A program made the translations under genes and the position numbers. From a phage: a stretch of DNA of 64,000 bases. Location: the sequence record PZ386970.1; one strand, given 5' to 3'. Shown here piece after piece: positions 1-64,000 of this stretch. The notes under the pieces were generated by a model, which ran no database searches, was not told the origin of the DNA, and saw nothing but the letters and a program-made list of their open reading frames with translations. Within the stretch, counting starts at the first letter, position 1. The number at the start of each line of letters is the position of its first letter.

Positions 1-36
1 TTATTTTGGGCTCTTTTTCAAAAGCCCTGGTAAAAT

Positions 37-252
37 TTACAAACTCATTTCTTTAATAAGGCCAATAAGTTTTGCCTTTTTAGAACGAAGCTTTTCTAAA
101 TGATATCCGTTTGAACCGCGAACAACTAAAGAATTGATTTCAACTTCTAAGAAATTTAATTCTTCAACAAGTGCTTTACGGGGAGCATTCATACCAGGTT
201 TAGCTTTACCGAAACGAGTAGTTGTGTTTTGGGTTAATTTCATTTTAGACAT
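37..252 (-). CDS. hypothetical small basic protein (71 aa)
   Basis: ATG ORF directly downstream of an early-type promoter (281-320); no recognisable family. Confidence 0.45.
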   Translation of the reverse strand: MSKMKLTQNTTTRFGKAKPGMNAPRKALVEELNFLEVEINSLVVRGSNGYHLEKLRSKKAKLIGLIKEMSL

Positions 253-280
253 TTTATTTCTCCAATTTGGTTGTTTTGTT

Positions 281-320
281 TTGATAGGTCTATAATATCA
301 TGTTTGAAGCACATGTAAAC
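281..320 (-). promoter_or_regulatory. early-type sigma70 promoter (family A): GTTTACA-N17-TGnTATTAT followed by AGACCTATCAAAAC
   Basis: minus strand reads GTTTACA, 17-nt spacer, extended -10 TGATATTAT; same 40-bp architecture recurs >15 times upstream of minus-strand starts. Confidence 0.6.
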
Positions 321-340
321 TGTTTTGTGAGAAAAATGCA

Positions 341-361
341 CAAAAGGGAGCCGAAGCTCCC
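341..361 (-). terminator. UUCG-tetraloop hairpin (GGGAGC-UUCG-GCUCCC) plus short U run, 3' of gene 52
   Basis: perfect 6-bp stem with UUCG loop on the minus-strand transcript, followed by UUUUG. Confidence 0.5.
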
Positions 362-437
362 TAATCATGTTTGTCCAACCAATACAACCAAATCACTAGT
401 GCAGCTATTGCACCGAGAAATCCTAAGGCTAGGGCAC

Positions 438-1763
438 TCAAAGTGCCTCCAAGTCTTTAGTGTACTCTGTCACAACATCAGTAGACTTCCAATACTCATT
501 TTCTTCTTTCTTAGCTTTAGCTTCTTCTGCTAGTTTACGTGCTTCGTCAGAAGTGATATGGAAGATGTTAAGACCTACCAGCTTATCGACATGTTCTTTA
601 TACATTTCTATTTGTGCTAGCTCTTCAGTCAAAGCTTTACGAGTCTTGCCTTGAATCACAATTTCGCCACTGATAACTTTTTTGATGAAGTGTGCCTTAG
701 CAAAAGCCAGTTTAAATGCTTTTTCAGATTCAAGAATTTTGTTGTCGATACGTTTCTGAACGTAAGTCTTACGGACTTCAACAAAATCTTTGATTAAGTC
801 TACTACATTATCGTAGACCGCTAATTTACCTTTTTCATTAATCACTGTGATGTTTTGTGAACGACGTTCGATGAGACTAAAATCTTTCATGATTTTTTCA
901 TGACGTAGCTCTTCATCGTCTGGAAGCGAGTACTCTTTACGGAACTTCACCTTAAACCCAAAGCCGTGTTCACCACAATCATCTTCCCATGAGATTAGAC
1001 CTTTGTCTTCCAACGGGTCAAGAACCTTACTCACATACGTTTCACGGTCGAATTTATATGGTATTTCAGTTATCTGCATTTGAGTACGAGATGTGAACTT
1101 ATATGTTCCGTGAATCTCATAACGCCCATCAACTTCATGCACTTCACCACGGAATTCTGGGAATTCAACTTTTGGCTTAGCGACATTTTTACCTTGAAGA
1201 GCTTGTAATACAGCCTTTTTGACAGATTTAAAACTATGAGGCAGAATATTTGTTGCGTAACCGGTTGCAATACCAGAGACACCATTCAAAAGAACTGTCG
1301 GAATAATAGGAAGATAGAATTTTGGTGGAACGTGTTCTTTATCTTCATGAGCTGGAGCATATTCAGTATCTTTATAGACATTATAGAAATTTTTACTTAC
1401 ACGAGCAAAAATATAACGAGATGCTGCAGCTTTTTGGACTGTTCGAGAACCAAAGTTGCCTTGACCATCTAATAGTGGATAGTTGTTATTCCATGTGTTA
1501 GCCATCAATGCACCTGCATCTTGTGCAGAAGATTCACCATGGTGATAACCTAAATCTGCAACACCGCCTGCAATTGACGCAAGTTTATGAAATTTTTCTT
1601 TATTACCACGAGCCAAATCTAATGCACGATGAACCACAAAACGTTGAACCGGCTTAAATCCATCAATCATATTTGGGATTGCACGGTTTTCAACGGTGTA
1701 CATCGCATATGCTAAGGCTTCGTTATCAATAATACTTTTTAGATTACGAGAATTCAATTGCAT
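438..1763 (-). CDS. 52: DNA topoisomerase II medium subunit (GyrA-like), gp52
   Basis: 441 aa; N-terminus MQLNSRNLKSIIDNEALAYAMYTVENRAIPNMIDGFKPVQR matches T4 gp52; synteny ndd-52. Confidence 0.9.
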   Translation of the reverse strand: MQLNSRNLKSIIDNEALAYAMYTVENRAIPNMIDGFKPVQRFVVHRALDLARGNKEKFHKLASIAGGVADLGYHHGESSAQDAGALMANTWNNNYPLLDGQGNFGSRTVQKAAASRYIFARVSKNFYNVYKDTEYAPAHEDKEHVPPKFYLPIIPTVLLNGVSGIATGYATNILPHSFKSVKKAVLQALQGKNVAKPKVEFPEFRGEVHEVDGRYEIHGTYKFTSRTQMQITEIPYKFDRETYVSKVLDPLEDKGLISWEDDCGEHGFGFKVKFRKEYSLPDDEELRHEKIMKDFSLIERRSQNITVINEKGKLAVYDNVVDLIKDFVEVRKTYVQKRIDNKILESEKAFKLAFAKAHFIKKVISGEIVIQGKTRKALTEELAQIEMYKEHVDKLVGLNIFHITSDEARKLAEEAKAKKEENEYWKSTDVVTEYTKDLEAL

Positions 1764-1767
1764 ATTT

Positions 1768-1908
1768 TCACCATATTAATGAACGAATATCCATTATAAC
1801 ATCTGAAATGAAAAGCACTACTTGGATTAGTCCAAACATCACACCGTAGTACAGAACCGTAAGCAACAACAAGAGCCCGAAGGCTCCTGCTAAGATTTTC
1901 TTAATCAT
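1768..1908 (-). CDS. small hydrophobic membrane protein (46 aa)
   Basis: manual translation MIKKILAGAFGLLLLLTVLYYGV...; start overlaps upstream stop (TAATG); occupies the T4 ac/stp slot. Confidence 0.3.
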   Translation of the reverse strand: MIKKILAGAFGLLLLLTVLYYGVMFGLIQVVLFISDVIMDIRSLIW

Positions 1909-2054
1909 TACTCGCCTTTTAGCACGTTAATAAGAGCTAAGACCGCTAAGGTACCTTGTGATACGGCCTGTTGAAATACTGTTGTTTCGCCTGTAACTAA
2001 AGTGTTAACGAATAAAAACGACCAACACAGCAATGCAATAATCCATGCTACCAT
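1908..2054 (-). CDS. small hydrophobic membrane protein (48 aa)
   Basis: manual translation MVAWIIALLCWSFLFVNTLVTGETTV...; below ORF-track size cut-off; ac/stp slot. Confidence 0.3.
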   Translation of the reverse strand: MVAWIIALLCWSFLFVNTLVTGETTVFQQAVSQGTLAVLALINVLKGE

Positions 2055-2070
2055 TTTAATTACCTCAAAA

Positions 2071-2100
2071 ATAAATTAAAGGCCCTATTAAGTTGGGCCT
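2071..2100 (-). terminator. hairpin (GGCCC...GGGCC) followed by U-rich tract, 3' of ndd
   Basis: inverted repeat with U-rich downstream sequence on minus strand. Confidence 0.35.
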
Positions 2101-2107
2101 GTATAAA

Positions 2108-2554
2108 TTAGTAACTCTGCAGAATGAATTTGAAATTATCAGCCAGAAGACGGTTCATTTCAGTGAGTGTTTGATATTCTGATGTATGGTTGCGAGTGAA
2201 TGCCAGAGCCAATTGACCTTTACCATAACCAGTGGTCAGTGGTTTCATGTTCTTAGCTGCAACAAAGATTACATCATATTCAATATTGTTAGTGCCCATG
2301 GTACGGGCTAGTTGCGAACGGCCTTGACGAATGTGAGAAAGAATTGCATCCAACCCTTGTTTAGAACGTTGACGTCCTACAAAGAATCGTGCTGCTACTT
2401 GTCGCCAATCAGATGAACCTTTAACGAAGAAGTAAAAACCTTCACGAGAACGAAACTCTTTAGAAACTTCAGAACCGTATTCGCCATTACGAACTACTGC
2501 AACAACTTCACCGCCAACTGCCAGAAGGTCTTTACGAGTTAAATATTTGGACAT
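2108..2554 (-). CDS. ndd: nucleoid disruption protein Ndd
   Basis: 148 aa; FYVGxQRSKQG...LSHIRQxRSQLART...[21 protein letters not shown]...EMNRxLADNFKF matches remembered T4 Ndd. Confidence 0.8.
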
Positions 2555-2630
2555 GCTAATTTCCTCAATTGATTAATGTTTTTGTAATCCATGAGAGCAT
2601 TATACTCTGCTCTCAAGAGTTTGTACAATT

Positions 2631-2831
2631 TTATTCGGCTATATCAGAACGTTCAAAAAGCTCTTCAACAGTTAAACATTCAGTGTCATCTTCAATAAAG
2701 AATCGAGTCCAACACGTTGGGGCGATACAGTTATGAGTTTGTCCGGCGATAGAAGCTACACGAATAAGCTGCTGACCATTATTCAGAACAAATTTTTCAC
2801 CAATTTCAACATCTTTAAAAAGCTTAGCCAT
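2631..2831 (-). CDS. hypothetical protein (66 aa)
   Basis: ATG ORF with family A promoter immediately upstream. Confidence 0.45.
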   Translation of the reverse strand: MAKLFKDVEIGEKFVLNNGQQLIRVASIAGQTHNCIAPTCWTRFFIEDDTECLTVEELFERSDIAE

Positions 2832-2847
2832 TTTGTATTCCTCGTGT

Positions 2848-2889
2848 TTTGATAGGTCTACTATACCATAATCCTACCGTGATGTAAAC
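2848..2889 (-). promoter_or_regulatory. early-type promoter (family A)
   Basis: GTTTACA, 18-nt spacer, TATAGT, then AGACCTATCAAAACA on minus strand. Confidence 0.55.
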
Positions 2890-3081
2890 AATTAAATTAC
2901 ATTAAAATACGTTAAAGCCAACCATGTTCCAGTGAACGAACATGCGATGTAAAAACCCGTATCACAAATTGTTCTTAGTACAATAAGAAGTGCATTTTTC
3001 ATAAGTACCTCAATGCAATTGAAAATATTATACAAATCATAGGGATACTAAGCAACCATATTCCGATCCACATTTTAGAAC

Positions 3082-3345
3082 TCATATCTCAACTTCCGCG
3101 AGTTCCATATATCCTTTGTTGATAACCTCTTTAAGGTCTTTAGAAAGAATAACATTAAAATGGTCGTTCATATGCCCGTTAACCAGACGAGTTATTTCGG
3201 CTTCAGATGACATATAAGGCACGTCTGAGTCCCAATGAGATAGACCTAAATGAGTATAAATCATCCCTTCGTCATCTGCGGTGTTGTACATTGAAACAAA
3301 CTCACCAGTCACTTTATGTTTTGCGTAGAAAAATTTAAATTTCAT
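3082..3345 (-). CDS. hypothetical protein (87 aa)
   Basis: ATG ORF with family A promoter upstream. Confidence 0.45.
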   Translation of the reverse strand: MKFKFFYAKHKVTGEFVSMYNTADDEGMIYTHLGLSHWDSDVPYMSSEAEITRLVNGHMNDHFNVILSKDLKEVINKGYMELAEVEI

Positions 3346-3361
3346 GGTGTTATCCTCTTTT

Positions 3362-3401
3362 AGATAGGACTACTATATCATAGACCTACTTAGGTGTAAA
3401 C
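3362..3401 (-). promoter_or_regulatory. early-type promoter (family A)
   Basis: GTTTACA, 18-nt spacer, TATAGT, then AGTCCTATCTAAAAG. Confidence 0.55.
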
Positions 3402-3413
3402 ACTTTTATGAAA

Positions 3414-3971
3414 TTAAAGATGAAGATACCACCCGTTGTAGTTGCTCTTGCGGACGATTTTCTTTAGGTCTTCATGGTCTCCCACAAACTTTATAGAATA
3501 AGAGAAGACGTCAGGTGAGGTTTCTTTGACATCTAATATAATAATGCAATCTGCGACTCGATGGTTCAAGAAGGGCCCTATATTGATTCCATTACCACCC
3601 GGATAATCACCACTGTATCCTGTGGTAACCGAAATCCATTTAGAATCTATCTGGTGTGTCTTGACTTCGACACGCAGCCCGCAGTATTTAGGATGAGCTA
3701 ACACGTCCCATGCATACGTGTACGGGTCTTCTACGTCTTCAATACCTTTATTAACATATCCGTCTAGCCAATTTGCTACTACATACTCGGCAAAGACTGC
3801 AACCTTACAACGTCGAACTACGTCTTCTTTTATTTGACCTGGATCTTGTTTCAACGAGTACCGAGCGGTATCAGCGATCTTCACCTTCATTTCGCTAGTC
3901 AAAAACTCATTCGACAGGATAAATGTCGGAAGATTCTTCAGTCTCAACAGCCCCAAGTTCGTCTTTACCAT
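3414..3971 (-). CDS. hypothetical protein in the T4 denB (endonuclease IV) slot, 185 aa if started at MVKTNLG
   Basis: position downstream of rIIB; GAGG RBS 5 nt before the internal ATG; length equals T4 DenB from memory; no motif verified. Confidence 0.35.
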   Translation of the reverse strand: MVKTNLGLLRLKNLPTFILSNEFLTSEMKVKIADTARYSLKQDPGQIKEDVVRRCKVAVFAEYVVANWLDGYVNKGIEDVEDPYTYAWDVLAHPKYCGLRVEVKTHQIDSKWISVTTGYSGDYPGGNGINIGPFLNHRVADCIIILDVKETSPDVFSYSIKFVGDHEDLKKIVRKSNYNGWYLHL

Positions 3972-4194
3972 AGATACCTCTGATGTGTAGTTCGCCAAAA
4001 TAAATGCGGTCACCTTCTTCAAGATATTCTGCATCTACAGGCGGAATTTCAATAACAACTTCGTCGCATTCTAACCAGCCGTAGTGTGCGTCGCCAGGAT
4101 GTTTTACCAATTTAGCGCAATAAACTGATTTACACTTATGATGACCACGAAGATTAGCAATTTTGGATTCTGATACGTCAAATGGATGAATCAT
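3907..4194 (-). CDS. hypothetical protein (95 aa from MIHPFDVSE), His/Cys-containing
   Basis: ORF begins just after the rIIB terminator with an AGGGG RBS; 3' end overlaps the next ORF by 65 nt. Confidence 0.3.
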   Translation of the reverse strand: MIHPFDVSESKIANLRGHHKCKSVYCAKLVKHPGDAHYGWLECDEVVIEIPPVDAEYLEEGDRIYFGELHIRGIYGKDELGAVETEESSDIYPVE

Positions 4195-4205
4195 AATTAC
4201 CCCTA

Positions 4206-4232
4206 AAGAAAAAAAAGGGGACCGAAGTCCCC
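4206..4232 (-). terminator. strong rho-independent terminator (GGGGAC-UUCG-GUCCCC plus U8) 3' of rIIB
   Basis: perfect 6-bp GC-rich stem, UUCG loop, followed by UUUUUUUUC on the minus strand. Confidence 0.7.
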
Positions 4233-4237
4233 AATTA

Positions 4238-5185
4238 TTATTCTGCAAATAATTCAGTAACGTCTGAAATTACTTCATAACGACAAGTACGCATCTTAGC
4301 ATCACCATAGTCAACTGGGATGGATACAACATCACGCGGATGAACTTTAACCTTAACAACTTTATCTGAGCTAGAACCAAAGTAACGAATATATGATTTA
4401 GCGCAAACATGTAGACCACGGGAGCAGGTTTGAGTATCATCATCGTTAACACGAGTACGAGGCATTGAAACAACTTTACCTGGTGAGTTATCAAATGTAC
4501 CACTATAACAGTCTAAATAGTCCTTACGAACTACTTTCCATGCATAGAAATGTCCATCTTCAGTGATTTCAATGTCATTTGCAACCAAGAAGTCGAATAA
4601 ACGTTGTACAGCTTTTTCGCTTGGGTTTTCTAACAGGTTTTCAAGGAACGGCAGATAGAATTTAAAGTCTTCACCTTTTTCCATGGAATCAATAATACGA
4701 TTAACCAGTCCTGAACGAATTTCTATACCTTGATAAAATAAACTACCACCTTCAATAGTAACATTACCGTCAACAAACTTACTAATAGCTTTCTTGATGT
4801 TAATAAGTTCGACAGCTTTACTAAGGTTTCCTGCGACCAGATTAGCTTTAATTTCTTCAAAATTTGCATGACTTGATGGGGTCGCATTGTATGCTACGCG
4901 TCCTTCAATAATTGAAATAAATTTAGATGACGCGTTCCATACGATTTCAGGACGATGTCCGCCGATAATAGGTTCATCATTTTCTGGAACTTCTTCGATT
5001 ACATAAGAGGCATCGTTTGCTTCAGGGACAACGCCTTCTGCTTTAAAATTCTTAACAATCTTACGAAGAGTATCTGTTGAAATGTCGAAGTAATCGGCAA
5101 TTTCTTTACGAGTCCATTTGCCTGATTCAACCAGGCCGTAAGCTTCTAACTGTTCTTCTTGGGACAAGCATTTGATATTGTACAT
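4238..5185 (-). CDS. rIIB: rIIB protein
   Basis: 315 aa, N-terminus MYNIKCL...; immediately downstream of rIIA as in T4. Confidence 0.8.
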   Translation of the reverse strand: MYNIKCLSQEEQLEAYGLVESGKWTRKEIADYFDISTDTLRKIVKNFKAEGVVPEANDASYVIEEVPENDEPIIGGHRPEIVWNASSKFISIIEGRVAYNATPSSHANFEEIKANLVAGNLSKAVELINIKKAISKFVDGNVTIEGGSLFYQGIEIRSGLVNRIIDSMEKGEDFKFYLPFLENLLENPSEKAVQRLFDFLVANDIEITEDGHFYAWKVVRKDYLDCYSGTFDNSPGKVVSMPRTRVNDDDTQTCSRGLHVCAKSYIRYFGSSSDKVVKVKVHPRDVVSIPVDYGDAKMRTCRYEVISDVTELFAE

Positions 5186-5194
5186 AATGTTTCC

Positions 5195-7408
5195 TTATTT
5201 GGCTGCTTCCACAGCCTTCATGAATTTAACGATTTGAGCGACCTGTTCTTTGGAAAGAGTACCACGTCGTCCCATGTATTCTGACACAATATGATAATTG
5301 GTTTCGAATTCAATAACCATTTTATCATCATTATCGTAAGCATTATCTTTAAGCTTATCGAAAATTTTAGCACACAATTCTAACTTCCTGTTCAGGTCTG
5401 TATTAGTAGCACCTGCGAATCGATTCCATCCCCAACGATTATTTACTGTTGAGAGTTTTGCAAAGTCTTTACTGATTTCTTTGTTCTTAGAGCTAAAATA
5501 CTTACTAAGGAAATTAAGCTCTTCATTACGAGTAATATGATTCAAATAAGGCTGTGCTCTACGACTTGGTGATACATACTCATCATAATCTACTTTATCG
5601 ATTAGCATAATATAGTCATTAATTGATTTTTCAAACAAACATTCTACTTCACCGAGTTTACGAACTTTCTTAGCAATCTGTGGGCGGACTACAGTGAACT
5701 CTTTAATACCTGACAAATCGGCAATACGGGTCAAGAAATTAGAGTCATAGTTCAACCAACCTTTATCTGCGTCAAGACATTCAGCATTAGAACGATTACG
5801 AACTATAGCATAACCTTGGATTTCATCAGCTTCACTCGCTGGAATAAAGAGATCTTCTGATACCCAAACATCGTTTTCATTCTTAAAGAACCGATGAGCA
5901 CTTGGGGATTTAGGACGAGGCTCATTAGTCCGTTTCCTGACTTCAATCCATGGCTTAACGATTTGTAAAAGCTCTGAAGTCTTGTACATGTTAATGTTGT
6001 CGCCATCAAAGATAACTTTAAGGCGTTCCAGAAGTTTCATTGCATCTTCGTCTGTAGGGTCAACGAATAGTACGCTTTTACCAAAACCACGTGGAACTTT
6101 ACCTGATAATTTAACCTCGTCTTTAGACATTTCAATTGAATTAAGAGCTCGCATTAATGGAACGCGTCCCTTAACGTCGTCAATAACAATTTCAACGTTT
6201 TTAATGTTAATGCCGATCAGGCTGTTAATTGAAATGGTTGATGATGAGCTACCACTTTCACGAATACGACGAAGACGAGGAGATTCAACGATATCGTATA
6301 CGACGCCAAGATTACACCACTCAGGCCCCATTTTAAAACGTTTGTACAACTCAGAATAAGTTAGTTGTTCTTTAGAGTATTTCAGTGATTCAATATTAGA
6401 CCCAGCCTTTTCCATGTATTTACGAGCGGTATAGCCAAGAGAATCAATTTCGCGGAACACATGACGTGGGTATTTACAATCAATCCATTTCTTAGAATCT
6501 TCAGCGAACAATTTAGCATCGATTTCTGCAACGCGTTTATGGATATTTGCTACTGTACGTTTATCAAATGACAATGCTTCACGAGACGGGGCTACATCTA
6601 GTTCACCCATAGGGAATTTAATATAAGCTGTAGTGCATCGCGTCATCATCCATGTTTGTTCTTTAATAACACTTCCGATTGGATATACAATGCCGCCATA
6701 AACAGCCATGATATTACCACGTTCACCCCATGGAGCTTCCTTGGCTAAATAAACATCATCGAATTCCGGGAAGTATTTGATATCTTTAACACCACGAACT
6801 TCTGCAATATCGCCGAGAGGACGCATAACATAAGCAATTTCGGATGCAAACTTTTCAAAATCTTCCGGGTTAACCGGTACAACTACTTCTACACCCGTAC
6901 GGTCATCAGGACCCATCTTATCTACAAAGGTCGGCTTAATCTGTGGACCACTGTCATCTTGATAAATTACATAACCACGAACTTCACCATTATGATAAGA
7001 CGTAAGGTTAAACGTATCAGTATATGCTAATGGAGCTTTAGAGCCGAGTCCGAATCCACCAATGAAATCGTTACTCGATGTTTTAGTTGAAGCAAAATAT
7101 GAGTTATAAATTCCTGGCTCTTCGTCATTACCACGAATAGTGAAATCACTCATACCCGGACCAAAGTCTCGAACTACAAAACGTGGGTCTAAACGACCTG
7201 GAGCCTGAACAATAAACTTATCAGTGCAACCATTAAGAATTTGCCCATCAATACAGTTTGTGATTAATTCACGTACACAAGCCAATTCTTTGTTTGTATA
7301 AAGGTCATTAGACAAAATCTTATAAACTTTGCTATTGCCTTGAATAGTGAATGCTGTGCTCTTACCGCCTGAACCAATAATCGTTTCTTTAGCCGTTTCG
7401 ATAATCAT
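5195..7408 (-). CDS. rIIA: rIIA protein
   Basis: 737 aa, size and position between 39 and rIIB as in T4. Confidence 0.8.
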   Translation of the reverse strand: MIIETAKETIIGSGGKSTAFTIQGNSKVYKILSNDLYTNKELACVRELITNCIDGQILNGCTDKFIVQAPGRLDPRFVVRDFGPGMSDFTIRGNDEEPGIYNSYFASTKTSSNDFIGGFGLGSKAPLAYTDTFNLTSYHNGEVRGYVIYQDDSGPQIKPTFVDKMGPDDRTGVEVVVPVNPEDFEKFASEIAYVMRPLGDIAEVRGVKDIKYFPEFDDVYLAKEAPWGERGNIMAVYGGIVYPIGSVIKEQTWMMTRCTTAYIKFPMGELDVAPSREALSFDKRTVANIHKRVAEIDAKLFAEDSKKWIDCKYPRHVFREIDSLGYTARKYMEKAGSNIESLKYSKEQLTYSELYKRFKMGPEWCNLGVVYDIVESPRLRRIRESGSSSSTISINSLIGINIKNVEIVIDDVKGRVPLMRALNSIEMSKDEVKLSGKVPRGFGKSVLFVDPTDEDAMKLLERLKVIFDGDNINMYKTSELLQIVKPWIEVRKRTNEPRPKSPSAHRFFKNENDVWVSEDLFIPASEADEIQGYAIVRNRSNAECLDADKGWLNYDSNFLTRIADLSGIKEFTVVRPQIAKKVRKLGEVECLFEKSINDYIMLIDKVDYDEYVSPSRRAQPYLNHITRNEELNFLSKYFSSKNKEISKDFAKLSTVNNRWGWNRFAGATNTDLNRKLELCAKIFDKLKDNAYDNDDKMVIEFETNYHIVSEYMGRRGTLSKEQVAQIVKFMKAVEAAK

Positions 7409-7420
7409 GTTTTTCTCTCA

Positions 7421-7621
7421 TCACAAGTTACGTTTAAAAATTTCTGCTACTTCAAGAAGTTCTTCTTTAGTAGCTGTGTCGGTTTGTATTTTATATCGAA
7501 TTTCCTTAAAGCGTTCTTTAAAGGCTTCAGCTGATTCGATATCAAAAAATCTTTGGATAAGCCGGAATTCCCGGAGCACTGCTTTATCAAAAAGTTCCAA
7601 GTCCACGTTATATGTTCTCAT
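7421..7621 (-). CDS. hypothetical protein (66 aa), rIIA.1 position
   Basis: ATG ORF MRTYNVDL... with RBS; synteny. Confidence 0.5.
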   Translation of the reverse strand: MRTYNVDLELFDKAVLREFRLIQRFFDIESAEAFKERFKEIRYKIQTDTATKEELLEVAEIFKRNL

Positions 7622-7645
7622 AATATTCTCTTCAGTAGATTCCTA

Positions 7646-7698
7646 GGGCACTATTACTAAAGACCATATAATCTATCATCTTATGTGTAATAGTGCCT
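7646..7698 (-). other. perfect 11-bp inverted repeat (GGCACTATTAC / GTAATAGTGCC) with 29-nt AT-rich loop
   Basis: seen directly in sequence, between the glycosyltransferase stop and the next start codon. Confidence 0.6.
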
Positions 7699-7713
7699 CA
7701 GGCGATTCAGGAT

Positions 7714-8814
7714 TTACGCTGTGAAGATTTTATCCCACATCGCAACAACTGCATCTCGATTATACTTCTTCCATACTGCTTCAGCACGTTTAACTCGAGC
7801 TTCGTATGTGTCAGTGAATTCTAATACAGCTTTTGTGTAAAGCGCAACTACTTCTTTCTTAGGAGTAGAAGAATCAATTTCTACACGCACAGTATCTGGG
7901 TCATATTCGAATGTCGCATGAGGATAATCCTTAAAAACTAACTGGATTACAGGGACACCTTTAGAGATGGCTTCAATAGAACTATTCTCTACCGTACCTG
8001 TGTCAGGACACGTATTAATAAGTGCTTTAGCTGTTTTAAGACGTTCCATAATTTCACTGTGTGGAGCATCAATAATAACAGGATATTTAGCTGGTGGTGC
8101 CCATTTACTAGGACAGTATCCTGCACCATTTTCGCCTAGTGCTTTAATCGCTTCAAGAGCAACATCAGTACGACGCATTTTAGTGTCATAACGTTGTGCA
8201 CTAATAATCAGATCAGTCGCCGGAAGAACTTCAGGTTTCTCATTCAAACAAATAACCGGATAATCTTCGGCTTCAAACAACGGATTTGCTCGCCAATAAT
8301 CATAATCAATTTTGTCAGTCAGTCCCGAAGTCATATAACAATATTTACGTTCAAATTCACGGAAGGCTTTAGTAGGAGCATAACTCTTACCACCATTCTT
8401 ATGAATTTGAATAGTCTGGTCCCAAATTTGAACAATGCCACGAGATACCGGCTCAAATGGTGTTGCCATAAAATTCTTATGAACTTTAGAGAGACCTGCG
8501 TCTTTAATTGCCTGAACGGTTAGTTTGGTCGGTTCCATTGTAACAACGAAATCGTACTCATTAATGCCGGCTAGTTCAACAATCTTACGAGCCATAGTAT
8601 AACTCATACCTAGACTGAATTTAGTCAGATGACCAACAGGATGATGATTAACCTTCCAATCACCAAATGTGTCATTATCAAAGCCGATATAATCAATATC
8701 AGCACCGATGGACACAAGATATTTCAACACATTTAAATGTACTGCTTCAAGACCACCTTGTACACGTTCTGGGTTAAATGGGACTGCGCGAGATGGGATA
8801 AACATAACTTTCAT
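7714..8814 (-). CDS. GT-B fold glycosyltransferase (GT4-like), candidate DNA sugar transferase
   Basis: 366 aa; N-terminus MKVMFIPSRAVPFNPERVQGGLEAV is the GT-B donor-scaffold signature; C-terminal E..SIEAISKGVPVI motif; lies between rIIA and 39. Confidence 0.7.
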   Translation of the reverse strand: MKVMFIPSRAVPFNPERVQGGLEAVHLNVLKYLVSIGADIDYIGFDNDTFGDWKVNHHPVGHLTKFSLGMSYTMARKIVELAGINEYDFVVTMEPTKLTVQAIKDAGLSKVHKNFMATPFEPVSRGIVQIWDQTIQIHKNGGKSYAPTKAFREFERKYCYMTSGLTDKIDYDYWRANPLFEAEDYPVICLNEKPEVLPATDLIISAQRYDTKMRRTDVALEAIKALGENGAGYCPSKWAPPAKYPVIIDAPHSEIMERLKTAKALINTCPDTGTVENSSIEAISKGVPVIQLVFKDYPHATFEYDPDTVRVEIDSSTPKKEVVALYTKAVLEFTDTYEARVKRAEAVWKKYNRDAVVAMWDKIFTA

Positions 8815-8821
8815 AATTAAG

Positions 8822-8857
8822 CCTTATTAAAATTAAAATGAAGCTCCCGAAGGAGCT
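8822..8857 (-). terminator. UUCG-tetraloop hairpin (AGCUCC-UUCG-GGAGCU) plus U-rich tail, overlapping the HNH gene stop
   Basis: stem-loop followed by UCAUUUUAAUUUU on minus strand. Confidence 0.45.
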
Positions 8858-9654
8858 TAGGACATCCAACACATTTTATAACCTTTGCAGGTTCTGTTAG
8901 GATTATTTAATGCTTTCAATATATTAGAAGACCCTATACCTAAATACTCCCTTAATTCATAAAGATAGTTAAAATCAATAGTTTCACCTGTTTTTACACT
9001 TGTGATTCTTATAGGCCTTCTTTCATATTTAGATTTATACAACTCTCTAGTCTTAGCTTTAGTTTCTTCTGACCTAGGAGTGTATGGTTTAAATCCTTTT
9101 GTTTTAAATGTTTCCATTCTTGATTTAGTTATTTTATCCTGGTGTTCTTTTGTTTTTACAGGTGCTTTTCGCCCATTCTCCCAAGATAACTTGTTGGCCT
9201 GTATTATTTTATCTATTGCTTCTTGCGTATGAGTTTTACCATAAAATGGATTTAATTCGCCTATACGTTGTGAAGCAATATGTGACATTAATTCTCTTGT
9301 TGCTTTAGTATGTTTTTTACCTTTAAATGGGTTGCCATTTTTAGCAATCCATTCTTTCATAAATCTAGAGTGCTCTTTAGAGAATTCTTGTTTAAGCCAA
9401 TCATAATCTCTAGAATTTCTAGCTCCCATGTAAAAAGCTCTAATAGCCATAAGCGTAGAACGGTTCTTATGAATTTTATAAAGCAATAAATGGGCGATAA
9501 AATGCTCTCTAGGGGTCATTTTAACTAGATTTGATTTAGCATTACTCCCGCCCATAGATTTAGGCAAAATATGGTGAGTTTCAGTATAATTAGGAATAGT
9601 GCTGCGGTTTTTAGCCGCAGCGATAAGTTTATCATAAATTTTACGATAATTCAT
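8857..9654 (-). CDS. HNH homing endonuclease with NUMOD-like repeats (free-standing, Mob-like)
   Basis: HHILPKSMGGSNAKSNLVKMTPREHFIAH HNH motif; repeated NPFYGKxHT motifs; ATG overlaps gene 39 stop (TAATG); track start is an upstream TTG. Confidence 0.75.
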   Translation of the reverse strand: MNYRKIYDKLIAAAKNRSTIPNYTETHHILPKSMGGSNAKSNLVKMTPREHFIAHLLLYKIHKNRSTLMAIRAFYMGARNSRDYDWLKQEFSKEHSRFMKEWIAKNGNPFKGKKHTKATRELMSHIASQRIGELNPFYGKTHTQEAIDKIIQANKLSWENGRKAPVKTKEHQDKITKSRMETFKTKGFKPYTPRSEETKAKTRELYKSKYERRPIRITSVKTGETIDFNYLYELREYLGIGSSNILKALNNPNRTCKGYKMCWMS

Positions 9655-11474
9655 TATCCTAGCATCCAATCTTTACGGAGTTCAGGGTCGTTACCCATGA
9701 GCATTTCAAATAGTTCTTTCCAATTTTCAGGAAGTTTAACTACGTCGTACACAGGGTTTTGAATCATTTCTTTATATTCATCCCGCTGAAGTGAGCCCAA
9801 TCCCTTGATGTATCGAATACTATGCTTAGGCAGTGTATCTTTAGCTTCTTCATACTCAGCTACAGTATAAAACCATTTTTGAGATTTGCCAATTTGTGCA
9901 ATAATTACAGGTGTTTTAACAAAGCGAATACGTCCTTGTTCAAACAATTCAGGCCAATTACTAAAGAAAGCAAGCAAAGCCGGATAGATACTTCCAAGAC
10001 CGTCATGATCGGCATCGGTCATAATTGCAATATTACGATAGTTCGTATTCTCTGCCTTTTCACCAAGAATAAGACCTGTGATAGCACAGATATCAAAGAG
10101 CTCTTTGTTCTTCATCATATCAGCATATGACATACCCCAGCTATTCATCACCTTACCACGTAACGGGAATCCACCATGTAGTTCACGGTCACGAACATCA
10201 ATGAGATAACCAATTGCCGAATCACCTTCTGTTAAGAACAATGTCGTATCTGCATCTTTACCACATTGGTTAGCTTTAATATGCTTATGAACCTTAGCTT
10301 TAGTTGCCTTTTTAGCTGCTTTAGTTTCTGCAGCCTTTTCTGCTGCCAATTTACGAGCTAATGCTGCTTCAACAATAGGCATAATCAAGGCTTCGTTTTT
10401 AAGAAGCGCCTGAGCAATTTTCTTAGCATCTAATTGGATATGATTACGAATATCACCATACGTTGACGTTAAACGTTCTTTAGTCTGAGAATCAAAACGC
10501 ATGTTGCTCATGTCTCTAATAAACATCAACATTGTGAGACATTCTTTAACACGAGCTTTAGTGACTTCAATACCCTTATATTTCTTTTTAATACCCGGCA
10601 AAAGATGTTCGCAGATATCATCCATTACACATTCAACATGATGACCGCCATTTTTAGTATGGATGTTATTAACATAAGTTAAATGACGGAAGCCATCTGG
10701 TGATGTTGTGAATGCTATAGAGACTTTATCATTTTCTTGAATGATGTTATCTTCACCAAATTGTTTAGCAAATCGTTTAAAATTACCATCAACCTTTTTA
10801 CCATTAAATGTGAACTTGATATCAGGATAAACGACTGCCAATGTTTGAAGTCGGTCTAAAGTAATATCTAAATAAATTTGAGATAAATTATGCTCTTCAA
10901 ATGAAGAGAAATCAGGAGTGAAGATTACTTTAGTGCCTTTACCTTTAGATTTCTTAGAAGACCATGATTTGTTTTCCATTCCATTTGAACAGTTAACAGT
11001 GATTTCATTTTCACCATCTGACGTGATGCCTGTAAACAACGTAGAGAAGATATTAGTTAAACTACTCCCGACGCCGTTCATACCACCAGTCTTGCGTTCA
11101 GAATCATCACCAAAGTTACCACCAGCTTTTGGAATAGTCCAGGCTGCTACAGGCCCAGGAATTTGTTCACCTGTTTGGTCGGTAACTAAACCTTGAGGAA
11201 TACCACGTCCGTTATCTTCAACCGAAACTTGATTATTTTTAATTTGCACATCAATTTTATTTGCAAACTTAAATGATGTACGAATAGCTTCATCAACTGA
11301 GTTGTCAATAATCTCATCGATTAATTTAACCAGGCCAGGAACATATTCAACTTGTTGATATTTACCAAACAAAAAACGCTCATGTGCTTCTTTGGCCGAA
11401 GAACCAATATACATACCACTACGTTTCTTAATATGTTCTACATCTGACAATACCTTAATTTCATTTTTAATCAT
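9654..11474 (-). CDS. 39: DNA topoisomerase II large subunit (GyrB-like ATPase + Toprim), unsplit gp39
   Basis: 606 aa; MIKNEIKVLSDVEHIKKRSGMYIGSS N-terminus; Toprim LFLTEGDSA...DADHDG at C-terminus in the same ORF. Confidence 0.9.
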   Translation of the reverse strand: MIKNEIKVLSDVEHIKKRSGMYIGSSAKEAHERFLFGKYQQVEYVPGLVKLIDEIIDNSVDEAIRTSFKFANKIDVQIKNNQVSVEDNGRGIPQGLVTDQTGEQIPGPVAAWTIPKAGGNFGDDSERKTGGMNGVGSSLTNIFSTLFTGITSDGENEITVNCSNGMENKSWSSKKSKGKGTKVIFTPDFSSFEEHNLSQIYLDITLDRLQTLAVVYPDIKFTFNGKKVDGNFKRFAKQFGEDNIIQENDKVSIAFTTSPDGFRHLTYVNNIHTKNGGHHVECVMDDICEHLLPGIKKKYKGIEVTKARVKECLTMLMFIRDMSNMRFDSQTKERLTSTYGDIRNHIQLDAKKIAQALLKNEALIMPIVEAALARKLAAEKAAETKAAKKATKAKVHKHIKANQCGKDADTTLFLTEGDSAIGYLIDVRDRELHGGFPLRGKVMNSWGMSYADMMKNKELFDICAITGLILGEKAENTNYRNIAIMTDADHDGLGSIYPALLAFFSNWPELFEQGRIRFVKTPVIIAQIGKSQKWFYTVAEYEEAKDTLPKHSIRYIKGLGSLQRDEYKEMIQNPVYDVVKLPENWKELFEMLMGNDPELRKDWMLG

Positions 11475-11496
11475 GTTGTCTCCTCGTTATGAAGGT

Positions 11497-11523
11497 ATTC
11501 TATCATCCGAAATCTAAAGCAAA
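11497..11523 (-). promoter_or_regulatory. MotA-type middle promoter upstream of gene 39 (TTGCTTTA box, 12 nt, TAGAAT)
   Basis: minus strand tttTTGCTTTAgatttcggatgaTAGAAT; MotA box consensus (a/t)(a/t)TGCTT(t/c)A. Confidence 0.45.
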
Positions 11524-11538
11524 AAGGGCCGAAGCCCT
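11519..11538 (-). terminator. UUCG-tetraloop hairpin (AGGGC-UUCG-GCCCU) plus U5
   Basis: stem-loop followed by UUUUUG directly after the stop of the upstream gene. Confidence 0.5.
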
Positions 11539-11963
11539 TATTTAAATTTAATTTTCTGAAGTGCATCAATTGCAGCCAAACGCCCTTGTTCACTTTTAAC
11601 TGTAATGACCACATCGCCGGATACGATCACCGAACCATCAACAAATTCTATAGAGCCTTTTTTGAAATCGACAGCTGTATCTGGTTCCGGAACTTCTTCA
11701 AAGAATTTAAATTCTGCACCATAAAGCAGAATATCACCTTGCATACTATGAATAGTTCGGCCATAATCGCCTACGGCTTCTACAGCAATAACCGAAACGC
11801 CGTAACCAATCATCTCTTCCACAATAAAATCTTTGGACAATAAAGTAGTATGCAGATTAGTATTAAGACGTTTACCAGTTGTATTAAGAATTCTCAAGAA
11901 ATTATCTTCTTGACCTTTGATAATACGATATTTCTTACCAACTTCAAAACCTTTAAAAGCCAT
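11538..11963 (-). CDS. hypothetical protein (141 aa)
   Basis: ATG ORF MAFKGFEV...; no family recognised. Confidence 0.5.
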   Translation of the reverse strand: MAFKGFEVGKKYRIIKGQEDNFLRILNTTGKRLNTNLHTTLLSKDFIVEEMIGYGVSVIAVEAVGDYGRTIHSMQGDILLYGAEFKFFEEVPEPDTAVDFKKGSIEFVDGSVIVSGDVVITVKSEQGRLAAIDALQKIKFK

Positions 11964-11965
11964 AA

Positions 11966-12145
11966 TTAACCCTTCTTAAGTAAGTCGTAAAAACCGCCGT
12001 TCACATGTTTAGGAGCAGAAACCCGACGAGTAGACAGACGATGACATTCAGGGCAAACATCATTTTCTCGTTCAGAAATCCTTTTAATTTTTTCATATTC
12101 ATGACCACAATCTTCAGATTGACATTTATAGTCGTATAACGGCAT
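11966..12145 (-). CDS. zinc-ribbon protein (59 aa), FmdB-like
   Basis: manual translation [18 protein letters not shown]...CPECH; two CxxC pairs; TAATG-coupled to upstream gene. Confidence 0.45.
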   Translation of the reverse strand: MPLYDYKCQSEDCGHEYEKIKRISERENDVCPECHRLSTRRVSAPKHVNGGFYDLLKKG

Positions 12146-12558
12146 TATTGTTCCTTAAAGTGAGCTTTCAACATTTGATACAAAGACCATGCCTGGTCGT
12201 TATTTTCGATAGTAATCGTCATCACCGGAAATTCAGACAATTCGTCAAGTTCACTAGAATCTTGCTCTTCGGGCGCTTGATATGGATTTCCAACTTCGTC
12301 AAAGAACTCTGCTTCATTCGTGGAGAGCCAGATAAAGTTTTCATCAAGAATATCACCACCTGTTGCGTATCCAACCATGCCAGTAGATGTCACAATTTTA
12401 GTAGGTCGTCCAAGATGGTCAACATCTAATACTTTAAATGGTTCCATGCCAAGACGTCGTGCATAAATCCCATTATCAGTGTGGTCTTTAATAAACTCTT
12501 CTTGGGCACGTTTATCTTTAAATTGGTACCATGAGTTAACACGGAATTTATTAGCCAT
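12145..12558 (-). CDS. hypothetical acidic protein (137 aa from MANKF)
   Basis: internal ATG chosen because it couples (TAATG) to the upstream stop. Confidence 0.45.
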
Positions 12559-12785
12559 TAGTAAGTTTCCTTCCAATAAGTTGTACCGTTTTCAGTGATT
12601 TCACGGAAGATACCATAGATAGGCATTTCATCACCAAGTTTTTCGTAAACGTAAACCACTTCAGTGTAGCATAAAAATTCGGTCCAGTTTTTCTGTACAA
12701 CAACTAAATCAGGATTAAACAAAACATCTTCAAACTCATCGATGTTTGAATCAGTAGTTACGTTTTTAATGATTTGACGTTTCAT
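12558..12785 (-). CDS. hypothetical protein (75 aa from MKRQIIKNV)
   Basis: track N-terminus MVYDTIDLSKQEEN is a translation of the promoter repeat; true start follows GAGGAG RBS. Confidence 0.45.
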
Positions 12786-12799
12786 AATATTCTCCTCTT

Positions 12800-12843
12800 G
12801 TTTTGATAGGTCTATAGTATCATAGACCATAGTTGTTGTACAT
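12800..12843 (-). promoter_or_regulatory. early-type promoter (family A, -35 variant TGTACA)
   Basis: TACTAT -10 followed by AGACCTATCAAAACAAGAGGAG. Confidence 0.5.
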
Positions 12844-13367
12844 CATTTTAGCAAAATAAAATCAACTTGTTCTGCCAATGAACGTCTAAACATTAATTGA
12901 CAACTTCCGAGTATGAAATCAGGTGCTTCATAGACCGCGATGTAGTATCCTTTAGCTTTCAAGAGTTCAACATCCACTTGGTCATCAAACCATGCATAAA
13001 CCGCGTCAACACTTTCAAATCCAAAATAGAACCCTTGAGCCCAATCTTCGCTCAATTCAAATGTGTGCTCAATTCTATAGTATCTTAAGATATTTTGTTC
13101 AAGGAGTTTGTCTTCATTTACTGTAGGACGATTAGGGACGTTATAGTTGTCGCCGTGATGGTAGAAGTTACCTGAGAGTATTCCATGCTTATCAAGGAAC
13201 TCCCATGTTTCTTCAGAGTTGTCGGTGCCCGACCAACCGTATGGTGAGCGAGGTTCTTTATTCCAAGAGGTTTCCCAAATTCTGACGGCTTTGCCGTCTT
13301 CGATAGCAATTCCTGGTAATGATTCACGTTGAGTACAAAAACTACGTTCTACGCGGTAAACTAACAT
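12843..13367 (-). CDS. hypothetical protein (174 aa from MLVYRVE)
   Basis: start placed downstream of promoter 13388-13425 after GAGGAG RBS. Confidence 0.5.
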   Translation of the reverse strand: MLVYRVERSFCTQRESLPGIAIEDGKAVRIWETSWNKEPRSPYGWSGTDNSEETWEFLDKHGILSGNFYHHGDNYNVPNRPTVNEDKLLEQNILRYYRIEHTFELSEDWAQGFYFGFESVDAVYAWFDDQVDVELLKAKGYYIAVYEAPDFILGSCQLMFRRSLAEQVDFILLK

Positions 13368-13387
13368 ATTATTCTCCTCTGGTTGAT

Positions 13388-13425
13388 ATGGCTCTATAAT
13401 ATCAAATCCAGAGGAGAAGTAAACA
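13388..13425 (-). promoter_or_regulatory. early-type promoter (family A)
   Basis: GTTTAC, spacer, TATTAT then AGAGCCATATCAAC. Confidence 0.45.
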
Positions 13426-13428
13426 ACT

Positions 13429-13848
13429 TTATGCAAAAGATGCTGGACAATATTTTTTGATTCGGAACTCAGGAACTACCATGAACTGCCCGGCAAAAAC
13501 AATGTTGTAAAGCTTGACACCATCTTCAACCCATTGGTCGCTAATAAATCCGGCAATTTGCTTAGTTTTCCATGGTGTTCCATCAGTTGCAGCAGAAATA
13601 GTAAATTCATGGTCTTTTACAACTAAAACAGACCTGCACAGTTTCCATTTGAATGCTTTTTCTTCTGGTTCAATGAACCGGCTTTTAACGTAACCAATGT
13701 TACCATCAGCGTCACGAACTTTAACTTCGTTACGTCCAAAAACCGGATCACTTACATAAAGGACTTCAACCAACTTCCCAGCAACTTTAGAGCGAGAAGC
13801 ATCTGATACGTGTACATAATCACCAATAGAGAGATTTGCAATATTCAT
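13429..13848 (-). CDS. hypothetical protein, member 1 of a tandem three-gene paralogous family
   Basis: shares SDASRSKxAGxLVEV and GFISDQWVEDGxKLYNIVF motifs with the two genes upstream. Confidence 0.5.
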   Translation of the reverse strand: MNIANLSIGDYVHVSDASRSKVAGKLVEVLYVSDPVFGRNEVKVRDADGNIGYVKSRFIEPEEKAFKWKLCRSVLVVKDHEFTISAATDGTPWKTKQIAGFISDQWVEDGVKLYNIVFAGQFMVVPEFRIKKYCPASFA

Positions 13849-13857
13849 AATAATTCC

Positions 13858-14313
13858 TTAAGCTTTACGAGGAGATACATAGCGAGTGATTTCAGATTCT
13901 TTAACAACTCGGAAGTCACCTAAGAATACGATATTGTATAACTTTTCACCATCTTCAACCCATTGGTCACTAATGAAGCCACACATAGTATCAGTTTTGC
14001 TTGGATAACCGTATTCATCGATGAAGTCAAATTCTTTATCAGTCTGGAATTCAACACCTTTACACAAGACCCATTTGAACTGTACATTAGGTTCAGTAGA
14101 AGCAAAATGAGCGCTCACATGAGTTTCCAAGAATTTAGGACTTACGTAAGCGTACTGAGTTTCAGTTTTTCCAGAACTAGGAATGATTCGAACTTTAACT
14201 TCTTTAACACGACCAGTACCATTAGTACGAAGTCCTACCACTTCAACTAGACGACCTGCAGCTTTAGAACGAGATGCAGACGATACACGCTTAATTTCAC
14301 CAATAGTAATCAT
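13858..14313 (-). CDS. hypothetical protein, paralogue 2 (from MITIGEIKRV)
   Basis: paralogue motifs; start trimmed to lie downstream of promoter 14335-14372. Confidence 0.5.
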   Translation of the reverse strand: MITIGEIKRVSSASRSKAAGRLVEVVGLRTNGTGRVKEVKVRIIPSSGKTETQYAYVSPKFLETHVSAHFASTEPNVQFKWVLCKGVEFQTDKEFDFIDEYGYPSKTDTMCGFISDQWVEDGEKLYNIVFLGDFRVVKESEITRYVSPRKA

Positions 14314-14334
14314 AATTTCTCTCTCTTTGTTTAA

Positions 14335-14372
14335 ATTGAATTCACTATACTCCATCCATCCTTGGATGTACA
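14335..14372 (-). promoter_or_regulatory. early-type promoter (family B variant, palindromic spacer)
   Basis: TTGTACA, spacer GGATGGATGGAG, TATAGT. Confidence 0.45.
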
Positions 14373-14375
14373 ACA

Positions 14376-14870
14376 TTAATTTAGAATATTAACCACAGCA
14401 CTACGTGGAACTACACTAAAATCACCTGCATGAACAACGTTCAGAAGTTCAACACCGTCTTCAATCCACTGATCAGTTACCCATCCACTCACTGGTCCTG
14501 CGAACGGACGACGAATTGAAACAGCTTTACACAACAAATCAGTAGGCTCAATAGGCTTAATCAGAGTACCGTACATACAAGCGATATCCATATCAAAGTG
14601 GAGACCATCTTTAACAGGTGCTTCTTCAATCAACAGTTCAAAGTCGGTGCTTGGAAGGGCGGTAGTAGAAATTGTACCGTATGAATTTTTAATTTCTAAG
14701 AATAACCAAGGGCCTTCAGCTTGTTTGATGAAGTTAACAATAGTGAAACTATTACCTTGAGTGGCACCTAAAATTTCACAAAACTTTTCATAAGCTCGCA
14801 CTGAAGCACCGTACCAGTTGATTTGTTTTTCGTCTTTCAGGATGTAAGTAGCCGTAGTATTGATATTCAT
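14376..14870 (-). CDS. hypothetical protein, paralogue 3 (from MNINTTATY)
   Basis: C-terminal GWVTDQWIEDGVELLNVVHAGDF matches paralogue motif; start trimmed downstream of promoter. Confidence 0.5.
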   Translation of the reverse strand: MNINTTATYILKDEKQINWYGASVRAYEKFCEILGATQGNSFTIVNFIKQAEGPWLFLEIKNSYGTISTTALPSTDFELLIEEAPVKDGLHFDMDIACMYGTLIKPIEPTDLLCKAVSIRRPFAGPVSGWVTDQWIEDGVELLNVVHAGDFSVVPRSAVVNILN

Positions 14871-14894
14871 AATGGTTTCCCGTTTGGTTAAGAT

Positions 14895-14930
14895 AGAAAG
14901 ATTATACTCCAACCATCCTTGGTTGTAAAC
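14895..14930 (-). promoter_or_regulatory. early-type promoter (family B): GTTTACAACCAAGGATGGTTGGAGTATAAT
   Basis: near-identical copy at 57820-57857; related copy upstream of gene 43. Confidence 0.55.
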
Positions 14931-14935
14931 TGTTT

Positions 14936-15613
14936 TTATCGCTGTTTTACACTTAACGGGTCAGGATTCTCAGGGACATCTTCAAGGCCAAGCGCATAAC
15001 GCTGAGCATATTTTAACATCAAAATATCTTTAGCACAATCATGAATACTATCATGGGCAACGAATCCTTTTAGCGTACCCATCGGTAATGGACACATACT
15101 TAATCCTCGTGTCAACGAGTAAGCTTCGATTGCTGTACGAATATCACGTTGAGCCCAGAATTTAACCGGTTCTAATTTATCAGTATCAATATCTGGTTCA
15201 AGAACACCTTCATCACGATAGAGGTCACGAATCAAATCGACCAAGATTGGGAAGTCAAAGCTCATACCACGGCACCACATCTGTGATTTCCATTGGTCAA
15301 CTTTATTAGCTCGGCAATAGTCTAAAAAGATTTTAATGCCTTCAAGCGTAGTGACATCGTCTTCAGACGGGGCCAAGTTTTTACGTGCTTCAGCCGATTG
15401 TTCTTTCCACCATTTCATAGTGGATTTAGCGAAAACTCGCTTCCCTTTCTGAGAAGCTAAATTAAATTTAATTCGTTTACCTCGTTGAACAAGTTCTTCA
15501 AATGATTCAACAACTTCAGGGTCGGAATTATATGCAATAACCGCAAGGTCAATAACAGCCGCTTTTGATGTATTGCCGAATGTTTCAAAATCTATAATAA
15601 CATCAGTGCTCAT
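14936..15613 (-). CDS. dexA: exonuclease A (DnaQ-like 3'-5' exonuclease), DexA
   Basis: 225 aa, N-terminus MSTDVIIDFETFGN...AAVIDLAVIAY with DxE motif; position next to dda. Confidence 0.75.
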   Translation of the reverse strand: MSTDVIIDFETFGNTSKAAVIDLAVIAYNSDPEVVESFEELVQRGKRIKFNLASQKGKRVFAKSTMKWWKEQSAEARKNLAPSEDDVTTLEGIKIFLDYCRANKVDQWKSQMWCRGMSFDFPILVDLIRDLYRDEGVLEPDIDTDKLEPVKFWAQRDIRTAIEAYSLTRGLSMCPLPMGTLKGFVAHDSIHDCAKDILMLKYAQRYALGLEDVPENPDPLSVKQR

Positions 15614-15622
15614 AATTTTCTC

Positions 15623-16936
15623 TCAAATAAAATGGACGTCAAAACGACCACGAGTTGTGCCTACATACAATAATTGTTTAGCTAATTCTGAATCGGCATA
15701 ATGGATACACGGTGTATAAACAAAGGCCGTGTCAACAGACATACCTTGGGCCTTATGGAAGGTTGATACTGGTAGTGCCTTCACCTTAGTGAACATACGT
15801 TTAGCATCCCAGAATTCGCTCCATGGAGCTTTACCACCTTTATTCCAAAATTTGTATGTTTCTGCGGTCTTAGCCAAAAACAAATTGAATTTATAAAGCT
15901 CTTCTTCGGAAGAAATAACCTTTATATCCTCGCGGACATATTCTTCGTCATCCCCATATGTTTCTACTGTAAGATTCCAGTATCGTATCATATATTCGCC
16001 TGAAACACCACGTGCTTTAACAAATGTAGACGTTTCTACAGCATCTCGAATACGAACGAATTGCCCGTTATTGAAAAGCATTTCAGTCATATTTTTGCCA
16101 TCTAGCTTGTACGTCTTAGTAAACGGCTCTTGTAGAACAATGACTTCGTCTTTAATAAATGGCTTTTCTGTTTCAAGAAGTTTTCGGCGAATAATTGAAT
16201 TTAACTTGTCCACCGACTTATTTGTGAATGCCATCATTCGATTTTCGAAAAGGTCTTCAGGAGTTTTAACGACGTTAAAATAGTTCATCATATACGATTT
16301 AAGGTCTGTATATCCATGAACACCGTGTCCATCAACTACTTTATCGTAAATCCATTTGCCATTACGAATATCAGTCGCAACATCAATAATTGGTGCATTG
16401 CTACGTTTAACTTCTGTAAGGTTGCATTGCACGAAGTCTTTGTGAGTGAAGAAAGGACTTAGATACGCAGTTGATTCGCCTGGGTCGACCGGACGAATCT
16501 GACATCGGTCACCAATTCCAATTACTGTACACCATTTAGGGATACTAGCTAACATTATTTTAAACAGAGAACGGTCACACATTGACGCTTCATCAAATAA
16601 CAGTACACGGCACAAGGCTAAGTCGGGAACCTTTTTCTGTTCAAACAATACGTTTTCTTCGTATGTAGTTGGGTTGATTTTAAGAATGCTATGAATAGTC
16701 GATGCTTCTTGACCCGCAAGTTTGCTTAGAACCTTTTTAGCAGCATGTGTAGGGGCTGCTAAAATAATACCTGATTCTCCAGAAGAAATAAGGGCTTCAA
16801 CGATGAATCTAGTGAGGGTTGTTTTACCTGTACCAGCAGGCCCATTAATAGTTACGTGATGTTTCTTTTCTTTAATAGCGTTCATAACAACGTTGAAGGC
16901 GTTTTTCTGGCCTTCAGTCAAATCATCAAATGTCAT
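15623..16936 (-). CDS. dda: Dda DNA helicase (SF1B)
   Basis: 437 aa, MTFDDLTEGQKNAFN...INGPAGTGKTT Walker A; matches T4 Dda. Confidence 0.9.
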   Translation of the reverse strand: MTFDDLTEGQKNAFNVVMNAIKEKKHHVTINGPAGTGKTTLTRFIVEALISSGESGIILAAPTHAAKKVLSKLAGQEASTIHSILKINPTTYEENVLFEQKKVPDLALCRVLLFDEASMCDRSLFKIMLASIPKWCTVIGIGDRCQIRPVDPGESTAYLSPFFTHKDFVQCNLTEVKRSNAPIIDVATDIRNGKWIYDKVVDGHGVHGYTDLKSYMMNYFNVVKTPEDLFENRMMAFTNKSVDKLNSIIRRKLLETEKPFIKDEVIVLQEPFTKTYKLDGKNMTEMLFNNGQFVRIRDAVETSTFVKARGVSGEYMIRYWNLTVETYGDDEEYVREDIKVISSEEELYKFNLFLAKTAETYKFWNKGGKAPWSEFWDAKRMFTKVKALPVSTFHKAQGMSVDTAFVYTPCIHYADSELAKQLLYVGTTRGRFDVHFI

Positions 16937-17244
16937 CGTAAAGTCCCTGCAATTGGAATACTAACAATACGGCCTGTATCCAGGATTCGTTGATACAATT
17001 TTTGCGTCTCCGCATCTAGTTTAATGTGTTTCATTTCAAGCTTATTAAACCAGAACTTACGCGGAGTTTCGACCATTCTTAGAACTCCCATTTTTAAATC
17101 TGTTTTATACTGGGTTTTCAAAGTATCGAAAACTTTATCTGCAATATCCTTTCTAAAAAATACTGCAGGACGATGCTCATCAAGTGGAACCGGGACAGTA
17201 AATCCTTCCATATCTCGATAAACTATTGCATATACATAAACCAT
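16933..17244 (-). CDS. hypothetical protein (103 aa), dda.1 position
   Basis: ATGA-coupled to dda. Confidence 0.5.
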   Translation of the reverse strand: MVYVYAIVYRDMEGFTVPVPLDEHRPAVFFRKDIADKVFDTLKTQYKTDLKMGVLRMVETPRKFWFNKLEMKHIKLDAETQKLYQRILDTGRIVSIPIAGTLR

Positions 17245-17246
17245 AA

Positions 17247-17993
17247 TTAACCTTTAATAAGTTGGAATAATGATGCGCTAAGTGGTAAGCCACGTTTCAA
17301 TTTTAATTTACCAATGAAACCGATCTTTTCAAAACGTTGCAGACCTTGGATAACTTTATCATATGTATCGAAAAGCGATTCAGCGTCAGTTAATTTAGTT
17401 TTAGTTTTCCAGTCAGAGCCTTTAAGAAGAACGTTGAGTTTAGTAAGTTCATGGCCTTCTGCTTGATGTGAGCCATTAATGCGTGCTTTCAAAGCAACAA
17501 TTCTAAGTTTAGATTCGTTAGATAAAGGTTGATTTTTCGTCATGTTCGCCATATGCTTAACACGATTTTCACGTTTTGCTCGGATTTTTAAAATAGTACC
17601 ATAAACCTTTTTGATTTGGGCCCATTTCTTCTCGTCGAGATTAAGTTTCTCTACTTTACGGGCAGAAGGATTAGCGATACGCCTTGCAATGGCATCACGT
17701 TTCTCAATAAGTTCTTCTAATGTTAAATCAGAACGAGCAGTGTTATATTTTTTCTTAACTGGGATAACATTACCTTTAATGTAGCCGATATCGTTATTAA
17801 AACGTTCTAAGGATAATTTCTCACCTTCAACAGAGTTATTGAAAGATTCACCTGAGTAAGCGCAGACCTTTTGATCAAGAATGTTTTTAAGGTAATTAAA
17901 GTCTAAGTTAAAATCCTTAGAGCGTCTCTTCGCAGAAGCTCTGGTGTGGTCAAGACGACGATTGATTTTGTTAATTTTATTATTTGATAACAT
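17247..17993 (-). CDS. putative HNH-family endonuclease (248 aa)
   Basis: KDFNLDFNYL...CAYSGESF...LSLERFNNDIGYIKGNVIPV resembles phage HNH_3-type nucleases; sits in the T4 srd slot. Confidence 0.45.
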   Translation of the reverse strand: MLSNNKINKINRRLDHTRASAKRRSKDFNLDFNYLKNILDQKVCAYSGESFNNSVEGEKLSLERFNNDIGYIKGNVIPVKKKYNTARSDLTLEELIEKRDAIARRIANPSARKVEKLNLDEKKWAQIKKVYGTILKIRAKRENRVKHMANMTKNQPLSNESKLRIVALKARINGSHQAEGHELTKLNVLLKGSDWKTKTKLTDAESLFDTYDKVIQGLQRFEKIGFIGKLKLKRGLPLSASLFQLIKG

Positions 17994-18034
17994 AATATTT
18001 TCCTCTGTCTTACGGACGTTAAGGTCATTTAGCT

Positions 18035-18071
18035 GATAAGTCTATAATATCATGCCCTCAGGTAGTGTACA
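18035..18071 (-). promoter_or_regulatory. early-type promoter (family A, -35 variant GTGTACA)
   Basis: TATTAT then AGACTTATCAGC. Confidence 0.45.
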
Positions 18072-18146
18072 CTCTTTTTTCATAAAATGCTTTAATTTTT
18101 TATGTGTTATAATGGTTCTGAGTTCCATCCGGTTATTCCAATTCAG

Positions 18147-18755
18147 TCAGTAACTGACAATAGACAGATTCCAGATTGTATAACGTCCATTTTGAATAAT
18201 AGAATCTACACGCAGTGTAGTCCCTATAGGGAGCATAAATTCACATTCGTCAGATATAAGTCTAGCATTAGACCGTCTTGTCGCTTCAGGGAAAGCTCCA
18301 TTGAACTCACAAGATGGCGCAGCCAGAATCATGTTAAGCATATGTTCACGGAAGTTGAAAGCAAATGGTGCATCTTTGATGCAGAACATATTAAATGTTC
18401 CATAAAAATTATACGAAGCAAAGTTACGTGCTACACTGAACACTGGGCTGAAGCTCATTACTCTGTCAAATTTAATAATACTACCAATGCCTTTATCATC
18501 GAGTGTGGCCATAGTTTTCTTAGAGATTCCACGATACATTGTCTCAGGAACAGAAGACGTCCAATTTCTACGAACAATTGAACTTAAATCTTGTTGGATG
18601 CTATCAGGCTTGTTTTCCATACACTGCCACAGTACACTTTGTTCAATGTCGCTGAATTGACTATCAATTTCATACTGCAATTCATCTTGATATTCAGGGT
18701 TTTGAGCACGACGAACCATTTCTTCAATTTCACACTCGTTATACGGCATAAACAT
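18147..18755 (-). CDS. modA: ADP-ribosyltransferase, ModA-like
   Basis: R-S-E triad context: MYRGIS, SFSPVFSVARNF (STS-like), ECEFML; paralogue of next gene; synteny. Confidence 0.6.
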   Translation of the reverse strand: MFMPYNECEIEEMVRRAQNPEYQDELQYEIDSQFSDIEQSVLWQCMENKPDSIQQDLSSIVRRNWTSSVPETMYRGISKKTMATLDDKGIGSIIKFDRVMSFSPVFSVARNFASYNFYGTFNMFCIKDAPFAFNFREHMLNMILAAPSCEFNGAFPEATRRSNARLISDECEFMLPIGTTLRVDSIIQNGRYTIWNLSIVSY

Positions 18756-18769
18756 TTAGGTTTCTCCTG

Positions 18770-18813
18770 TGGTTGATAAAGGTATAGTATCATCATCGGA
18801 AGAGTTTGTAAAC
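18770..18813 (-). promoter_or_regulatory. early-type promoter (family A)
   Basis: GTTTACAAAC, 18-nt spacer, TACTAT. Confidence 0.5.
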
Positions 18814-19394
18814 TAAAAATTCAACATCTTTAAGTGAATGATTTTGTATACTCGAGACAAAGGGTCATACTCTAACTCTTCGATTTCCACAATCTCAAAT
18901 CTAGAGATGCCTGAGACCATGTACTCTTGTTCAGATTCAATCATATCTAGGACGTCAACACGCGTTTCTTCCATAACATGCTTAGGATTCTTTCCGGCAA
19001 GTACAATGTTAACCATGTTTTGGTAGTAATCAAAAATGAATGGAGCATTCCTGAGACTAAGAATAGTGTACGTCTGATATTCCCATCTCCCAGAGAATTG
19101 ACGAGCTGTACTGAAATCAGTTGTGAACGATGTTACTCGTCCAGGAGACCAATGGCATCCAACAGAAAGAAGGGAAAGACGTTCTACTTCTTCTGGAGTT
19201 ACACCACGGTAGAGTTCTACTGGTACTGTAGAAGTCATATGCTTACGAACAAGATGGTCTAATTCATAGTGGAAATCTGGGTCTTCCTTAGAATCAGTGC
19301 AAGCCCAGAGAATGTTTTGTTCTTGGCGGGTGAATTTACTATCAATCAGATTTGTTAGGTATTCGCGTTCTTGAAGTTCAGATTGACATGTCAT
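18813..19394 (-). CDS. modB: ADP-ribosyltransferase, ModB-like
   Basis: LYRGV, SFTTDFSTARQF, EQEYMV motifs; paralogue of ModA-like gene. Confidence 0.6.
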   Translation of the reverse strand: MTCQSELQEREYLTNLIDSKFTRQEQNILWACTDSKEDPDFHYELDHLVRKHMTSTVPVELYRGVTPEEVERLSLLSVGCHWSPGRVTSFTTDFSTARQFSGRWEYQTYTILSLRNAPFIFDYYQNMVNIVLAGKNPKHVMEETRVDVLDMIESEQEYMVSGISRFEIVEIEELEYDPLSRVYKIIHLKMLNF

Positions 19395-19409
19395 GATAGA
19401 CCTCCATTT

Positions 19410-19450
19410 AAAGATAAGTCTATCATAACACGAGAGGAGGGAATGTAAAC
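19410..19450 (-). promoter_or_regulatory. early-type promoter (family A)
   Basis: GTTTACA, 17-nt spacer, TATGAT then AGACTTATC. Confidence 0.5.
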
Positions 19451-19610
19451 TACTTTTTAAGCTTTCCTACTAAAGGACCGTCAGGACCGGGTTGTTCTAA
19501 CATGAATAAAGATGCTTTAAAAAGCAATGTCAACCCTTTCACCATTCGATACCATGTCTCAAAGTCTTTTTCCTTGATTTCTAGTAAGAATTTCTCTTTA
19601 AATTTCTCTT

Positions 19611-19799
19611 TCATTTCCAAGGACTCCATGGCGGAGGGTCGTCATAATAAGAGGCAAGGTCTTTCAGGGCTTCAACAGGTAAACTAAAGCCGTGTCGTTG
19701 TATAATACTATCTAGTTCATCAACAAGTTCACTACGATGCACTTTAGGAGCCTTGACTTCAGGCTCGTCAAACATACTCATAAGGTCCATATTATTCAC
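19611..19799 (-). CDS. hypothetical protein (62 aa)
   Basis: ORF only. Confidence 0.4.
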   Translation of the reverse strand: MNNMDLMSMFDEPEVKAPKVHRSELVDELDSIIQRHGFSLPVEALKDLASYYDDPPPWSPWK

Positions 19800-20256
19800 C
19801 TAAATAAAAACTAGCAGGTTCAGAGAATGTTTCTAGTGCTACACCTTTTGTCTTAAAAAATTTCCAAATAGCTCGTTGCAAATGGGTTAAATCTGCTAAT
19901 GATGTAATAAAGTATTTTTTGGCAAAATACTTATGGTCTCGCTTTTCAAACAAGTCTAAACGCTTTTCAGGATTCACATAAACGGCATTTTCCGTAGATT
20001 CATAACCTAAGTCCTTTATGCCTTCTTCAAGACTAAACGGAGAATTTTTAGAATGAGTAATAGCTCCAACTCGTTCTACACGAATTTTGTAACCTTTAGG
20101 AATCTGCAATTTGTAGAATTCTTCTACAATATATTGCGGATTATTTAGACTTTTGTTAATGAGAATAGCTATTTCTAGTGGAGTCTTATCTTCTACCGGT
20201 ATATGTTTAAATGACTTGGCTTCAAGCAAATACATTTTAAATAGCATAGCATCCAT
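19792..20256 (-). CDS. hypothetical protein (154 aa)
   Basis: ATG ORF; mrh/srh region by synteny. Confidence 0.5.
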   Translation of the reverse strand: MDAMLFKMYLLEAKSFKHIPVEDKTPLEIAILINKSLNNPQYIVEEFYKLQIPKGYKIRVERVGAITHSKNSPFSLEEGIKDLGYESTENAVYVNPEKRLDLFEKRDHKYFAKKYFITSLADLTHLQRAIWKFFKTKGVALETFSEPASFYLGE

Positions 20257-20435
20257 TATAATTTCCTCGATGGTTCACCCATATAAAGTTTTACAATACG
20301 TTCGCCTTCATCTTCGACGAGCTTTTCTTCATGTTTCTGGAATTCTTTAGCCATATTCTCTTCAAGAACATCCAGCCAATCTTCTGGACCGACACCATCG
20401 TCCCAGCTTTTAAACCATTTTACTATTCTGTTCAT
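20256..20435 (-). CDS. hypothetical acidic protein (59 aa)
   Basis: manual translation MNRIVKWFKSWDDGVGPEDW...; TAATG-coupled at both ends. Confidence 0.35.
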   Translation of the reverse strand: MNRIVKWFKSWDDGVGPEDWLDVLEENMAKEFQKHEEKLVEDEGERIVKLYMGEPSRKL

Positions 20436-20635
20436 TAATCACAACTCCCGGAGCTTGAACTACAATCAGAATAACTTGACCCAGAATCTCCAGACCAGGA
20501 TGATACGTAAGAATGATTATAACTTGAAGAGCTTGAAGCATTCGCCTGTTTTGTTTTTGGGCGAATAACTTCTTCCATCATTCCGTCACCAATATATTCC
20601 CAACTTTTTTCATGTGTATCAGGAATAGGCATCAT
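20435..20635 (-). CDS. hypothetical Ser-rich protein (66 aa from MMPIPD)
   Basis: C-terminus SSSSSYNHSYVSSWSGDSGSSYSDCSSSSGSCD; start trimmed. Confidence 0.35.
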   Translation of the reverse strand: MMPIPDTHEKSWEYIGDGMMEEVIRPKTKQANASSSSSYNHSYVSSWSGDSGSSYSDCSSSSGSCD

Positions 20636-20648
20636 ACCTTCGCCTGGT

Positions 20649-20876
20649 TTAACAGCAAATAACTTCTTCAGTATCGTAAGCATTAATTGTTCCTCGAACA
20701 AAACGAACACCACCATCATCCCAACGGATTTCGGCGTTAAATTTGACGTCTTCACCATCCATCATGAATGAGTGTACGACTACATCATCGTAATATCCAA
20801 GACCATATTTCAACGAAACTTCTTGAGCAATCAAAGCACCTAATGTGTTATTAGGTTTAATCCAACGATTTAACAT
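20649..20876 (-). CDS. hypothetical protein (75 aa)
   Basis: ATG ORF after GAGGAG RBS and promoter. Confidence 0.45.
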   Translation of the reverse strand: MLNRWIKPNNTLGALIAQEVSLKYGLGYYDDVVVHSFMMDGEDVKFNAEIRWDDGGVRFVRGTINAYDTEEVICC

Positions 20877-20894
20877 ATTGTTCTCCTCTTGAGT

Positions 20895-20934
20895 AAGTAA
20901 GAATATCTTAACATAGTTTTTAGTGGTTGTAAAC
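20895..20934 (-). promoter_or_regulatory. early-type promoter (GTTTACA, 18 nt, TAAGAT)
   Basis: same architecture as promoter at 49900-49940. Confidence 0.45.
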
Positions 20935-20942
20935 TCTAGAAA

Positions 20943-20968
20943 CGAAAAAAGGAATCCTTCGGGATTCC
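20943..20968 (-). terminator. rho-independent terminator 3' of soc (GGAAUCC-CGAA-GGAUUCC plus U6)
   Basis: 7-bp stem followed by UUUUUUCGUUU on minus strand. Confidence 0.6.
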
Positions 20969-20977
20969 TTAAATTAT

Positions 20978-21214
20978 TTAACCACTTACTGGTGTAGGGG
21001 TAAACATTGCAGCGTTCTTAGTACGCCAATCTGCTGCGTCAGTCACCACAGTAGTGTAAGCAGCTTTTTCAGATGGGAAAGTCTGATAATGAGCATCAGC
21101 AATCCGATGTTCGTTTGAATAAATCTCAAACGGTACAGAAACTTCCATACCTTTAACTTCTTTACCTTCACCAGCAGGATGCGTAAAGGTTTTGATGTTT
21201 ACATAACCACCCAT
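20978..21214 (-). CDS. soc: small outer capsid protein Soc
   Basis: 78 aa; GYVNIKTF...AHYQTFPSEKAAYTTV matches T4 Soc. Confidence 0.8.
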   Translation of the reverse strand: MGGYVNIKTFTHPAGEGKEVKGMEVSVPFEIYSNEHRIADAHYQTFPSEKAAYTTVVTDAADWRTKNAAMFTPTPVSG

Positions 21215-21245
21215 AATTAACTCCTTTGTTGTTTAATTACAGGTG

Positions 21246-21253
21246 TATTTATA
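21246..21253 (-). promoter_or_regulatory. late promoter TATAAATA upstream of soc
   Basis: exact TATAAATA on minus strand about 32 nt before the soc ATG; soc is a late gene in T4. Confidence 0.55.
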
Positions 21254-21259
21254 ACTTAA

Positions 21260-21781
21260 TTAGTAACCATTATCCTGACGTTCAAAGTTGTGTTGGTTTT
21301 TCAGATAATACAGTTTGAAGATTTCTTCAGCAGAAAGTCCTAGACCTTGGAACATATTTAGAACGAAATGCAGAATATCAATCATTTCGAATTTAATTTC
21401 AAGCTGGTCTTCAGGAGACAGTTCATCGATACGACGATTACGATATTCAGCATGCTGTGCCTTCCACGGCTTCCATACACTGCTGGCGGCTTTTTCACCA
21501 TTGCTCATACCACCAAGTGAAGTCAGCAGTTCACGGAATTCATCATCAATATAATCTTTCTGATTACGCAGCCAATCAACAACATCACCAGCAGTAGCCA
21601 ATTCATCAGGATGTTTGTTATGTTCAGGCTTGTCATTTGCCAGACGAACCTGTAAAGATTTCTGCATATCAAGCATTACCTGCAGTGGGTCTTTATCTTC
21701 GTGAATCAGAGCATTAAAATAAGCTTCTTCTGCTTTATCAACACCAGAAATAAGTTGTGAACATTCGTTAAAGTGTGCCAT
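21260..21781 (-). CDS. 56: dCTP pyrophosphatase (MazG-like), gp56
   Basis: MAHFNECSQLISGVDKA... matches T4 gp56; track start is an upstream TTG. Confidence 0.85.
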   Translation of the reverse strand: MAHFNECSQLISGVDKAEEAYFNALIHEDKDPLQVMLDMQKSLQVRLANDKPEHNKHPDELATAGDVVDWLRNQKDYIDDEFRELLTSLGGMSNGEKAASSVWKPWKAQHAEYRNRRIDELSPEDQLEIKFEMIDILHFVLNMFQGLGLSAEEIFKLYYLKNQHNFERQDNGY

Positions 21782-21870
21782 TATTTTTCCTTTCAATTCA
21801 GTATAAGAGAGTTAATTCTAACATTAATTTTATAAAGCGTAATAAATAATAAGGTAACTAAGGAGATATT

Positions 21871-22068
21871 ATGTTTAAACTTCCATCGTTAATCAACGCT
21901 ATTAAAGGCAATAAAAAGAAAACTGCTATCGCTGCAATAGTTGTAGGTGGCATTATTTCATGGAACTTCGGGATTGCACCATTGTTAGTTGCCCATGGTA
22001 TTATAGTTCCTTCTGTTCCATTGGATACTGTTGTTGACCTAGCTTTTGCTGTTATAGGGCTAGTCTAA
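21871..22068 (+). CDS. hypothetical small membrane protein (65 aa), plus strand
   Basis: strong SD (TAAGGAG) 7 nt before ATG; hydrophobic; only plus-strand ORF lying in an otherwise gene-free gap. Confidence 0.4.
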   Translation: MFKLPSLINAIKGNKKKTAIAAIVVGGIISWNFGIAPLLVAHGIIVPSVPLDTVVDLAFAVIGLV

Positions 22069-23087
22069 ATTTTAGAATACCGAGATAATCTCATTTTAGC
22101 ATGCAACCCACTTGAAATATTCTGTTTCATATATTCTAAAATTTCTTGTGGTGTTGCATTTTCTTTCATTACCATATCATTCACATCCTTTGAACTCCAT
22201 GGAGCTCTATCCCAGAACATAACACGTTCACCTGCATCTACTAATCGCTTCATACGAGCTATAGTATCCGGATGCCTAGGTTCATTATCCATTACCCATA
22301 CCCGACGTTCTTTAAATGGTACCACATCTAAATCTATTGAGCCGCCTGTAATAGCGATTGCATTGGGTATGAATAAACTATCAATAGGGCCTTCCATTAC
22401 CCAGACGTCTCCTTCCTTAACACGTTCAACACCATAAATTTTTGTTGCGGTCTCAAACGCTTTAATAGTGATATATTTTTGAGGAGCATCTTTACGAAGT
22501 GCACGTCCTTGGAATGACTCAGCCTTCCCATCTTTATTAAAAATAGGAATAACTAAACGTGGTTCTGGAATCTCTTTCTTATACGTACCAGGTTGAATCT
22601 TGTTGACCAATTTGGGCCATTCTAATGTGAACCATAATCTGTTCCATGATTCTTTAGGAATACACCGAGACTTAACATATTTCACAATAGGATGCTCTTC
22701 AGGCAACTTGTCCAGACGAGAACAAGACGGCAAAGAATTTATAGTCTTTTTCTCTGGCTCCGGCTTAGCTTCAGGAACCTTTTCAATCTTTGGTTCCATT
22801 CTAGCTTTTTCTTTACGAACTTCCATTAGATACTCGCGATAAAGCTCTTCATCGTACTCTTTTAAGTATCCGGAAATTGTATTGTGGTATTGACAGTTAT
22901 AGCAATGTACATTACCAGGAGTACCACCGTAATACCAACCGCGGGCTTTCATTGCATCTGTCTGAGAGTCGCCACAAACTGGACAACGAAATGTTAATTT
23001 AAATGTGCTTGAATTATTGATTTGTCTAAAACGAGGGAGGTGAGAAAACGCACGATAAGCAAATTCATTATCTATCCATTCAGCCAT
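22065..23087 (-). CDS. 61: DNA primase gp61
   Basis: 340 aa; CPVCGDS...CYNC zinc ribbon, MAEWIDNEFAYRAF N-terminus as in T4 gp61. Confidence 0.9.
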   Translation of the reverse strand: MAEWIDNEFAYRAFSHLPRFRQINNSSTFKLTFRCPVCGDSQTDAMKARGWYYGGTPGNVHCYNCQYHNTISGYLKEYDEELYREYLMEVRKEKARMEPKIEKVPEAKPEPEKKTINSLPSCSRLDKLPEEHPIVKYVKSRCIPKESWNRLWFTLEWPKLVNKIQPGTYKKEIPEPRLVIPIFNKDGKAESFQGRALRKDAPQKYITIKAFETATKIYGVERVKEGDVWVMEGPIDSLFIPNAIAITGGSIDLDVVPFKERRVWVMDNEPRHPDTIARMKRLVDAGERVMFWDRAPWSSKDVNDMVMKENATPQEILEYMKQNISSGLHAKMRLSRYSKI

Positions 23088-23126
23088 AGTATTCTCCAGA
23101 GGCCTTAAATTAATAAGGCCATCTTA

Positions 23127-23621
23127 TCACAACTTATTAATATTTACTTTAATTCGCTTTCTTTTCTTGGAAGGAATTTGTTCTGGACCTTTATTTACAA
23201 TTGCGCCTGTAGTAGTTCCTGATGCAATAGCTTGAGGACTGCCGCCTGAATCACCAGCAACCATATCCTCAAATAAAGGGAGTTCTTTAAATATTTCTTT
23301 CTGCTGTTCTTCTGTAATGTTATAGCGGGATGCTACAGCACTCCAGGCAGACATCATTGAGGCCATTCCATTAAGACCTGGAACAGTACTCATCATTCGC
23401 TTCATTGAACGAACTGAAGCATGAAAAGGTGTATAAGCCACTTTCTCTTCGGGAGTAGAAGGACGTTTAAGAACACTTCCACGTTCGTCGATGATTTTGG
23501 CTTCGTATGCTTTCCATTCGGTAAAAGGTTTTTGCATTAGTCGAATAAACTTATATGCGTAAACAGAATCTATTGCAGTGTTAATAATACCCATAGGTAC
23601 CTCCTGAGTATATTTAATCAA
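23127..23621 (-). CDS. hypothetical protein (164 aa)
   Basis: ORF; 61.1 position. Confidence 0.5.
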   Translation of the reverse strand: MIKYTQEVPMGIINTAIDSVYAYKFIRLMQKPFTEWKAYEAKIIDERGSVLKRPSTPEEKVAYTPFHASVRSMKRMMSTVPGLNGMASMMSAWSAVASRYNITEEQQKEIFKELPLFEDMVAGDSGGSPQAIASGTTTGAIVNKGPEQIPSKKRKRIKVNINKL

Positions 23622-23811
23622 TCACAAAGATCGCTTTATCACCGTTCGCATCTGTGACTTCATATGTAGTGCCTTCATACTGTGGAATATTCCAAATTAC
23701 ACCGTCATTAGCTTTTACGCTAATATGGCATTGGTGTTTTGAAACAACTTCATAATCTTCAAAACTTGTAAAAACACTAATTTTAGAACCAGTGCAAATT
23801 GCAGTAGTCAT
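23614..23811 (-). CDS. hypothetical protein (65 aa)
   Basis: ORF only. Confidence 0.4.
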   Translation of the reverse strand: MTTAICTGSKISVFTSFEDYEVVSKHQCHISVKANDGVIWNIPQYEGTTYEVTDANGDKAIFVID

Positions 23812-23812
23812 T

Positions 23813-24472
23813 TTAACCTCGATTCATAAATGCATTAAATATTTGGTCATCAACAGAAATTTCTAATTCGACTTCAATTGTTTCAGCCTTTTCTTCAGGT
23901 GGTAATTCGTATCCACACACTACAATTTTTTCATCGATATCAAAATATACAGAAGCAATACGATTAATGTTACTTTCAGTTAAGTCTAAATCAACATCAA
24001 CATCTTTTTGACCTACACTTAAAGGATAACTAATACGGGTTATTTTATTATCTTTAACAAAGAGTCCGCCAACATACTCTGTACTACGTTTGAAGTTTAC
24101 ACGTTTCCGAATTGAAAGATATGATACATCTTTACCATGAGCTCGGCTCATAGGACATAATGAATAGCTAGAATAAGAGATGTCAAATCCTACGCCTTCA
24201 ACATGTGCTAGAGTATCATGAGTAAACCAATTATAGTCGTATGCCAAATCCATTAAATTATAATATGTGAAAGGCACTGGATTAACATCGTATGTTGTAC
24301 CTTTAAAATCTGCCCAGGCGACGATTTCGTTATCTTTAACAATTACAAAAATTACACCAATATGATATCCGTTATTATTTTCATTCGGCGTTATATTATA
24401 ACATTGTGCATTAGGAAATTTACCATATTTAAATGGCGCATTTTTGTGCATATAATAAATCATATTATTCAC
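23813..24472 (-). CDS. hypothetical protein (219 aa)
   Basis: ORF only. Confidence 0.5.
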   Translation of the reverse strand: MNNMIYYMHKNAPFKYGKFPNAQCYNITPNENNNGYHIGVIFVIVKDNEIVAWADFKGTTYDVNPVPFTYYNLMDLAYDYNWFTHDTLAHVEGVGFDISYSSYSLCPMSRAHGKDVSYLSIRKRVNFKRSTEYVGGLFVKDNKITRISYPLSVGQKDVDVDLDLTESNINRIASVYFDIDEKIVVCGYELPPEEKAETIEVELEISVDDQIFNAFMNRG

Positions 24473-24758
24473 CTGTGATTTCGGTTACGATATCTTTGTT
24501 ATCGAAATTAGGGTCACAATACAAAACATAGTTGTACTGCATGATACCGCCAGACTTAAGTTGTTCAACAACTTTATTAACCATATTAGGACGGTCTCGT
24601 TTAGTGATGTTCATGATATCAGAGAAGATTTGTTGTTCAACATCTTCTTGATTTGCAGTCATTGACCACTCACAGAGGTCTTTATCATAACCTGCCGTAA
24701 CTGGAGCTGGTGCACATGATACTGCAAGTAAGATTGCTGCCAATGATAACTTTTTCAT
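24465..24758 (-). CDS. putative secreted protein or lipoprotein (97 aa)
   Basis: signal peptide MKKLSLAAILLAVSCAP. Confidence 0.5.
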   Translation of the reverse strand: MKKLSLAAILLAVSCAPAPVTAGYDKDLCEWSMTANQEDVEQQIFSDIMNITKRDRPNMVNKVVEQLKSGGIMQYNYVLYCDPNFDNKDIVTEITGE

Positions 24759-24775
24759 TTTAACTCCTTAGTTGA

Positions 24776-24818
24776 TTTGATAGGACTACTATACTATAGT
24801 CCATCTATAATGTAAACA
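24776..24818 (-). promoter_or_regulatory. early-type promoter (family A)
   Basis: GTTTACA, 18 nt, TATAGT then AGTCCTATCAAATC. Confidence 0.5.
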
Positions 24819-24821
24819 AAT

Positions 24822-25070
24822 TTATTCTTTTTCGCGAATAATAATTACTTGTTGAGGCTGCTGAGCCGATTTCTTTTCGGCAACGATAGACCAAATTAAA
24901 GTTCCAATCCAACCAACCATCGTCCAGTTAAAGAGTAAAGATACAAAGAAGATTGCTGTTGTGCTTTTTGTGCCACGAATAAGTGCGATTACCCAAGGCA
25001 ACATGTAAATGATGATTGAACCAATACCTGCGATTAAAACTGCTACTGAACTAGCTACGAATAATTCCAT
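24822..25070 (-). CDS. small membrane protein (82 aa)
   Basis: two predicted TM helices. Confidence 0.5.
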   Translation of the reverse strand: MELFVASSVAVLIAGIGSIIIYMLPWVIALIRGTKSTTAIFFVSLLFNWTMVGWIGTLIWSIVAEKKSAQQPQQVIIIREKE

Positions 25071-25089
25071 GTTAATTTCCTCTTGATTT

Positions 25090-25128
25090 GTTATGTTTAT
25101 AATATCTTGTTTTAACTTTGGTGTAAAC
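25090..25128 (-). promoter_or_regulatory. early-type promoter
   Basis: GTTTACAC, spacer, TATTAT. Confidence 0.4.
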
Positions 25129-25131
25129 CAA

Positions 25132-25500
25132 TTAATTAAATTTGTTTAAACGTTCAATACACTGGACGTAGTTATTCGCGATTTGTTTCTGGGTAGGCTC
25201 TTTACCAGTTGTTTCAACATAGCGAATGAATGCGATTTCAGTAGCCTGTAGGCAATGTTCTTTAACGCGTTGTTCTTTTGACAATGCGACAGTATCAGAA
25301 TCACGATAACGTTGAGCATGAGCATCAGCTTGAATCATTCGATTACCTACAGTAACCGGGTCTTCCACTTCAACTTTAGGTTGGTCGTACTGTTTAACAT
25401 TCGGATTGTAAATCAGTTGGCCAACGTTATTAGGGATAAAGCCATGAGCACCACATCCAGTTAATCCAAATACCATTGCTAAAGCGATTAATTTTTTCAT
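25132..25500 (-). CDS. putative lipoprotein (122 aa)
   Basis: MKKLIALAMVFGLTGC lipobox. Confidence 0.5.
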   Translation of the reverse strand: MKKLIALAMVFGLTGCGAHGFIPNNVGQLIYNPNVKQYDQPKVEVEDPVTVGNRMIQADAHAQRYRDSDTVALSKEQRVKEHCLQATEIAFIRYVETTGKEPTQKQIANNYVQCIERLNKFN

Positions 25501-25514
25501 TTCAATTTCCTCTG

Positions 25515-25558
25515 TAGTTGATAGAAAGATAGTAACACAGTACGTGGTGCTTGTAAAC
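25515..25558 (-). promoter_or_regulatory. early-type promoter (family A)
   Basis: GTTTACA, 18 nt, TACTAT. Confidence 0.5.
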
Positions 25559-25560
25559 AG

Positions 25561-25773
25561 CTATTTTAAACTTTTGCGAAATTTGCGTTTTTCTTGACGA
25601 ATCTGTCGTTTAGTCGGACGTACAGCAAATTTAACGAAGTCCACTTTGCCGTGTGGAAACTTTTCAGATGCTTCACAGTCCATCATTAGTTCCCATCCTT
25701 CCAGAATAAGAGCTTTCCATGGAGTGGTTGACACAAATTCGTACGGGGATGGTTTAAATACTGTTGAATACAT
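25561..25773 (-). CDS. hypothetical small protein with basic VRPTKRQ tail (70 aa)
   Basis: shares C-terminal FxVRPTKRQ[IL]R motif with ORF 55247-55444. Confidence 0.4.
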   Translation of the reverse strand: MYSTVFKPSPYEFVSTTPWKALILEGWELMMDCEASEKFPHGKVDFVKFAVRPTKRQIRQEKRKFRKSLK

Positions 25774-25774
25774 A

Positions 25775-25966
25775 TTAACCTCTGAAATCAGCTTCGAAAA
25801 CTTTCTCGTCATTAACAAATGCTTTAACTAATGCTTTGTTCACTTCAGCAAGTTGTACCGTAACCCACTCGATTTCTTCACGATCACCTGATAACATGAT
25901 ATCTTTAGTGAACATCTCACCGCTTTTAAACCAGCCAATAAAAGTAACTTTAGTTAATTTGCTCAT
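25775..25966 (-). CDS. hypothetical protein (63 aa)
   Basis: ATGA-coupled ORF. Confidence 0.4.
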   Translation of the reverse strand: MSKLTKVTFIGWFKSGEMFTKDIMLSGDREEIEWVTVQLAEVNKALVKAFVNDEKVFEADFRG

Positions 25967-26280
25967 ATTTCCTCGCAAAAGGCCCATTCAGCGTGATAAA
26001 CTGTAGCACCTTTAGTATCATTCATTTGAACTACGTCTACCGGAGAAATTACTCGATAGAGACGTGGTTCACCTCCATAAGAGCGTGCTGCTCGTCCTGC
26101 ATAAATCTTTGCTAAACCGATATCTTCAGTAAAGAATACACGATCCAAGTTTTTCTTACGTCCAGTTTCAGACAGAACTCCTGTTTCTTCAGGAGGACAA
26201 AGCATGTTTTCGATGTTAGCTGAACTACTTGAACCGTGATAAAAAATCTTAAATTCTGCTTTACAATCGATGGTTTTCAT
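25963..26280 (-). CDS. hypothetical protein (105 aa)
   Basis: ATG ORF downstream of family A promoter. Confidence 0.45.
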   Translation of the reverse strand: MKTIDCKAEFKIFYHGSSSSANIENMLCPPEETGVLSETGRKKNLDRVFFTEDIGLAKIYAGRAARSYGGEPRLYRVISPVDVVQMNDTKGATVYHAEWAFCEEI

Positions 26281-26291
26281 TTTGTTCTCCA

Positions 26292-26336
26292 GTAGTTGAT
26301 AGGTCTATAGTAACATGATTTAGGAGTGTTGTAAAC
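26292..26336 (-). promoter_or_regulatory. early-type promoter (family A)
   Basis: GTTTACA, 18 nt, TACTAT then AGACCTATCAACTAC. Confidence 0.55.
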
Positions 26337-26359
26337 CCCGAAAGGAGACCGAAGTCTCC
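26337..26359 (-). terminator. UUCG-tetraloop hairpin (GGAGAC-UUCG-GUCUCC) 3' of gene 41, weak U tail
   Basis: stem-loop seen; U run interrupted. Confidence 0.4.
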
Positions 26360-26365
26360 TTTCTA

Positions 26366-27808
26366 TTAAAATTTTAACTCATTGGCTAAGCTATCTAGGT
26401 CAGCACGTGTTGCTTTGGCTTTACCTACGCGTTCCGTACGATTCACCTCTGCCTGACGCATCTGAGCACCTGCGTTTTCATTTACTGTGTTAGGTGTGTT
26501 CATTCCTTCTTGCTCAATCTCAACCCATTTCTGATTGCCTTTACGTACACCCATCAGGAATTTATTCCACTTATTCTTATCACCATATCGTGATTTGATT
26601 TGTTTGATAAGTTGTTGTTCAGCTTGTGCAAGTTCTTCGGTTTCAATTACGGCCAACATGAAATCTGCCGTTGCTGGTAAACCTGCTGATTCTGCGATAT
26701 CACTCATGTTCATGTCTGAAGCATCCCATGCTGCACGTCCTACTTGAGCTGCAGTCCATAGAACTGTTTCAGATTCTACTGCTAATGCACGAAGTTCTTC
26801 TGCGATAGCTTTAACTAATGTGTAGCTATTTTCAGTGTAAACTCTGATACGACAAGACCCACAAATACCTAAGTAATCGACTATAATTACAGACGGCACA
26901 AAGTTCTTCTTGAGTTTTAACTCATTAAGCAATGCACGGAATGTATTAGCATTAGCTCCACCAGTAGGATACTGTTTGACTACTAAACGTCCTAATGTGG
27001 ATTTTGAACGCCATTTTTCCATTTTGGCTTTATATTCAGCATAAGATACGTTACCATCATCGATATCATCGAGTGATACGTCAAGCATGTTTGCATCTAT
27101 ACGCTTAGCACAAACTTCTTCAGCCATTTCCATGGAAATATAAAGAACATTATGGCCTGTTTGAAGATAATCTGCAGCAAGTGAACAAAGGCCTAAAGAT
27201 TTACCAACGTTAACACCGGCCATTAAAACATTCAGTGTACCGGTTTCAGCACCACCTTTAGTGATTTTATTCAAAATGTTTAATTTGAACGGGACCTTAC
27301 GTGCTTTGTTCAGATAAGAAAGCCAGCGTGCTTCGTAGTCTTCCATCCAGTCATGTCCAACATAACTATCAAACGAAATTGAAAGTGCTTGACGCATAAT
27401 ATCAGGAATAGCTCCTACGTCAGGCATTTTCTTGTTACGTTGTTCTGGAGGTAATTCAGCATTAGACTGAATCTCAATGATTTTGGATGTAGCATTATAC
27501 ATCGCTTTTTGCTGGACATATTTCTCAGTTTCTTTAACCAACCATTCGTGGTCTTCAGGAGTATCAGCCAATTTTTCAATTAGGTCTGAAGTTCCTTTAT
27601 ATTCGGCTTCAGTTAAAGAACTGTTATCTAAAGCCACCTTTAACGCATTGATAGACGGCATTGCATTATATTCGTTAACGTGGCTCTTTATAATTTTAAA
27701 GACATTTTTTGCCGGTCCACGCTCAAAATACTCAGAATCCATATAAGGCCAGACCTTAGAAAAATAAGCCTGGTCGTATACTAGATGAGACAAAATAATT
27801 TCTACCAC
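26366..27808 (-). CDS. 41: replicative DNA helicase (DnaB-like), gp41
   Basis: 480 aa; MVEIILSHL N-terminus, Walker A GVNVGKS; GTG start 5 nt after TAAGGAG. Confidence 0.9.
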   Translation of the reverse strand: MVEIILSHLVYDQAYFSKVWPYMDSEYFERGPAKNVFKIIKSHVNEYNAMPSINALKVALDNSSLTEAEYKGTSDLIEKLADTPEDHEWLVKETEKYVQQKAMYNATSKIIEIQSNAELPPEQRNKKMPDVGAIPDIMRQALSISFDSYVGHDWMEDYEARWLSYLNKARKVPFKLNILNKITKGGAETGTLNVLMAGVNVGKSLGLCSLAADYLQTGHNVLYISMEMAEEVCAKRIDANMLDVSLDDIDDGNVSYAEYKAKMEKWRSKSTLGRLVVKQYPTGGANANTFRALLNELKLKKNFVPSVIIVDYLGICGSCRIRVYTENSYTLVKAIAEELRALAVESETVLWTAAQVGRAAWDASDMNMSDIAESAGLPATADFMLAVIETEELAQAEQQLIKQIKSRYGDKNKWNKFLMGVRKGNQKWVEIEQEGMNTPNTVNENAGAQMRQAEVNRTERVGKAKATRADLDSLANELKF

Positions 27809-27817
27809 GATAACTCC

Positions 27818-28159
27818 TTAAAAGAATTTAAATTTTTTCTTGGTCCGTTCATTAAAAGCTTGTTGTACTTGCATTGTAACACATTTTTCAACATGTGGTG
27901 CAAGTTCTGCTTTTCTGTCTTGGTCAAGAACTGCAAAGTCCATTACGATTTTACCATCAACCCAGTCTAGTTTTGTAATATAGACTATATGATGAGAACC
28001 ATCTTCAAGTGTAATCAGAATCTCTTGAATGACATTTTCCATTGCTGAACGGATAATTTTAAGAGATTCATTAAACACTCGTTCTTTGCGAATGTCTTCC
28101 CCTTCCGAAGAAGGGGATTCATCAACGATTTCTAGATTTAAATCATCAAGATTATTCAT
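27818..28159 (-). CDS. 40: hypothetical protein at the gene 40 position (113 aa from MNNLDDL)
   Basis: synteny between 41 and uvsX; size close to T4 gp40; no motif verified. Confidence 0.4.
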   Translation of the reverse strand: MNNLDDLNLEIVDESPSSEGEDIRKERVFNESLKIIRSAMENVIQEILITLEDGSHHIVYITKLDWVDGKIVMDFAVLDQDRKAELAPHVEKCVTMQVQQAFNERTKKKFKFF

Positions 28160-29324
28160 CGAAATCTTCCATTTCGTCAAGGTCATTTTCTATATCTGCT
28201 GCAGACGGAGCATCAGAAGTTTTAACCGGAACTTTAGTTGTTGCTTTGCAATTAATAAGGTCGTTAACAGCGTCATCAACTTCTTTAATAGAAGAGATAG
28301 CACCTAGTTTATATTTAGTTTCAATTGCATCTCGGAAAGGTTTGTGTTTAAACAACGGTCCCCAGAATTCTACACAATCAGTAGCTTTAGCACGCCACGA
28401 TTTCTCTTCACGAATCATTTCACCTGTTTCTTCGTCAAGGAATTCACGAGCATACCAACCAGCTTTAGGCTTAACAACAAATCCAATTTCAGTTGCCATT
28501 TCTAACAAGCCACTGAATGGGTCGATACCACCATCAAAATTAACTGTGATTGGGAAAGTAGATTTTTCTTTAACAGTACGAGATTTTTCTGCTTTCAACG
28601 TGAAGTCATAACCTGTCAATTCTGTACCTTCTTTAACCTGACGTTTAGAGATAAAGAATACAGTGTTAGCAGAGTAAAGAATACCTGTACCACCACCCAT
28701 AATCTCTTTAGGATACAATCCACCAATTTCCATTGCGGTATGGTTAATTGCAACACACGGAATATCTTTAATAGTCAGATACGGGGTCACAATACGGAAA
28801 AGAGATTTAAGTGCCTTAGCACGAGACATATCACCTACGACTTTCTCGTTCAATGCATCTTCGGTTTCTTTCTTAGATGCAGTATTACCGATTGAATCGA
28901 TAAAGATAATAACTTTATCACCGCGTTCAATTGCATCAAGCTGATTAGTCATATCAACTTTAAGTTGTTCGACGGACTGAATTGGTGTATGAACTACACG
29001 GTCTAAATCAACACCCATTGAACGGAAGTAAGATTCTGAAGCACCGAATTCCGAGTCATAAAACAAACAGATTGCATCTTTATATTTCTTCATATACGCT
29101 GCAACCATGGTCAGCCCAAACAATGTTTTAAAGTGTTTAGAAGGAGCAGCAAAAATAGTTAAGCCTGATTGCAACCCGGCATTCAGTGCACCACCTAATG
29201 CAATATTCAACATCGGAATACGAGTAGGGACTTCATCACGATTATTAAACAGCTTAGACTTAGTCAAGTCGGCAGTCATTTTAGAAGTAGAAGCTTTAAT
29301 CAGACGAGATTTTAAATCAGACAT
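28152..29324 (-). CDS. uvsX: UvsX recombinase (RecA-like)
   Basis: 390 aa; RecA-like core; acidic C-terminus. Confidence 0.9.
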   Translation of the reverse strand: MSDLKSRLIKASTSKMTADLTKSKLFNNRDEVPTRIPMLNIALGGALNAGLQSGLTIFAAPSKHFKTLFGLTMVAAYMKKYKDAICLFYDSEFGASESYFRSMGVDLDRVVHTPIQSVEQLKVDMTNQLDAIERGDKVIIFIDSIGNTASKKETEDALNEKVVGDMSRAKALKSLFRIVTPYLTIKDIPCVAINHTAMEIGGLYPKEIMGGGTGILYSANTVFFISKRQVKEGTELTGYDFTLKAEKSRTVKEKSTFPITVNFDGGIDPFSGLLEMATEIGFVVKPKAGWYAREFLDEETGEMIREEKSWRAKATDCVEFWGPLFKHKPFRDAIETKYKLGAISSIKEVDDAVNDLINCKATTKVPVKTSDAPSAADIENDLDEMEDFDE

Positions 29325-29377
29325 TGTATTTTTCCATAGGCATCATTATATTTTACTCATGTTTAAAAGATAAGATG

Positions 29378-29402
29378 ATTATATACTAAGGGTTATACAG
29401 CA
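29378..29402 (-). promoter_or_regulatory. putative middle promoter for uvsX (imperfect MotA box TGCTGTA, 12 nt, TATAAT)
   Basis: spacing matches MotA-dependent promoters; box has one mismatch. Confidence 0.35.
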
Positions 29403-29432
29403 TTTAAAACTTTAAATGGCTCTTAACGAGCC
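29400..29432 (-). terminator. hairpin (GGCUC-GUUAA-GAGCC) with U-rich tail 3' of kinase gene
   Basis: short stem, AU-rich downstream. Confidence 0.3.
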
Positions 29433-29971
29433 CATTTAATGATTTCTGTAATCAAATAATTACGTTCGCTTGCATTAAATCCTATAACTTTGTTAGCACC
29501 ATCATGATTAAGTAATTGATACGTTTGGATTTTGTTATGAATTGCAAACTCTTCAAAATATGAAATGACTGTATTAAAACCGAATGAAGACAAAGTAATA
29601 AGGTCGTCTTCAAAACTTTCAGTCATTTCGTTACGTGTTAAAATAATTGTGAACACATCATGGTTTTGGCAAAGACGAACATAATCCTGTTCATAAACGT
29701 CAAGAACCGAGTCCACATCTTGTCGAATACGTCCATAAACCCAGTTACTAATATATCCACGGTCTAACAGATAAATCTTAGTAGGGTCTAAATAATTCAA
29801 CATCGTTTCGAAACAACCAACTTCATTTCGAGACTTAACATCGAAACGCCCATCAACTGTTCGTTTAGGGAAATCAATCTTTACATATCTTTCACTAATT
29901 TCCATTATGTCATTAATGAAAGTTGTTTTACCAGCATTATCTGGGCCGTCTACTAAAATAATTTTAGCCAT
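29423..29971 (-). CDS. P-loop nucleotide kinase, thymidylate kinase-like
   Basis: Walker A ILVDGPDNAGKTT; downstream DRGY motif resembling the Tmk DRx motif; 182 aa. Confidence 0.55.
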   Translation of the reverse strand: MAKIILVDGPDNAGKTTFINDIMEISERYVKIDFPKRTVDGRFDVKSRNEVGCFETMLNYLDPTKIYLLDRGYISNWVYGRIRQDVDSVLDVYEQDYVRLCQNHDVFTIILTRNEMTESFEDDLITLSSFGFNTVISYFEEFAIHNKIQTYQLLNHDGANKVIGFNASERNYLITEIIKWAR

Positions 29972-29972
29972 T

Positions 29973-30872
29973 TTATTCCTCGATTACGACATCTTCGTAT
30001 TTAGGTATATTATACGGTGAAGAAATTAAAGCATTAAAGTAGATGAACTCACCAAGACCTGGATGGAATACTTCTTCAGGATTTTCGAAATATTGAATTT
30101 TCGGACGTCCTTTAAGAATTTGATAGTACTCAGTTTTAGTTGGATTAAAAATTCGAATCAGCGCTTCTTCAGGATACTTATTTCTGTCGAAACTATTATT
30201 TGGATCAGTTATATAAAGCGGTTGACCTAATTGAATTGCGCATTCAACAACTTGTTCAAAACGATAGCATGGGTCACTAATTCGAAATGGATGAAAAATA
30301 CCATCTAGATGAATAGGAGCCAAATCACCTACAAGACGCTGCATGATGGAAGGACGTATAACTTTCTGAGTTACGATAATCTTATTACCATCTGCACCTG
30401 CGTTAACCAGCACTTCTTTTTGACGTTCATTCAACACAGTAGTTTGAAGTGAACGATTAACTGACAACATATCGGTTTTTAAGAATTCGTCAATATAAAA
30501 ACGTGGTTTATTAGGGTCTGCCGTGATATTGAAATTGAATTCTACATCAAAAGCGCCGTCATATCCAGTGATATCTGTTATTAGAAAATCACAATCATAA
30601 TAAGCAATTAATGAATCAACCACAAATTCATTTTCAGACCAGAAATATTTACGAGTGTTATACGCGTTATCTTTATACCATAATGGAACAAACTTAAATT
30701 CCGGGAAAAGACGTTCACATTCTTTAATATCAGATGCATTACGTGGATATGTAATCACATCACCCGGATTAGCACGGTGCAAATGAAGTTGGAAGTTGCC
30801 ATCCTTAAGGATAGCATACTGTCCAGTTTCATAAGACCGCATACTCAAGATTGGTACGCGGAAAATAGCCAT
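29973..30872 (-). CDS. hypothetical protein (299 aa), cluster member of unknown function
   Basis: TAATG-coupled to the hydroxymethylase-like gene; no family recognised. Confidence 0.5.
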   Translation of the reverse strand: MAIFRVPILSMRSYETGQYAILKDGNFQLHLHRANPGDVITYPRNASDIKECERLFPEFKFVPLWYKDNAYNTRKYFWSENEFVVDSLIAYYDCDFLITDITGYDGAFDVEFNFNITADPNKPRFYIDEFLKTDMLSVNRSLQTTVLNERQKEVLVNAGADGNKIIVTQKVIRPSIMQRLVGDLAPIHLDGIFHPFRISDPCYRFEQVVECAIQLGQPLYITDPNNSFDRNKYPEEALIRIFNPTKTEYYQILKGRPKIQYFENPEEVFHPGLGEFIYFNALISSPYNIPKYEDVVIEE

Positions 30873-31588
30873 TAGTCAAGGAATCCTTTAACATAATCAA
30901 AATCACGTTCAAACACATGGGCACTTACCATGGTATGAGTATAATCACCAACTTCTACACCACATTCGTTAGCGATATAATGAAGTAATTTTCCTTGGAG
31001 ATAAAAATCCAACTGCATAACAACAGCACAATTCTGAGAACGCATATGACAGTGGGTATAAAGCTTACCATCACGAATATAATAAGTCACTGAGTCAGTA
31101 CATGGATATTCAAGCGTTTCGTCCGAATCAAGCAAAGCCTGATCAGAACTTTCTAGAATTTGGAACACAACTCTTCGGGAGTTAGGCTTCTCTTTAAGTT
31201 CTTTTAGAAGAGCTGGTAATTGGGCCGCAATTCGAGGACCATAGAAAGTGTTGAAGTTCGCAGGCAAAGCATCTGATTTTGGTTTAGAAATAAATTTAGC
31301 GACATTAGGATATGCCTTAAACGCTTCTTCTGCATCAGTACCACCAGAAATCATAAACTTCCAGAAATCTTCGGCATATTCATAAGAGATGCGGTTAATA
31401 CGTGGGTCGGTCATTTTGAATGATGATGGAGTGTCAACAACTACTGTCATGGACCCAATTTCATTACAACGTCCAATACGAGAATCAGTTACGAATTCCG
31501 GGTTTTCTAAAATTTCACGATTGACTGCTTTAAATGCGGCTTGAAAATCTGCTGCTTTGATATATTTCATTGTGTTATGTTTTCCCAT
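30872..31588 (-). CDS. 42: thymidylate synthase-family pyrimidine hydroxymethylase, gp42-like (dCMP hydroxymethylase), divergent
   Basis: KPNSRRVVFQI and PCTDSVTYYIRDGKL align with T4 gp42 NPDSRRGIMIY and MCTNTVQYLIRDKKI (catalytic Cys); 238 aa. Confidence 0.7.
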   Translation of the reverse strand: MGKHNTMKYIKAADFQAAFKAVNREILENPEFVTDSRIGRCNEIGSMTVVVDTPSSFKMTDPRINRISYEYAEDFWKFMISGGTDAEEAFKAYPNVAKFISKPKSDALPANFNTFYGPRIAAQLPALLKELKEKPNSRRVVFQILESSDQALLDSDETLEYPCTDSVTYYIRDGKLYTHCHMRSQNCAVVMQLDFYLQGKLLHYIANECGVEVGDYTHTMVSAHVFERDFDYVKGFLD

Positions 31589-31607
31589 GTTTACCTCAAT
31601 ACAATTT

Positions 31608-31633
31608 ATTATATACTCAATTCGTAAAGCTTA
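31608..31633 (-). promoter_or_regulatory. putative middle-type promoter (GCTTTAC box, 11 nt, TATAAT)
   Basis: upstream of the hydroxymethylase-like gene. Confidence 0.3.
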
Positions 31634-31870
31634 TTTGAATTTCTTGGCAATGTTGATATAACGTAAAGCTTCAGAATCTATACTTCCAAGAACACTATGA
31701 AGGAATGCATCAGTGTAGTATTCCAATTGAACAGGTTCTTTAATCACTTTAGCCGCTTTGGTTTCAAACAGGCCCATCAGGGCCTTTTTAAGAATTTGTT
31801 CGTTAGTGTTCAGTTTTATAGTCAAAATCTCTTCATTAAGTTTATAATTAAAAGTTTTTCTAGAAATCAT
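31631..31870 (-). CDS. hypothetical protein (79 aa)
   Basis: ORF only. Confidence 0.4.
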   Translation of the reverse strand: MISRKTFNYKLNEEILTIKLNTNEQILKKALMGLFETKAAKVIKEPVQLEYYTDAFLHSVLGSIDSEALRYINIAKKFK

Positions 31871-33027
31871 TCCGGGTACCTCAAAGCGTCATCAGAGTTA
31901 GTTATATCAATAATAGATATAGAGTTTTCTGCTAACCCGTTTTTAGATAATTGACGTTTATAATACCTTTCACAATATGTACACGTTGACCCACAGATTT
32001 CATTAGCACAATCAAAATCCGGATGTCTGAACCACCTTTTTTCTAAAAAGCCATCTAACAAAGAGGTTTCAATATTTACTGTATGTGAAAACTCAGTCTC
32101 ATTTTCAAGAGTGAAAATAGTCTCTAAAGGCTTCCACAGTTCTAACAAATTACCTTCAAACTTTTCAGAAGCGTATGCTTCAAGAACTTTCAAAATGTAG
32201 TCTGTGCTACCTGTACGTCCTGAAACTTTGAATTGAGTGATACCAATATCATTATAAAGTTTCAAATCTTGTGGACGAACAAAACGAGTTCTCAACCAGT
32301 TAAACGGGTCTGTATCACGAGCTTTAATACAGTGCTGCATAGGATATCCATTTAAGGATTTAGCATCATCAGCTGTAACATCAGTACTATGGAAAATATA
32401 GCAAGAGTCACGATAGCTACAATGTGTTGTATACCCTTTACCAGCATTAGAACAGAACTCATTTACAAGAACTTCAAATATTATATTGTTTTTATTGCAA
32501 AACTCTGCTGCACGCTTCAGGAAAGAAACTGAACGGTTCTTATGAATTCCACAGCAGACCTTTTTGATATTATACTGGTCATGTAAGTATTTGATTTGAG
32601 TTACAGCATCGACATGTAGAATTGTTGAAACTTCAATCTCAATGTCTTTATTGACTTCACGAACAATTTCCATAACAACAGGGTTAGCGATAGTAATACG
32701 CCATACGCCTATTGACCAAAGATACTGAACATAATCCTGAATAGCTTTCTTCTTCCACTCAACTAGTTCTCTTTTTGAACCAGGATTTATCGTGTTGAGT
32801 GTATAGTTAAAGCAAATACCTAATTCGTTACAACGTTTAACATAATCTTCTAACATCTTTTTGTCAACGTCAGGAAGCCTAAAATCAGGTCTGGCTGCTA
32901 CAAAAGCCATTTCTCTTGTAGAGCCGTATACTTCGTTTATCAAGCTATTAGGATAAGTTTTATTGAGCTCTACGATTTTATCAAGAAGAGCTAAATCAAA
33001 ATTCGTTCCGATTTTAAAAGTATTCAT
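31867..33027 (-). CDS. Cys-rich putative metalloenzyme, weak resemblance to peptidase-U32-family Fe-S proteins
   Basis: 386 aa; EVLVNEFCSNAGKGYTTHCSY resembles the U32 signature; additional C-terminal CxxxxCxxxCxxC; N-terminal pattern similar to U32 barrel. Confidence 0.35.
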   Translation of the reverse strand: MNTFKIGTNFDLALLDKIVELNKTYPNSLINEVYGSTREMAFVAARPDFRLPDVDKKMLEDYVKRCNELGICFNYTLNTINPGSKRELVEWKKKAIQDYVQYLWSIGVWRITIANPVVMEIVREVNKDIEIEVSTILHVDAVTQIKYLHDQYNIKKVCCGIHKNRSVSFLKRAAEFCNKNNIIFEVLVNEFCSNAGKGYTTHCSYRDSCYIFHSTDVTADDAKSLNGYPMQHCIKARDTDPFNWLRTRFVRPQDLKLYNDIGITQFKVSGRTGSTDYILKVLEAYASEKFEGNLLELWKPLETIFTLENETEFSHTVNIETSLLDGFLEKRWFRHPDFDCANEICGSTCTYCERYYKRQLSKNGLAENSISIIDITNSDDALRYPE

Positions 33028-33083
33028 TTTTTTGCATCTCGCGTTAATTGATGCGATGGTTTTTGCAGGTCTTACTTAAATTA

Positions 33084-33452
33084 TTATAGATTCGGTTTAT
33101 ATGATTTAAATGTTTCGAATTCGCCTTTATTCATAAGAGCTTTGAATTCGTCAGGACGCATAGCTTTGTCGTCGATAATCCAATCATATACTGGTTTATG
33201 TGTTAGCAAATTATGGTACTTCAAACCAATGTTTTCCAAGTTCTGAATCAGACTTGGGAGAATGTCAATTGCTATACGACCAGGACCTACTGACTTCATA
33301 CCACGAGCAGTGTAAAGCGTTATGGTATGCCCTGCATCATACAGGGCATTAATGGCAGACACCATTTCGACGTCTGGTTTGAAGTTCACGTAATCACGAT
33401 TGTTATTCCACTCTGTTATACAATCATCGACATCAAAACAAAGATTAAGCAT
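33084..33452 (-). CDS. small HAD-like phosphatase (122 aa from MLNLCFDVDD)
   Basis: FDVDDCIT (motif I-like), TARG, DWIIDDK (motif IV-like); resembles KdsC-type phosphatases; motif I imperfect. Confidence 0.35.
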   Translation of the reverse strand: MLNLCFDVDDCITEWNNNRDYVNFKPDVEMVSAINALYDAGHTITLYTARGMKSVGPGRIAIDILPSLIQNLENIGLKYHNLLTHKPVYDWIIDDKAMRPDEFKALMNKGEFETFKSYKPNL

Positions 33453-33469
33453 GTTTTCTACACGGTGCA

Positions 33470-35155
33470 TTAGATTCGTTCCCATTGATGAGTGATATCG
33501 CCACCGATTGGACGATAGGAAACACCAGTTTCTTTATCAGTTAGTACCCATTTACCAGGATTTTTTGTAATCAGAGTAGCCGTTACAGGTTCTGCTACGT
33601 CATAACTAATAGAGCCGTCCTGAAGTACACGGCCCATGTTACGTAATTGCTTAGTCAGAAGTTCCATGCCTTTATAATATGCGGCTACCGCTTTAAGTGG
33701 ATTATTCTTGAAATAACCACCCAATGCAATCCAGATAATTGCCACCGCCAAATGATGATACTCGTTAAACGAACTCATCTTTCCATATTTGTAAACTAAT
33801 GGATTGATGTTAATAGTCACATTACAAGTTGTTTCATCAATAGTAAACTGACCCCAGGTCGGATTAGCATTGAATTCATCATAACCTGAAACAGCATAAA
33901 GCACTTTAGCTTCATCATATAATTTTGGCCCGTAAATCTTGGTTTCACCAAAATATCCACGAGGGTCGATAAACTTGACTTCGCCGTTATCAGTAATCAT
34001 AGTATTACTGAAGTTCGGGTCACCGTGAATAACAGAGTACTGTCCCTGAGAACGGTTATGATAACGAATAAGATGTTCTAAAGCTTGTTTCAACATTGGC
34101 TTCAGACGTCCAATCTTAGTGTAGTTCACGTGTGTGATTTTACCAAATGAATCAATCAATGGCTGAATGCTTTCACAACGATCAATAACTTTCGTATAGA
34201 ACTCTTTAGTGAAATCACGGCGAACAGTTTCAGGACTTACAAAATAAGTGTCTGTGCTGAATTTCAGTGCATCTAAAATTGCATCAACAATTTGTGGACG
34301 AGCAAGACTTGATTTGGATTTAATATATTCAAATGCCGGCTTACCTTTAATGCGTTCCATTTCAAAGTTATTTTCATTAACAGAAACTAACTGAGGAACT
34401 GAATCTGATTTCACTTTCAAATACCACGAAATCTCATCTTTCTGAAGAGCTCGACCCTGTTCGGTTAATGCGAATTTAGTTACAGTTTCTTCACCAATTT
34501 CAACTGCATTAAAACTACGATTAAGTTCACGAACTTCATGAGCTTTTTCAAGTTTAGGCATATCACCTAAATCAATTATATTCATAAGCTCTGATTTATT
34601 GAATGCGCCGCTGTAAAGGAATTCTACGAAATCACGTCCTTTGCAGTATTCATGAATTTCCTCATCGGTAGAACCCATATAGAATTCCCAGTCTTTGAAT
34701 TGATAAATTCCTACAACATTACCGCCTGTTGCACCTACATTAGTGATATTTTCACCGTCGAAATTATATCGACATTCATCACCCTTAACATAGATTGCGT
34801 TAACATTCCAAGACCATGAACCAAAATCAGGAATAATATCGCACCAGTTAACAATTACGTTATGGCCGTCTAAATCTTTGTGTAATTTAGCAAGAGCATA
34901 AGCAGAACCATACGCTTCATCAACTGTACGAATAGTCACATTGAACCCTTCTTGCTCACAATAAGCTCGAACAGTTTCAGCAAATTTTGAATGAACTACT
35001 ACAATAATTTCATCTGCGCCAAGGTCAGAATAAATTGTATATAAATTGCTCAGAATAGTGTCTTGTTTATAGTTAACAAGCACCTTAGGAATATGATGCG
35101 TTATTGGATACAAACGAGTTGCCAGTCCGGCACCAAGAATAACAGCTTTTTTCAT
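33470..35155 (-). CDS. bifunctional sugar-1-phosphate nucleotidyltransferase (N-terminal) / APH-like sugar kinase (C-terminal)
   Basis: N-terminus MKKAVILGAGLATRLYPIT (GxGTRL NTP-transferase motif); C-terminus VIHGDPNFSNTMI...FIDPRG (Brenner HGDxxxxN and DxE/D kinase motifs); 561 aa. Confidence 0.65.
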   Translation of the reverse strand: MKKAVILGAGLATRLYPITHHIPKVLVNYKQDTILSNLYTIYSDLGADEIIVVVHSKFAETVRAYCEQEGFNVTIRTVDEAYGSAYALAKLHKDLDGHNVIVNWCDIIPDFGSWSWNVNAIYVKGDECRYNFDGENITNVGATGGNVVGIYQFKDWEFYMGSTDEEIHEYCKGRDFVEFLYSGAFNKSELMNIIDLGDMPKLEKAHEVRELNRSFNAVEIGEETVTKFALTEQGRALQKDEISWYLKVKSDSVPQLVSVNENNFEMERIKGKPAFEYIKSKSSLARPQIVDAILDALKFSTDTYFVSPETVRRDFTKEFYTKVIDRCESIQPLIDSFGKITHVNYTKIGRLKPMLKQALEHLIRYHNRSQGQYSVIHGDPNFSNTMITDNGEVKFIDPRGYFGETKIYGPKLYDEAKVLYAVSGYDEFNANPTWGQFTIDETTCNVTININPLVYKYGKMSSFNEYHHLAVAIIWIALGGYFKNNPLKAVAAYYKGMELLTKQLRNMGRVLQDGSISYDVAEPVTATLITKNPGKWVLTDKETGVSYRPIGGDITHQWERI

Positions 35156-35183
35156 GTTGTGGTCCTCATTGGTAAGTAGGTGT

Positions 35184-35208
35184 ATTGTACACTATTCTAG
35201 TTAAAGCA
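35184..35208 (-). promoter_or_regulatory. MotA-type middle promoter (TGCTTTA, 12 nt, TACAAT) upstream of the nucleotidyltransferase-kinase gene
   Basis: exact MotA box core with canonical spacing to a TAnnnT -10. Confidence 0.45.
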
Positions 35209-35340
35209 TTCATACTTTGCCTGTAGACCAATCATAATCCATCCAATTACAAGTGTTGGAATCATTACTGGAGCCGTTAAGCTCCAGTAGATAGTCATGA
35301 CAAGCATCAATAGTAAAAGTCCTATTGTTATTGCTTTCAT
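35197..35340 (-). CDS. small membrane protein (47 aa)
   Basis: manual translation MKAITIGLLLLMLVMTIYWSL...; TAATG-coupled to SIS gene stop. Confidence 0.3.
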   Translation of the reverse strand: MKAITIGLLLLMLVMTIYWSLTAPVMIPTLVIGWIMIGLQAKYECFN

Positions 35341-35972
35341 TATTCGCCTCGTAACATGGCACCTAGTGCACCGCCAGGGTGGAACTTAAGGAAGTCATTA
35401 GAGGTAAATCCACGTTCAGAAGAAAGGTTGATAGCAAACGTATCGATAAGCGCTAACAACAATGTAGTGGACATTGTCGGAGCTAAAGAGTTCTCATCGA
35501 CCTCTACCGCGATGCCTGTACAGAAAGAGTAATCAAAAAGGGCTTCATTTTCTTGCGGAATGTCAGGGTTACAATGTAACAGAATCTGTTTAACCTGAGG
35601 ACGAATCATACGAAGATGTTTAGCAACACCTATCATTTCTTCGGTCTTACCAGAACGACTAATATGAATCAACACATCATTAGGCGCAATGAATCCTGCA
35701 TCACCGTGAGAATAATGCCCGGTGTTCAAGTACATACTAGGAATACCTAGTGAAGCAAATGTCTCAGAAGCTTTAGTTGCAATATTAGCATTCTTACCAA
35801 CACCTGTAATAATTACTCGGCTTTCATAATTACTAAGTCCTGGGCGTCGAAGAGTTTCTAGAATAGCATTATAACGAGCAGGGTTTTGACTAATTACTTT
35901 GGCCATAGTAGCCAAAGAAGAAGCTTGTTTTATGATTGCGTCAATAGCGATAGTGATTGGTGTAGTTTTCAT
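35340..35972 (-). CDS. SIS-domain sugar-phosphate isomerase, KdsD/GutQ-like (arabinose-5-phosphate isomerase-like), no CBS domains
   Basis: VIITGVGKNANIATKASETFASLGIPS...HISRSGKTEE and FLKFHPGGALG match the KdsD SIS domain; 210 aa. Confidence 0.7.
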   Translation of the reverse strand: MKTTPITIAIDAIIKQASSLATMAKVISQNPARYNAILETLRRPGLSNYESRVIITGVGKNANIATKASETFASLGIPSMYLNTGHYSHGDAGFIAPNDVLIHISRSGKTEEMIGVAKHLRMIRPQVKQILLHCNPDIPQENEALFDYSFCTGIAVEVDENSLAPTMSTTLLLALIDTFAINLSSERGFTSNDFLKFHPGGALGAMLRGE

Positions 35973-36012
35973 ATTTCTCTCATTTAATTAGTTTACCGTC
36001 CATGGTATTATA

Positions 36013-38724
36013 TCAAAAATCGAACATATCGAACAGAGATGCTTTCTTCTCGTAATCGAGTTTCGCTGCTGATGTGAATCCTTCAAGTGGTTTAATAAAT
36101 GTCTTCTCAAGGAGAACAGTGTAGTCCATCCAATGAAGTACGTCGTCTTTAATTAAATCTGTGATTTCAGTACCAGAAGGCCATGCGATACATTTATCAC
36201 CGAATGGGTTTCCATCACGTAAAGGCAGAACGTATACCTTTTCGCCTTCTACAACTTGTGGAGCATCAATATTACCTTTGATAGCCCGGTTATATGTCAG
36301 AATTCCACGAATATGGAACGGGCATTTAGGACCAGGGAATCCACCAACGTCATATTTAGCAATGTTATTCGCAGAAGATACCGACGCGATGCTAATATAA
36401 TTCAATTGACGGAATTCTTTTTCAAACTCTTTAAAATATTCTTGTAATGATTCTTCACCTTCTTGAAGCATACGACGAATACATTCTTTAAGAGCTTTCT
36501 GTACTGCTTTAGGGGTCGAAGATTTCTGAGTCTCTAGACCCATGATTTTGAGTTTAGGCTCAGCGTAACGAGTACCTTCCATATCCCACACGTTTAATGC
36601 ATAACGTTTCTTACCAGTCCAGAATCCACCAATACCTTTAGAACCAAGCGGAGGCCCAGCGATAGCTTCTCGGTCCATGAACATCAAATGTTGCTTATTA
36701 TTCATGTATTCGCACATTTCACGGAAACCTCTATCAATAGCAGGTTCCATACGTTCACGAGCGAACTTATCTAAGAAGTCTACCCAATGGTTGGTATCAC
36801 GGAATTTAGATTCACCAACCTTATCGATAATTTTATCAGCAGATACGTAAATAGAGTCTGTATCACCATAAAGAACGAAAGCTTCGCCTTCTGTACCACA
36901 AACTTCATTCAGATATTCATTAACTTTACGTTCAATCCACTGTAAAGCCATTTGCCCGAATGTTGTGATTGCAGTAGCATTACGCAAATCATAATAACGG
37001 AACCAAACGTTACCAAGTGCACCATAAAGTGAGTTGATAAGCAATTTACGGTTAATTTGTGCAGTCATACCTGCAACTTCAGTACGTTGAGCTCTAAACA
37101 GCATTTCATTAAGAGATTTAGCAGACAACTTTTTAATCTTTTCTTTAATCTCATCACTGAAGTCGAAACGATAATCAACATCTAATGGTTCGTCAACAGA
37201 AAGATTAGGATTATGCAATGCCTCTTTAATTATTTCACCATTACGTTGAGCTGCAAGCATGTAACCTTTATGTTCTTTACGTTGATTAAAGACCTTAGTG
37301 ATTTCAGTTGGAACTACACCATCACGGTCTTTATAATACATCATGCCGTTAGGAGAGCAACTGTACACATCTGAAGGACGTTCAGCAACAGCGTTAATAT
37401 AATCATGCAATGGAGCTACTTTAAACGTTCCTGCTATTGTTTCTGGGCTAATATTCACTTGGCGAATAATACTTGGATACAGAGATGTAAGGTCGAAACT
37501 CATTACATATTTGTATCGATTTGGAATAGGTTCCTTAACAAAAGCGCCTGGGTAAGGTTGAACTGGATGCGAACGACCTTGTGGAATCACCTTGTTCTGC
37601 TCTTTAAGGCTATTAAAAATAATAGCATCCCATGTTTTAATTGGGCTAAACACAGATTGAATCTGTATCTTAGCATAATAACCCATGTCCAAGCTCAAGT
37701 TAATGAACTGGCGTTTAGCATCAATTTGCAATACACGATACACGTCGATAATGTTATAAGAAATATATCGTTGGTGATTGCTTTCACGAAGCTTAGAAAT
37801 AGGGCCGTCGTATTTCAGTTTACCAACGTTCAATTCAAATTCTGAAATGTAATCCAGAGAATATGACGGTTGATTGGTAAAAGAGAATTTTTTGTAAAGG
37901 TCAATGTAATCAAGAACAGAGATACCGAACAATGTAATGATTTCACGAGAACCATACATGTTTTCGATAACTTTAACACGAGTTTTACGATGTGGCGATA
38001 AACGTTTCGCAGTAGATTCGCCAAAAATATTCTTGATTCGGTTATACACATATGGAATATCAAATGACTCAACGTTCCATCCAGTCAAAATGACAGGAGT
38101 TTTCTGTTGCCAGAAGTTGAGATATTCCATCAACAATTCTTTTTCGTTATCGAACGGCATATAAATGATTTTATCGATAATTTCAGATGGAACTTCATCA
38201 CCGCCTTGTTCTTGAAGCTTAGCCGCAATTTCGATAGACCATTCTTCTACATTACCATATGGAGAATTCAATAGATCAAATACGTAGAACCTGTCGTCAA
38301 TTGAGTCATAATGGGTGATAGCATCAATCGGATGTTTTGCTTGTGACGGCTCAGGGAACCCATCCGGAGATGTTACTTCGATGTCGAAGTTAGCCACACG
38401 AATTTTTGTATGGTCGTATTTGATTTCATAGTTATAAGTGTCAGACAAATACGCCAATTTGAAATCGTCCATGCCAAGTGCTTCAAGTCCGATATCTTCC
38501 ATGCGTTTAATCCATTGGGAGGCATCACGCATATTAGCGAACAACTTACGAGTACACGGCTTACCGTAGATATCGAAATATTTCGTAGCCTGACTTTCTG
38601 GACAATGAGCAAACAGTGATGGTTTATATTCTACTTCGCGAGTACGTTCACGGCCATTAGAATCGATGTAACGTTCAAAAATTGAATCACCAATCTGTTC
38701 AACCGTTAAGTAAAATTCTTTCAT
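36013..38724 (-). CDS. 43: DNA polymerase gp43 (family B)
   Basis: 903 aa; exo motifs FDIE and YNIIDV, pol motifs DLTSLYPS, KILINSLYG, YGDTDS. Confidence 0.95.
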   Translation of the reverse strand: MKEFYLTVEQIGDSIFERYIDSNGRERTREVEYKPSLFAHCPESQATKYFDIYGKPCTRKLFANMRDASQWIKRMEDIGLEALGMDDFKLAYLSDTYNYEIKYDHTKIRVANFDIEVTSPDGFPEPSQAKHPIDAITHYDSIDDRFYVFDLLNSPYGNVEEWSIEIAAKLQEQGGDEVPSEIIDKIIYMPFDNEKELLMEYLNFWQQKTPVILTGWNVESFDIPYVYNRIKNIFGESTAKRLSPHRKTRVKVIENMYGSREIITLFGISVLDYIDLYKKFSFTNQPSYSLDYISEFELNVGKLKYDGPISKLRESNHQRYISYNIIDVYRVLQIDAKRQFINLSLDMGYYAKIQIQSVFSPIKTWDAIIFNSLKEQNKVIPQGRSHPVQPYPGAFVKEPIPNRYKYVMSFDLTSLYPSIIRQVNISPETIAGTFKVAPLHDYINAVAERPSDVYSCSPNGMMYYKDRDGVVPTEITKVFNQRKEHKGYMLAAQRNGEIIKEALHNPNLSVDEPLDVDYRFDFSDEIKEKIKKLSAKSLNEMLFRAQRTEVAGMTAQINRKLLINSLYGALGNVWFRYYDLRNATAITTFGQMALQWIERKVNEYLNEVCGTEGEAFVLYGDTDSIYVSADKIIDKVGESKFRDTNHWVDFLDKFARERMEPAIDRGFREMCEYMNNKQHLMFMDREAIAGPPLGSKGIGGFWTGKKRYALNVWDMEGTRYAEPKLKIMGLETQKSSTPKAVQKALKECIRRMLQEGEESLQEYFKEFEKEFRQLNYISIASVSSANNIAKYDVGGFPGPKCPFHIRGILTYNRAIKGNIDAPQVVEGEKVYVLPLRDGNPFGDKCIAWPSGTEITDLIKDDVLHWMDYTVLLEKTFIKPLEGFTSAAKLDYEKKASLFDMFDF

Positions 38725-38730
38725 TTAATT

Positions 38731-38751
38731 TCCTTTAGACGAGTTATTGTC
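38731..38751 (-). promoter_or_regulatory. gene 43 translational operator-like element: short hairpin with loop AAUAACUC next to the SD
   Basis: minus strand GACAAUAACUCGUC then AAGGAAAUUAA-AUG; loop resembles remembered T4 gene 43 operator loop. Confidence 0.4.
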
Positions 38752-38771
38752 TTTTGTTTGTTGATGAACTT

Positions 38772-38800
38772 ATTATACTCCAAATGGGACCGAAGTCCCA
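38772..38800 (-). promoter_or_regulatory. promoter for gene 43 (TATAAT -10 of the family B repeat; -35 overlaps terminator hairpin)
   Basis: TATACTCCAA motif shared with family B promoters. Confidence 0.4.
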
Positions 38801-38805
38801 TTGCT
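38785..38805 (-). terminator. UUCG-tetraloop hairpin (UGGGAC-UUCG-GUCCCA) 3' of regA
   Basis: stem-loop followed by UUUGG. Confidence 0.45.
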
Positions 38806-39174
38806 TTAATTACCAATTGTATATTTTGCTTTCAAAGTCCAGTCGTCTTTCTGTTTAAAAGAGATAACACGGAAGTTATTAGTCAGGCTAAATAGATCTT
38901 CACGAGCAGAGTCTTCAATAACAATCAATCCCCAGTCTTCAAGCAACTGAGCAATCGAATCACGTCGCTGATAGTCTTCACCGTCAATATCAACCTGGCG
39001 TCCATCCATACGCAGCATTTCTTTAAAGTGGACAATATAGTACTTACCTTGCTTTTGGAGGATATGACAAGACTGGTAAAGGACTTTATCTTTGTTATTA
39101 GCGATGCCCATACGGGTCAAAGTCTCTTTGACTTTCAGAAAATCTTCAGGGTTCTTCAATTTAATTTCAATCAT
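38806..39174 (-). CDS. regA: translational repressor RegA
   Basis: MIEIKLKNPEDFLKVKETLTRMGIANNKDKVLYQSCHILQK near-identical to T4 RegA; 122 aa. Confidence 0.85.
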   Translation of the reverse strand: MIEIKLKNPEDFLKVKETLTRMGIANNKDKVLYQSCHILQKQGKYYIVHFKEMLRMDGRQVDIDGEDYQRRDSIAQLLEDWGLIVIEDSAREDLFSLTNNFRVISFKQKDDWTLKAKYTIGN

Positions 39175-39176
39175 TT

Positions 39177-39740
39177 TTACCATTCCAATGCTAATTTTTT
39201 AAATTGTTTTTGTTCTTTCACGTTTTTGGTAACTTCTTTAAGAAATTCATCAGTGACCATGGCCTTCAGTTCTTTAAGGACTATTGGCAACTTGTTATTT
39301 TTTTCAAGGAGCCGCTTATACTCGGTAGCATCATTCATGTTGATTGTGTAATGTTTCATCAACAGTTTGATAACTAGTAACTCTGAAGTGTCTTCAACTA
39401 GTTTAGCCCATTTAGAGAATCGACGACCACGCGGAATTGCCGCCATCATATAGTTGAAGTGCGCTTCATCACTTAATTCAGAACCGACTAAGTTCATCAT
39501 GTAAACGGCTGGCATACATTCTGGGAACTGTGATAATGAGTTCTCAACCATAAATTTTGAGTAGTCGACCTGAGCAATTGACATAGATTTCTTTTCATTA
39601 ATAGCATTAATGATTTTAAAGAATTCATTCTCAGGTTTTTCTTTAAACATATCAGCACATTTTTGAATCGCATCAGCGTCATTAGACTTCCATGCAATTT
39701 GGTGCTCGTTAAGCTGGACGTCATCATCGAATAAGTTCAT
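39177..39740 (-). CDS. 62: clamp loader small subunit gp62
   Basis: 187 aa; matches T4 gp62 throughout. Confidence 0.85.
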
Positions 39741-39741
39741 A

Positions 39742-40704
39742 TTATTTCCAAGTCAGTTCACAGGTCAGTTGAAGAAGCATATACATAACATGTAATTCAA
39801 TATTACTTGCTAGTCCATGAAACTTATTATTTTCGCCTGCAATTTCGTAAAGCGAAATAATACTTTTACCAGGTGCAACTTGGTCATAACATTCTGAAAC
39901 TAATTTATCGATGAACCATGAATAATCTGCAGCATATTTTGGAGCTAATGCACGAAGTTGTTTGATATCTTTGTTCTTCATTGCTTCGATAACATCAGAG
40001 ACTGTGCCACGGTCATTAGTTACGATAGACAGAATACCTGCATCAAGAACACCTTTAGACGAGTACTGGTCTAATTGGCCAATTGTACGACGAAAGTCTG
40101 GGAAGTTCTTTTTAACCAGAGCTGCAACAACTTTCATATCAGCGATTTCGATATTTTCGTTCTTACAGATTTCAACCATACGATGAATCATTTTCTTCAT
40201 CATCGAGATTTTATCTTCTTCAGTCGGACGACCGAATTCGATAACTCGACAACGGCTACGTAATGGTTCAATAATTCCGTCAATGTTGTTAGCAGTGATA
40301 ATAATAGAGCAGTTACTAGAGAATTCTTCCATAAACGTACGAAGGTGACGTTGTGATTCGGCGAGGCCACTACGGTCAAATTCATCAATAACAATAACTT
40401 TAGGCTTGCCTTCCATTGAGACTGAACGAGCGAATGCAGTTAACGGACCACGCACAAAATCAATCTTACAATCAGAACCGTTGACGAACATCATTTCGGC
40501 ATTGATATCATTACATAATGCTTTTGCTACGGTTGTTTTACCTGTACCAGGAGAAGGAGAGTGCAAAATAATATGAGGAAGTTTTCCTTTAGATACTAAA
40601 GACTTGAATGTTTCGTGGTCATACGCAGGCAGAATACATTCGTCAATGGAAGAAGGACGATATTTCTGTTCTAGAATGTGTTCTTTGGAATTGATAGTAA
40701 TCAT
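39742..40704 (-). CDS. 44: clamp loader ATPase gp44 (AAA+)
   Basis: 320 aa; Walker [15 protein letters not shown] Walker B, SRC motif. Confidence 0.9.
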
Positions 40705-40779
40705 GTAATTTTCCTCATTATCATTAAACTGGAGGATTTCTCCTCCATAATCGTACTACATTAAACGTAAAGCTTTGAC

Positions 40780-41466
40780 TTAGAAGTCGTGAGTAGAATC
40801 AGCTTCCATTGCAATAACATAACTTACTTGAGAGCTTTCAAACTTAGCTGCAACTTTATCACCAGCTCCCCACAACATTACTTTATAGTTACCTGGCTGG
40901 ATTTTCATATTAGCCATATTGATTACGAAGTTAAAGTTGTTAGAACCATCATAATCGGTAAGAGTCAAAGAATACTTAGGACGAGTCAAGCCAGAATCTT
41001 CAACTTTATTGTAACCGTTGATAACAATTTTACCATCTTTATTTGTAATAGCAATTGTATCAATCTGCAGTCCACGTGAAACTCGGAGCAATTGTTGGAG
41101 GTCTTCAGCTTTAATTTCAGTAATAACGGAAGCTACTGGGAACTGAATTGGCTTATTCGGGAACACGATAGTGCTCTTGTCAGCGGCAGGCCAATAAACT
41201 GTGGAACGTGTATCTGCAATTTTAATATTACCGTCAGTGTGCATTGAAATTTCAGCATCATCAGACACTAGACTCAAAATGCTTAAGAAGCTATTCAAAT
41301 CATAAAGTGCTACGTCAAAATCAATTTCATCAGAGATATTTGCTTCTGCATAAGTGGTGCCATTAACTGCACGAGTCATAATAAATTTACCTTGACTCAG
41401 AAGAATACCGGAGTTAATAGAGGCAAAGTTTTTCAGAATAGCGATAGTATCTTTAGACAGTTTCAT
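40780..41466 (-). CDS. 45: sliding clamp gp45
   Basis: MKLSKDTIAILKNF... matches T4 gp45; track start over-extended by 5 codons. Confidence 0.9.
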   Translation of the reverse strand: MKLSKDTIAILKNFASINSGILLSQGKFIMTRAVNGTTYAEANISDEIDFDVALYDLNSFLSILSLVSDDAEISMHTDGNIKIADTRSTVYWPAADKSTIVFPNKPIQFPVASVITEIKAEDLQQLLRVSRGLQIDTIAITNKDGKIVINGYNKVEDSGLTRPKYSLTLTDYDGSNNFNFVINMANMKIQPGNYKVMLWGAGDKVAAKFESSQVSYVIAMEADSTHDF

Positions 41467-41506
41467 TTTATTTCCTTTCAAGACAATTCAAAGTTTAACA
41501 AATTTA

Positions 41507-41923
41507 TTATGCAGCAACCATCTGCTTTTTAATAGCTTCAGGCAGTGATTCAATATATTCTGGAATTTTAGAAGCAACAATTTCGCCAGCTGCAATTAGT
41601 TGTTCGTCGGCATCAACACAGTAAAAATCTTCAAGGCGTTCAGAACCGTCTTTATCAAGAACGATTTTAGCACCTGCTTCGATAGAATCTTTATAGTGCT
41701 TACGCATCAGATGAATCCACATATCAGATACATCATTATCAATAAAACCATAAATCATAAAACGAGTTTCTTGTGGCAAAGATTGAAGCTTTTTAGCACT
41801 TGCGTCATCACAATGCAGGACCCATGCTTTACGAACACGATTATGGTTATGCGGGTTAGCGTCAGTACGGATAGAAGTAACTTTCAGATCAGCAGCGGTA
41901 AAACCTTTAGCAGTAGTAAACAT
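41507..41923 (-). CDS. rpbA: hypothetical protein at the rpbA position (138 aa)
   Basis: synteny between 45 and 46 only. Confidence 0.4.
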   Translation of the reverse strand: MFTTAKGFTAADLKVTSIRTDANPHNHNRVRKAWVLHCDDASAKKLQSLPQETRFMIYGFIDNDVSDMWIHLMRKHYKDSIEAGAKIVLDKDGSERLEDFYCVDADEQLIAAGEIVASKIPEYIESLPEAIKKQMVAA

Positions 41924-41935
41924 ATTATTTCTCTC

Positions 41936-42136
41936 TTATTCGTAGAAGTCGGTAACTGTCCATGCGGAATTGCGATTAGACATTATTTTATTATACTCAT
42001 CTTTAAAAGCAGATTTGAGCATTTGTTCAGTAACAATATGTTCTTCACCTGAAAAAGTATTGGTCAAAACATATTTTTTAATTTCAGGGACAACGAGAAG
42101 ATGTTGTCCGGTTGAATACTCCATGTTGTTCTCCAT
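41936..42136 (-). CDS. hypothetical protein (66 aa)
   Basis: ORF; 45.2 position. Confidence 0.4.
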   Translation of the reverse strand: MENNMEYSTGQHLLVVPEIKKYVLTNTFSGEEHIVTEQMLKSAFKDEYNKIMSNRNSAWTVTDFYE

Positions 42137-42178
42137 TTAATTTGATGTGGTCATTATAACCACATCGTGTTAAAGCGT

Positions 42179-43867
42179 TTATGAAACAGTCATCACAGTA
42201 AATCGTCCAACTTTGCTCATTTGAAGATGTTGTCCATAAGCTTGTGGGTCATGGTCTCTGTGACTAATTATAAACACGTTTGCATCGGTTAGAGAGTTAA
42301 GAATTGTTGAAATAGCTTTAATACCTTCAGAATCAGTCGCTGAATCCATGACTTCGTCCATAATTAATGTATTGATTCTAACACCAGAGACCTTTTCAGC
42401 AATATCTCGCCATGTAAACAACAATGCGATATCGATACGTGCCTTTTCACCTTGACTAAATGAAGCATAACTAAAATCTTCACGGCCACGTGATTTTATA
42501 GATTCATTGAATTCTTCGTCAATAGAAAACACGTAATCAGCTTCCATGATTTTAAGATAATGGTTAATCTGCTTGTTGAACAGAGGCACATATTTTTTAA
42601 TGATAGCACCTTTAATACCAGAATCTTTTAACATATCTGTGATAATACCACGATGGTATTTTTCAAGAACGATATCTGATTTTGTTTTAATGATTTTATC
42701 AAGTTCTTTTTGAAGCAAAGCTATCTCATCGGCATGGTCGATAAATTCTGCTGAGGCTTGTTCTATTGCAGCTTTAACTTTCTTAGCTTTATCAATAGTG
42801 GCAATCATTGCTTGTTTCTTGGTACGAATATCAGATGCAAGGTCCTGTTTAGTCTTAACATTAGCTCTATATTCGTCCACTAGGACACTCAGATTATCTC
42901 TGTGACAGGTAAGTTGCTCGAATGAGTGATTACATTCATGAAGCTTATCGGTAATCTTAGAGACAATAGGATCACCCTGGTGCAACTGTGATGCGCAAGT
43001 AGGACATGTACCGCCATCATGATACATCTTAATAACTTTGTTATATGAGTCAATTTTAGATTTAATCAAGAATGCTTCTTGTCCTATCTTGTTGAATGCC
43101 TCAGTAGGATCTTCATCAAGAACGATATTAAGTAGTCGCTCATTAGCTTCTTCGATTTCTGCTTTTAATGAACGAGCTTCTTTGGCTAGGTCGTCATACA
43201 TATTCTGTAGACGCGCTACATTATCACCAGATAATTTCTTTTGACGTTCGATATTATCGTTATAAATCTTAATTTGTTGGATAATACCATCTTTCTTGGC
43301 ATCAAGAACTTGTCCCTGGGAATTAAGTTCTCGAACTTGAGACTTATTGATTTTATCCATTTCAGCGAGTGTGCCAACTTCTAAAAGGTCTTCGACAAGT
43401 TTTCTACGAGCAGGGGTGCTAAGAGCCATGAAAGGGGTATACCCTGCCGTCCCAAGCACAACGATTTGTTTAAAAGACGCGTATGACATTCCGATGCTAC
43501 GTTCAAATTCTTCTTGGAAGTCACGACTGCTGGCAGATTCATCGAGACGAACACCGTCAACGGAGATTTCGAAAATATTGGGCTTTTGGCCGCGTTTAAT
43601 GAAGTATTTTTTATCATCGAATTCCATCCAAAGCTCAACTAAGAGCTCTTTCTTGTTCGTGCTATTAATGATTTGTCCTTTCTTAACATCACGAAATGGT
43701 TTACCGAAAAGTCCGAAAGTAATGGCTTCTAACATCGTAGATTTACCACCGCCGTTTTTACCGGTGATTAATGTCTTTTGGACTTTATCTAATTGGATAT
43801 CAATAGGATTCCCACCTACCGACATGATGTTTTGATAACGAACACGATTTAATTTAAATGATTTCAT
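42179..43867 (-). CDS. 46: recombination nuclease subunit gp46 (SbcC/Rad50-like ATPase)
   Basis: 562 aa; Walker A GKNGGGKST, coiled-coil middle, CPTC zinc hook-like, C-terminal DE Walker B. Confidence 0.9.
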   Translation of the reverse strand: MKSFKLNRVRYQNIMSVGGNPIDIQLDKVQKTLITGKNGGGKSTMLEAITFGLFGKPFRDVKKGQIINSTNKKELLVELWMEFDDKKYFIKRGQKPNIFEISVDGVRLDESASSRDFQEEFERSIGMSYASFKQIVVLGTAGYTPFMALSTPARRKLVEDLLEVGTLAEMDKINKSQVRELNSQGQVLDAKKDGIIQQIKIYNDNIERQKKLSGDNVARLQNMYDDLAKEARSLKAEIEEANERLLNIVLDEDPTEAFNKIGQEAFLIKSKIDSYNKVIKMYHDGGTCPTCASQLHQGDPIVSKITDKLHECNHSFEQLTCHRDNLSVLVDEYRANVKTKQDLASDIRTKKQAMIATIDKAKKVKAAIEQASAEFIDHADEIALLQKELDKIIKTKSDIVLEKYHRGIITDMLKDSGIKGAIIKKYVPLFNKQINHYLKIMEADYVFSIDEEFNESIKSRGREDFSYASFSQGEKARIDIALLFTWRDIAEKVSGVRINTLIMDEVMDSATDSEGIKAISTILNSLTDANVFIISHRDHDPQAYGQHLQMSKVGRFTVMTVS

Positions 43868-44112
43868 ATGTATTCTCTTCGAATGAAGTCCTCTACATAT
43901 TTTAACATGTCATCCCTATCAGCAAAATATTCATCTAGTTCTGCATACATAACAACACCTGGTGCGTACTCACAGGTAACATACATTGTTCCAAAGAAAC
44001 GAGGAGTTGATTCCTCGTAATTCTCAGTCCATTCTACGATACCAAAATAACCGTCGCCAATACTAAATTCATGGCGCTGGTATTCATTAGTCTTCGTAGT
44101 CATTATAAGCAT
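43864..44112 (-). CDS. hypothetical protein (82 aa)
   Basis: ORF; 46.1 position. Confidence 0.4.
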   Translation of the reverse strand: MLIMTTKTNEYQRHEFSIGDGYFGIVEWTENYEESTPRFFGTMYVTCEYAPGVVMYAELDEYFADRDDMLKYVEDFIRREYI

Positions 44113-44347
44113 CCTCGATGCAGGCTTCAGCCATTTTCAGAAGAGAACCAGGAGTATCACCGTCCATTACATTGAAACTGAATTCCACAGCCCAGTCTGT
44201 ACAGACACGAACTGCTTTAACTTCACCGTCTTCAACTCGTAATGGTTCAATCCAGTATTTCACTGTGTTCTCGAATCCATCATCATCTTTAACGTCTATT
44301 TCAACTTCAAGCCCGAGCCCAGCATTGTTAAATTCATCTAAAGTCAT
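44087..44347 (-). CDS. hypothetical acidic protein (86 aa)
   Basis: ORF; 46.2 position. Confidence 0.4.
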   Translation of the reverse strand: MTLDEFNNAGLGLEVEIDVKDDDGFENTVKYWIEPLRVEDGEVKAVRVCTDWAVEFSFNVMDGDTPGSLLKMAEACIEDAYNDYED

Positions 44348-45363
44348 TGTGTTGCCTCAATATAAAGTTCGTTGGAATATTTGACCAGCGCTTCTCTGTC
44401 TTCGTCTGAGATATCTGGAATCGCATCAATATATTCTTTAATGATATCTTGAAGTGATTTAATCTCGATTTCCTGGTCGTCATCGGATTCAACACTGTTA
44501 TCAACTTTAGAAACCATACGAAGAGAGTGAACTACTTTTTCAAGTTCAGATTCAAACTTAGTCAATTCTGAATCAATTTCTGATACTATAACACGTACGG
44601 CTAGATTAGTATAATCAGAATAATTGATTTTGCCTTTAAACGGATAAGTGATTCGTCGATGCCATGTTGTTTCATTAGGAATAAATTCCATACGTTCAAC
44701 ATCAGTGTCAAATACCCAGAATCCGCGCGGGTCATTCTCATCGCCTGCAGTAAGGGTCCATGGTGTCCCAATATATTTGACGTTAGCAGCTTCAGAGATT
44801 GTGTGGAAGTGGCCAGACCAGACTTGTTTATAGGTCTTTAAGAAATCAGGTTCAAGCCCATGAGACTTCATTCCTTTATAGAAATAAAAGCCATTCAGTT
44901 CCCAGTGTCCAACACAATACGCAGCAGAAGAAGTCTTGATGTGCTCTAAGATTTCACCTGTATTTTCTTCACACATCCATGGAATTAAATCAATCAGACA
45001 CCCATCGAAATCAACAGTCGTAGGTTTATCATAAATAACAACATTTTTACGATGAGACAAAAGCTCTTGGGTTGTATTAGGGTATAAAGTTGTCTTATAA
45101 AAAAGGTCGTGGTTACCCAAAATAGTGTGAACGGTTATTCCAGCGTTTTCAGCCATATCAAATAATTCACGAGTAAACTCCATACAACGTTGTGTTGTGT
45201 GAGCTCGTACATCAAATACGTCCCCGTACTGTATCCATGTTGTTATTCCATTTTTAACAGAATAATCCACCATTTGTTTGAATCCGTGTCGTTGGATGTT
45301 TTGAATCCAAACATCATCCTTTTTTACACCTAAGTGCAAATCGCCCACGTTAAGAATTTTCAT
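44344..45363 (-). CDS. 47: recombination nuclease subunit gp47 (SbcD/Mre11-like phosphoesterase)
   Basis: MKILNVGDLHLG, GNHD, GHxH phosphoesterase motifs; start trimmed to MKILNVG. Confidence 0.9.
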   Translation of the reverse strand: MKILNVGDLHLGVKKDDVWIQNIQRHGFKQMVDYSVKNGITTWIQYGDVFDVRAHTTQRCMEFTRELFDMAENAGITVHTILGNHDLFYKTTLYPNTTQELLSHRKNVVIYDKPTTVDFDGCLIDLIPWMCEENTGEILEHIKTSSAAYCVGHWELNGFYFYKGMKSHGLEPDFLKTYKQVWSGHFHTISEAANVKYIGTPWTLTAGDENDPRGFWVFDTDVERMEFIPNETTWHRRITYPFKGKINYSDYTNLAVRVIVSEIDSELTKFESELEKVVHSLRMVSKVDNSVESDDDQEIEIKSLQDIIKEYIDAIPDISDEDREALVKYSNELYIEATQ

Positions 45364-46177
45364 ATTGCACCTTAAATTTACCATAAATTATACTGTGATA
45401 ACTTAAATCAGGAAAACCTTCTGCGACGGCTAAAGGTCTAAACTTCTTAGGACTTATTCTACCACATTTTACCCAAAGAGTATATAGTGCTTCATAATAT
45501 TCAAATAATGGTCCTTTACGAGCTTCAGAAACAGTTTTACGCACTTTGTCCTTTATTGACGGGTCTAAATTTCTAAGGGTTTCACTAATTTTGTTTCGAT
45601 GGGTTTCATTAATAAGATTTCCTTTAACCCAGCCTTCAGGTTCAGTCCCTGGGACAAACATTTTCTTTTCTTTGCCATTATTATACCATTTGCGACCTTT
45701 ATTGTGACTAGAGGCTTTATATTCAGGAGAACGACCTTTTACATTACCTTCTGGTATATAAGGTAGAAAACTTTGTTCTAACGTTTCAGGGTTGTATGAG
45801 TGTATATGGCCTTTACCATTATGTGAGCCGTACAATGGGTGCTCTTCTTTTGGAAGTGATAATCCGAAAAATCCTTTAGGAGCAGCAATTGCTTTATTCA
45901 TATACATCGGGTTATTGGCAGCATCCACCTTTAGTTGGAGTAAACGTTCAGCTTTTGTCGCTTCTTCTCTTGTGGCGTGTTCACTTACAATACATGAATC
46001 AAAAAGATGTGGATTCATTTTTAGTTCAGAATTGTAAATTTCCTTATACGCTTTTGATAAAACCGTTCCGTGATATCCAGCTTTATGTTTTGCAATATTT
46101 GTGGAACCTATATAAAACGGTGGAAGTTTGTCACCATCATAAATCGTAAAATATACTATGTACATGTTATTCTCCAT
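45350..46177 (-). CDS. GIY-YIG homing endonuclease (Seg-like) with NUMOD-type repeats
   Basis: MYIVYFTIYDGDKLPPFYIGST GIY-YIG-like core; repeated basic GKxHxxYN / KGRKWYNNG motifs; occupies the T4 alpha-gt slot next to 47. Confidence 0.6.
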   Translation of the reverse strand: MENNMYIVYFTIYDGDKLPPFYIGSTNIAKHKAGYHGTVLSKAYKEIYNSELKMNPHLFDSCIVSEHATREEATKAERLLQLKVDAANNPMYMNKAIAAPKGFFGLSLPKEEHPLYGSHNGKGHIHSYNPETLEQSFLPYIPEGNVKGRSPEYKASSHNKGRKWYNNGKEKKMFVPGTEPEGWVKGNLINETHRNKISETLRNLDPSIKDKVRKTVSEARKGPLFEYYEALYTLWVKCGRISPKKFRPLAVAEGFPDLSYHSIIYGKFKVQYENS

Positions 46178-46185
46178 TTTGTATA

Positions 46186-46220
46186 GAAATTACTATATCA
46201 TAGTTTATACTGTTTGTAAA
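46186..46220 (-). promoter_or_regulatory. early-type promoter (GTTTACA, 18 nt, TATAGT)
   Basis: drives the GIY-YIG gene. Confidence 0.5.
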
Positions 46221-46227
46221 CCCTAGA

Positions 46228-46254
46228 AACGAGAAAAGGAACTCCGAAGAGTTC
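46228..46254 (-). terminator. UUCG-tetraloop terminator (GGAACUC-UUCG-GAGUUCC plus U-rich tail)
   Basis: 7-bp stem followed by UUUUCUCGUUU. Confidence 0.55.
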
Positions 46255-46428
46255 CTATCCACATAGTACACCGTACAGAGGCTCATTTGAACTTTTAAAT
46301 CGAATGGGCTTGTATGTAATAGTTCCTTCGGCAGAAGCTTTATCATAAGACTCTTTAAAACGTCTCATTCTTTCTGCTTTGCCTTTACGGATTTTATCGA
46401 AATTTTCAGAAGTCGGGATGTTCGTCAT
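46255..46428 (-). CDS. hypothetical small basic protein (about 57 aa)
   Basis: manual translation MTNIPTSENFDKIRKGKAERMRRF...; coordinates approximate to 1 nt. Confidence 0.25.
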   Translation of the reverse strand: MTNIPTSENFDKIRKGKAERMRRFKESYDKASAEGTITYKPIRFKSSNEPLYGVLCG

Positions 46429-46467
46429 GCATAAGCACCTCTCAGAAAATGCCTAAATCGATTTCTC

Positions 46468-46674
46468 TCATCGTTTCCACCATTTCTTAACTTGAAATGA
46501 ATCAACCCACACGAGTTGTTTTGGGTCTGCCTTTACAATAGGCAGACAAATTTCTGTAATAGAACCGTCGTGATATTCCTTTTCAGAAATTTTAACACAA
46601 AGAGGACCTCCCAATTTAAGGGTGAACCCTGCGTTCAGCTTCAGACGTTTAAACTTTGTTTGAACTAGCGCCAT
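46468..46674 (-). CDS. hypothetical protein (about 68 aa)
   Basis: ORF; start uncertain. Confidence 0.3.
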   Translation of the reverse strand: MALVQTKFKRLKLNAGFTLKLGGPLCVKISEKEYHDGSITEICLPIVKADPKQLVWVDSFQVKKWWKR

Positions 46675-46972
46675 TAATGATGTCCTCAATAGCCTGACGA
46701 GTAGTAACCCACTGGATTTTAATTAACTTGTCATTATATGGTTGTCGTAGAATATCCCGAGATTTCTTAATAGCATATTCGTAAGCTTCGAAGTTGTTTT
46801 GAATTGCTGCTTCTTGAGCATGAGCATAAAGACGGTTTAGCTCAAAACGATTCTTTTTAAGAATCTTTTCGGATTTTTTACGTGCTTCAGCTTCATTTTT
46901 CTTTTGTATTTCTTGTAGCATTTTGGCTACTGCATCTTCTGCTTCTTTATTTTCAATAATCTCGGTAGTCAT
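46649..46972 (-). CDS. hypothetical protein (107 aa)
   Basis: ORF only. Confidence 0.45.
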   Translation of the reverse strand: MTTEIIENKEAEDAVAKMLQEIQKKNEAEARKKSEKILKKNRFELNRLYAHAQEAAIQNNFEAYEYAIKKSRDILRQPYNDKLIKIQWVTTRQAIEDIINGASSNKV

Positions 46973-46973
46973 A

Positions 46974-47189
46974 TTATCTCATTAAATTAAAATAAAAACG
47001 TCCGTCCTCTTCAATACAGAACTCGTACTCAACTGGAGTCCCATTTATCGAAAATGACACGTCATGTGGGTTCAAAGGGTCGATGTCAAAATTAATTTTA
47101 AATTCTCTACCCAACAGTTTTACCAAATAAGGGATTGCTTCGTCAAAAGGTTCTTCTAAGTAGTTAGAGATGTCAATTGTTATCCTCAT
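46974..47189 (-). CDS. hypothetical protein (71 aa from MRITIDIS)
   Basis: track start overlaps gene 55 by 95 nt; trimmed. Confidence 0.35.
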
Positions 47190-47730
47190 ATAAAAAATCC
47201 AAACTAGGCGAATCGCTAACAACTTCCTTCTTTTCAGCCCCAGGAGCTTTATAAGCTGATTCTTCATAATGCGTCATTTTATCGTAGATGTCTTGAATAA
47301 ACGTTTCATCTACCAACGCTACCATATCATCGTCATGACTGTCGTAGACATTATGAACGAAGTAACTATATTTCTTTGCAACTTCCTTACGTTCTTTTTT
47401 GATACGTTGGACAAAAGCATTAAAACAAGCTCGAGTTATGTATGCATGTGGGTTATTGTACTTAGTTTCGTCGAAATTATGAAGTCCCTTAATAGAGGCT
47501 TCAATCCCATCTGCAATCATCTCCTGCTTCCAAGACTGGGTATATCCTGAAAAGTTGAAACGTTTGGACAGGCCTTCGGCGATAAGCATAATTGCTAAAC
47601 CGATGGTATCATTCTGACGAATAATTTTGTTTGGGTCTTTATTATTTAAGAGCTCCTTTTTCCACTCGATTATAGCGGCGAGAAGCTCTTTATTATTCAC
47701 ATAGTTATTTTTAGGTTTTTGTTCAGTCAT
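47173..47730 (-). CDS. 55: late sigma factor gp55
   Basis: 185 aa; [24 protein letters not shown]...; matches T4 gp55. Confidence 0.85.
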
Positions 47731-47754
47731 AAGTACCTCTTAGCTCAATTCATA

Positions 47755-47790
47755 GGTCTATTATATCATAATATTTAGAGACCTATCTTA
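47755..47790 (-). promoter_or_regulatory. promoter upstream of gene 55 with TATAAT and flanking inverted copies of the ATAGGTCT motif
   Basis: TATAAT then AGACCTATGAATTG; second ATAGGTCT copy in opposite orientation replaces the usual -35. Confidence 0.4.
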
Positions 47791-47802
47791 AAGCACGAGA
47801 TA

Positions 47803-48072
47803 CTATCGGAGCAAACAATAAGCCTGAAACACTTTTTCCATTAAACGTTTGAACTCATGGATATCGATATAAAGCTCAGTAAGACCGGCATTATAAAGAA
47901 AATCTAAAAAGTTCTCATGTGTTTCGTTATAGTCGCCTTCGTTTAATTGAGATACATGAGTTTCCCAAAAACCAACACCTTTAACGAATGGAAAATACGT
48001 GACTTTCATGTATTCGTCAACATAAAATTCGCCAAGCTTTTCTTCTGTTATAGAAATTCGAGATAGTTTCAT
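47803..48072 (-). CDS. hypothetical protein (89 aa)
   Basis: ORF only. Confidence 0.45.
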   Translation of the reverse strand: MKLSRISITEEKLGEFYVDEYMKVTYFPFVKGVGFWETHVSQLNEGDYNETHENFLDFLYNAGLTELYIDIHEFKRLMEKVFQAYCLLR

Positions 48073-48296
48073 TCTATTTCCTTTGCTGCTTCAAGAGCAG
48101 CATCCAGCGAATCAAATTGGTCAACGAAATCAATATTCAACGCATCGTCAACCGTAGCATATAACCACCATTGTTTGAATTCATATTCTAGGATAAATCC
48201 AGGCCCTTCAATCTGAGGAAGACCTAGACTATTTGTACCAACTTCGTAACCAGCTAGACGCAGGTCATTAATCAAAGTTTCTGTTAATACGCTCAT
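48069..48296 (-). CDS. hypothetical acidic protein (75 aa)
   Basis: ATGA-coupled. Confidence 0.45.
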   Translation of the reverse strand: MSVLTETLINDLRLAGYEVGTNSLGLPQIEGPGFILEYEFKQWWLYATVDDALNIDFVDQFDSLDAALEAAKEIE

Positions 48297-48673
48297 TTTA
48301 CCGCCTTAACAATTTTCAGGTCAGCGAATTTTTTCTTACGTTGATTTTTCATACGACGGATAGTCTTTTCAGAGATTTCATGTTTCTGATAAGCTTTAGA
48401 TTCAACACCAAATGCAGCAACGTCAAATTCAGAAAGAATATATTGTACTAGAATTTCACGAATAGAATTACGTCCAATTTTCTGGTCGTGTTTTTGCATG
48501 ATTTCATAAAGACGGAATTCCCACGCGTCAAGAACTTGAGGAGTAACAATATTGCCGGATTCCAGAAGAGCAACAACTTTATCGAAAGCGAAAGAATTAA
48601 CTACGTTTTTGATTTTAGTAGACATATTATTTTCCTCGGTTATTTTATTATCCAACGAGAGAATTATACTCAT
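48293..48673 (-). CDS. hypothetical protein (126 aa)
   Basis: ORF only. Confidence 0.45.
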   Translation of the reverse strand: MSIILSLDNKITEENNMSTKIKNVVNSFAFDKVVALLESGNIVTPQVLDAWEFRLYEIMQKHDQKIGRNSIREILVQYILSEFDVAAFGVESKAYQKHEISEKTIRRMKNQRKKKFADLKIVKAVK

Positions 48674-48691
48674 CTCCCAAGAGTTTGTATA

Positions 48692-48931
48692 TTATTTTTT
48701 AAGCATGAAAAGTAAGTAATTTGTATCACGTGGAGTAATATCAACACCCATATCAAAGATGCCTTTATAGATTGGGTATTTGTTTTCGGTTGTATCGAAG
48801 CTGAAACTATTTCCATCACAACTAACAGTAATAGCATCTGTTAAAATGTCATACTCAACCCTAACAATTGAATCCCCAATTTTAACGTCGAGGTGTTTTT
48901 TGAATTTGATAAAATCTAATTCTTGGGCCAT
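48692..48931 (-). CDS. hypothetical protein (79 aa)
   Basis: ORF only. Confidence 0.45.
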   Translation of the reverse strand: MAQELDFIKFKKHLDVKIGDSIVRVEYDILTDAITVSCDGNSFSFDTTENKYPIYKGIFDMGVDITPRDTNYLLFMLKK

Positions 48932-48994
48932 GATATTTTCCTCATTTTAAGACGATAGGAAGACATGTTATTATCTTCCTATCGTTGTACATTA

Positions 48995-49207
48995 TTAACC
49001 GAACTTTTTAGCGCCTTTCCAGCCTTCGTACATAACTGCACAAGTCAGTAGTACAGCGTGCTGGCATTCTTTGTATTTGTAAATCCAGAACCAGCGTAAG
49101 AAGTCTTCATCCTCAACGCCGTTGAGTTTCATATTGGCAAAGAATTCGGCACGTTCTTCACGAAGTTGCCATGACACAATATTTTCAGGATTCATTTTGT
49201 GTTCCAC
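48995..49207 (-). CDS. hypothetical protein (70 aa)
   Basis: ORF only. Confidence 0.4.
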   Translation of the reverse strand: MEHKMNPENIVSWQLREERAEFFANMKLNGVEDEDFLRWFWIYKYKECQHAVLLTCAVMYEGWKGAKKFG

Positions 49208-49333
49208 GCCCCATTTTCATCGATGAACTTAATCCAGTCATTTACAGACCATTTAGTTGTATCACCCTTTGGATTAACATTTAAAGTATATAATCCCTGC
49301 TTAAAAAGCATTCGTTTGATATTCATAATTTCC

Positions 49334-49627
49334 TCAACTGTAACGATAACATTCGTTAGCTTTACGTTTGGCTTCAGTATGAGAAGTATTATAATCATAC
49401 TCTTCTTTACTGTAAACATCTTTTTTCAACTTACGAACTTCTTTGCGGAGTTGTCGATTCATTTCATTCTTGACTTCAGAATCAACACCTTTCATACGTT
49501 TCCATTTATCTGAGCGGAAGATGTTTTCAACCATGTTTTTGTGGCTAACACCATCAGGAGCTTTACGCTTACCAAAATAGTCGTAATCGCGAACTTTCAA
49601 ATCTTTACGACGATATGTTTTACCCAT
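49334..49627 (-). CDS. hypothetical highly basic protein (97 aa from MGKTYRRKD)
   Basis: Lys/Arg-rich; start trimmed. Confidence 0.4.
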   Translation of the reverse strand: MGKTYRRKDLKVRDYDYFGKRKAPDGVSHKNMVENIFRSDKWKRMKGVDSEVKNEMNRQLRKEVRKLKKDVYSKEEYDYNTSHTEAKRKANECYRYS

Positions 49628-49634
49628 AAGTACC

Positions 49635-49883
49635 TCAGAGGTTGATTGATACAATGCGTTTGATAAAATTCACTTCACTTACTGAAAGGTCTTTAAGACC
49701 GATTGATTCTAAACGCTGAGTAAGCGTCAACATCGGGATATAGTCCCATTGAGTTTTAGACGCTTGATAAGTACGAACGCCATTAGCAATTTCAACATGC
49801 AAATTTGAAATGGTAACGAATACCAGACGCTCATCATTAACTTTAAGGGTTAGAACAACTTTCTTTGAATCTAAACTAATCAT
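49635..49883 (-). CDS. hypothetical protein (82 aa)
   Basis: ORF downstream of promoter 49900-49940. Confidence 0.45.
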   Translation of the reverse strand: MISLDSKKVVLTLKVNDERLVFVTISNLHVEIANGVRTYQASKTQWDYIPMLTLTQRLESIGLKDLSVSEVNFIKRIVSINL

Positions 49884-49899
49884 TTTATTTTCCTCTATA

Positions 49900-49940
49900 G
49901 TAGTTGGTTTAATCTTAACATATCTATCGAGGATGTAAAC
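49900..49940 (-). promoter_or_regulatory. early-type promoter (GTTTACA, 17 nt, TAAGAT)
   Basis: same architecture as 20895-20934. Confidence 0.45.
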
Positions 49941-50030
49941 TGTTTTATGAAAATATTTTTATTTGAGAGGGGCACAAGGAGATAGTGAAGTGAAGATTCC
50001 AATGGATTATATTAGAAATAGGATAAAGAA

Positions 50031-50050
50031 GACCAGGCGGCACCTGGTCA
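50031..50050 (-). terminator. hairpin (GACCAGG-loop-CCUGGUC) with U-rich tail 3' of glutaredoxin gene
   Basis: 7-bp stem followed by UUCUUUAUCCUAUUU. Confidence 0.4.
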
Positions 50051-50371
50051 ATCTTCTATGATATCAGAGTCGTATCCTAATGAAATCAAAGACTTTTTAA
50101 ACTCTGCAATATTCTTTTGTTTCTTATCATTTAAAAATATGACAGGATAACGAATATTAAGTGAAGTGAATCCTGCACGTTTAGCAAGAGATACGATTAA
50201 AGGACGGTCATATTCAATCTTACCATTATTAGTGAGGACTTTATAAAATGTATAAGGAGCATTGAGCTCCTTTAAAAGTTTTGTAACAGTATAACATCCT
50301 GGACAACGTCCTACTTCTTCAGGGATGCCGTAGATTTCAATCTTATTCTTTAAGTTCGAGTTTTGTTCCAC
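50048..50371 (-). CDS. nrdH: glutaredoxin-like protein (NrdH-like), probable GTG start
   Basis: CPGC redox motif in IEIYGIPEEVGRCPGCY; no in-frame ATG after upstream stop, GTG at 50371 in frame. Confidence 0.5.
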   Translation of the reverse strand: MEQNSNLKNKIEIYGIPEEVGRCPGCYTVTKLLKELNAPYTFYKVLTNNGKIEYDRPLIVSLAKRAGFTSLNIRYPVIFLNDKKQKNIAEFKKSLISLGYDSDIIED

Positions 50372-50654
50372 GAGAAATAATTCCTTGATAAGCCCAATAA
50401 GGAGGATTAACAGAATCCTCACCCGAGTTTTCTTCAGGAAAATAAACCTGGATAACAAATCCAGATGCATCAAAGGTAAAATAAACCGTAGGCAGTTCAC
50501 CTAACAATTCGGCACGAGCGTTGATTTCTTCGAGGTCTTGTTCACGTCCAGCCCAAAAACTAGGATTTAGACTACATTCGTAAAAATAATAGTCATTACC
50601 GAACATATCAAACCCCTTCCAACTCTCTACCACGTACCGCTCAAAACTAATCAT
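50343..50654 (-). CDS. hypothetical acidic protein (103 aa)
   Basis: ATG ORF. Confidence 0.45.
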   Translation of the reverse strand: MISFERYVVESWKGFDMFGNDYYFYECSLNPSFWAGREQDLEEINARAELLGELPTVYFTFDASGFVIQVYFPEENSGEDSVNPPYWAYQGIISRGTKLELKE

Positions 50655-50656
50655 AA

Positions 50657-50872
50657 TTAAGCCTTTTTATCAAGAACAGAATTCAGTTTGTTAGTAATTT
50701 TGTCCAGACGCTCATTGAACTCACTAGAAGATAAGCCCTTTTCCGGAGAAATTAAACTAATCACGAAAAATACACCAGTAAAAGGAATAAGAAAAATAGC
50801 TCCAACTGCCATAAACAGAAAGAATGTTACAGTTGTAAGAAAATCAGCTAAACCTTTACGAAATTTATACAT
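50657..50872 (-). CDS. small membrane protein (71 aa)
   Basis: two TM helices. Confidence 0.45.
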   Translation of the reverse strand: MYKFRKGLADFLTTVTFFLFMAVGAIFLIPFTGVFFVISLISPEKGLSSSEFNERLDKITNKLNSVLDKKA

Positions 50873-50983
50873 ATTTACCCTTAATTAATTAACCAAGCGT
50901 TGATAAGCAAACCATATTGCGAATAAAATTCTGGACCAAAATGAAAAATCATATCATTTATAGTATCCATAATGTAGTTCAAT

Positions 50984-51454
50984 TTAATCATGTTTCCACA
51001 CCCCATCGGTATTTGACCAAAGTCGCTGATTATCTGATCCTCGCCACAGCTTTTTGGTCGGAAGATTTTTCTCATACTTCCCATCAATAATAACATCAAC
51101 ATATTTAAGCATTTCTAGCTGTTTAATATCTTCAAACTTATATCCTGTCCACAACCAAATGCTTTTATTAGGATAAAGATTTTTTACTGTTTGAACAATG
51201 CAATGAATAACATCTCGGTTATCAGGATAGAGAGGGTCACCTCCGGTTATAGTCAATCCTTCTATATAATCATTATTCAAACATTCAATTAATTGTTCTA
51301 GTGTTTCACCAGTGAATGGAATACCATTTCTAGCATTCCATGTTGATTTATTATAACACCCTTCGCATTTATGCAAACACCCTGTAACGAAAAGAACGAC
51401 CCTACAACCAGGGCCATTCACAAAATCGCAAGGATAAAACCTATCATAATTCAT
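50984..51454 (-). CDS. nrdG: anaerobic ribonucleotide reductase activating protein NrdG (radical SAM)
   Basis: 156 aa; CLHKCEGC (CxxxCxxC) radical-SAM motif, GGDP. Confidence 0.85.
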   Translation of the reverse strand: MNYDRFYPCDFVNGPGCRVVLFVTGCLHKCEGCYNKSTWNARNGIPFTGETLEQLIECLNNDYIEGLTITGGDPLYPDNRDVIHCIVQTVKNLYPNKSIWLWTGYKFEDIKQLEMLKYVDVIIDGKYEKNLPTKKLWRGSDNQRLWSNTDGVWKHD

Positions 51455-52751
51455 TGGTGTTTAACCCTATGCATGATTTCTTTATTTTTACCGAGATTAA
51501 ATCCGCGTTCGTTCGGATTTCCCAAATAGCCGCATGTTCTTCTTATGGTGTTCATCTTTTTAGGATCAGTTTCTCCACAAACTGAACAAACAAATCCGTT
51601 TTCAGTAGGAGTCATTTCATGAGTACTTCCGCATGTAAAACATTTATCCACTGGCATATTAACACCAAAATAATCTAAATGTTGTGCAGCATAATCCCAG
51701 ACAGCCTCAAGACCCTTTAAATTGTTTTTCATATCTGGAAGTTCAACATAAGAAATGTGACCACCTGTCGCAATGAAATGATATGGCGCTTCACGAGAAA
51801 TCTTTTCAAATGGAGTAATATTTTCTTCTACTGAAACATGGAAACTGTTAGTGTACCAGCCTTTATCGGTAACATCTTTTACACTTCCATATTTTTCTGT
51901 GTCTAGTTTACAGAAACGATAACAAAGGTTTTCAGCAGGAGTAGAATACAAACTAAAAGCAAATCCAGTTCTTTCAGTCCACTGTTTAAGATGAGCATTC
52001 ATTTTAGTTAAAATTTCTTGCCCAATATCACGACCAACAAGAATATTCAATTCATGAATACCAATGTATCCTAAAGACACTGAACTTCTACCATTTTTAA
52101 ATAACTCAATTATGTCATCATCAGGTTTAAGACGAACCCCGAATGCACCTTCTTGGTAAAGAATAGGAGCAACAGTCGCTTTAACTCCTTTTAAGGAACT
52201 AATTCTACACATCAAAGCTTCAAAACATAAATCCATTCGTTCATTGAATAATTCAACAAATTTCTGTTCATTGAACTGTGTTCCAATATAAGAATCTAAT
52301 GCGATACGAGGAAGATTCAGTGTTACAACACCGAGATTATTACGTCCATCAAGAATTTCATTACCAGTCGAATCTTTCCATACACTCAAGAAACTACGGC
52401 AGCCCATTGGAGAAACAGGAACAGATGAACCGGTAATAGCTTTATTATTCTTAACAGAAATAATGTCAGGATACATTCTTTTGCTTGCACATTCTAACGC
52501 AAGTTGTTTAATATCATAGTTCGGATCATCTTTATAAAGATTAACACCCTCTTCAACAAACATAACAAGTTTAGGAAAAATAGGAGTTATCCCATCACGA
52601 CCAAGACCTTTAATACGATTTTTCAGAATTGCTTTCTGAATCATTCGTTCAGTCCAGTCAGTTCCCGTACCAAATGTAATTGTTACAAAAGGCGTTTGTC
52701 CATTAGAGCTGAAAAGTGTATTTACTTCATCATTATATTCAGCATGAGTCG
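51451..52751 (-). CDS. nrdD: anaerobic ribonucleoside-triphosphate reductase NrdD, exon 2
   Basis: C-terminal CxxC...C and glycyl-radical region (RTCGYLG); 5' boundary predicted from intron terminal G and reading-frame continuity. Confidence 0.75.
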
Positions 52752-52756
52752 CAAAT

Positions 52757-53527
52757 TCATGCCCGTTTATATGAAACAACAAAATTTGGATAGTCCATAG
52801 ATATGCAACGTTCTTTTATAGTGCTAGGATGAAAATTTAGCGCTTTAGCTGCTTCTATATAAGACGTATACTTAATACCGTCAACAACCACATATTCAGG
52901 AACTTTATGAATAGTAGTCTTAATACTCAAAACAAGAGGATGAGTTTCGACTTCACTTTCAGTGCAATTTAAATATTCCGCTGCTTTTTTAAAACTTCTA
53001 AAAGTTTTATTTTTAAGCTTTATCGATACTTGTTTTTTACTTTTTCGACTATTGATATTATTTTGCACATGTTCCTTAGATCTTCCATTTTTAGCATAAT
53101 ATTCAGCTACAGAAGATTTTATATTGTTTTTATGAGATTTGGATAACACTTTACCCTTATGAGCATCTCTTAATTTTTGAATATGTTCTTCAGTATCCGG
53201 ATGTTTATAAAACTTTTTACCGCCTATGGATTTATTTAAACATTTTTTGCTATAAAAATATTTACGTATGACCTCTTCTTCATGTTTTAATGCATCTTTA
53301 TAACTATCAAATGTTTTTAAAATTATCCATTTAGTAGGTGTATCAGTTTTTAAGCGTTCATTTATATACTTAGATGACGTTGTGTAAGTTTTCCAGTTTG
53401 TGGGCTTGTTTTTAATTGTTCTAAATTTTTTATAACCGATATAAATGTCGCCATTAGAAAACTTAACTAAGTATGTAAATGCGTCTTTATCTTTTATTTT
53501 AGTACAACGTCTTTTTATCCATTTCAT
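52757..53527 (-). CDS. intron-encoded GIY-YIG homing endonuclease (I-TevII-like)
   Basis: 256 aa; FTYLVKFSNGDIYIGYKKF GIY-YIG core, NUMOD-like repeats, C-terminal HTH-like IKYTSYIEAAKALNFHPSTI; own RBS GAGGTG. Confidence 0.75.
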   Translation of the reverse strand: MKWIKRRCTKIKDKDAFTYLVKFSNGDIYIGYKKFRTIKNKPTNWKTYTTSSKYINERLKTDTPTKWIILKTFDSYKDALKHEEEVIRKYFYSKKCLNKSIGGKKFYKHPDTEEHIQKLRDAHKGKVLSKSHKNNIKSSVAEYYAKNGRSKEHVQNNINSRKSKKQVSIKLKNKTFRSFKKAAEYLNCTESEVETHPLVLSIKTTIHKVPEYVVVDGIKYTSYIEAAKALNFHPSTIKERCISMDYPNFVVSYKRA

Positions 53528-53556
53528 TGTTTCACCTCGTATTCATAAGATAATCT

Positions 53557-53564
53557 TATTTATA
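53557..53564 (-). promoter_or_regulatory. late promoter TATAAATA inside the intron, upstream of the homing endonuclease ORF
   Basis: exact TATAAATA about 30 nt before the ATG; T4 intron endonucleases are late-expressed. Confidence 0.5.
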
Positions 53565-53776
53565 CAAGATGACTGCTGCATGTCGCCATGCAGATTAGAC
53601 TATATCTTCATCTTTCGATGCCGGCCGTTTCGAATAGCATTAGCTTCTATTCTACACCGTTACATTCATCACGGTTAGTCGTTAGGCATTTAGTTCAAAA
53701 GAACATTTAGCACGGGATTGTCTTACTAGAGAGGTTCCCCGTTTAGACCGGTTTTACATGAGCCTGAATTAAATTA

Positions 53777-54314
53777 ACTCATACGCCTGAAATGCATCGT
53801 ATACATCTTTTTCTGTTTTAGATTGAGCATAATTCAACGCATCAGCGATTTGCCATTTTTCTGCATCCTCAATATGTTTTGCATAGGTGCGTTTAACATA
53901 AGGAGAAAGTACTTTATCTACATTTGCAAAAGTCGTTCCGCCGTATTGATGGGAAGCAACCTGTGCAGTAATTTGTGCCATAATTGCAGTAGCAACGCCA
54001 ATTGATTTAGGAGTTTCAATCTGTGCATTACCTAGCTTAAATCCATTTTCAAGCATTCCTTTTAAATCTACTAAACAGCAATTAGTAAAAGGAAGAGCAG
54101 GGGAATAATCAATATCGTGCACGTGAATAATTCCGCTTTCATGCGCTTTCATAATAAAAGACGGGACCATATTTTTGGCAATGTGTTTAGACACAATACC
54201 AGCCATAAGGTCCCGTTGAGTTGGAAAAACACGAGAATCTTTATTAGCATTCTCGTTCAAAAGATCTTTATTAGTTTTATGAATTAATCCTTCAATTTCT
54301 TTTTCAATTTTCAT
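53777..54314 (-). CDS. nrdD: anaerobic ribonucleoside-triphosphate reductase NrdD, exon 1
   Basis: 181-aa ORF ends in a stop just inside the intron; exon ends at U of GAGU predicted by P1 pairing. Confidence 0.75.
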
Positions 54315-54784
54315 TTTAAACTCTTTCTAAGCTGCTTTTTGAATGAAGCTATTAATTGTGGTTTAGTATCAGATTCATTATATTCAAATCCTCTTTGAAG
54401 CATCTCAGCCATCATTTCCTCTTTACCTAAACGAGAAAATTCCTTTGATTTATCTCCAACAAAATTAGGATGGATATTATTATCAGAATAATCTTGTTTC
54501 AAATAAGCAAGAAGAGCTTCAAGCCATTCTAGGTAGTCGACATCACGGCCTTTAAGACCAGAACGGTTGAACTTATGCTTCATTTGACCTTCTGCTGCGT
54601 TGCACAGATTACAGAGTAATCCACGAACTCTACCGGCTTTTGGCCCGTTTAATTCGTGGTCGTGGTCAAGATGGTTACCTTGAACATCAGGGTCTAATTC
54701 ACGGTGGCAAATAGGACACTTACCGTTCTGTGCATCATAAAATTTTTGTTTTTCTTCTTTATATTTTGCGCCTGATAATAACAT
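54311..54784 (-). CDS. 49: endonuclease VII (Holliday junction resolvase), gp49
   Basis: 157 aa; CPICHRELD...HLDHDHELNGPKAGRVRGLLCNLCN matches T4 endo VII. Confidence 0.9.
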   Translation of the reverse strand: MLLSGAKYKEEKQKFYDAQNGKCPICHRELDPDVQGNHLDHDHELNGPKAGRVRGLLCNLCNAAEGQMKHKFNRSGLKGRDVDYLEWLEALLAYLKQDYSDNNIHPNFVGDKSKEFSRLGKEEMMAEMLQRGFEYNESDTKPQLIASFKKQLRKSLK

Positions 54785-54819
54785 GATAAACCCTTACCTT
54801 AAATAGATAAGGGTATTTA

Positions 54820-55245
54820 TTAACTTAAACGTCTTTCTAAATATTCAATGTATTCTGCGGCTGCTTGCATCAGGTTACCTTCATATCCGTCATTATTTTC
54901 TTGTCCGGCTAATTTAGCTAATGCATAAGAAATTCGTTCACCTTCGAATTCACCAAGTTTACTACCTAGCACATCCGCAATATCAGCCGAATCAATTTCT
55001 TCGAGTTCATCTATTGAATGGGATTCCCAGAAGCACCAAAGAGAAGTATCACGGTCATAGATGCAAAGTTTCTCACCTGTGTTCAACATCACTTCGTTAA
55101 TGCCATGGTCGCCATAACCATCCTCGGTAGTAGTACCAATTACCTTGATGATTGTTCCTTTCTTTAATTCAGGAAACTTGGCTTGTAGTTCTTCATCTTC
55201 TTTAACAATCTTGAACCATTTACCGCGAGTTTCAGAAATATTCAT
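54820..55245 (-). CDS. hypothetical acidic protein at the pin position (141 aa from MNISETRG)
   Basis: synteny only; track start overlaps upstream ORF and was trimmed. Confidence 0.35.
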   Translation of the reverse strand: MNISETRGKWFKIVKEDEELQAKFPELKKGTIIKVIGTTTEDGYGDHGINEVMLNTGEKLCIYDRDTSLWCFWESHSIDELEEIDSADIADVLGSKLGEFEGERISYALAKLAGQENNDGYEGNLMQAAAEYIEYLERRLS

Positions 55246-55246
55246 A

Positions 55247-55444
55247 TCAATATTCTCTATAAAAGTTACGATGAGAACGTTTAGCTTTGCGAAGCTGACG
55301 TTTAGTAGGACGAACTGTAAATGGTTGTCCAGAGAAAAAATTCGGATCGGTTTTAATAAGCAAATACCAATCATGCTTGCCATTTTTTAATAAACGGTAC
55401 AATAATTTAACTTGCATAATAATCTCTTCCCATTTCCATATCAA
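55247..55444 (-). CDS. hypothetical small protein with basic VRPTKRQ tail (65 aa)
   Basis: C-terminal FTVRPTKRQLRKAKR shared with ORF 25561-25773. Confidence 0.4.
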   Translation of the reverse strand: MIWKWEEIIMQVKLLYRLLKNGKHDWYLLIKTDPNFFSGQPFTVRPTKRQLRKAKRSHRNFYREY

Positions 55445-55545
55445 TTAATTCATTTATTGAAGGTTCATCATAACACGTTTCTTCGTCGTTGTAAACTGTT
55501 TCGACGTCTGGCTCGACTGTCTCCCATCGAGCGGTATACCATGGT

Positions 55546-55881
55546 TTAACCCCGGAGTTTATTGAGCTCTTCATAATCAACCCAGGATTCTAGCCCAGAT
55601 GGCAAAGCTGATTCAACGTTCCACAGAAGCTCTTCGATGGCTTGTAGGCGATTATATTCTTCAACAGTAATAGTAACCATTGTTTCAGGCTTTTTAACCA
55701 TCATGTCATTCATCAGAATGTACAGGTCTTCACAAACAGCCGGGTCGTCCCATGTCCATATTTCAGCATCTCGAACCAATGAAGTCGGAATCGAATTTAA
55801 AACTTCAAGCTTAGTAGGAGCGTCAGGGCCGAGAAGAGTTGCTACAAATTTATATGCTTTGGCGAAATCAATATCGTTCAT
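55546..55881 (-). CDS. hypothetical acidic protein (111 aa)
   Basis: ORF only. Confidence 0.45.
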   Translation of the reverse strand: MNDIDFAKAYKFVATLLGPDAPTKLEVLNSIPTSLVRDAEIWTWDDPAVCEDLYILMNDMMVKKPETMVTITVEEYNRLQAIEELLWNVESALPSGLESWVDYEELNKLRG

Positions 55882-56141
55882 TTAAAATATTCTCGCAGTT
55901 GGTCAAATCCACCAATGTGACTTCCGTCAGGAGCAAACACTTGAGGCATAGTCAATCCAACTTGTGATTCACGTCCAAGCTTAACCAGAAGCTCAGCAAT
56001 TTTCTCATCGTCGAACACACCTTTTTCTGGCATAACATTAATGAATTCGAATGGCTGTTTCTTAACAGTCAGCAATCGTTTCGCATTATCACAATAAATG
56101 CATTTATGAATAGTAGAGTCATACCCGTACACTTTAAACAT
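55878..56141 (-). CDS. nrdC: glutaredoxin/thioredoxin NrdC
   Basis: MFKVYGYDSTIHKCIYCDNAKRLL...TMPQVFAPDGSHIGGFDQLREYFK near-identical to T4 NrdC; 87 aa. Confidence 0.85.
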   Translation of the reverse strand: MFKVYGYDSTIHKCIYCDNAKRLLTVKKQPFEFINVMPEKGVFDDEKIAELLVKLGRESQVGLTMPQVFAPDGSHIGGFDQLREYFK

Positions 56142-56547
56142 TATTTTTCCTTTCATCGATTAAATATGCAATGCCAAATACAATACATGTAATAAAACCT
56201 GTGATACAGATAGAAACCAACAACACTGTACCAAAGAACCAAATCAAGTTATCTTTAGTAGTTTGTTTGATATCCATCTCACGAATTTCTATAGCTATCG
56301 TATCACCTTTATTCAGAAGCGTATAAAACGATGGTGATACATGCCTGTCAAAAACTCGACCTTGTTCATCTTTATAAACTGCAATAAATTCCAATTTAGA
56401 ATATTTTCCTGTAGATTGGCCTGAGATTAATTCCACTACCTCCACAGGAATTACTTTAGTTTCCATGTAAGTATTCTGGCTGTTCCAAATGAATGGAATG
56501 ATGGCAAAAACTAAAGCTGCGATAAAACAACGAAGGCTATATCTCAT
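56134..56547 (-). CDS. membrane protein (137 aa)
   Basis: N- and C-terminal TM helices. Confidence 0.45.
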   Translation of the reverse strand: MRYSLRCFIAALVFAIIPFIWNSQNTYMETKVIPVEVVELISGQSTGKYSKLEFIAVYKDEQGRVFDRHVSPSFYTLLNKGDTIAIEIREMDIKQTTKDNLIWFFGTVLLVSICITGFITCIVFGIAYLIDERKNNV

Positions 56548-56852
56548 TATAATGTTCTCTCAAATTTGTGGAAGCATTTACGGCATTTCAATTTCAAGTT
56601 ATCAGTGGTCCAGTTAACCAGTTGGACTTGGATAGTTCCACATTCCGGGCATGGGTGTTTTGCTGCCGATTTGGCAGCATTTTCACGTCGTTCAACCATT
56701 TTCATTATTTCGTTCCATGCCGGAGGAACGAACTCTTCTTCACCGTGGATTTTATCTCGCTGAACAAATTCAATCTTTGAACTATCGTCAATAAACTTAA
56801 CCAAGCCATGATTAGTGCTCATATCAATATCCTCTAAAAGACGTAGTTTCAT
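56547..56852 (-). CDS. zinc-ribbon protein (101 aa)
   Basis: CPECG...CRKC motif. Confidence 0.45.
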   Translation of the reverse strand: MKLRLLEDIDMSTNHGLVKFIDDSSKIEFVQRDKIHGEEEFVPPAWNEIMKMVERRENAAKSAAKHPCPECGTIQVQLVNWTTDNLKLKCRKCFHKFERTL

Positions 56853-57799
56853 TATAACACCTCAATGGCATTTCGTAAACCGTCCGCTTTCGCATTCAGA
56901 GCTTTTAACGATTTAGTCTGTTCTTTAATCTGGGCTTCGACTTCTTTCAGACGAGATTTGAGGTACTCACGTTCTTCGCTCAAGTTGTCAACTTTTTCTA
57001 CTTTAGGTTCTTTAATAGTCTTAAGTTTATACTCGTTAGGGTTCTTCAGCTTAATTCGGGTGCGAGAACTGAATAACATTGAACCGTTATCTTCGGATTC
57101 GTCGAACGTTTCAACAACATCCATAGTCTCTAACAATGTAATAAGTTTATAAGACAACGAACGAATAGTTTTGTTGTGCTTATTAATTTCTTCGGCTTTC
57201 ATGGTACCGAGATTACGTGAGTAATAATAAGGAACCTGGATATTAATTGATAATGATGCGTTACCATTACCGGTTGGTTTGAATACTGCAGTAACCCAAT
57301 CTTTAACATGAACTTTATTTGTACGACCATCACCACCTGTGAATAATTTACGAGAATGTTTAAAAAGCATATTCACTTGGTTATTGAATTCACAAGCAAA
57401 TTTATCAGCAAATTTAGTTTCAGGAATGGTAGAGAACCAATCGGCTAAATGGGTCTTTTTAACATCGTTAATAATAGTAAATTCAACTAAATCTGATTTA
57501 GATTCCACTGATTTGAAGCATGGCTTCATAAAGTTTTTAATATTATCGCGAGCTACAGTAGAAGATAATAAACGAGAACGTTTGAACCATTGAAGCAGTG
57601 TCCCTAATGAATGAGAATACGCATTCTGAGTATCTTTACAGATATGATTTTCTTGGTCTGTGTATGTACCAAAATCTCGAAGAATACCACTTACTACATC
57701 TCGGTGTGGAACATCAAATCCTAGTGTACCAGTGGCGCGCTGAGCATGAACGTTAGCGATAAGACCGGCAAAGTATTCAATGTAATGTGAACGTGTCAT
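56852..57799 (-). CDS. hypothetical protein (315 aa) with C-terminal coiled coil
   Basis: ATG ORF downstream of family B promoter. Confidence 0.5.
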   Translation of the reverse strand: MTRSHYIEYFAGLIANVHAQRATGTLGFDVPHRDVVSGILRDFGTYTDQENHICKDTQNAYSHSLGTLLQWFKRSRLLSSTVARDNIKNFMKPCFKSVESKSDLVEFTIINDVKKTHLADWFSTIPETKFADKFACEFNNQVNMLFKHSRKLFTGGDGRTNKVHVKDWVTAVFKPTGNGNASLSINIQVPYYYSRNLGTMKAEEINKHNKTIRSLSYKLITLLETMDVVETFDESEDNGSMLFSSRTRIKLKNPNEYKLKTIKEPKVEKVDNLSEEREYLKSRLKEVEAQIKEQTKSLKALNAKADGLRNAIEVL

Positions 57800-57819
57800 A
57801 ATATTTTCCTCTCGTTAAG

Positions 57820-57857
57820 ATAGATTTATTATACTCCAACCATCCTTGGTTGTACAT
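57820..57857 (-). promoter_or_regulatory. early-type promoter (family B): TGTACAACCAAGGATGGTTGGAGTATAAT
   Basis: near-identical to 14895-14930. Confidence 0.55.
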
Positions 57858-58852
57858 CATTCCTTAAGAAGTTTTACTACTTGAATAAGATTAGCTCGTT
57901 CTGTTTTATTTTTACCGTTCAATCCGGCCAGTCGCGAGATTTCATCGTCAATCTGTTGAATAGTTACATTAAGTTCGTTAATCAAAGCTTCAAAGTATTT
58001 GATTTGCTCAGCATGTTTTGATTCAAATTTCTGAACCGGAATAACGTCTTGGTTCAGTTCATCAATAAGGTCTTTAAGAGCATCTTCTTGGTTGATATCG
58101 TATTCAACTTCTTTTATTTCTTCAACGAGCTCGTCTTTATATCTAACGTCTTTTAGTCCTGAAGCTGGTCCTGAAATCTCTTCTTTAAGAGTACAAACAT
58201 ATCCAATACGGTATCCAATGCCGTCTCGCTTGATATCAACTTCGTCGATAAATCCACAATGTTTAAGCCCGGAGCCAATTAGGTCAAAATATCCTTGACG
58301 TCGTCCTTCAAACGTTACACGAACTACTAAGACAGTTTTACCTGCAACCTTTTGAAGCTCACATTTATAAAAGTCAGTTGAACCTGAATAACGTGGATGA
58401 GTTTTAAAGTTCATCTGACGATCTAGACCCATTTGTAAACGTGCTGATACGGCCAGAAAACGTGTTTGGTTCTCGTTAAGATGAGCAACAATCCATTTCA
58501 AAGGCATTTTACCCTGTTCACGGCCGAACAAATCAGTACGTCCTAAATTACGCAGGATATTGTTAGAGTTAATCATCGACAGAACGTTAAGTTTATTCAG
58601 CGCGCTGAAGATTCCATCAGCCATTGATTTTCCATAACCTTTACACGCTTTAATAAGTGCTCGCGGCAGATTAGTATAGATTTCAGACGGCATATGAAAA
58701 TCAAATTTACTAGTCAGTAATTGATGAACTTGGATAGCAATTTGTTCATAATTAAGTGCTCTGCGATCATTATGGTCTTTAAACCACACTTTAATCTGTG
58801 AAGCACATAAACCGTTAATTTCATGTTTTACCGCATCAGATGTAATGCTCAT
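57857..58852 (-). CDS. hypothetical protein (331 aa) with C-terminal coiled coil
   Basis: ORF only. Confidence 0.5.
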   Translation of the reverse strand: MSITSDAVKHEINGLCASQIKVWFKDHNDRRALNYEQIAIQVHQLLTSKFDFHMPSEIYTNLPRALIKACKGYGKSMADGIFSALNKLNVLSMINSNNILRNLGRTDLFGREQGKMPLKWIVAHLNENQTRFLAVSARLQMGLDRQMNFKTHPRYSGSTDFYKCELQKVAGKTVLVVRVTFEGRRQGYFDLIGSGLKHCGFIDEVDIKRDGIGYRIGYVCTLKEEISGPASGLKDVRYKDELVEEIKEVEYDINQEDALKDLIDELNQDVIPVQKFESKHAEQIKYFEALINELNVTIQQIDDEISRLAGLNGKNKTERANLIQVVKLLKE

Positions 58853-58914
58853 AACTATTTCCTCAGATTGAATTGGAACTCAAAACCATTATAACCCGTC
58901 CTTGGGTAAAGCGT

Positions 58915-59442
58915 TTATGCGTGAACCGACTTTAAACGTTCTTCAAATTTCCGAAGAGTACTAATACGTTCTGCTTTCTGTTTTGTGTAGTTTGCAATAC
59001 GTTCTGAAGTGAGAGCGTATCGTTCGTTTACTGATTCTTTCATGAAGTCAGGGATTTCACGAGAAGCTTTAATTTCATCAAACTTATCGAGTACTGCCTG
59101 GTCTTCAGCAATTAAATTTTCGTACATCTCGATATCTTTCTTGATGAAGTCGATATCTTCCTGGGTTACTTTGGATAAACGAGATGCTTTATCCTTTTTG
59201 TACTGCTCGTTAGTTTCACGAGACCAGAATAATGTACGTTTTTTATTAGTGTTTTTGTAGACTTCCACAATTCCAACTGAATCGATGATAACAATCCAAT
59301 TCCAGCGAGATTTGAAAATCTGACCTCCATCCACGGTAATCTCGTTACCATAAGCAACGTCATTAAAGAACTTGCTCTGTGCTTCAGATTTAAATTTACC
59401 GTCGTTATAATTTACCAGGTTGAAAATATCTTTAGCGTTCAT
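58915..59442 (-). CDS. hypothetical protein (175 aa)
   Basis: ATG ORF downstream of family A promoter. Confidence 0.5.
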   Translation of the reverse strand: MNAKDIFNLVNYNDGKFKSEAQSKFFNDVAYGNEITVDGGQIFKSRWNWIVIIDSVGIVEVYKNTNKKRTLFWSRETNEQYKKDKASRLSKVTQEDIDFIKKDIEMYENLIAEDQAVLDKFDEIKASREIPDFMKESVNERYALTSERIANYTKQKAERISTLRKFEERLKSVHA

Positions 59443-59454
59443 GTTTTACCTCCA

Positions 59455-59496
59455 GTAGTTGATAGGTCTATAATAACATAACCATAGACCTTGTAA
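59455..59496 (-). promoter_or_regulatory. early-type promoter (family A)
   Basis: GTTTACA, 17 nt, TATTAT then AGACCTATCAACTAC. Confidence 0.55.
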
Positions 59497-59500
59497 ACAA

Positions 59501-59788
59501 CTAAAAGAAACTTTTTTCGGTATTTTTTCCACTGAACCAAACCGACTTCGGGTTTTTTTGTAATTTTTCAGATTTAAGTTTCTCTTCCTGTTCTTTCTTA
59601 TATACACCCTTGTCGTACTGGAGCATCTCTATGGCACTCTTTTGCAAACGATCTAAGGTAATTAAGGCTTTAGTTTTTCCTTTCAAGGAAGAGTCCTGGC
59701 GAACCTCCTCGCTATATTGCATTGTAGAACTAACCATACGATGAGCATAGAGTTCGACTGCGGCTTTAATTTTTTGCATAAAATCCAT
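59501..59788 (-). CDS. hypothetical protein (95 aa)
   Basis: ORF only; overlaps an alternative frame ORF. Confidence 0.3.
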   Translation of the reverse strand: MDFMQKIKAAVELYAHRMVSSTMQYSEEVRQDSSLKGKTKALITLDRLQKSAIEMLQYDKGVYKKEQEEKLKSEKLQKNPKSVWFSGKNTEKSFF

Positions 59789-59926
59789 AACATATCCTCT
59801 TTGATTTGTACATCATTATTTTTAAATATTTCTATGCCCTCAGTAGGTTCCTGGTGTCCTTCTTTGAGGTAAGCTATATGATTATTCATCTTTATGGCTT
59901 TTGTTACCTCAGAACTTCCTATAAGC

Positions 59927-60907
59927 TTATTTCAGTAAAGTTACTTCAGAGATTTCCTCCCAACCATCTTTATCAGTTGAAATAAAATCTGCTACATAAA
60001 GAGCCGTACGTAATGATACATTGCGAAGACGAGATACGTTAGCCTTCATCCAGGACAATGCTTTATACGTTTCTGCATCCGTCAGACCACGTTTCTGCAT
60101 CATGTCAGTAGATAATATTACATCTTCAACTCGAACCATAATCTCTTCATTAGAGTGTACTCCAAGGTCGAGATACACTGAACGAGATACTAAAGCTTGA
60201 AGGTGCGGAGCAAGTTTCGAACCACGTTCTAACTCTTTATCGATATCAACGTTTGTAATGAAAACGATAGTACCTTCAAACTCAAATTCTTTATCAATAC
60301 CCTTATCATCGAGATAAGATGACGCAGTACTCCAACAAACTTTGCGTTTATCGCCAGTATCCAATGCTGCTTTAAGAAGGTTCAGGATGTCCATATCCGA
60401 GAATACGTCAACGTCGTCGATTAAGAGAACGCTGTCTGCATCACGGTTGAGCCAAAGTTGTTCGTAAAGGCCAATACCAGAGATTTTGCCATTAATGCTT
60501 TTGTATTTGATGAAACCGTTATCATTAGCATTATTAAGTGCTTTATCCAGAGAATACGTCTTACCAATACCAGCTGCACCTGAAATAATGAGTGAACGAA
60601 TTTTGCCATCGATAATGCCATTCGTCATCATGTTCATTACTTTAAAGCGTTTGTTGATACGAGTTTTCATATCTTCAGTGCTTTCAACAACTGCAACTGG
60701 TGATGTCTCAACTCCTTCCATTACGATGTCTGATTTGAAGACCCATACTCCACGTTCAGAACCATCAATCATAACGAAAATTTTACCATCACCTAAGTGG
60801 GAACATTCAGGATTAAGCTTTGCCGGGAACCATGTCTTTGTGGCAACATAAGAACCAGAGATTTCGTTATTACGATAGATACCTTTTTTGATTTGAACGT
60901 TGAACAT
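59927..60907 (-). CDS. P-loop NTPase (AAA-like), about 326 aa from MFNVQIKKG
   Basis: Walker A SGAAGIGKT, Walker B LLIDDVD; start trimmed to the ATG preceded by GGAGAA RBS. Confidence 0.55.
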   Translation of the reverse strand: MFNVQIKKGIYRNNEISGSYVATKTWFPAKLNPECSHLGDGKIFVMIDGSERGVWVFKSDIVMEGVETSPVAVVESTEDMKTRINKRFKVMNMMTNGIIDGKIRSLIISGAAGIGKTYSLDKALNNANDNGFIKYKSINGKISGIGLYEQLWLNRDADSVLLIDDVDVFSDMDILNLLKAALDTGDKRKVCWSTASSYLDDKGIDKEFEFEGTIVFITNVDIDKELERGSKLAPHLQALVSRSVYLDLGVHSNEEIMVRVEDVILSTDMMQKRGLTDAETYKALSWMKANVSRLRNVSLRTALYVADFISTDKDGWEEISEVTLLK

Positions 60908-60934
60908 TTTATTCTCCAATTTACTCATTTCGTT

Positions 60935-60974
60935 TCGATAGGTCTATAATAACATGTTTAAAGCAAAAGTAAAC
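60935..60974 (-). promoter_or_regulatory. early-type promoter (family A)
   Basis: GTTTAC, 17 nt, TATTAT then AGACCTATCGAAAC. Confidence 0.55.
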
Positions 60975-60976
60975 AA

Positions 60977-61195
60977 TTATTTGCGACGAGATTTTTTGGT
61001 AAGAGGTTGAAAGAACACTGCTTTACCTGCCGGGGTTAAGGTGACTCGTAATGCGTTACCGATTCCTAAGGATGCTTTAACTAGTCCTTTAGCTTTCAGT
61101 TCACCGAATGCTTGACGTTGGTCTGCATCACGAGTGTTAACCATAAGACCTTTATCACCAGCTTCACGAATCATTTCTAACATTTTGGTTTTCAT
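60977..61195 (-). CDS. hypothetical small protein (72 aa from MKTKMLEMIREAG)
   Basis: track N-terminus IIDLSKQEEN is promoter read-through; trimmed. Confidence 0.45.
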   Translation of the reverse strand: MKTKMLEMIREAGDKGLMVNTRDADQRQAFGELKAKGLVKASLGIGNALRVTLTPAGKAVFFQPLTKKSRRK

Positions 61196-61210
61196 TTTGT
61201 TCTCCTCTTG

Positions 61211-61251
61211 TTTTGATAGGTCTATAATAACATATCCTAAAAGCATGTACA
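61211..61251 (-). promoter_or_regulatory. early-type promoter (family A, -35 variant GTGTACA)
   Basis: TATTAT then AGACCTATCAAAACAAGAGGAG. Confidence 0.5.
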
Positions 61252-61276
61252 CTACTTTTTAAAAATATTTTGACCC

Positions 61277-61299
61277 CCTAAAGGGACCCGAAGGTCCCC
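61277..61299 (-). terminator. UUCG-tetraloop hairpin (GGGACC-UUCG-GGUCCC)
   Basis: stem-loop directly 3' of the secreted-protein gene; weak U tail. Confidence 0.4.
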
Positions 61300-61303
61300 A
61301 CAT

Positions 61304-61570
61304 TTACTTATCGCACTTAGCAACATAATTAGGCATATCACAGAATACGGAGCGAGTAACTACTCGGCCCTTTGACCATGCTTCAGTTGCTTGTCCTGCC
61401 GTGCTATTAATATAGCTTGATTTAATGTTCTCAATACCCTGAGAATGTGATGCATTTACCGAACCGTTGGAAGGTGCAGAAGACTGGTTACCACCAGCTC
61501 CTGTACCTGTGGTAGCACCAACAGAGAATGCCATCATTACTGCGAATAAACCAATTACTAATTTTTTCAT
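61304..61570 (-). CDS. putative secreted/periplasmic protein (88 aa)
   Basis: signal peptide MKKLVIGLFAVMMAFSVGA; late promoter upstream. Confidence 0.5.
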   Translation of the reverse strand: MKKLVIGLFAVMMAFSVGATTGTGAGGNQSSAPSNGSVNASHSQGIENIKSSYINSTAGQATEAWSKGRVVTRSVFCDMPNYVAKCDK

Positions 61571-61601
61571 ATTTACCTCAAGTTAAGAGTTATTTATCTA
61601 C

Positions 61602-62591
61602 TTATTTATAGTAAGAATTATGATTTTCGAGATAGACTTGCTCAAGGAAATCATCCCAGAAACTCATATCTACTTTTTGTTGCATACCGTTCTTAGCGGC
61701 CTGTTCTGATGCTTGTTCTACCTGGTCAACGATATCTTCTAGGAATTCTTGTACAGTTTTAAACGTATGTTTACCAAGCTTAACATCGAGAATAAATGGA
61801 GCATCTTGAAGTGGGTAAACCAGGTCGCCGGTTTTATAAATTTCCAATAGTTGAAGTCCACCACGACATGCATGACTCAATGCTTTCCAGTCAATACCTT
61901 CGTTAGCTTCTGCCTTACGAGCACGTTCACCGTAGTTCTCTTCCAGTTTAACCAGGATGGCATTGAACTCTTTATTGGTTAACGTGTCTTGGAATTTACG
62001 GTCTAACAGACTATAGAACGTTTGCTTACCTGTTTTCTCGTTTTCGGTTTCAACCCATGAAGCAAATTCACCTACAGGCAGAACATTCTTCATATGTGAT
62101 AAACGAATTACTGCACCATTATCAAAGTATTGTCCCCATTCATTAGAACGTTTAAGGGCTTGACGAAGAACAGCCAGTCGAGAACCCTTGACACCGTATT
62201 TAGAAGCTTGCTTACGGACATACCCTAAATAAGATTTCATGTTAGTGGTATAGAAACGAGACCTGTTATCTTGAATATACTTCCATACATCAGGCAAATC
62301 AGATTTAACTACTAGACTTTGTGGAGTGTGAAGCATATCTAATGCGACGGTTTCACCATCCGCAGCTAGTTTAAAGAAATATTTGAGACTATATAACTCA
62401 TGGTCCACGTCGTCTTTTGTGTTCTTAGAAGATGTGTTATTCGTGTTCTTGCTCATATGTTCTTTAACGTTACCGGTCAAGATATCACGAGCATGAGGGA
62501 CATAAATTTCTTTAAAATCGACGTCAGATTCAGGAGTAGACGTTCCATAAAGGTGGCTACCAAAGTAGCCTTTCATAATTGTTTTCATCAT
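61602..62591 (-). CDS. nucleotidyltransferase-fold protein (329 aa)
   Basis: GSHLYGTSTPESDVDF resembles the Pol-beta-type NTase motif (G[SG]...DxD). Confidence 0.45.
   Translation of the reverse strand: MMKTIMKGYFGSHLYGTSTPESDVDFKEIYVPHARDILTGNVKEHMSKNTNNTSSKNTKDDVDHELYSLKYFFKLAADGETVALDMLHTPQSLVVKSDLPDVWKYIQDNRSRFYTTNMKSYLGYVRKQASKYGVKGSRLAVLRQALKRSNEWGQYFDNGAVIRLSHMKNVLPVGEFASWVETENEKTGKQTFYSLLDRKFQDTLTNKEFNAILVKLEENYGERARKAEANEGIDWKALSHACRGGLQLLEIYKTGDLVYPLQDAPFILDVKLGKHTFKTVQEFLEDIVDQVEQASEQAAKNGMQQKVDMSFWDDFLEQVYLENHNSYYK
61603..61610 (-). promoter_or_regulatory. late promoter TATAAATA
   Basis: exact TATAAATA about 33 nt before the ATG at 61570. Confidence 0.5.
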
Positions 62592-63061
62592 TTAGCCTTA
62601 TATTCAAGAGTAGGACAGACTTTTTCTTTACGAGCTTTAAGGTATTCACCTATTAATGATTTCTTACGTTCAATAGGCTCAAGTCCATTTTTAATTCGTT
62701 CTTGGTTTTGCGCAATGAGCTCAATTTCTTTATAATATTTTCTGTCGTTATATTTGTCTAACAACCAAGACGGACCAATTACCAACCCGGTAGCAATAAA
62801 AGCCATGACTGCTACAATTAAAATGCCTACACCAATTGAGGCTGGAACTAATGTCCATAGACTGCTAAAAACAAAGAATTTAGTTAAAATTTCCTGGCCA
62901 ATGATTGTGACTGCTGCTAAAATCGCAAATCCAATAATTGAAACAGCCAATACCGGGATTAACGTTTTCCAAAAATAAGCACACAACGTTTTCGGACGAT
63001 TCCATGTACTATTGAACGCGGCATAAATTTTAAAGTGCCAAGAGTTTTCATTGATAATCAT
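62588..63061 (-). CDS. membrane protein (157 aa)
   Basis: multiple TM helices. Confidence 0.45.
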   Translation of the reverse strand: MIINENSWHFKIYAAFNSTWNRPKTLCAYFWKTLIPVLAVSIIGFAILAAVTIIGQEILTKFFVFSSLWTLVPASIGVGILIVAVMAFIATGLVIGPSWLLDKYNDRKYYKEIELIAQNQERIKNGLEPIERKKSLIGEYLKARKEKVCPTLEYKAK

Positions 63062-63070
63062 AATAATTCC

Positions 63071-63613
63071 TTATTTCAAAGTCGGGATAATAGAATCGAG
63101 ATAAGCTTTAAGAGCAACCGCTTCATCTTTGTCTAATGTAACGATATGCTGACGAAGGTCATCAATTTGGCGAATAACTACGACATCACCGTCTTCATAA
63201 GAAGGATTAACGCCTAGGACTGTTGTATAGTCAGGGCGGTCCTGATTTGTAATAAAAGCATTACGGCATTTAGCCCATTGAAGTTTGGCCTTTTTGGCTG
63301 TTTCAGATTCCACGAATTCTTTCACCTTAGTGACGAATGTTTTCCAATTATTAATAGAAAGGCATTCATCTTCTGTTTCGATATTAACCCCACTATAAAG
63401 GCCGTGATAAAAACGAACTTGAAGGTCTTCATCGATGTTAATTACAGATGCATGGCCGGGCGGATTGAGTTTCAAAATCTTGTCCAGTTCCATAGGAAGA
63501 ATAGTAATAGAATCATCTTCTTGTGTCAGAACATACACATAACCGCGTTTTTCGATACATAAATCGCCAAACAACTCGGTTGTTTCAATTACGGTTTTCA
63601 TATTATTCACCAA
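63071..63613 (-). CDS. hypothetical protein (180 aa)
   Basis: ORF only. Confidence 0.45.
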   Translation of the reverse strand: MVNNMKTVIETTELFGDLCIEKRGYVYVLTQEDDSITILPMELDKILKLNPPGHASVINIDEDLQVRFYHGLYSGVNIETEDECLSINNWKTFVTKVKEFVESETAKKAKLQWAKCRNAFITNQDRPDYTTVLGVNPSYEDGDVVVIRQIDDLRQHIVTLDKDEAVALKAYLDSIIPTLK

Positions 63614-63782
63614 TTAAAGTTTCAACAAAATTCACCAAAGCATTCTGGCAAGCGTCAACCTGATTTTCATAAAAGTCTCCGTTATCATTTACCGCATGAT
63701 AAGCTACATCACTCAAATCTGAATCGGCTTCACGTAAGTCACGGATAAGGTCCATCAATTTATTAGCTTGTTCACGGGTCAT
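63603..63782 (-). CDS. hypothetical small acidic protein (about 58 aa)
   Basis: manual translation MTREQANKLMDLIRDLREADSD...; coordinates approximate. Confidence 0.25.
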   Translation of the reverse strand: MTREQANKLMDLIRDLREADSDLSDVAYHAVNDNGDFYENQVDACQNALVNFVETLIGE

Positions 63783-63904
63783 TTTACCATACTCGTTTCA
63801 ATAAGATTCACTATGCCGTTTACCATGTTATAAGTAAACATCGGATAATTGTATTGTACTACAACATAAGCGATAAGCAAAAGTTTCATTTTGTTCTCCA
63901 ATTG

Positions 63905-63946
63905 TTTTGATAGGACTACTATAACATAGTCCTACCAAGATGTAAA
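63905..63946 (-). promoter_or_regulatory. early-type promoter (family A)
   Basis: GTTTACA, 18 nt, TATAGT then AGTCCTATCAAAACAA. Confidence 0.55.
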
Positions 63947-64000
63947 CTACCGATTATGTTTTAAATGTTGATAAAGTTCTTCAACTTGTTTAGGGTCCAA

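Follow-up and report, generated by a model that had tools for sequence, protein, structure and literature searches.

The window analysed, a 64,000-nucleotide stretch of phage DNA (PZ386970.1), represents a Mosigvirus (RB69-like) genome. The glycosyltransferase (GT) gene considered here lies on the minus strand in the interval between rIIA and gene 39. This interval contains the following features:

5195..7408, minus strand: rIIA, downstream of the GT gene
7421..7621, minus strand: rIIA.1, downstream of the GT gene
7642..7702, minus strand: stem-loop, just past the GT stop codon and before rIIA.1
7714..8814, minus strand: GT gene, with an ATG start and encoding 366 aa in the ORF listing
8815..8858, minus strand: intergenic leader upstream of the GT gene, with a UUCG-tetraloop hairpin, an A/T-rich spacer, an AAGG ribosome-binding site, and then the ATG
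8857..9669, minus strand: HNH/MobB-like endonuclease ORF, upstream of the GT gene
9654..11474, minus strand: gene 39, unsplit, 606 aa, upstream of the GT gene

The original prediction described a 366-residue protein with a GT-B-type N-terminal signature and a C-terminal E...GVPVI motif. Both were confirmed in the translated ORF at 7714..8814, in which the N-terminus is MKVMFIPSRAVPFNPERVQGGLEAV and the C-terminal block is ...TGTVENSSIEAISKGVPVI... The ORF is a genuine gene rather than a chance reading frame, because approximately 156 phage records carry the protein at 95-100% conservation and a 98%-identical protein has been crystallized. At the DNA level, 167 phage records match the 2.3-kb region around the gene at 90-99% identity. 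Two other E. coli phage records encode a protein that is 100% identical. Identity to RB69 ORF003c is 99.2% over 366/366 residues, with three conservative differences: E16D, N85H, and T327I. Judged by its sequence, the gene is the Mosigvirus orthologue of RB69 ORF003c (RB69p003, gp3, NP_861693). PHROG 8302, annotated as 'unknown function', matches the protein end to end (positions 1-366; E = 1.6e-222). The 98%-identical protein is the 'phage HY126 glycosyltransferase', for which an apo structure (PDB 9iqz) and a UDP complex (9ir0) were released in July 2025. Full-length homologues also occur in the Acinetobacter phage DLP3, where gp77 and gp76 share 43% and 41% identity with the protein, respectively. 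The blocks invariant in the family and the DLP3 pair are GGL, QR-D-R, NTC-GT-E-S-EAI-G-PV, and HAT-E-DP. In GenBank, the protein is mostly labelled 'hypothetical' or 'DNA alpha-glucosyltransferase'; in phage AlbertHofmann, it is annotated as a 'putative hmC-arabinosyltransferase'.

The arrangement of rIIA, rIIA.1, the GT gene, and gene 39 is the same in RB69. Indeed, RB69 ORF003c and the HY126 enzyme resemble the present one in length, in their slot between rIIA.1 and gene 39, in the upstream hairpin and ribosome-binding site, and in having the same sugar-nucleotide island elsewhere in the genome. The T4 locus had been said to hold only small ORFs and gene 60, which agrees with its rIIA-39 interval of rIIA.1, gene 60, 60.1, and a defective mobA. 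The gene is also bracketed, as had been noted, by an HNH endonuclease gene (8857..9669) and an inverted repeat (7642-7702). In the leader, the hairpin AAGCTCC-TTCG-GGAGCTT occupies positions 8841-8858; RB69 has a leader of identical sequence, hairpin and ribosome-binding site included, which there immediately follows gene 39. RB69 differs from this phage in having no MobB-like HNH gene between gene 39 and the GT gene, ORF003c following gene 39 after 42 bp. The HNH gene is covered by only about 20 of the 167 related records, and its 115 N-terminal residues are 44% identical to T4 MobB. The insertion junctions have TGGATG in common, and the recoded gp39 ends in DWMLG-stop in place of EWMS-stop. 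On this comparison of related genomes, the HNH homing-endonuclease gene is a recent insertion between gene 39 and the GT gene.

The arms of the inverted repeat, 7642-7657 and 7687-7702, are each 16 nt long and 88% complementary. As RNA, the stem-loop has a predicted folding energy of -28.5 kcal/mol (z = -5.1 versus shuffled sequences), and it is conserved at 98-99% in RB69 and JK45. Comparison with these two phages revealed no covariation, and the single arm difference in RB69 was not compensatory. A canonical intrinsic terminator was rejected based on the lack of a U-tail; the stem-loop probably serves the structure or stability of the mRNA. A scan for sigma-70-like promoters found 12 matches, no more than the 15.6 expected from shuffled sequences, and assigned no promoter to the GT gene itself. 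The region has a single MotA-box-like middle promoter, near 11523 and upstream of gene 39; the GT gene therefore probably shares a transcript with the topoisomerase gene.

The protein matched no Pfam family, even at E <= 10 and with PF00534 (Glycos_transf_1) and PF13439 (Glyco_transf_4) included, and no NCBIfam model. Thus, its classification as a GT rests on structure and not on curated HMMs. A family profile searched against 1.84 billion representative proteins yielded 12 matches, the weakest of which was a protein containing Glyco_transf_4 and Glycos_transf_1 (E = 1.5e-4). Profile searches against GT families, suggested as a check in the original prediction, were accordingly negative for direct matches and positive for this indirect link. 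The family is extremely narrow, forming five clusters in a database of 5.8 billion proteins.

An AlphaFold2 model based on a six-sequence alignment was used for fold class only, as its quality was moderate (pLDDT 62, with residues 115-188 poorly predicted) and its TM score against the real structure was 0.67. In Foldseek searches, this moderate model (pLDDT 62) matched BshA, PimA, and WaaG with a probability of 1.00, with two Rossmann-like domains and an inter-domain cleft. The nearest structural neighbours are GT4 enzymes that act on lipids, LPS, and small molecules (PimA, WaaG, BshA, tetrahydrobiopterin glucosyltransferase, and GtfA), and the nearest solved relatives of the scaffold are mostly retaining GT4, GT5, and GT20 enzymes. 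Together, the 98%-identical PDB structures, the Foldseek neighbours, and the profile link bear out the GT-B assignment. With respect to the E-X7-E motif of the C-terminal domain, all family members have the second glutamate, E281 (IEAISKGVPVI). Eight residues before it they share a glycine, G273, and an equally invariant E276 gives an E-X4-E spacing instead. The enzyme is most likely a soluble, GT4-like, UDP-sugar-dependent GT of the GT-B type. That it binds a UDP-sugar donor is suggested by proxy, through the UDP complex of the 98%-identical protein (9ir0) and the use of UDP-Araf by the DLP3 homologues.

Bacterial GT4-type retaining GT-B enzymes (PimA, BshA, WaaG, MshA, and GtfA) share with the phage enzyme the two-Rossmann GT-B fold, the N-terminal glycine loop, and the C-terminal E...GVPVI nucleotide-sugar motif. 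The two differ in sequence, at about 10-14% identity, and in acceptor, which for the phage enzyme would be a DNA-bound sugar. Since the product assigned to the phage enzyme has a beta linkage, the two may also differ in stereochemical mechanism.

The protein had been described as showing no resemblance to T4 Agt or Bgt, and none emerged. Using hhalign, the family alignment, which is shallow (Neff 1.8), showed no sequence similarity to T4 a-gt (E = 0.1) or b-gt (E = 0.39), and neither T4 enzyme was among the top structural matches. Because the alignment is so shallow, this null result does not contradict the deep-profile HHpred link of 2018, in which Thomas et al. connected ORF003c remotely to 1XV5 (PMC6024577). 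In outline, T4 a-gt (CAZy GT72) and b-gt (GT63) are similar to the phage enzyme: they have a GT-B fold, use a UDP-sugar donor, and act after replication on duplex phage DNA, where they glycosylate a hydroxyl of a modified cytosine. They also share its anti-restriction purpose. The T4 enzymes use glucose, whereas the sugar of the present pathway is Araf, and their acceptor is hmC, whereas the assigned acceptor here is a sugar on 5-hydroxycytosine. A closer functional analogue is presumably the beta-alpha-glucosyltransferase of T2 and T6, which builds a disaccharide.

The sugar-nucleotide island lies at 29423..35972. Its distance from the GT gene, 20.6 kb, is in line with the approximately 21 kb given in the original prediction. 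The island contains:

29423..29971, minus strand: thymidylate-kinase-like nucleotide kinase, orthologue of RB69 gp45 (97.8% identical to RB69p045)
29973..30872, minus strand: candidate for the first arabinosyltransferase (base-proximal, alpha), 299 aa, orthologous to RB69 gp46:47 and DLP3 gp79
30872..31588, minus strand: thymidylate-synthase homologue, the 5-hydroxy-dCMP synthase (Pfam Thymidylat_synt; 99.6% identical to RB69 gp48)
31867..33027, minus strand: Peptidase-U32-family protein, orthologue of RB69 gp50 (Pfam PF01136; 99.2% identical to RB69p050)
33084..33485, minus strand: HAD-like phosphatase, orthologue of RB69 gp51 and analogue of HY126 AfhF (98.4% identical to RB69p051)
33470..35155, minus strand: bifunctional Ara-5-P kinase and UDP-arabinose pyrophosphorylase, 561 aa, orthologue of RB69 ORF53_52c and analogue of HY126 AfhE (Pfam NTP_transferase and weak kinase-like matches)
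35340..35972, minus strand: arabinose-5-phosphate isomerase, orthologue of RB69 gp55 (Pfam SIS; 98.6% identical to RB69p055)

The island is intact and its proteins are about 98-99.9% identical to those of RB69. Specifically, the 299-aa protein is approximately 99% identical to both halves of the frameshifted RB69 ORF046c/047c, and the 561-aa ORF is 98-99.7% identical to the halves of the frameshifted ORF052c/053c. A Pfam search of the 299-aa protein returned no match, and the base-proximal transferase role of proteins of this type is a proposal (PMC13326640). The ORF53_52c/AfhE type has been assigned its kinase/pyrophosphorylase role (PMC6024577, PMC13326640), and phosphatases of the gp51/AfhF type convert Araf-1,5-P2 to Araf-1-P (PMC13326640, citing He et al. 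2026). Since the island is intact and near-identical to that of RB69, the chemistry of RB69 is transferable to this phage. The transferase and the donor pathway had been placed in separate transcription units; this stands for the second transferase only, as the candidate first transferase, the 299-aa protein, lies inside the island. He et al. 2026 and Mahler et al. 2025 reportedly deal with the enzymology of the pathway (AfhE and AfhF) and with the phenotype of an Aat deletion.

Arabinose was found in RB69 DNA by Thomas et al. in 2018, who used custom HMMs and proposed that the arabinosyltransferase is ORF003c, located 'between rIIA and gene 39'; it was the sole GT candidate found in RB69 at the time (PMC6024577). 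Its reassignment as arabinosyltransferase 2 followed in 2026, so the DNA-transferase gene of the original prediction is not new. Using MS and NMR, Lee et al. 2026 (NAR) identified the modified base as beta-D-Araf-(1-3)-alpha-D-Araf-5-hydroxy-2'-deoxycytidine, which has no methylene bridge and is not an hmC derivative; both mono- and di-arabinosylated 5-hydroxy-dC were present in RB69 DNA (PMC13326640). Mosigvirus NP and Bas46/Bas47 are also di-arabinosylated. The thymidylate-synthase homologue of RB69, gp48, was demonstrated experimentally to make 5-hydroxy-dCMP (PMC13326640). The original prediction had named hmC as the acceptor, which does not agree with these data: the enzyme in the gene-42 position of this phage is 99.6% identical to gp48, and RB69 DNA contains arabinosyl-5-hydroxycytosine (PMC13326640).

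The same study gives RB69p003 the name 'beta-arabinosyltransferase 2' and calls RB69 gp46:47 'arabinosyltransferase 1', the role of gp3 as the second transferase being an explicit proposal (PMC13326640). DLP3 gp76 and gp77 together added a third arabinose to arabinosylated RB69 DNA from UDP-Araf in vitro, and individual GTs had no activity on plain 5hoC DNA (PMC13326640). The DLP3 proteins, designated beta-arabinosyltransferases 2/3, resemble the present enzyme in being full-length homologues with the invariant blocks, and the pair is experimentally DNA-directed and UDP-Araf-dependent. They differ in that DLP3 has two tandem paralogues inside its island and Mosigvirus one copy displaced by 20 kb; moreover, the pair makes the third, beta-(1-5) addition, whereas the one assigned to the Mosigvirus enzyme is the second, with a beta-(1-3) linkage. 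As the orthologue of RB69 ORF003c and a homologue of enzymes that glycosylate DNA in vitro (PMC13326640), the gene almost certainly encodes a DNA sugar transferase of the phage hypermodification pathway, as originally predicted.

The designation of this gene as the sole transferase did not hold: the unrelated 299-aa protein (29973..30872), encoded beside the thymidylate-synthase homologue, is the proposed base-proximal enzyme. The two candidates showed no sequence similarity using BLASTP (E = 1.6), and a paralogous relationship was rejected. Homologues of the 299-aa protein occur in 349 phage records, from phages of Escherichia, Acinetobacter, Klebsiella, Serratia, Enterobacter, Proteus, Yersinia, and Shewanella. 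The GT family is found in 212 phage records only: approximately 156 of Mosigvirus, with one copy each, and approximately 56 of the Acinetobacter type, with the family in two places each. The two copies lie side by side in DLP1 and DLP3, inside the island and directly after the kinase gene. A 'Tegunavirus' record was considered as a third lineage and rejected, as identity bands placed its protein with the Acinetobacter type, at least 80% identical to DLP1 gp74.

Every lineage found with the GT family, Mosigvirus and the Acinetobacter phages, also has the arabinosylation island. Conversely, the family is absent from approximately 137 of the 349 records with the island. Among these is the Shewanella phage Thanatos, whose DNA is mono-pentosylated and which has a homologue of the 299-aa protein (TH1_063) and zero members of the GT family. 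Thanatos TH1_065 (378 aa), which follows the kinase gene in the slot occupied by the GT family in Acinetobacter phages, was evaluated as a diverged member and rejected: it is a U32-family protein and gave no hhalign signal. The copy number of the GT family is therefore one lower than the number of arabinoses: zero in the mono-glycosylated phage (Thanatos), one in the di-arabinosylated phages (Mosigvirus), and two in the tri-arabinosylated phages (Acinetobacter phages). Such tracking of the extra sugars is expected of a chain-extending, and not of a base-proximal, transferase.

Based on these data, we estimate a probability of approximately 0.78 that the enzyme is the second of two DNA arabinosyltransferases, forming a beta-(1-3) linkage, in a 5-hydroxycytosine-arabinose pathway. 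In this pathway, the island enzymes would make 5-hydroxy-dCTP and UDP-D-arabinofuranose, and 5-hydroxy-dCTP would be incorporated in place of dC. The 299-aa island enzyme would then place the first, alpha-linked Araf on the 5-hydroxyl of cytosine. After replication, the GT would use UDP-Araf to attach another Araf at O3 of the first sugar, yielding the beta-D-Araf-(1-3)-alpha-D-Araf-5-hydroxycytosine of RB69-type DNA. The longer glycan would widen protection against DNA-targeting host defences. That the GT itself catalyses the second addition, and with a beta-(1-3) linkage, we infer from the orthology, the phyletic pattern, and the DLP3 activities. The proposed identity of the 299-aa protein as the first transferase is less secure because, in the Thanatos study, TH1_063 showed UDP-xylose pyrophosphorylase activity and no transferase activity.

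The same observation bears on a reading in which the GT is the primary, base-proximal transferase and adds the first arabinose directly to the modified cytosine, as hypothesized in 2018 and, with 5-hydroxycytosine in place of hmC, in the original prediction. ORF003c was then the only GT candidate in RB69 (PMC6024577), the annotation in AlbertHofmann names an hmC-arabinosyltransferase, and the 299-aa alternative matches nothing in Pfam and has a Thanatos homologue that acted in vitro as a UDP-xylose pyrophosphorylase without transfer to DNA. We nevertheless consider a base-proximal role quite improbable, given that the family is missing from so many island-carrying records, pentosylated Thanatos included, and that its copy number (0, 1, 2) follows the extra sugars and not the presence of the modification. 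Moreover, single DLP3 GTs were inactive on 5hoC DNA whereas gp76 and gp77 extended arabinosylated DNA (PMC13326640), and the opposite anomeric configurations of the first and second sugars fit two enzymes.

Just as improbable is a processive or bifunctional GT that installs both Mosigvirus arabinoses, the 299-aa protein being employed otherwise, for example in sugar-nucleotide metabolism. The pyrophosphorylase activity of TH1_063 is compatible with such employment, and the need for two DLP3 paralogues in a single addition means that a rule of one enzyme per sugar is not strictly established. However, the two linkages differ, alpha to the base versus beta-(1-3) between the sugars, phages that lack the GT family are still glycosylated, and a dedicated bifunctional kinase/pyrophosphorylase is already encoded in the island.

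A non-DNA acceptor (lipid, LPS, small molecule, or protein), with the rIIA membrane-protection neighbours reflecting a cell-envelope function, would suit the top structural neighbours and the 20.6 kb between the Mosigvirus gene and the sugar island, but is highly improbable for a family this narrow (12 matches among 1.84 billion representative proteins) that is accompanied by the arabinosylation island in all lineages found, that sits inside the island directly after the kinase gene in Acinetobacter phages, and that has DLP3 members modifying DNA in vitro (PMC13326640). Classification with polysaccharide or LPS GTs had been named in the original prediction as evidence against a DNA role, and the nearest folds (PimA, WaaG, and BshA), taken literally, count that way; this likeness of fold carries less weight than the gene context and the biochemical data on the homologues.

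For the second arabinosyltransferase that we favour, the stereochemistry deserves comment. The fold neighbours are mostly retaining GT4-type enzymes, while the assigned second linkage is beta and the first sugar is alpha. As the two sugars are opposite anomers derived from a single donor, UDP-Araf, one of the phage transferases must invert and the other retain. It is conceivable, if unlikely, that the GT is an inverting, mechanistically atypical GT4-like enzyme that recognizes a sugar displayed in the major groove of DNA.

The gene, its family, its likely role, and a crystal structure are already public: the gene has been a candidate since 2018, structures have been available since 2025, and the chemistry and pathway were revised in 2025-2026. 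The value of the present assignment is thus mainly for annotation, the GenBank labels being mostly 'hypothetical' or 'DNA alpha-glucosyltransferase'. The textbook assumption of hmC in T4-like phages is wrong for Mosigvirus. The set of restriction, CRISPR, and type IV systems that a Mosigvirus escapes is influenced by whether its cytosines bear a single arabinose or two, and the number of arabinoses is relevant to phage therapy and to the sequencing or engineering of Mosigvirus phages.

The locus around the glycosyltransferase gene (GT) comprises the following features:

9654-11474, minus strand: gene 39, a single 606-aa ORF
8857-9669, minus strand: a free-standing gene for a MobB-like HNH homing endonuclease, present as an insertion precisely between gene 39 and GT
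7642-7702, minus strand: a stable hairpin between GT and rIIA.1

Gene 39 corresponds to a fusion of T4 genes 39 and 60. It is likewise fused in RB69, whereas the T4 gene is split. Approximately 50 bp upstream of its start, at about 11523 on the minus strand, lies a MotA-box-like middle-promoter match (TTTGCTTTA-N12-TAGAAT), the only such match within 7300-11700. A GC-rich bidirectional hairpin occurs at 11524-11539.

RB69 lacks the HNH gene, as do most Mosigvirus records. Its two junctions (near 9651-9669 and 8857-8870) each carry the hexamer TGGATG. The final codons of gp39 have been recoded, reading DWMLG* in the window versus EWMS* in RB69. The true start of the HNH gene is probably the ATG near 9651 (MNYRKIY...), which forms a TAATG stop/start overlap, rather than the listed TTG at 9669. 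In T4 the corresponding position, following gene 39, is occupied by mobA, a defective HNH gene.

The sugar-island genes were compared with the RB69 reference record. The 299-aa candidate first arabinosyltransferase (29973-30872) and the 561-aa kinase/pyrophosphorylase (33470-35155) are each encoded by an intact ORF in the window; the RB69 record is split at these positions, as 046c/047c and 052c/053c, respectively. Published statements attribute these splits to sequencing errors, and the intact window ORFs agree with that account. The 299-aa protein has the following homologue in Shewanella phage Thanatos-1:

4995-5897 of the Thanatos-1 sequence compared: TH1_063

The two published descriptions of its role are in conflict. 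Lee et al. 2026 (PMC13326640) took TH1_063 to be the only ara-GT that Thanatos has. For this protein, the Thanatos study itself (PMC12838424) reported UDP-xylose pyrophosphorylase activity, with no detectable transfer to DNA.

Variants of GT were found in other phages. Shigella phage JK45 (MK962757, 1501-3196) contains the full gene and a second copy of its final 137 codons, each followed by an identical 92-nt spacer with a hairpin. Either about 500 bp has been duplicated in tandem, or the arrangement is an artefact of assembly. In phage LH01, GT is in two pieces, possibly reflecting a frameshift. An Acinetobacter-type copy of the GT family, at least 80% identical to DLP1 gp74, was present in a record whose organism name begins with 'Tegunavirus'; the taxonomy of this record may be mislabelled.

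The 7642-7702 hairpin is near-invariant across RB69 and JK45. Its sole change in RB69 disrupts a base pair without compensation. The hairpin may function in mRNA stability, processing or attenuation.

Follow-up and report, generated by a model that had tools for sequence, protein, structure and literature searches.

The window, a 64,000-nt stretch of phage DNA (PZ386970.1), very probably carries a free-standing, promoter-less cassette of 800 nt that encodes a Mob-type HNH homing endonuclease and occupies the 3' end of gene 39 in a phage of the genus Mosigvirus (RB69-like). The comparison of alleles further suggests, with a little less than even confidence, a second Mob lineage dedicated to the 3' end of the topoisomerase II large subunit gene (Topo2L), which would bring its own end of gp39 and may have crossed between two differently hypermodified genera, one with arabinosylated and the other with glucosylated cytosine derivatives, through one-sided repair and microhomology. 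Gene exchange between RB69 and T4-type phages was described as impossible, an inability blamed on the arabinosylated DNA of RB69 (PMC6024577). If this second reading is true, homing can break the isolation from recombination that RB69-type phages are supposed to have, and can carry pieces of modification genes across it. The nuclease gene itself is ordinary, free-standing HNH homing endonucleases being common in T4-like phages, and it was mentioned in passing for phiC120 (PMC8022965). The comparison adds an unusually complete natural life-cycle record at one site, with naive, occupied, frameshifted, scarred and excised alleles, and it documents the passage of the element out of Mosigvirus and into Tequatrovirus, marked by a "fingerprint" junction that can be dated.

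Every gene at this locus is carried by the minus strand (Table 1). As reported in the preliminary description, the nuclease gene begins on the stop codon of gene 39: its ATG and the gene 39 TAA share one base, giving TAATG, in fact TAATGA, in the junction ...TGG ATG CTA GGA TAA TGA AT... The gene was also said to end in a hairpin before the glycosyltransferase (GT) gene, and its stop codon indeed lies inside the 5' arm of the hairpin AAGCTCC-TTCG-GGAGCTT (8858-8841), which is followed by CATTTTAATT and stands 27 nt before the GT start codon. This hairpin is the sole terminator-like site found by a scan of 8600-10000 and is the pre-existing terminator of gene 39, now located 3' of the nuclease gene. 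The boundary placed at 8822 by the preliminary description merely takes in the hairpin and the spacer. The GT gene, whose product is a putative second DNA arabinosyltransferase (PMC6024577, PMC13326640), is a bystander outside the nuclease element and a resident Mosigvirus gene.

Table 1. Features of the gene 39 locus; positions are those of the window.
Feature	Position	Strand	Basis or remark
GT gene, homologue of RB69 ORF003c/gp3	7714..8814	-	Record annotation "similar to RB69 Orf003c"; PMC6024577; PMC13326640; distribution
Intrinsic-terminator-like hairpin and T-rich tail	8831..8858	-	Terminator scan; unchanged in nuclease-free relatives; "terminator" in several records
Nuclease ORF, 265 aa	8857..9654	-	ATG 9654-9652, TAA 8859-8857; ORF list and sequence
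Downstream TGGATG and TCCTAA	8857..8868	-	Identical to the gene 39 end in RB69, Shf125875 and mobillu
Small beta/alpha domain at the C-terminus (residues ~213-265), presumably a DNA-binding module with sequence specificity	8860..9018	-	
Inserted cassette, 800 nt relative to naive gene 39 alleles	8863..9662	-	Alignment of occupied and empty alleles; bounds ambiguous within the 6-nt repeat
Two NUMOD3 motifs, residues ~107-151, I-TevI-type DNA-binding linker	9202..9336	-	
HNH (beta-beta-alpha-metal) core, residues ~20-60, ETHHILPKSMGGSNAKSNLVKMTPREHFIAH	9475..9597	-	
Predicted RNA stem-loop in which the GGAUAAUG start region of the nuclease ORF is paired	9622..9659	-	Fold
Gene 39, unsplit 60plus39 topoisomerase II large subunit, 606 aa	9654..11474	-	Pfam HATPase_c, DNA_gyraseB, TOPRIM_C; annotations
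Haplotype A, last ~145 nt of gene 39 (nt 1677-1821)	9654..9798	-	Variable-site table of 11 Mosigvirus genomes; NHEP36; CJY920 tract
Gene 39 nt 1407-1821, 96-100% identical to nuclease-carrying Tequatrovirus	9654..10068	-	Remaining gene 39 ~56-88%
Upstream TGGATG direct repeat, codons W-M of gp39	9663..9668	-	Junction alignments

Aligned with empty alleles, the cassette lies between the final Trp-Met codons of gene 39 and the original "TCC TAA" with its hairpin, the insertion point being after nt 1809 of 1821. It gives gp39 new last codons, Leu-Gly-stop, at the place where gp39 of RB69-type and Tequatrovirus phages ends in ...EWMS. The original last 12 nt of the gene (W M S stop) are displaced to 8857..8868, where they now supply the nuclease ORF with its final codons and its stop.

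That a real free-standing HNH/NUMOD gene is present, as first described from the letters, is borne out by several searches. The ORF matches PHROG 655 "homing endonuclease" (E 3.5e-53) and, over two stretches, Pfam NUMOD3 (PF07460; 36.5 bits vs a cut-off of 20.4), it bears an HNH motif, and it recurs with at least 98% amino acid identity in 28 GenBank/RefSeq phage records, mostly under the annotation "homing endonuclease". No Pfam HNH family was detected on the sequence itself at E<=0.01, and PF01844 is carried by several of its homologues. The evidence for HNH identity consists of the conserved motif, profile matches and the predicted fold. Among 63 homologues, N42, H51 and H55 are invariant and H27 and H28 are at least 90% conserved. 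The homologue profile matches the HNH domains of a group II intron maturase (E 9.5e-5), McrA (1.4e-4) and Cas8-HNH (6e-4), as well as the DNA-binding domain of I-TevI, and the AF2 model (mean pLDDT 89) predicts a beta-hairpin and alpha-helix around the motif. A single-sequence PDB search returned a weak McrA match alone (E 0.39), and NCBIfam matches were all sub-threshold (TIGR01453, 35 bits vs a cut-off of 56). An Rfam scan of 7400-11600 gave no family, group I introns included, at E<=1. Gene 39 forms a full ORF that aligns collinearly with the alleles lacking the nuclease, and the nuclease lies between genes, outside any intron or intein.

The protein appears to combine a Mob-like N-terminal HNH domain with a distinct C-terminal DNA-binding region. 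It is 59% identical to MobA of phage CJY920 over residues 1-71 only, its N-terminus is 53% identical to the mobA remnant of T4, and residues 72-265 are unrelated to MobA. Relatives occur in 1115 phage records, several under the names mobE or mobB, and an IMG/VR scan with the protein gave one close copy (phiE142) and otherwise distant N-terminal relatives. The gene is similar to T4 mobE, a name also given to some of its relatives, in its N-terminal Mob-type HNH domain and in forming a promoter-less cassette between two genes, with an AUG overlapping the upstream stop as UAAUGA; a T4 review describes both promoter-less mob cassettes and this overlap at nrdA/mobE (PMC2988022). The two also share a hairpin early in the coding region here and an internal terminator in mobE (PMC2988022). 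However, mobE lies between nrdA and nrdB, whereas the present locus is gene 39, and the DNA-binding region is another one. The protein also resembles I-HmuI, the HNH nicking enzyme of Bacillus phage SPO1 (PDB 1u3e), at an identity of only 17-19%, although I-HmuI is intron-encoded and there is no intron at the nuclease locus. Unlike I-TevI, its catalytic domain is HNH and not GIY-YIG, the shared part being the NUMOD3/DNA-binding modules.

MobA elements use the same host gene and insert at Topo2L nt 1399-1419 (Manning and Atkins preprint). The start of the nuclease ORF likewise overlaps the upstream topoisomerase ORF, and the cassette brings replacement host coding sequence comparable to the MobA CTE and to homR (Manning and Atkins preprint). 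On the contrary, the MobA element of T4-type phages divides the topoisomerase gene in two, 39 and 60, and has a 50-nt bypass, whereas insertion here is at nt 1809/1821, gene 39 is whole, and the gene 39 of the window has no CTE/NTE or bypass. T4 and CJY920 have extra segments in gene 39 at nt ~1418-1425 and ~1469, and CJY920 possesses both a MobA element and this nuclease cassette. By insertion site and split, by CTE/NTE and bypass, and by full-length orthology, the nuclease does not appear to be a MobA element.

As far as scans for late and sigma-70-like promoters can tell, the cassette is promoter-less. No exact late-promoter motif TATAAATA lies within the region, and sigma-70-like matches near the nuclease are weak and not above shuffled expectation. 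The RNA of 9600-9720 folds with -30.2 kcal/mol (z -3.3), none of 200 shuffles being as stable, and the stem-loop predicted at the start of the nuclease ORF could possibly serve translational damping. The cassette would share the transcript of gene 39, and coupled translation would yield little of the protein.

All 28 nuclease copies abut the topoisomerase gene. The claim that the gene is a mobile element is well founded, as its presence is patchy (20 of the 167 related Mosigvirus records) and its sequence is near-identical across divergent flanks. An amino acid identity of at least 98% is kept in phages with flanking genes up to 25-30% different, and the nuclease is nearly invariant in nucleotides next to a gene 39 of ~83% identity in AV115 and 56-88% in Tequatrovirus. 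Eight Tequatrovirus records have it (at least 98% amino acid identity) behind gene 39; there the GT is missing and rIIA.1 follows downstream. Homologues of 45% identity from two metagenomic lineages, P0002 and P0003, stand directly behind Topo2L, with rIIA.1 or RNA ligase 2 downstream. Such a distribution shows a nuclease that apparently travels with the end of gene 39, even between genera, and not with the neighbouring GT.

Several states of the site coexist among relatives. A naive, never-occupied gene 39 end is found in 129 records that match the GT, a 19-nt-scar allele in 6 records, and a cleanly excised allele in NHEP36. AV118 and ECO111 5-P have a frameshifted nuclease, both shifts being within one A-run so that they could be sequencing errors. 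We infer that the 19-nt scar is a deletion remnant; 4 of its 19 positions do not match the present cassette ends. The scar-type allele, as in OLB35, was also considered as a pre-insertion site, which is less likely because its gp39 ends in the Leu-Gly-stop codons that come from the cassette.

In Tequatrovirus carriers, gene 39 turns into Mosigvirus sequence at nt ~1405, and this sequence runs on through the hairpin and 52 nt of the GT 5' end; the segment joins a duplicated native gene 39 end at the microhomology AAT[C/G]CTGACC. The junction is identical in the five Tequatrovirus carriers examined (5/5), and together with the 52-nt GT fragment it marks one jump from Mosigvirus to Tequatrovirus. 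Mosigvirus sequence starts at nt 1402-1407 in fPS-90, F1, BYEP01 and the nuclease-free mosaic SP21535, while Tequatrovirus sequence is kept to ~nt 1446-1461 in FL12 and to ~nt 1650 in CJY920, whose tract begins at ~nt 1652, both with the cassette present. Conversion tracts differ in length between carriers. The tract boundary in Tequatrovirus counts as a single observation because the five carriers derive from one event. A recurrent boundary at nt ~1400 had been considered and was dropped, since the AV115 tract begins at nt ~1100 in a sliding-identity profile. The arrangement in Tequatrovirus recalls the model that Parker, Belisle and Belfort reportedly put forward in 1999 for the td intron of phage T4, an illegitimate double-strand-break repair by which an intron or endonuclease is acquired with limited homology. 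It shares with this model one homologous side (gene 39), one microhomology junction and a duplicated recipient end, but differs as a natural event between two genera, read from sequences.

The most likely target of the nuclease is the 3' end of gene 39. When 11 Mosigvirus genomes are compared site by site, haplotype A occurs only with the nuclease gene or the 19-nt scar, the linkage being perfect over nt 1677-1806, and NHEP36 has it in the terminal ~80 nt read. It may be regarded as a co-conversion tract and the probable location of the homing site. The native gene 39 ends displaced 3' of the nuclease ORF measure 12 nt in Mosigvirus, ~27 nt in L020 and ~31 nt in Tequatrovirus. Naive sequences of all three contexts read CTTCGTAAAGA, and the three occupied alleles (3/3) have a synonymous change in the Leu codon of CTTCGTAAAGA (CTC, TTA, TTG). 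This candidate target is drawn from few alleles and from a linkage that physical proximity alone could give. During mixed infection, the enzyme would nick or cut a nuclease-free gene 39 in its last ~170 nt, with a candidate site around CTTCGTAAAGAATGGATG. Recombination-dependent repair by the phage would then copy the donor cassette and, to a varying extent, the adjoining 3' end of gene 39, whose synonymous and terminal changes, together with the insertion, would shield the occupied allele. The locus offers a cheap experimental system, for which carrier and naive phages are available and both the target and the immunity changes have been predicted. It could help to study how HNH homing enzymes act when DNA is hypermodified, and why such elements repeatedly settle on the topoisomerase gene.

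An enzyme that cuts at a distance, at or near the MobA site in Toprim-coding gene 39 (nt ~1400-1470), with ~400 nt co-converted as for SegG/SegF, is an improbable alternative. The tract start at nt 1402-1407 falls in the MobA insertion window of nt 1399-1419, so that a distant site near there is possible for that one event, and the N-terminal domain of the nuclease is its 59%-identical, MobA-like part. However, carrier and naive Mosigviruses are undifferentiated at nt 1400-1660 and carriers would therefore have no immunity there. FL12 moreover has the cassette yet keeps Tequatrovirus sequence beyond the MobA window, the DNA-binding two-thirds of the protein are unrelated to MobA, and the coincidence itself comes from the single boundary discussed above.

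Equally doubtful is the reading of the nuclease as a relic without activity or as a domesticated factor, for example in the exclusion of competing phages or in a topoisomerase-related role, that spreads through normal recombination and hitch-hiking alone and not through any cleavage of its own. T4 mobA is itself a decayed gene, 2 of 12 nuclease copies are frameshifted, and T-even genomes are highly mosaic anyway. On the contrary, catalytic residues are intact, and the 10 of 12 examined copies that are complete have 17 variable sites in 798 nt, with 11 synonymous vs 6 non-synonymous variable codons, a bias to synonymous and third-codon sites (11/17, P=0.008) that argues against decay. The gene is near-identical across two genera and has an illegitimate junction on one side, as is typical of break repair, and distant phages have related nuclease genes at this same site.

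The preliminary description had also proposed that the cassette brought the GT gene to the locus or still mobilises it, and that modification genes are exchanged by homing. The GT adjoins the cassette and Tequatrovirus is without GT at this locus, but the presence/absence comparison among relatives leaves this reading highly unlikely. The GT is present in all ~160 Mosigvirus records, with at least 95% amino acid identity in 156 records whatever the state of the cassette, including the 129 with a naive gene 39 end; conversely, the nuclease occurs without GT in the 8 Tequatrovirus records and the 2 metagenomic lineages. Delivery of the GT is refuted because the two genes fail to co-vary in both directions, and the sole documented intergeneric transfer moved no functional GT. 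What stands of the proposed exchange is that co-conversion reaches into the GT gene, as seen in the 52-nt fragment of Tequatrovirus and in the AV115 group, where the near-identical tract linked to the nuclease covers about the first 230-270 nt of the GT gene. The GT gene is thus apparently touched by the cassette only through spill-over co-conversion.

The 265-aa nuclease gene lying behind gene 39 in the window is chiefly of interest for the clean natural record it offers, both of the life cycle of a homing element and of a crossing between two differently hypermodified phage genera. The window is from a Mosigvirus, an RB69-like T-even phage, and its positions 7400-9700 are 96-98% identical to p000v, phi25-307, phiE142, phiC120 and others. 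The preliminary description reported an endonuclease ORF starting on the gene 39 stop and ending in a hairpin before the transferase gene, and all these elements were found correct from the sequence and a hairpin scan. The A of the nuclease ATG is common with the gene 39 TAA (GGA TAA TGA AT), and the nuclease TAA falls in the 5' arm of a hairpin (AAGCTCC-TTCG-GGAGCTT) that has CATTTTAATT after it.

Features of the gene 39 to rII interval in the window
Feature	Position	Strand
Gene 39, unsplit '60plus39' topoisomerase II large subunit, 606 aa	9654-11474	-
Nuclease ORF, 265 aa	8857-9654	-
Terminator-like hairpin	8858-8841	-
Transferase gene, 366 aa	7714-8814	-
rIIA.1, rIIA, rIIB	after transferase gene in minus-strand order	-

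Nuclease-free RB69-type phages have a gene 39 ending in ...CTTCGTAAAGAATGGATG/TCCTAA, directly followed by the hairpin, and the window reads ...CTCCGTAAAGATTGGATG/CTAGGATAATGAAT...(nuclease)...TGTGTTGGATG/TCCTAA. The insert is thus 800 nt long (window 9662-8863), with the direct repeat TGGATG on both flanks. It provides gp39 with a new end (..DWMLG vs ..EWMS), while the displaced TGG ATG TCC TAA of gene 39 forms the last codons and stop of the nuclease ORF, and the hairpin behind it is the old gene 39 terminator.

The nuclease protein matched PHROG 655 'homing endonuclease' (E 3.5e-53) and, in two stretches, Pfam NUMOD3 (36.5 bits), with no Pfam HNH model matching at E 0.01. A profile of 63 homologues matched the HNH domains of group II intron maturase, McrA and Cas8-HNH (E 1e-4 to 6e-4), as well as the I-TevI DNA-binding domain (E 7e-5). 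Among these homologues, ETHHILPKSMGGSNAKSNLVKMTPREHFIAH is the most conserved segment, with N42, H51 and H55 unchanged throughout and H27 and H28 kept in at least 90%. In the AlphaFold2 model (mean pLDDT 89), residues 25-62 form the beta-beta-alpha core, the NUMOD3 linkers are helical, and the C-terminus is a small beta/alpha domain. Residues 1-71 share 59% identity with the intact MobA of the Tequatrovirus phage CJY920 and 53% with the T4 mobA remnant, the remainder being unrelated to MobA. Since an Rfam scan around the gene found no family, a surrounding group I intron is not indicated. These features identify the protein as a Mob-type HNH endonuclease, free-standing and equipped with I-TevI-like DNA-binding modules. 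It has the testable characters of the T4 Mob endonucleases, would work as they do and may, by analogy with MobA, MobE and I-HmuI, nick rather than cut both strands (PMC2988022). That the cassette is the MobA element itself was ruled out by its different insertion site, the unsplit gene, the lack of bypass and a homology restricted to the N-terminal domain.

The nuclease gene was present in only 20 of the 167 phage records matching the region, the others having the transferase directly behind gene 39. At 98% amino acid identity or more, the nuclease occurred in 28 records, with the topoisomerase gene adjoining in every one. Eight of these are Tequatrovirus records (fPS-90, F1, FN, BYEP01, FL12 and CJY920, some phages being counted twice as GenBank and RefSeq copies), in which the gene is followed by the hairpin and rIIA.1, without the transferase. 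Two metagenomic homologues (45% identity) similarly lie immediately behind a 606/607-aa topoisomerase gene, with rIIA.1 downstream in one and RNA ligase 2 in the other. The transferase was found in 156 records at 95% amino acid identity or more, and at ~43% in Acinetobacter phages at other genome positions; a protein-level record search did not find it in Tequatrovirus. The constant partner of the nuclease gene is the 3' end of gene 39. The suggestion that the nuclease is linked to transferase exchange was therefore not borne out, as the two genes do not co-vary and only short spill-over co-conversion was observed.

The transferase gene is annotated as a homologue of RB69 ORF003c, belongs to PHROG 8302 (label 'unknown function') and gave no match in Pfam or NCBIfam. 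ORF003c was proposed as the RB69 arabinosyltransferase (PMC6024577) and its homologue was later listed as gp3, a putative second (beta) arabinosyltransferase on 5-hydroxycytosine DNA (PMC13326640), a GT-B fold and this second role being those assigned to it in the literature. In AV115, an internal part of the gene (~nt 230-600) is only 72-88% identical to the window between near-identical ends, and the gene is therefore mosaic.

Four junction states were distinguished across the phage collection: naive (129 records), occupied (20 Mosigvirus and 8 Tequatrovirus records), a 19-nt scar and a clean junction. The scar, TGGATG/CTTGGTTAAT.TGATAGATG/TCCTAA, is found in OLB35, TH12, TH58, CCU7, LF82-4 and phiEC1; it is collinear with both cassette ends and keeps the cassette-derived Leu-Gly-stop. 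NHEP36 harbors the clean junction GATTGGATG/TCCTAA on a cassette-linked flank, which would be the expected product of recombination across the TGGATG repeat. Site by site in 11 Mosigvirus genomes, gene 39 nt 1677-1806 presented one haplotype in every allele with the cassette or the scar and never in an RB69-type allele, and NHEP36 carries this haplotype over the terminal ~80 nt of gene 39 that were read. The cassette is near-invariant: across 10 intact copies, 17 of its 798 nt vary, 11 of these being synonymous third positions (P=0.008), and its genomic backgrounds differ far more than the cassette itself. For instance, AV115 is ~83% identical to the window over gene 39 nt 1-1100 and 98-100% from there through the cassette, as far as about nt 230-270 of the transferase gene. 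In AV118 and ECO111 5-P, the frame is broken by +1 and -1 in one A-run (GGTAAAAAACAT; nuclease ORF nt ~331-337), and the two copies may be genuine pseudogenes, genes expressed with slippage or the result of homopolymer sequencing errors.

Compared with the nuclease-free Tequatrovirus Kelasse, fPS-90 is 94-100% identical over gene 39 nt 1-1375 but only 62-88% over the last 420 nt. Its identity to the window runs the other way, at first 56-88% and, beyond nt ~1420, 96-100% up to and including the nuclease gene and hairpin, the change-over lying within nt 1402-1407. Behind the hairpin, each of the five Tequatrovirus carriers examined has ATGAAAGTTATGTTTATCCCATCTCGTGCAGTCCCATTTAATCCTGACC; it is the 5'-terminal 52 nt of the Mosigvirus transferase gene, in the version seen in SQ17, AV111 and AV115. 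At an imperfect microhomology, AAT[C/G]CTGACC, this fragment meets a duplicate of the native Tequatrovirus gene 39 end (TGACCTTCGTAAAGAATGGATGAGCCAGTAG), after which comes normal rIIA.1 upstream sequence. The direction of transfer is thereby fixed as Mosigvirus to Tequatrovirus, and the pattern shows a single founding event in which the gene 39 side was repaired by homology and the other side was joined illegitimately. Afterwards, the cassette spread to Tequatrovirus backgrounds in which the Mosigvirus tract is shorter, FL12 switching at nt ~1446-1461 and CJY920, where a T4-type MobA element is also present, at nt ~1650. SP21535 lacks the nuclease, shows the same nt 1402-1407 boundary and a Mosigvirus/Tequatrovirus patchwork, and evidently descends from a carrier, the cassette having been lost through recombination. 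In CJY920 itself, a single host gene houses two related selfish elements: a full MobA element inside the topoisomerase gene (~1560-2700 of its region, L008; window ~10050), intact (270 aa, GTG start) and with the bypass segment, and the nuclease cassette at the gene end.

The mobile-endonuclease interpretation is supported by the protein matches, the patchy occurrence, the allele series and the intergeneric transfer. Many records already label the gene a homing endonuclease, and the phiC120 copy was noted without analysis (PMC8022965). The fPS-90 paper does not discuss it and, within the limits of the library searched, no paper was found on the gene 39 association, the allele series or the intergeneric transfer.

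A carrier has to be immune against the enzyme it encodes. Only the final ~170 nt of gene 39 and the insertion are shared by every carrier while missing from naive alleles. Three independent contexts retain a displaced native gene 39 end just past the nuclease ORF (12 nt in Mosigvirus, ~27 nt in the metagenomic contig L020, ~31 nt in Tequatrovirus). The three naive sequences have CTTCGTAAAGA(A/G)TGGATG in common, and the Leu codon of this motif is synonymously changed in each of the three occupied alleles (CTC, TTA, TTG). On these grounds, the chance is about even that the homing site falls within the final ~170 nt of gene 39, with the surroundings of CTTCGTAAAGA(A/G)TGGATG as the likeliest position. 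A site farther away, close to where MobA inserts (nt 1399-1419; bioRxiv 10.1101/2022.08.31.505936) would agree with the founding Tequatrovirus boundary, which coincides with that window, but is less likely given carrier immunity, since nt 1400-1660 does not set Mosigvirus carriers apart from naive phages, and CJY920 and FL12 keep Tequatrovirus sequence upstream of their switch points. The 5' edge of the Mosigvirus-derived tract (window ~10068-10073) falls exactly within the MobA window in Tequatrovirus carriers and SP21535, immediately to the right of sequence poorly conserved between the genera, which may be coincidence or may reflect a shared fragile or cleavage site.

Before the nuclease ORF, neither an exact late-promoter motif (TATAAATA) nor a convincing sigma-70-like promoter was found, in scans covering these two promoter types. 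The gene 39/nuclease overlap resembles the UAAUGA arrangement of T4 nrdA/mobE, where translational coupling is suspected (PMC2988022), and a stem-loop is predicted over the nuclease start region (z -3.3). Codons 11-18 contain a perfect 7-bp GC-rich hairpin, GCUGCGG-CUAAAAA-CCGCAGC (window 9601-9621, minus strand); unlike the internal terminators near the 5' ends of T4 mobE and segF (PMC2988022), it is not followed by a U-run. In L020, a 235-aa ORF with Endonuclease_7 (PF02945; 1144-1851) lies immediately upstream of the topoisomerase gene and may be another mobile nuclease flanking it. In the second metagenomic lineage (L023, 3960-4000), a 35-nt spacer separates the topoisomerase stop from the homologous nuclease gene; it holds the hairpin GGAGGATA-TTTC-TATCCTCC, including its own Shine-Dalgarno-like GGAGG, and is another expression solution than the stop/start overlap of the window.

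Follow-up and report, generated by a model that had tools for sequence, protein, structure and literature searches.

The three promoter sites of family B in the window (the whole stretch of 64,000 nt that was analysed, from a Mosigvirus, i.e., an RB69-like T4-type coliphage) are most likely paralogous sigma-70 early promoters that are packaged as PeSL-type cassettes and exchanged by recombination. We assign a probability of about 0.7 to this reading, according to which family B represents, in the RB69 group, the known PeSL (promoter-early stem-loop) cassettes, and among these the subclass with the stem-loop located between -35 and -10.

An earlier note on this DNA had named three sites, and all of them were present in the window where it had placed them. 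The orientation in which they were quoted did not hold: what had been noted is the reverse complement of the elements, which are located on the minus strand, as are the surrounding genes. Site 2 (14901-14930, minus strand, as for all elements and genes of the three sites) lies between the stop codon of dexA and the start of motB.1. Its -35 element TTTACA (14924-14929) and its -10 element TATAAT (14901-14906) are separated by a spacer of 17 bp (14907-14923). Site 1 (14344-14373) lies between the stop codon of motB.1 and the start of motB and has TGTACA (14367-14372) paired with TATAGT (14344-14349). Site 3 (57828-57857) is found between nrdC.6, the stop codon of which ends at 57857, and nrdC.3, with TGTACA (57851-57856) and TATAAT (57828-57833). 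Sites 2 and 1 bracket motB.1 (14376-14870, 164 aa, with a C-terminal motB-family domain) as a cassette; the genes served by sites 1 and 3 are motB (13858-14313, 151 aa, Pfam motB) and the nrdC.3 homologue (56852-57799, 315 aa), respectively.

The reference 30-mer of family B, GTTTACAACCAAGGATGGTTGGAGTATAAT, matches site 2 exactly, site 3 with two mismatches (ATGTACA...) and site 1 with five (TTGTACATCCAAGGATGGATGGAGTATAGT). No 30-mer match at ≤3 mismatches turned up in 100 dinucleotide shuffles, and 0 matches are expected by chance. All three sites have the same order of elements: upstream stop codon, TTTACA or TGTACA, the 17 bp spacer (G+C 9/17), TATAAT or TATAGT, Shine-Dalgarno (SD) sequence and ATG. 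The distance from the stop codon to the 7-mer is 22 nt for dexA, 3 nt for motB.1 and 0 nt (overlapping) for nrdC.6, and the flanks are A/T-rich. The ATG follows 27-31 nt past the -10, preceded by SD-like purine runs (AGAGAGAG, GAGAGGA, and the weaker ACGGGAAA at site 2).

The match to the sigma-70 consensus was 11/12 for site 2 (TTTACA/17/TATAAT), 10/12 for site 3 (TGTACA/17/TATAAT) and 9/12 for site 1 (TGTACA/17/TATAGT). For T4 early promoters, PMC1524935 gives GTTTAC at -36 to -31, A-rich, UP-like sequence around -40 to -44 and a TG/GT-rich stretch 5' of the -10. Site 2, with GTTTAC and gataaaaaca just 5' of it, fits such a T4-type -35 with an A-rich UP-like stretch; the corresponding hexamer is TTGTAC in site 1 and ATGTAC in site 3, and the flanks of these two sites are less A-rich. 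The TG at -15/-14 of an extended -10 is absent from family B, where GGAG precedes TATAAT instead, while the majority of the remaining early promoters of the window combine TGn with an imperfect -10. Considering the perfect TATAAT without TG, a distinct promoter strength class, as suggested in the earlier note, is plausible. All four copies in RB69 were predicted to be early promoters (Pe:8387, Pe:8947, Pe:51019, Pe:52042) by Nolan et al. (2006, PMC1524935). Site 2 corresponds to Pe:8947 and site 1 to Pe:8387, the latter with a low HMM score of 6.2. We found no transcription-start data for RB69-type phages in the literature. The consensus scores, the position between a stop codon and SD plus ATG, and the earlier prediction bear out the promoter claim at the sequence level, and the three sites are probably active as promoters.

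A fourth, related site had been proposed upstream of gene 43 (36013-38724, minus strand). The regA-gene 43 spacer (38772-38801, minus strand) indeed contains the 12-mer TTGGAGTATAAT (38772-38783), but this is the only stretch in common with family B. GTTTACA is absent upstream of gene 43, and the palindrome is replaced by a different hairpin of the C(UUCG)G type, ATGGGAC-TTCG-GTCCCAT (38784-38801), with the 12-mer on its 3' side. The site is missing from the RB69 early, middle and terminator lists of Nolan et al. A MotA-dependent middle promoter was also rejected, as there is no correctly oriented TGCTT box and no entry in the middle-promoter list.

The spacer of family B does contain a dyad, although not in the register CCAAGGATGGTTGG that had been noted. 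The true dyad is CAACCA-AGGA-TGGTTG and occupies columns 6-21 of the 30-mer. It is found at 14910-14925 in site 2 and with the same arms at 57837-57852 in site 3, while site 1 carries the compensated variant CATCCA-AGGA-TGGATG (14353-14368). The general form is CA(A/T)CCA-AGGA-TGG(T/A)TG. Its stem has 6 bp and its loop 4 nt, and at one position of the stem A:T is exchanged for T:A, so that pairing is retained. Across 11 distinct variants, 95.5% of the stem cells were paired, and one pair was altered on both sides (U:A in eight, A:U in two, G.U in one). Predicted folding energies were -6.9 to -7.2 kcal/mol (z -2.3 to -3.5; site 2, -6.9 kcal/mol). In the RB69/ATK47/JS98 variant, the pair that closes the loop is disrupted (A.C). 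Within family B, a single compensated change backs selection on pairing. This change could have arisen by chance (about 2% by our own estimate); it could also stem from quasipalindrome-templated mutation without any selection. Wobble variants gave conflicting results on the functional strand, since a T-to-C change keeps G.T pairing on the plus strand only and an A-to-G change (contig L025) on the minus strand only; therefore, no strand can be inferred from them. A scan of IMG/VR with the stem arms left free was of no comparative value, as all 17 hits were chance matches in unrelated contigs. Rfam gave no hits over the whole window.

Dyads were not restricted to family B. Stems of 6 bp or longer were present in 8 of 17 early promoter cores, compared to 7% of random windows (p = 8e-6), and in 5 of 14 cores when family B was left out (p = 0.002). 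In a trio of homologous promoters (the T4 motB promoter and the window sites at 2628 and ~48690), pairing was 100% through three double changes. Site 1 is the positional orthologue of the early-type promoter at T4 motB.1|motB, the spacer of which is unrelated, yet again bears a dyad. An intrinsic terminator appears unlikely: neither strand of the family B hairpin has a U-tract, and neither our terminator scan nor TransTerm (for RB69) called a terminator there. Being short, weak and devoid of both U-tract and terminator call, the hairpin would have a modest role as attenuator, if any. The stem-loop may act at the RNA level: in read-through transcripts of the upstream gene, it would serve as a weak attenuator or as a structure at the 3' end.

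The family B 30-mer was found at 589 places in 216 phage records, with 2-4 copies per Mosigvirus genome and one per Dhakavirus genome. The genes downstream of it are unrelated or only remotely related to one another, which argues against the 30-mer being a by-product of gene duplication. We rejected a promoter copied together with a duplicated gene: the similarity between motB.1 and motB is limited to a patch of 36 aa, and nrdC.5 is unrelated to nrdC.3. JS98 nrdC.4 and nrdC.3 are 24% identical.

In many phages, indel junctions coincide exactly with the family B repeats. In phage PTK and in the metagenome contig L050, motB.1 is deleted exactly between sites 2 and 1, and the upstream flank of site 2 is joined to the downstream flank of site 1; L050 lacks 14371-14900 of the window, with an overlap of 27 bp at the junction. 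A one-piece BLAST match points to a motB.1 deletion in G2285 as well. In RB69, mogra and most relatives, nrdC.5 (DUF7235, about 300 aa) lies with its own family B promoter between nrdC.6 and nrdC.3. It is flanked by two copies in mogra, RB69 and L042, 3a being the promoter of nrdC.5 and 3b that of nrdC.3. The window lacks nrdC.5 and has one copy at the nrdC.6|nrdC.3 junction, and this single-copy junction was contiguous in 21 of 154 records. Site 3 of the window is chimeric: the upstream half matches 3a of the relatives and the downstream leader matches 3b. The single-copy junction occurred on at least four downstream haplotypes (aaatct, gaatct, gaacct, ctttct), three of which are also found as 3b haplotypes in phages carrying nrdC.5, which implies repeated nrdC.5 events. 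Whether an event was a deletion or an insertion was judged by the state that most phages have and by Dhakavirus as the outgroup, so the directions given here are probable ones. Copy 3b of RB69 has the flanks of site 2, suggesting ectopic conversion between the two. Other early promoters border indels too: window positions 60966-61178 are absent from L042, with a promoter overlap of 65 bp.

According to our model, the host sigma-70 RNA polymerase would read the three paralogous T4-type early promoters. Each cassette consists of stop codon, A/T-rich stretch, -35, the 17 bp stem-loop spacer, -10, short leader, SD and ATG, and each copy would provide its own early transcription start to the non-essential genes motB.1, motB and nrdC.3 (nrdC.5 in relatives). 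The copies have 26-30 bp of identity in common, through which the homologous recombination system of the phage could exchange between them, although this is a short homology for recombination. Such an exchange would delete or insert the intervening gene and leave a single chimeric promoter, so that the neighbouring genes would stay correctly expressed. Site 3 of the window would be such a chimera, with nrdC.5 lost.

Alternatively, the palindrome may have no function of its own: the copies would be recent paralogues homogenised by gene conversion, the dyad and its compensated variant would be incidental, and the indels would result from any repeat rather than from a dedicated cassette. The site 2 flanks of RB69 3b are consistent with conversion between distant copies, and the hairpin is weak and not terminator-like. 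Only one pair is compensated, and one is broken in a common variant. Spacer invariance within sites does not speak for special constraint either. An ungapped comparison of spacer and flanks (2/68 versus 36/96 variable columns) was discarded because indels inflate the flank count, and in a gapped control the spacers of ordinary early promoters were equally invariant among these 95-97% identical phages. However, independent early promoters whose spacers are unrelated show a significant enrichment of dyads, these dyads covary in the homologous trio including T4, and the element has persisted across the Mosigvirus/Dhakavirus split and in front of proteins with only 24% identity. We consider a palindrome without function unlikely.

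It is quite improbable that the dyad spacer is a specific protein recognition site, be it the operator of a small early regulon or the target of a helper or recombinase for cassette exchange. As an operator, CAACCA-N4-TGGTTG would be bound by a dimeric phage or host protein that co-regulates motB.1, motB, nrdC.5 and nrdC.3, e.g., for early shut-off. The region between -35 and -10 is a classic location for a repressor, and a dyad in this position is common to family B and promoter-spacer repressor operators (phage, lac-type). Four loci and two genera, Mosigvirus and Dhakavirus, have retained the same, nearly invariant 17 bp spacer, whereas the remaining early promoters vary in theirs, and two of the genes behind family B are members of the MotB family, annotated as modifier of transcription. 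On the other hand, the arms differ between copies by a single double change, which is complementary: pairing is preserved, but both half-sites are altered. This would not be expected if each half-site were recognised independently. Sister early promoters, including the orthologous T4 promoter, carry dyads of unrelated sequence, which argues for a structural rather than a sequence-specific requirement. No candidate binding protein was identified, and the genes in question have no functional theme. The operator proposed in the earlier note gained no positive evidence, and the stem-loop component of a PeSL appears to account for the dyad pattern better than an operator recognised by its sequence. 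Arbiol et al. (PMC2839356) raised the possibility of a dedicated "helper" or recombinase acting on PeSL stems.

Very improbable is an RNA-processing module in which the endoribonuclease RegB cuts the read-through GGAG 3' of the stem, uncoupling the downstream cistron and leaving a hairpin-protected 3' end. RB69 encodes a RegB, every copy has an unchanged GGAG, which is likewise present 3' of the gene-43 hairpin, and GGAGUAUAAU matches part of the consensus for strong intergenic sites, GG*AGRAYARAA (review PMC3014915). However, there are mismatches at positions 5 and 10, the stem includes the first G of GGAG as a paired base, secondary structure protects against RegB, and GGAG may equally reflect the G/T-rich stretch 5' of the -10 in T4 early promoters.

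Among five positions described for the PeSL stem-loop in RB49/phi1, one is between -35 and -10 (Arbiol et al., 2010, PMC2839356). Like family B, the RB49/phi1 PeSLs have a sigma-70-type early promoter with hexamers about 17 bp apart, a stem-loop inside or beside the promoter, an upstream stop codon in an A/T-rich stretch, and SD and start codon on the 3' side; they are repeated in hyperplastic regions and flank variable genes, and wherever such a gene is absent, one chimeric copy is left. PeSL cassettes are further defined by a promoter active in vivo and by mini-circles that arise from exchange between flanking copies. The sequences are unrelated, however, and the -35 is TTGACA in RB49/phi1, whereas it is the T4-type (G)TTTACA in family B. 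RB49 PeSL stems are G/C-rich (GGGG...CCCC), stable and were shown to terminate, whereas the stem of family B has 6 bp, a predicted -6.9 kcal/mol and no U-tract. For one RB49 PeSL, a role as attenuator or 3'-end structure was proposed and tested (PMC2839356). The PeSLs of T4/PST and KVP40/nt-1 resemble family B in the T-even consensus TTTACW-N17-TAYWAT, in weaker and more variable stem-loops, and in their location in the same hyperplastic regions, including nrdC.x, beside indels between close relatives (Comeau et al., 2014, PMC4122927). In T4/PST the stem-loops lie just upstream of the promoter with the form AGNA-loop-TCNT, whereas in family B the stem-loop is in the spacer and differs in sequence. 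RB69-group phages were outside the set analysed by Comeau et al. The list of Nolan et al. is a coordinate table from an HMM, and searches of their main text gave no occurrence of "spacer", "stem-loop" or "palindrom" and no description of the common spacer, of its dyad or of a connection with indels.

Family B adds no new mechanism. It would be the counterpart, in Mosigvirus and also Dhakavirus, of the PeSLs in RB49/phi1, T4/PST and KVP40/nt-1, and adds population evidence from many isolates: the same 30-bp promoter is found at both ends of two gene cassettes that have come and gone, apparently more than once. For annotation, this would explain the variable presence of motB.1 and nrdC.5; for phage engineering, it flags family B promoters as natural, expression-ready insertion points. 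The PeSL idea would thereby be extended to the RB69 and JS98 groups: promoter and stem-loop form a portable linker, by means of which T4-type phages could exchange accessory genes while leaving their neighbours undisturbed.

All three copies of the family-B element, near-identical predicted early promoters with a hairpin-forming dyad between -35 and -10, were confirmed in the window at the positions claimed by the earlier note. The sequence it had quoted is the reverse complement of the window, which places the family-B elements on the minus strand, like the surrounding genes. Site 2 (14901-14930, minus strand) reads exactly GTTTACAACCAAGGATGGTTGGAGTATAAT, site 3 (57828-57857, minus strand) has two mismatches to this sequence (ATGTACA...), and site 1 (14344-14373, minus strand) has five and reads TTGTACATCCAAGGATGGATGGAGTATAGT. 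Shuffles of the window gave zero matches to the family-B 30-mer at ≤3 mismatches, and no further copies were detected when the window was scanned with ≤10 mismatches allowed. The family-B repeat is real and beyond chance.

The window is ~96-97% identical to Mosigvirus (RB69-group) coliphages, e.g., p000v and ATK47, and its genes are named here by the RB69 nomenclature. Site 2 is flanked by the dexA stop codon and motB.1, site 1 by motB.1 and motB, and site 3 by nrdC.6 and nrdC.3. An upstream stop codon is located 0-22 nt before the start of each copy, which continues with TTTACA or TGTACA, a 17-bp spacer and TATAAT or TATAGT, followed by a Shine-Dalgarno sequence (SD) and ATG 27-31 nt on. Family B has a perfect -10 and lacks the TG extended -10 that is typical of most other early promoters of the window. 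To regard the sites as promoters was reasonable from their sequence and had already been published as a prediction: a hidden Markov model (HMM) predicted 58 early promoters in RB69 (Nolan et al. 2006, PMC1524935), and Pe:8387, Pe:8947, Pe:51019 and Pe:52042 of this set are the four family-B copies of RB69, so that the promoter call is not new. No transcription-start mapping for the RB69-type phage group was found in the literature, and no Rfam families were detected anywhere in the window.

The spacer contains a dyad as previously suggested, but in another register. The true dyad is CAACCA-AGGA-TGGTTG, with a stem of 6 bp and a loop of 4 nt, and it lies entirely inside the spacer. At site 1 it reads CATCCA-AGGA-TGGATG, with both sides of the third stem pair altered. 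Folding of either strand as RNA gave -6.9 to -7.2 kcal/mol for the stem, with z from -2.3 to -3.5. No U-tract follows the family-B stem, and neither the scan of the window nor TransTerm in RB69 called a terminator at this position. Over 11 distinct dyad variants helix pairing was 95.5%. Four stem pairs were invariant, one varying pair was U:A in 8 variants, A:U in 2 and G.U in 1, and the loop-closing A:U was replaced by A.C in the variants of RB69, ATK47 and JS98. By our own estimate, the chance that two differences fall on partner positions and are complementary is ~2%. A complementary double change could also arise without selection via quasipalindrome-templated mutation, and it is possible that the dyad is a neutral repeat. 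Since the two variants with a wobble or mismatch favour opposite strands, the functional strand cannot be inferred from them.

Dyads were also frequent in the other early promoters. Of the 17 early-promoter cores of the window, 8 contained a perfect stem of 6 bp or more, compared with 7% of 40-nt windows taken at random (p=8e-6); with family B left out it was still 5 of 14 cores (p=0.002). Several promoters of family A, the ordinary early promoters of the window, have 8-bp arms around the -10, for example TAGGACTA...TAGTCCTA; inverted repeats of 6-8 bp bracket the -10 in many family-A promoters, as at 63911-63934, 59464-59491, 24783-24802 and 2592-2615, all on the minus strand. Other arms of family A are AGGTCTAT..ATAGACCT and TGAGAGCA..TGCTCTCA. 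The 3' arm of family A precedes the likely start site, so that only read-through RNA or the DNA itself could adopt the hairpin. A third promoter family of the form ACAAACTCTTG-arm-(A/T)GAGTATAAT-arm comprises the T4 motB promoter (NC_000866, ~7180-7220) and window sites 2628 and ~48690 (~2579-2635 and ~48643-48699, minus strand), which are clearly homologous. Their arms (GGGACC/GGTCCC, GAGAGC/GCTCTC and GGGAGA/TCTCTC) are all complementary, giving 100% pairing despite double changes at 3 of 6 pairs, in a trio (n=3) only. The enrichment of dyads together with this covarying trio suggests that the recurring feature is a structural dyad and not one particular sequence.

The related site proposed upstream of gene 43 (36013..38724, minus strand) has only TTGGAGTATAAT (38772-38783) in common with family B. 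GTTTACA and the palindrome are replaced there by a C(UUCG)G-type hairpin, ATGGGAC-TTCG-GTCCCAT (38784-38801). The placement of this strong hairpin directly 5' of the same GGAGTATAAT resembles that of the family-B stem-loop, which is suggestive but no proof. Downstream of the regA-43 hairpin, the minus strand at 38729-38765 reads AGAC-AATAACTC-GTCT and then AAAGGAAATTAAATG, an arrangement of the kind published for the translational-operator hairpin of RB69 gp43.

In the GenBank phage collection the 30-mer occurs at 589 places in 216 records. Mosigvirus genomes carry 2-4 copies, and Dhakavirus genomes (JS98, JS10 and others) a single diverged copy with 90-93% identity. The Dhakavirus copy precedes nrdC.4, which is homologous to nrdC.3 at 24% identity. 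The orthologous motB.1|motB promoter of T4 has conserved flanks and an unrelated spacer. Paralogy of the downstream genes was ruled out as the source of the repeat, since motB.1 and motB have only a 36-aa patch in common and nrdC.5 (DUF7235) and nrdC.3 are unrelated.

Gene content differs between relatives exactly at these copies. The metagenome contig L050 and the isolate PTK have the upstream flank of site 2 with an A-type dyad joined to the downstream leader of site 1. L050 precisely misses window 14371-14900, and the overlap at its junction measures 27 bp; in PTK, motB directly follows dexA, and G2285 gave the same one-piece match as the motB.1-less junction. RB69, mogra, the contig L042 and most other Mosigviruses harbor nrdC.5 between copy 3a (ATGTACA...) and copy 3b (GTTTACA...), while the window has between nrdC.6 and nrdC.3 a single copy composed of the 3a upstream part and the 3b leader. 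This contiguous nrdC.5-less junction was found in 21 of 154 records. The sequence after its TATAAT is aaatct in the window, gaatct in L059 and AV110, gaacct in G2285 and ctttct in AV115 and F2; gaatct, gaacct and ctttct are also 3b haplotypes in phages with nrdC.5. To judge from these haplotypes, exchange took place independently several times, or recombination followed later. In JS98 an nrdC.5-like gene (orf86) precedes the family-B copy, so the presence of nrdC.5 is probably ancestral and the single-copy state of the window a deletion. The 3b copy of RB69 bears the immediate flanks of site 2 (aaaaca...ctttctatcttaac), which would fit a conversion event involving two copies separated by 42 kb. 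Indels are delimited by other early promoters too: window 60966-61178, a ~72-aa ORF flanked on both sides by family-A promoters, is missing in L042, where the overlap at the junction is 65 bp.

Further differences were seen in the window. A small segment (61307-61603) is missing in the relative L038. A ~1 kb insertion (52731-53778) divides nrdD into two ORFs, 53769..54314, which matches positions 1-141 of the Pfam NRDD profile, and 51451..52782, which matches positions 145-562. The insertion is missing in the related contigs L042, L049 and L052 and contains a GIY-YIG and NUMOD1 homing-endonuclease-like ORF (52757..53527, minus strand). In appearance it resembles the mobile intron or endonuclease insertions known from nrdD of T4; Rfam did not call a group I intron there. 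The motB.1 gene is one intact 164-aa ORF in the window (14376-14870), JN02 and others; in RB69 it is annotated with 132 aa plus a separate ORF012c (L022, 3377-3873) and appears to be frameshifted near residue 123. The gene order is dexA-motB.2-motB.1-motB in T4 versus dexA-motB.1-motB-ORF010c-motB.2 in the RB69 type. A promoter starting GTTTACTTC precedes motB.2 in both T4 (NC_000866 7661-8218) and the RB69 type (window 12843-13424), as if motB.2 and its promoter had moved together as one cassette.

Promoter-early stem-loop cassettes (PeSLs) of RB49/phi1 are defined by an early promoter of the sigma-70 type and a stem-loop, set between a stop codon on the upstream side, in A/T-rich sequence, and an SD and ATG downstream, and neighbouring PeSLs recombine, leading to deletions and mini-circles (Arbiol et al. 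2010, PMC2839356). PeSLs were extended to T4/PST and KVP40/nt-1 (Comeau et al. 2014, PMC4122927). Arbiol et al. (2010) do not mention RB69, and the RB69 group lies outside the published PeSL coverage. The best-supported reading of the sequences is that family B represents a PeSL-type early promoter cassette, and the palindrome is best regarded as the stem-loop belonging to this known type of cassette. Among the described PeSL subclasses, family B fits the one with the stem-loop in the spacer, and families A and C fit the one with the stem-loop overlapping the -10. The family-B stem-loop is weak and we only infer its function, unlike selected RB49/phi1 PeSLs, for which promoter and terminator activity was demonstrated (Arbiol et al. 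2010, PMC2839356). Processing by RegB at the family-B sites is weakly possible. A role of the dyad as operator is unlikely and found no positive support.

In this reading, the target of the family-B stem-loop is most likely RNA that reads through from the gene upstream, a role that has been proposed for PeSLs. Each family-B copy would supply an autonomous early start to a non-essential gene, and the near-identical copies may serve as short homologous linkers for the phage recombination system. Exchange across these linkers would remove or insert gene cassettes and leave a functional chimeric promoter behind.
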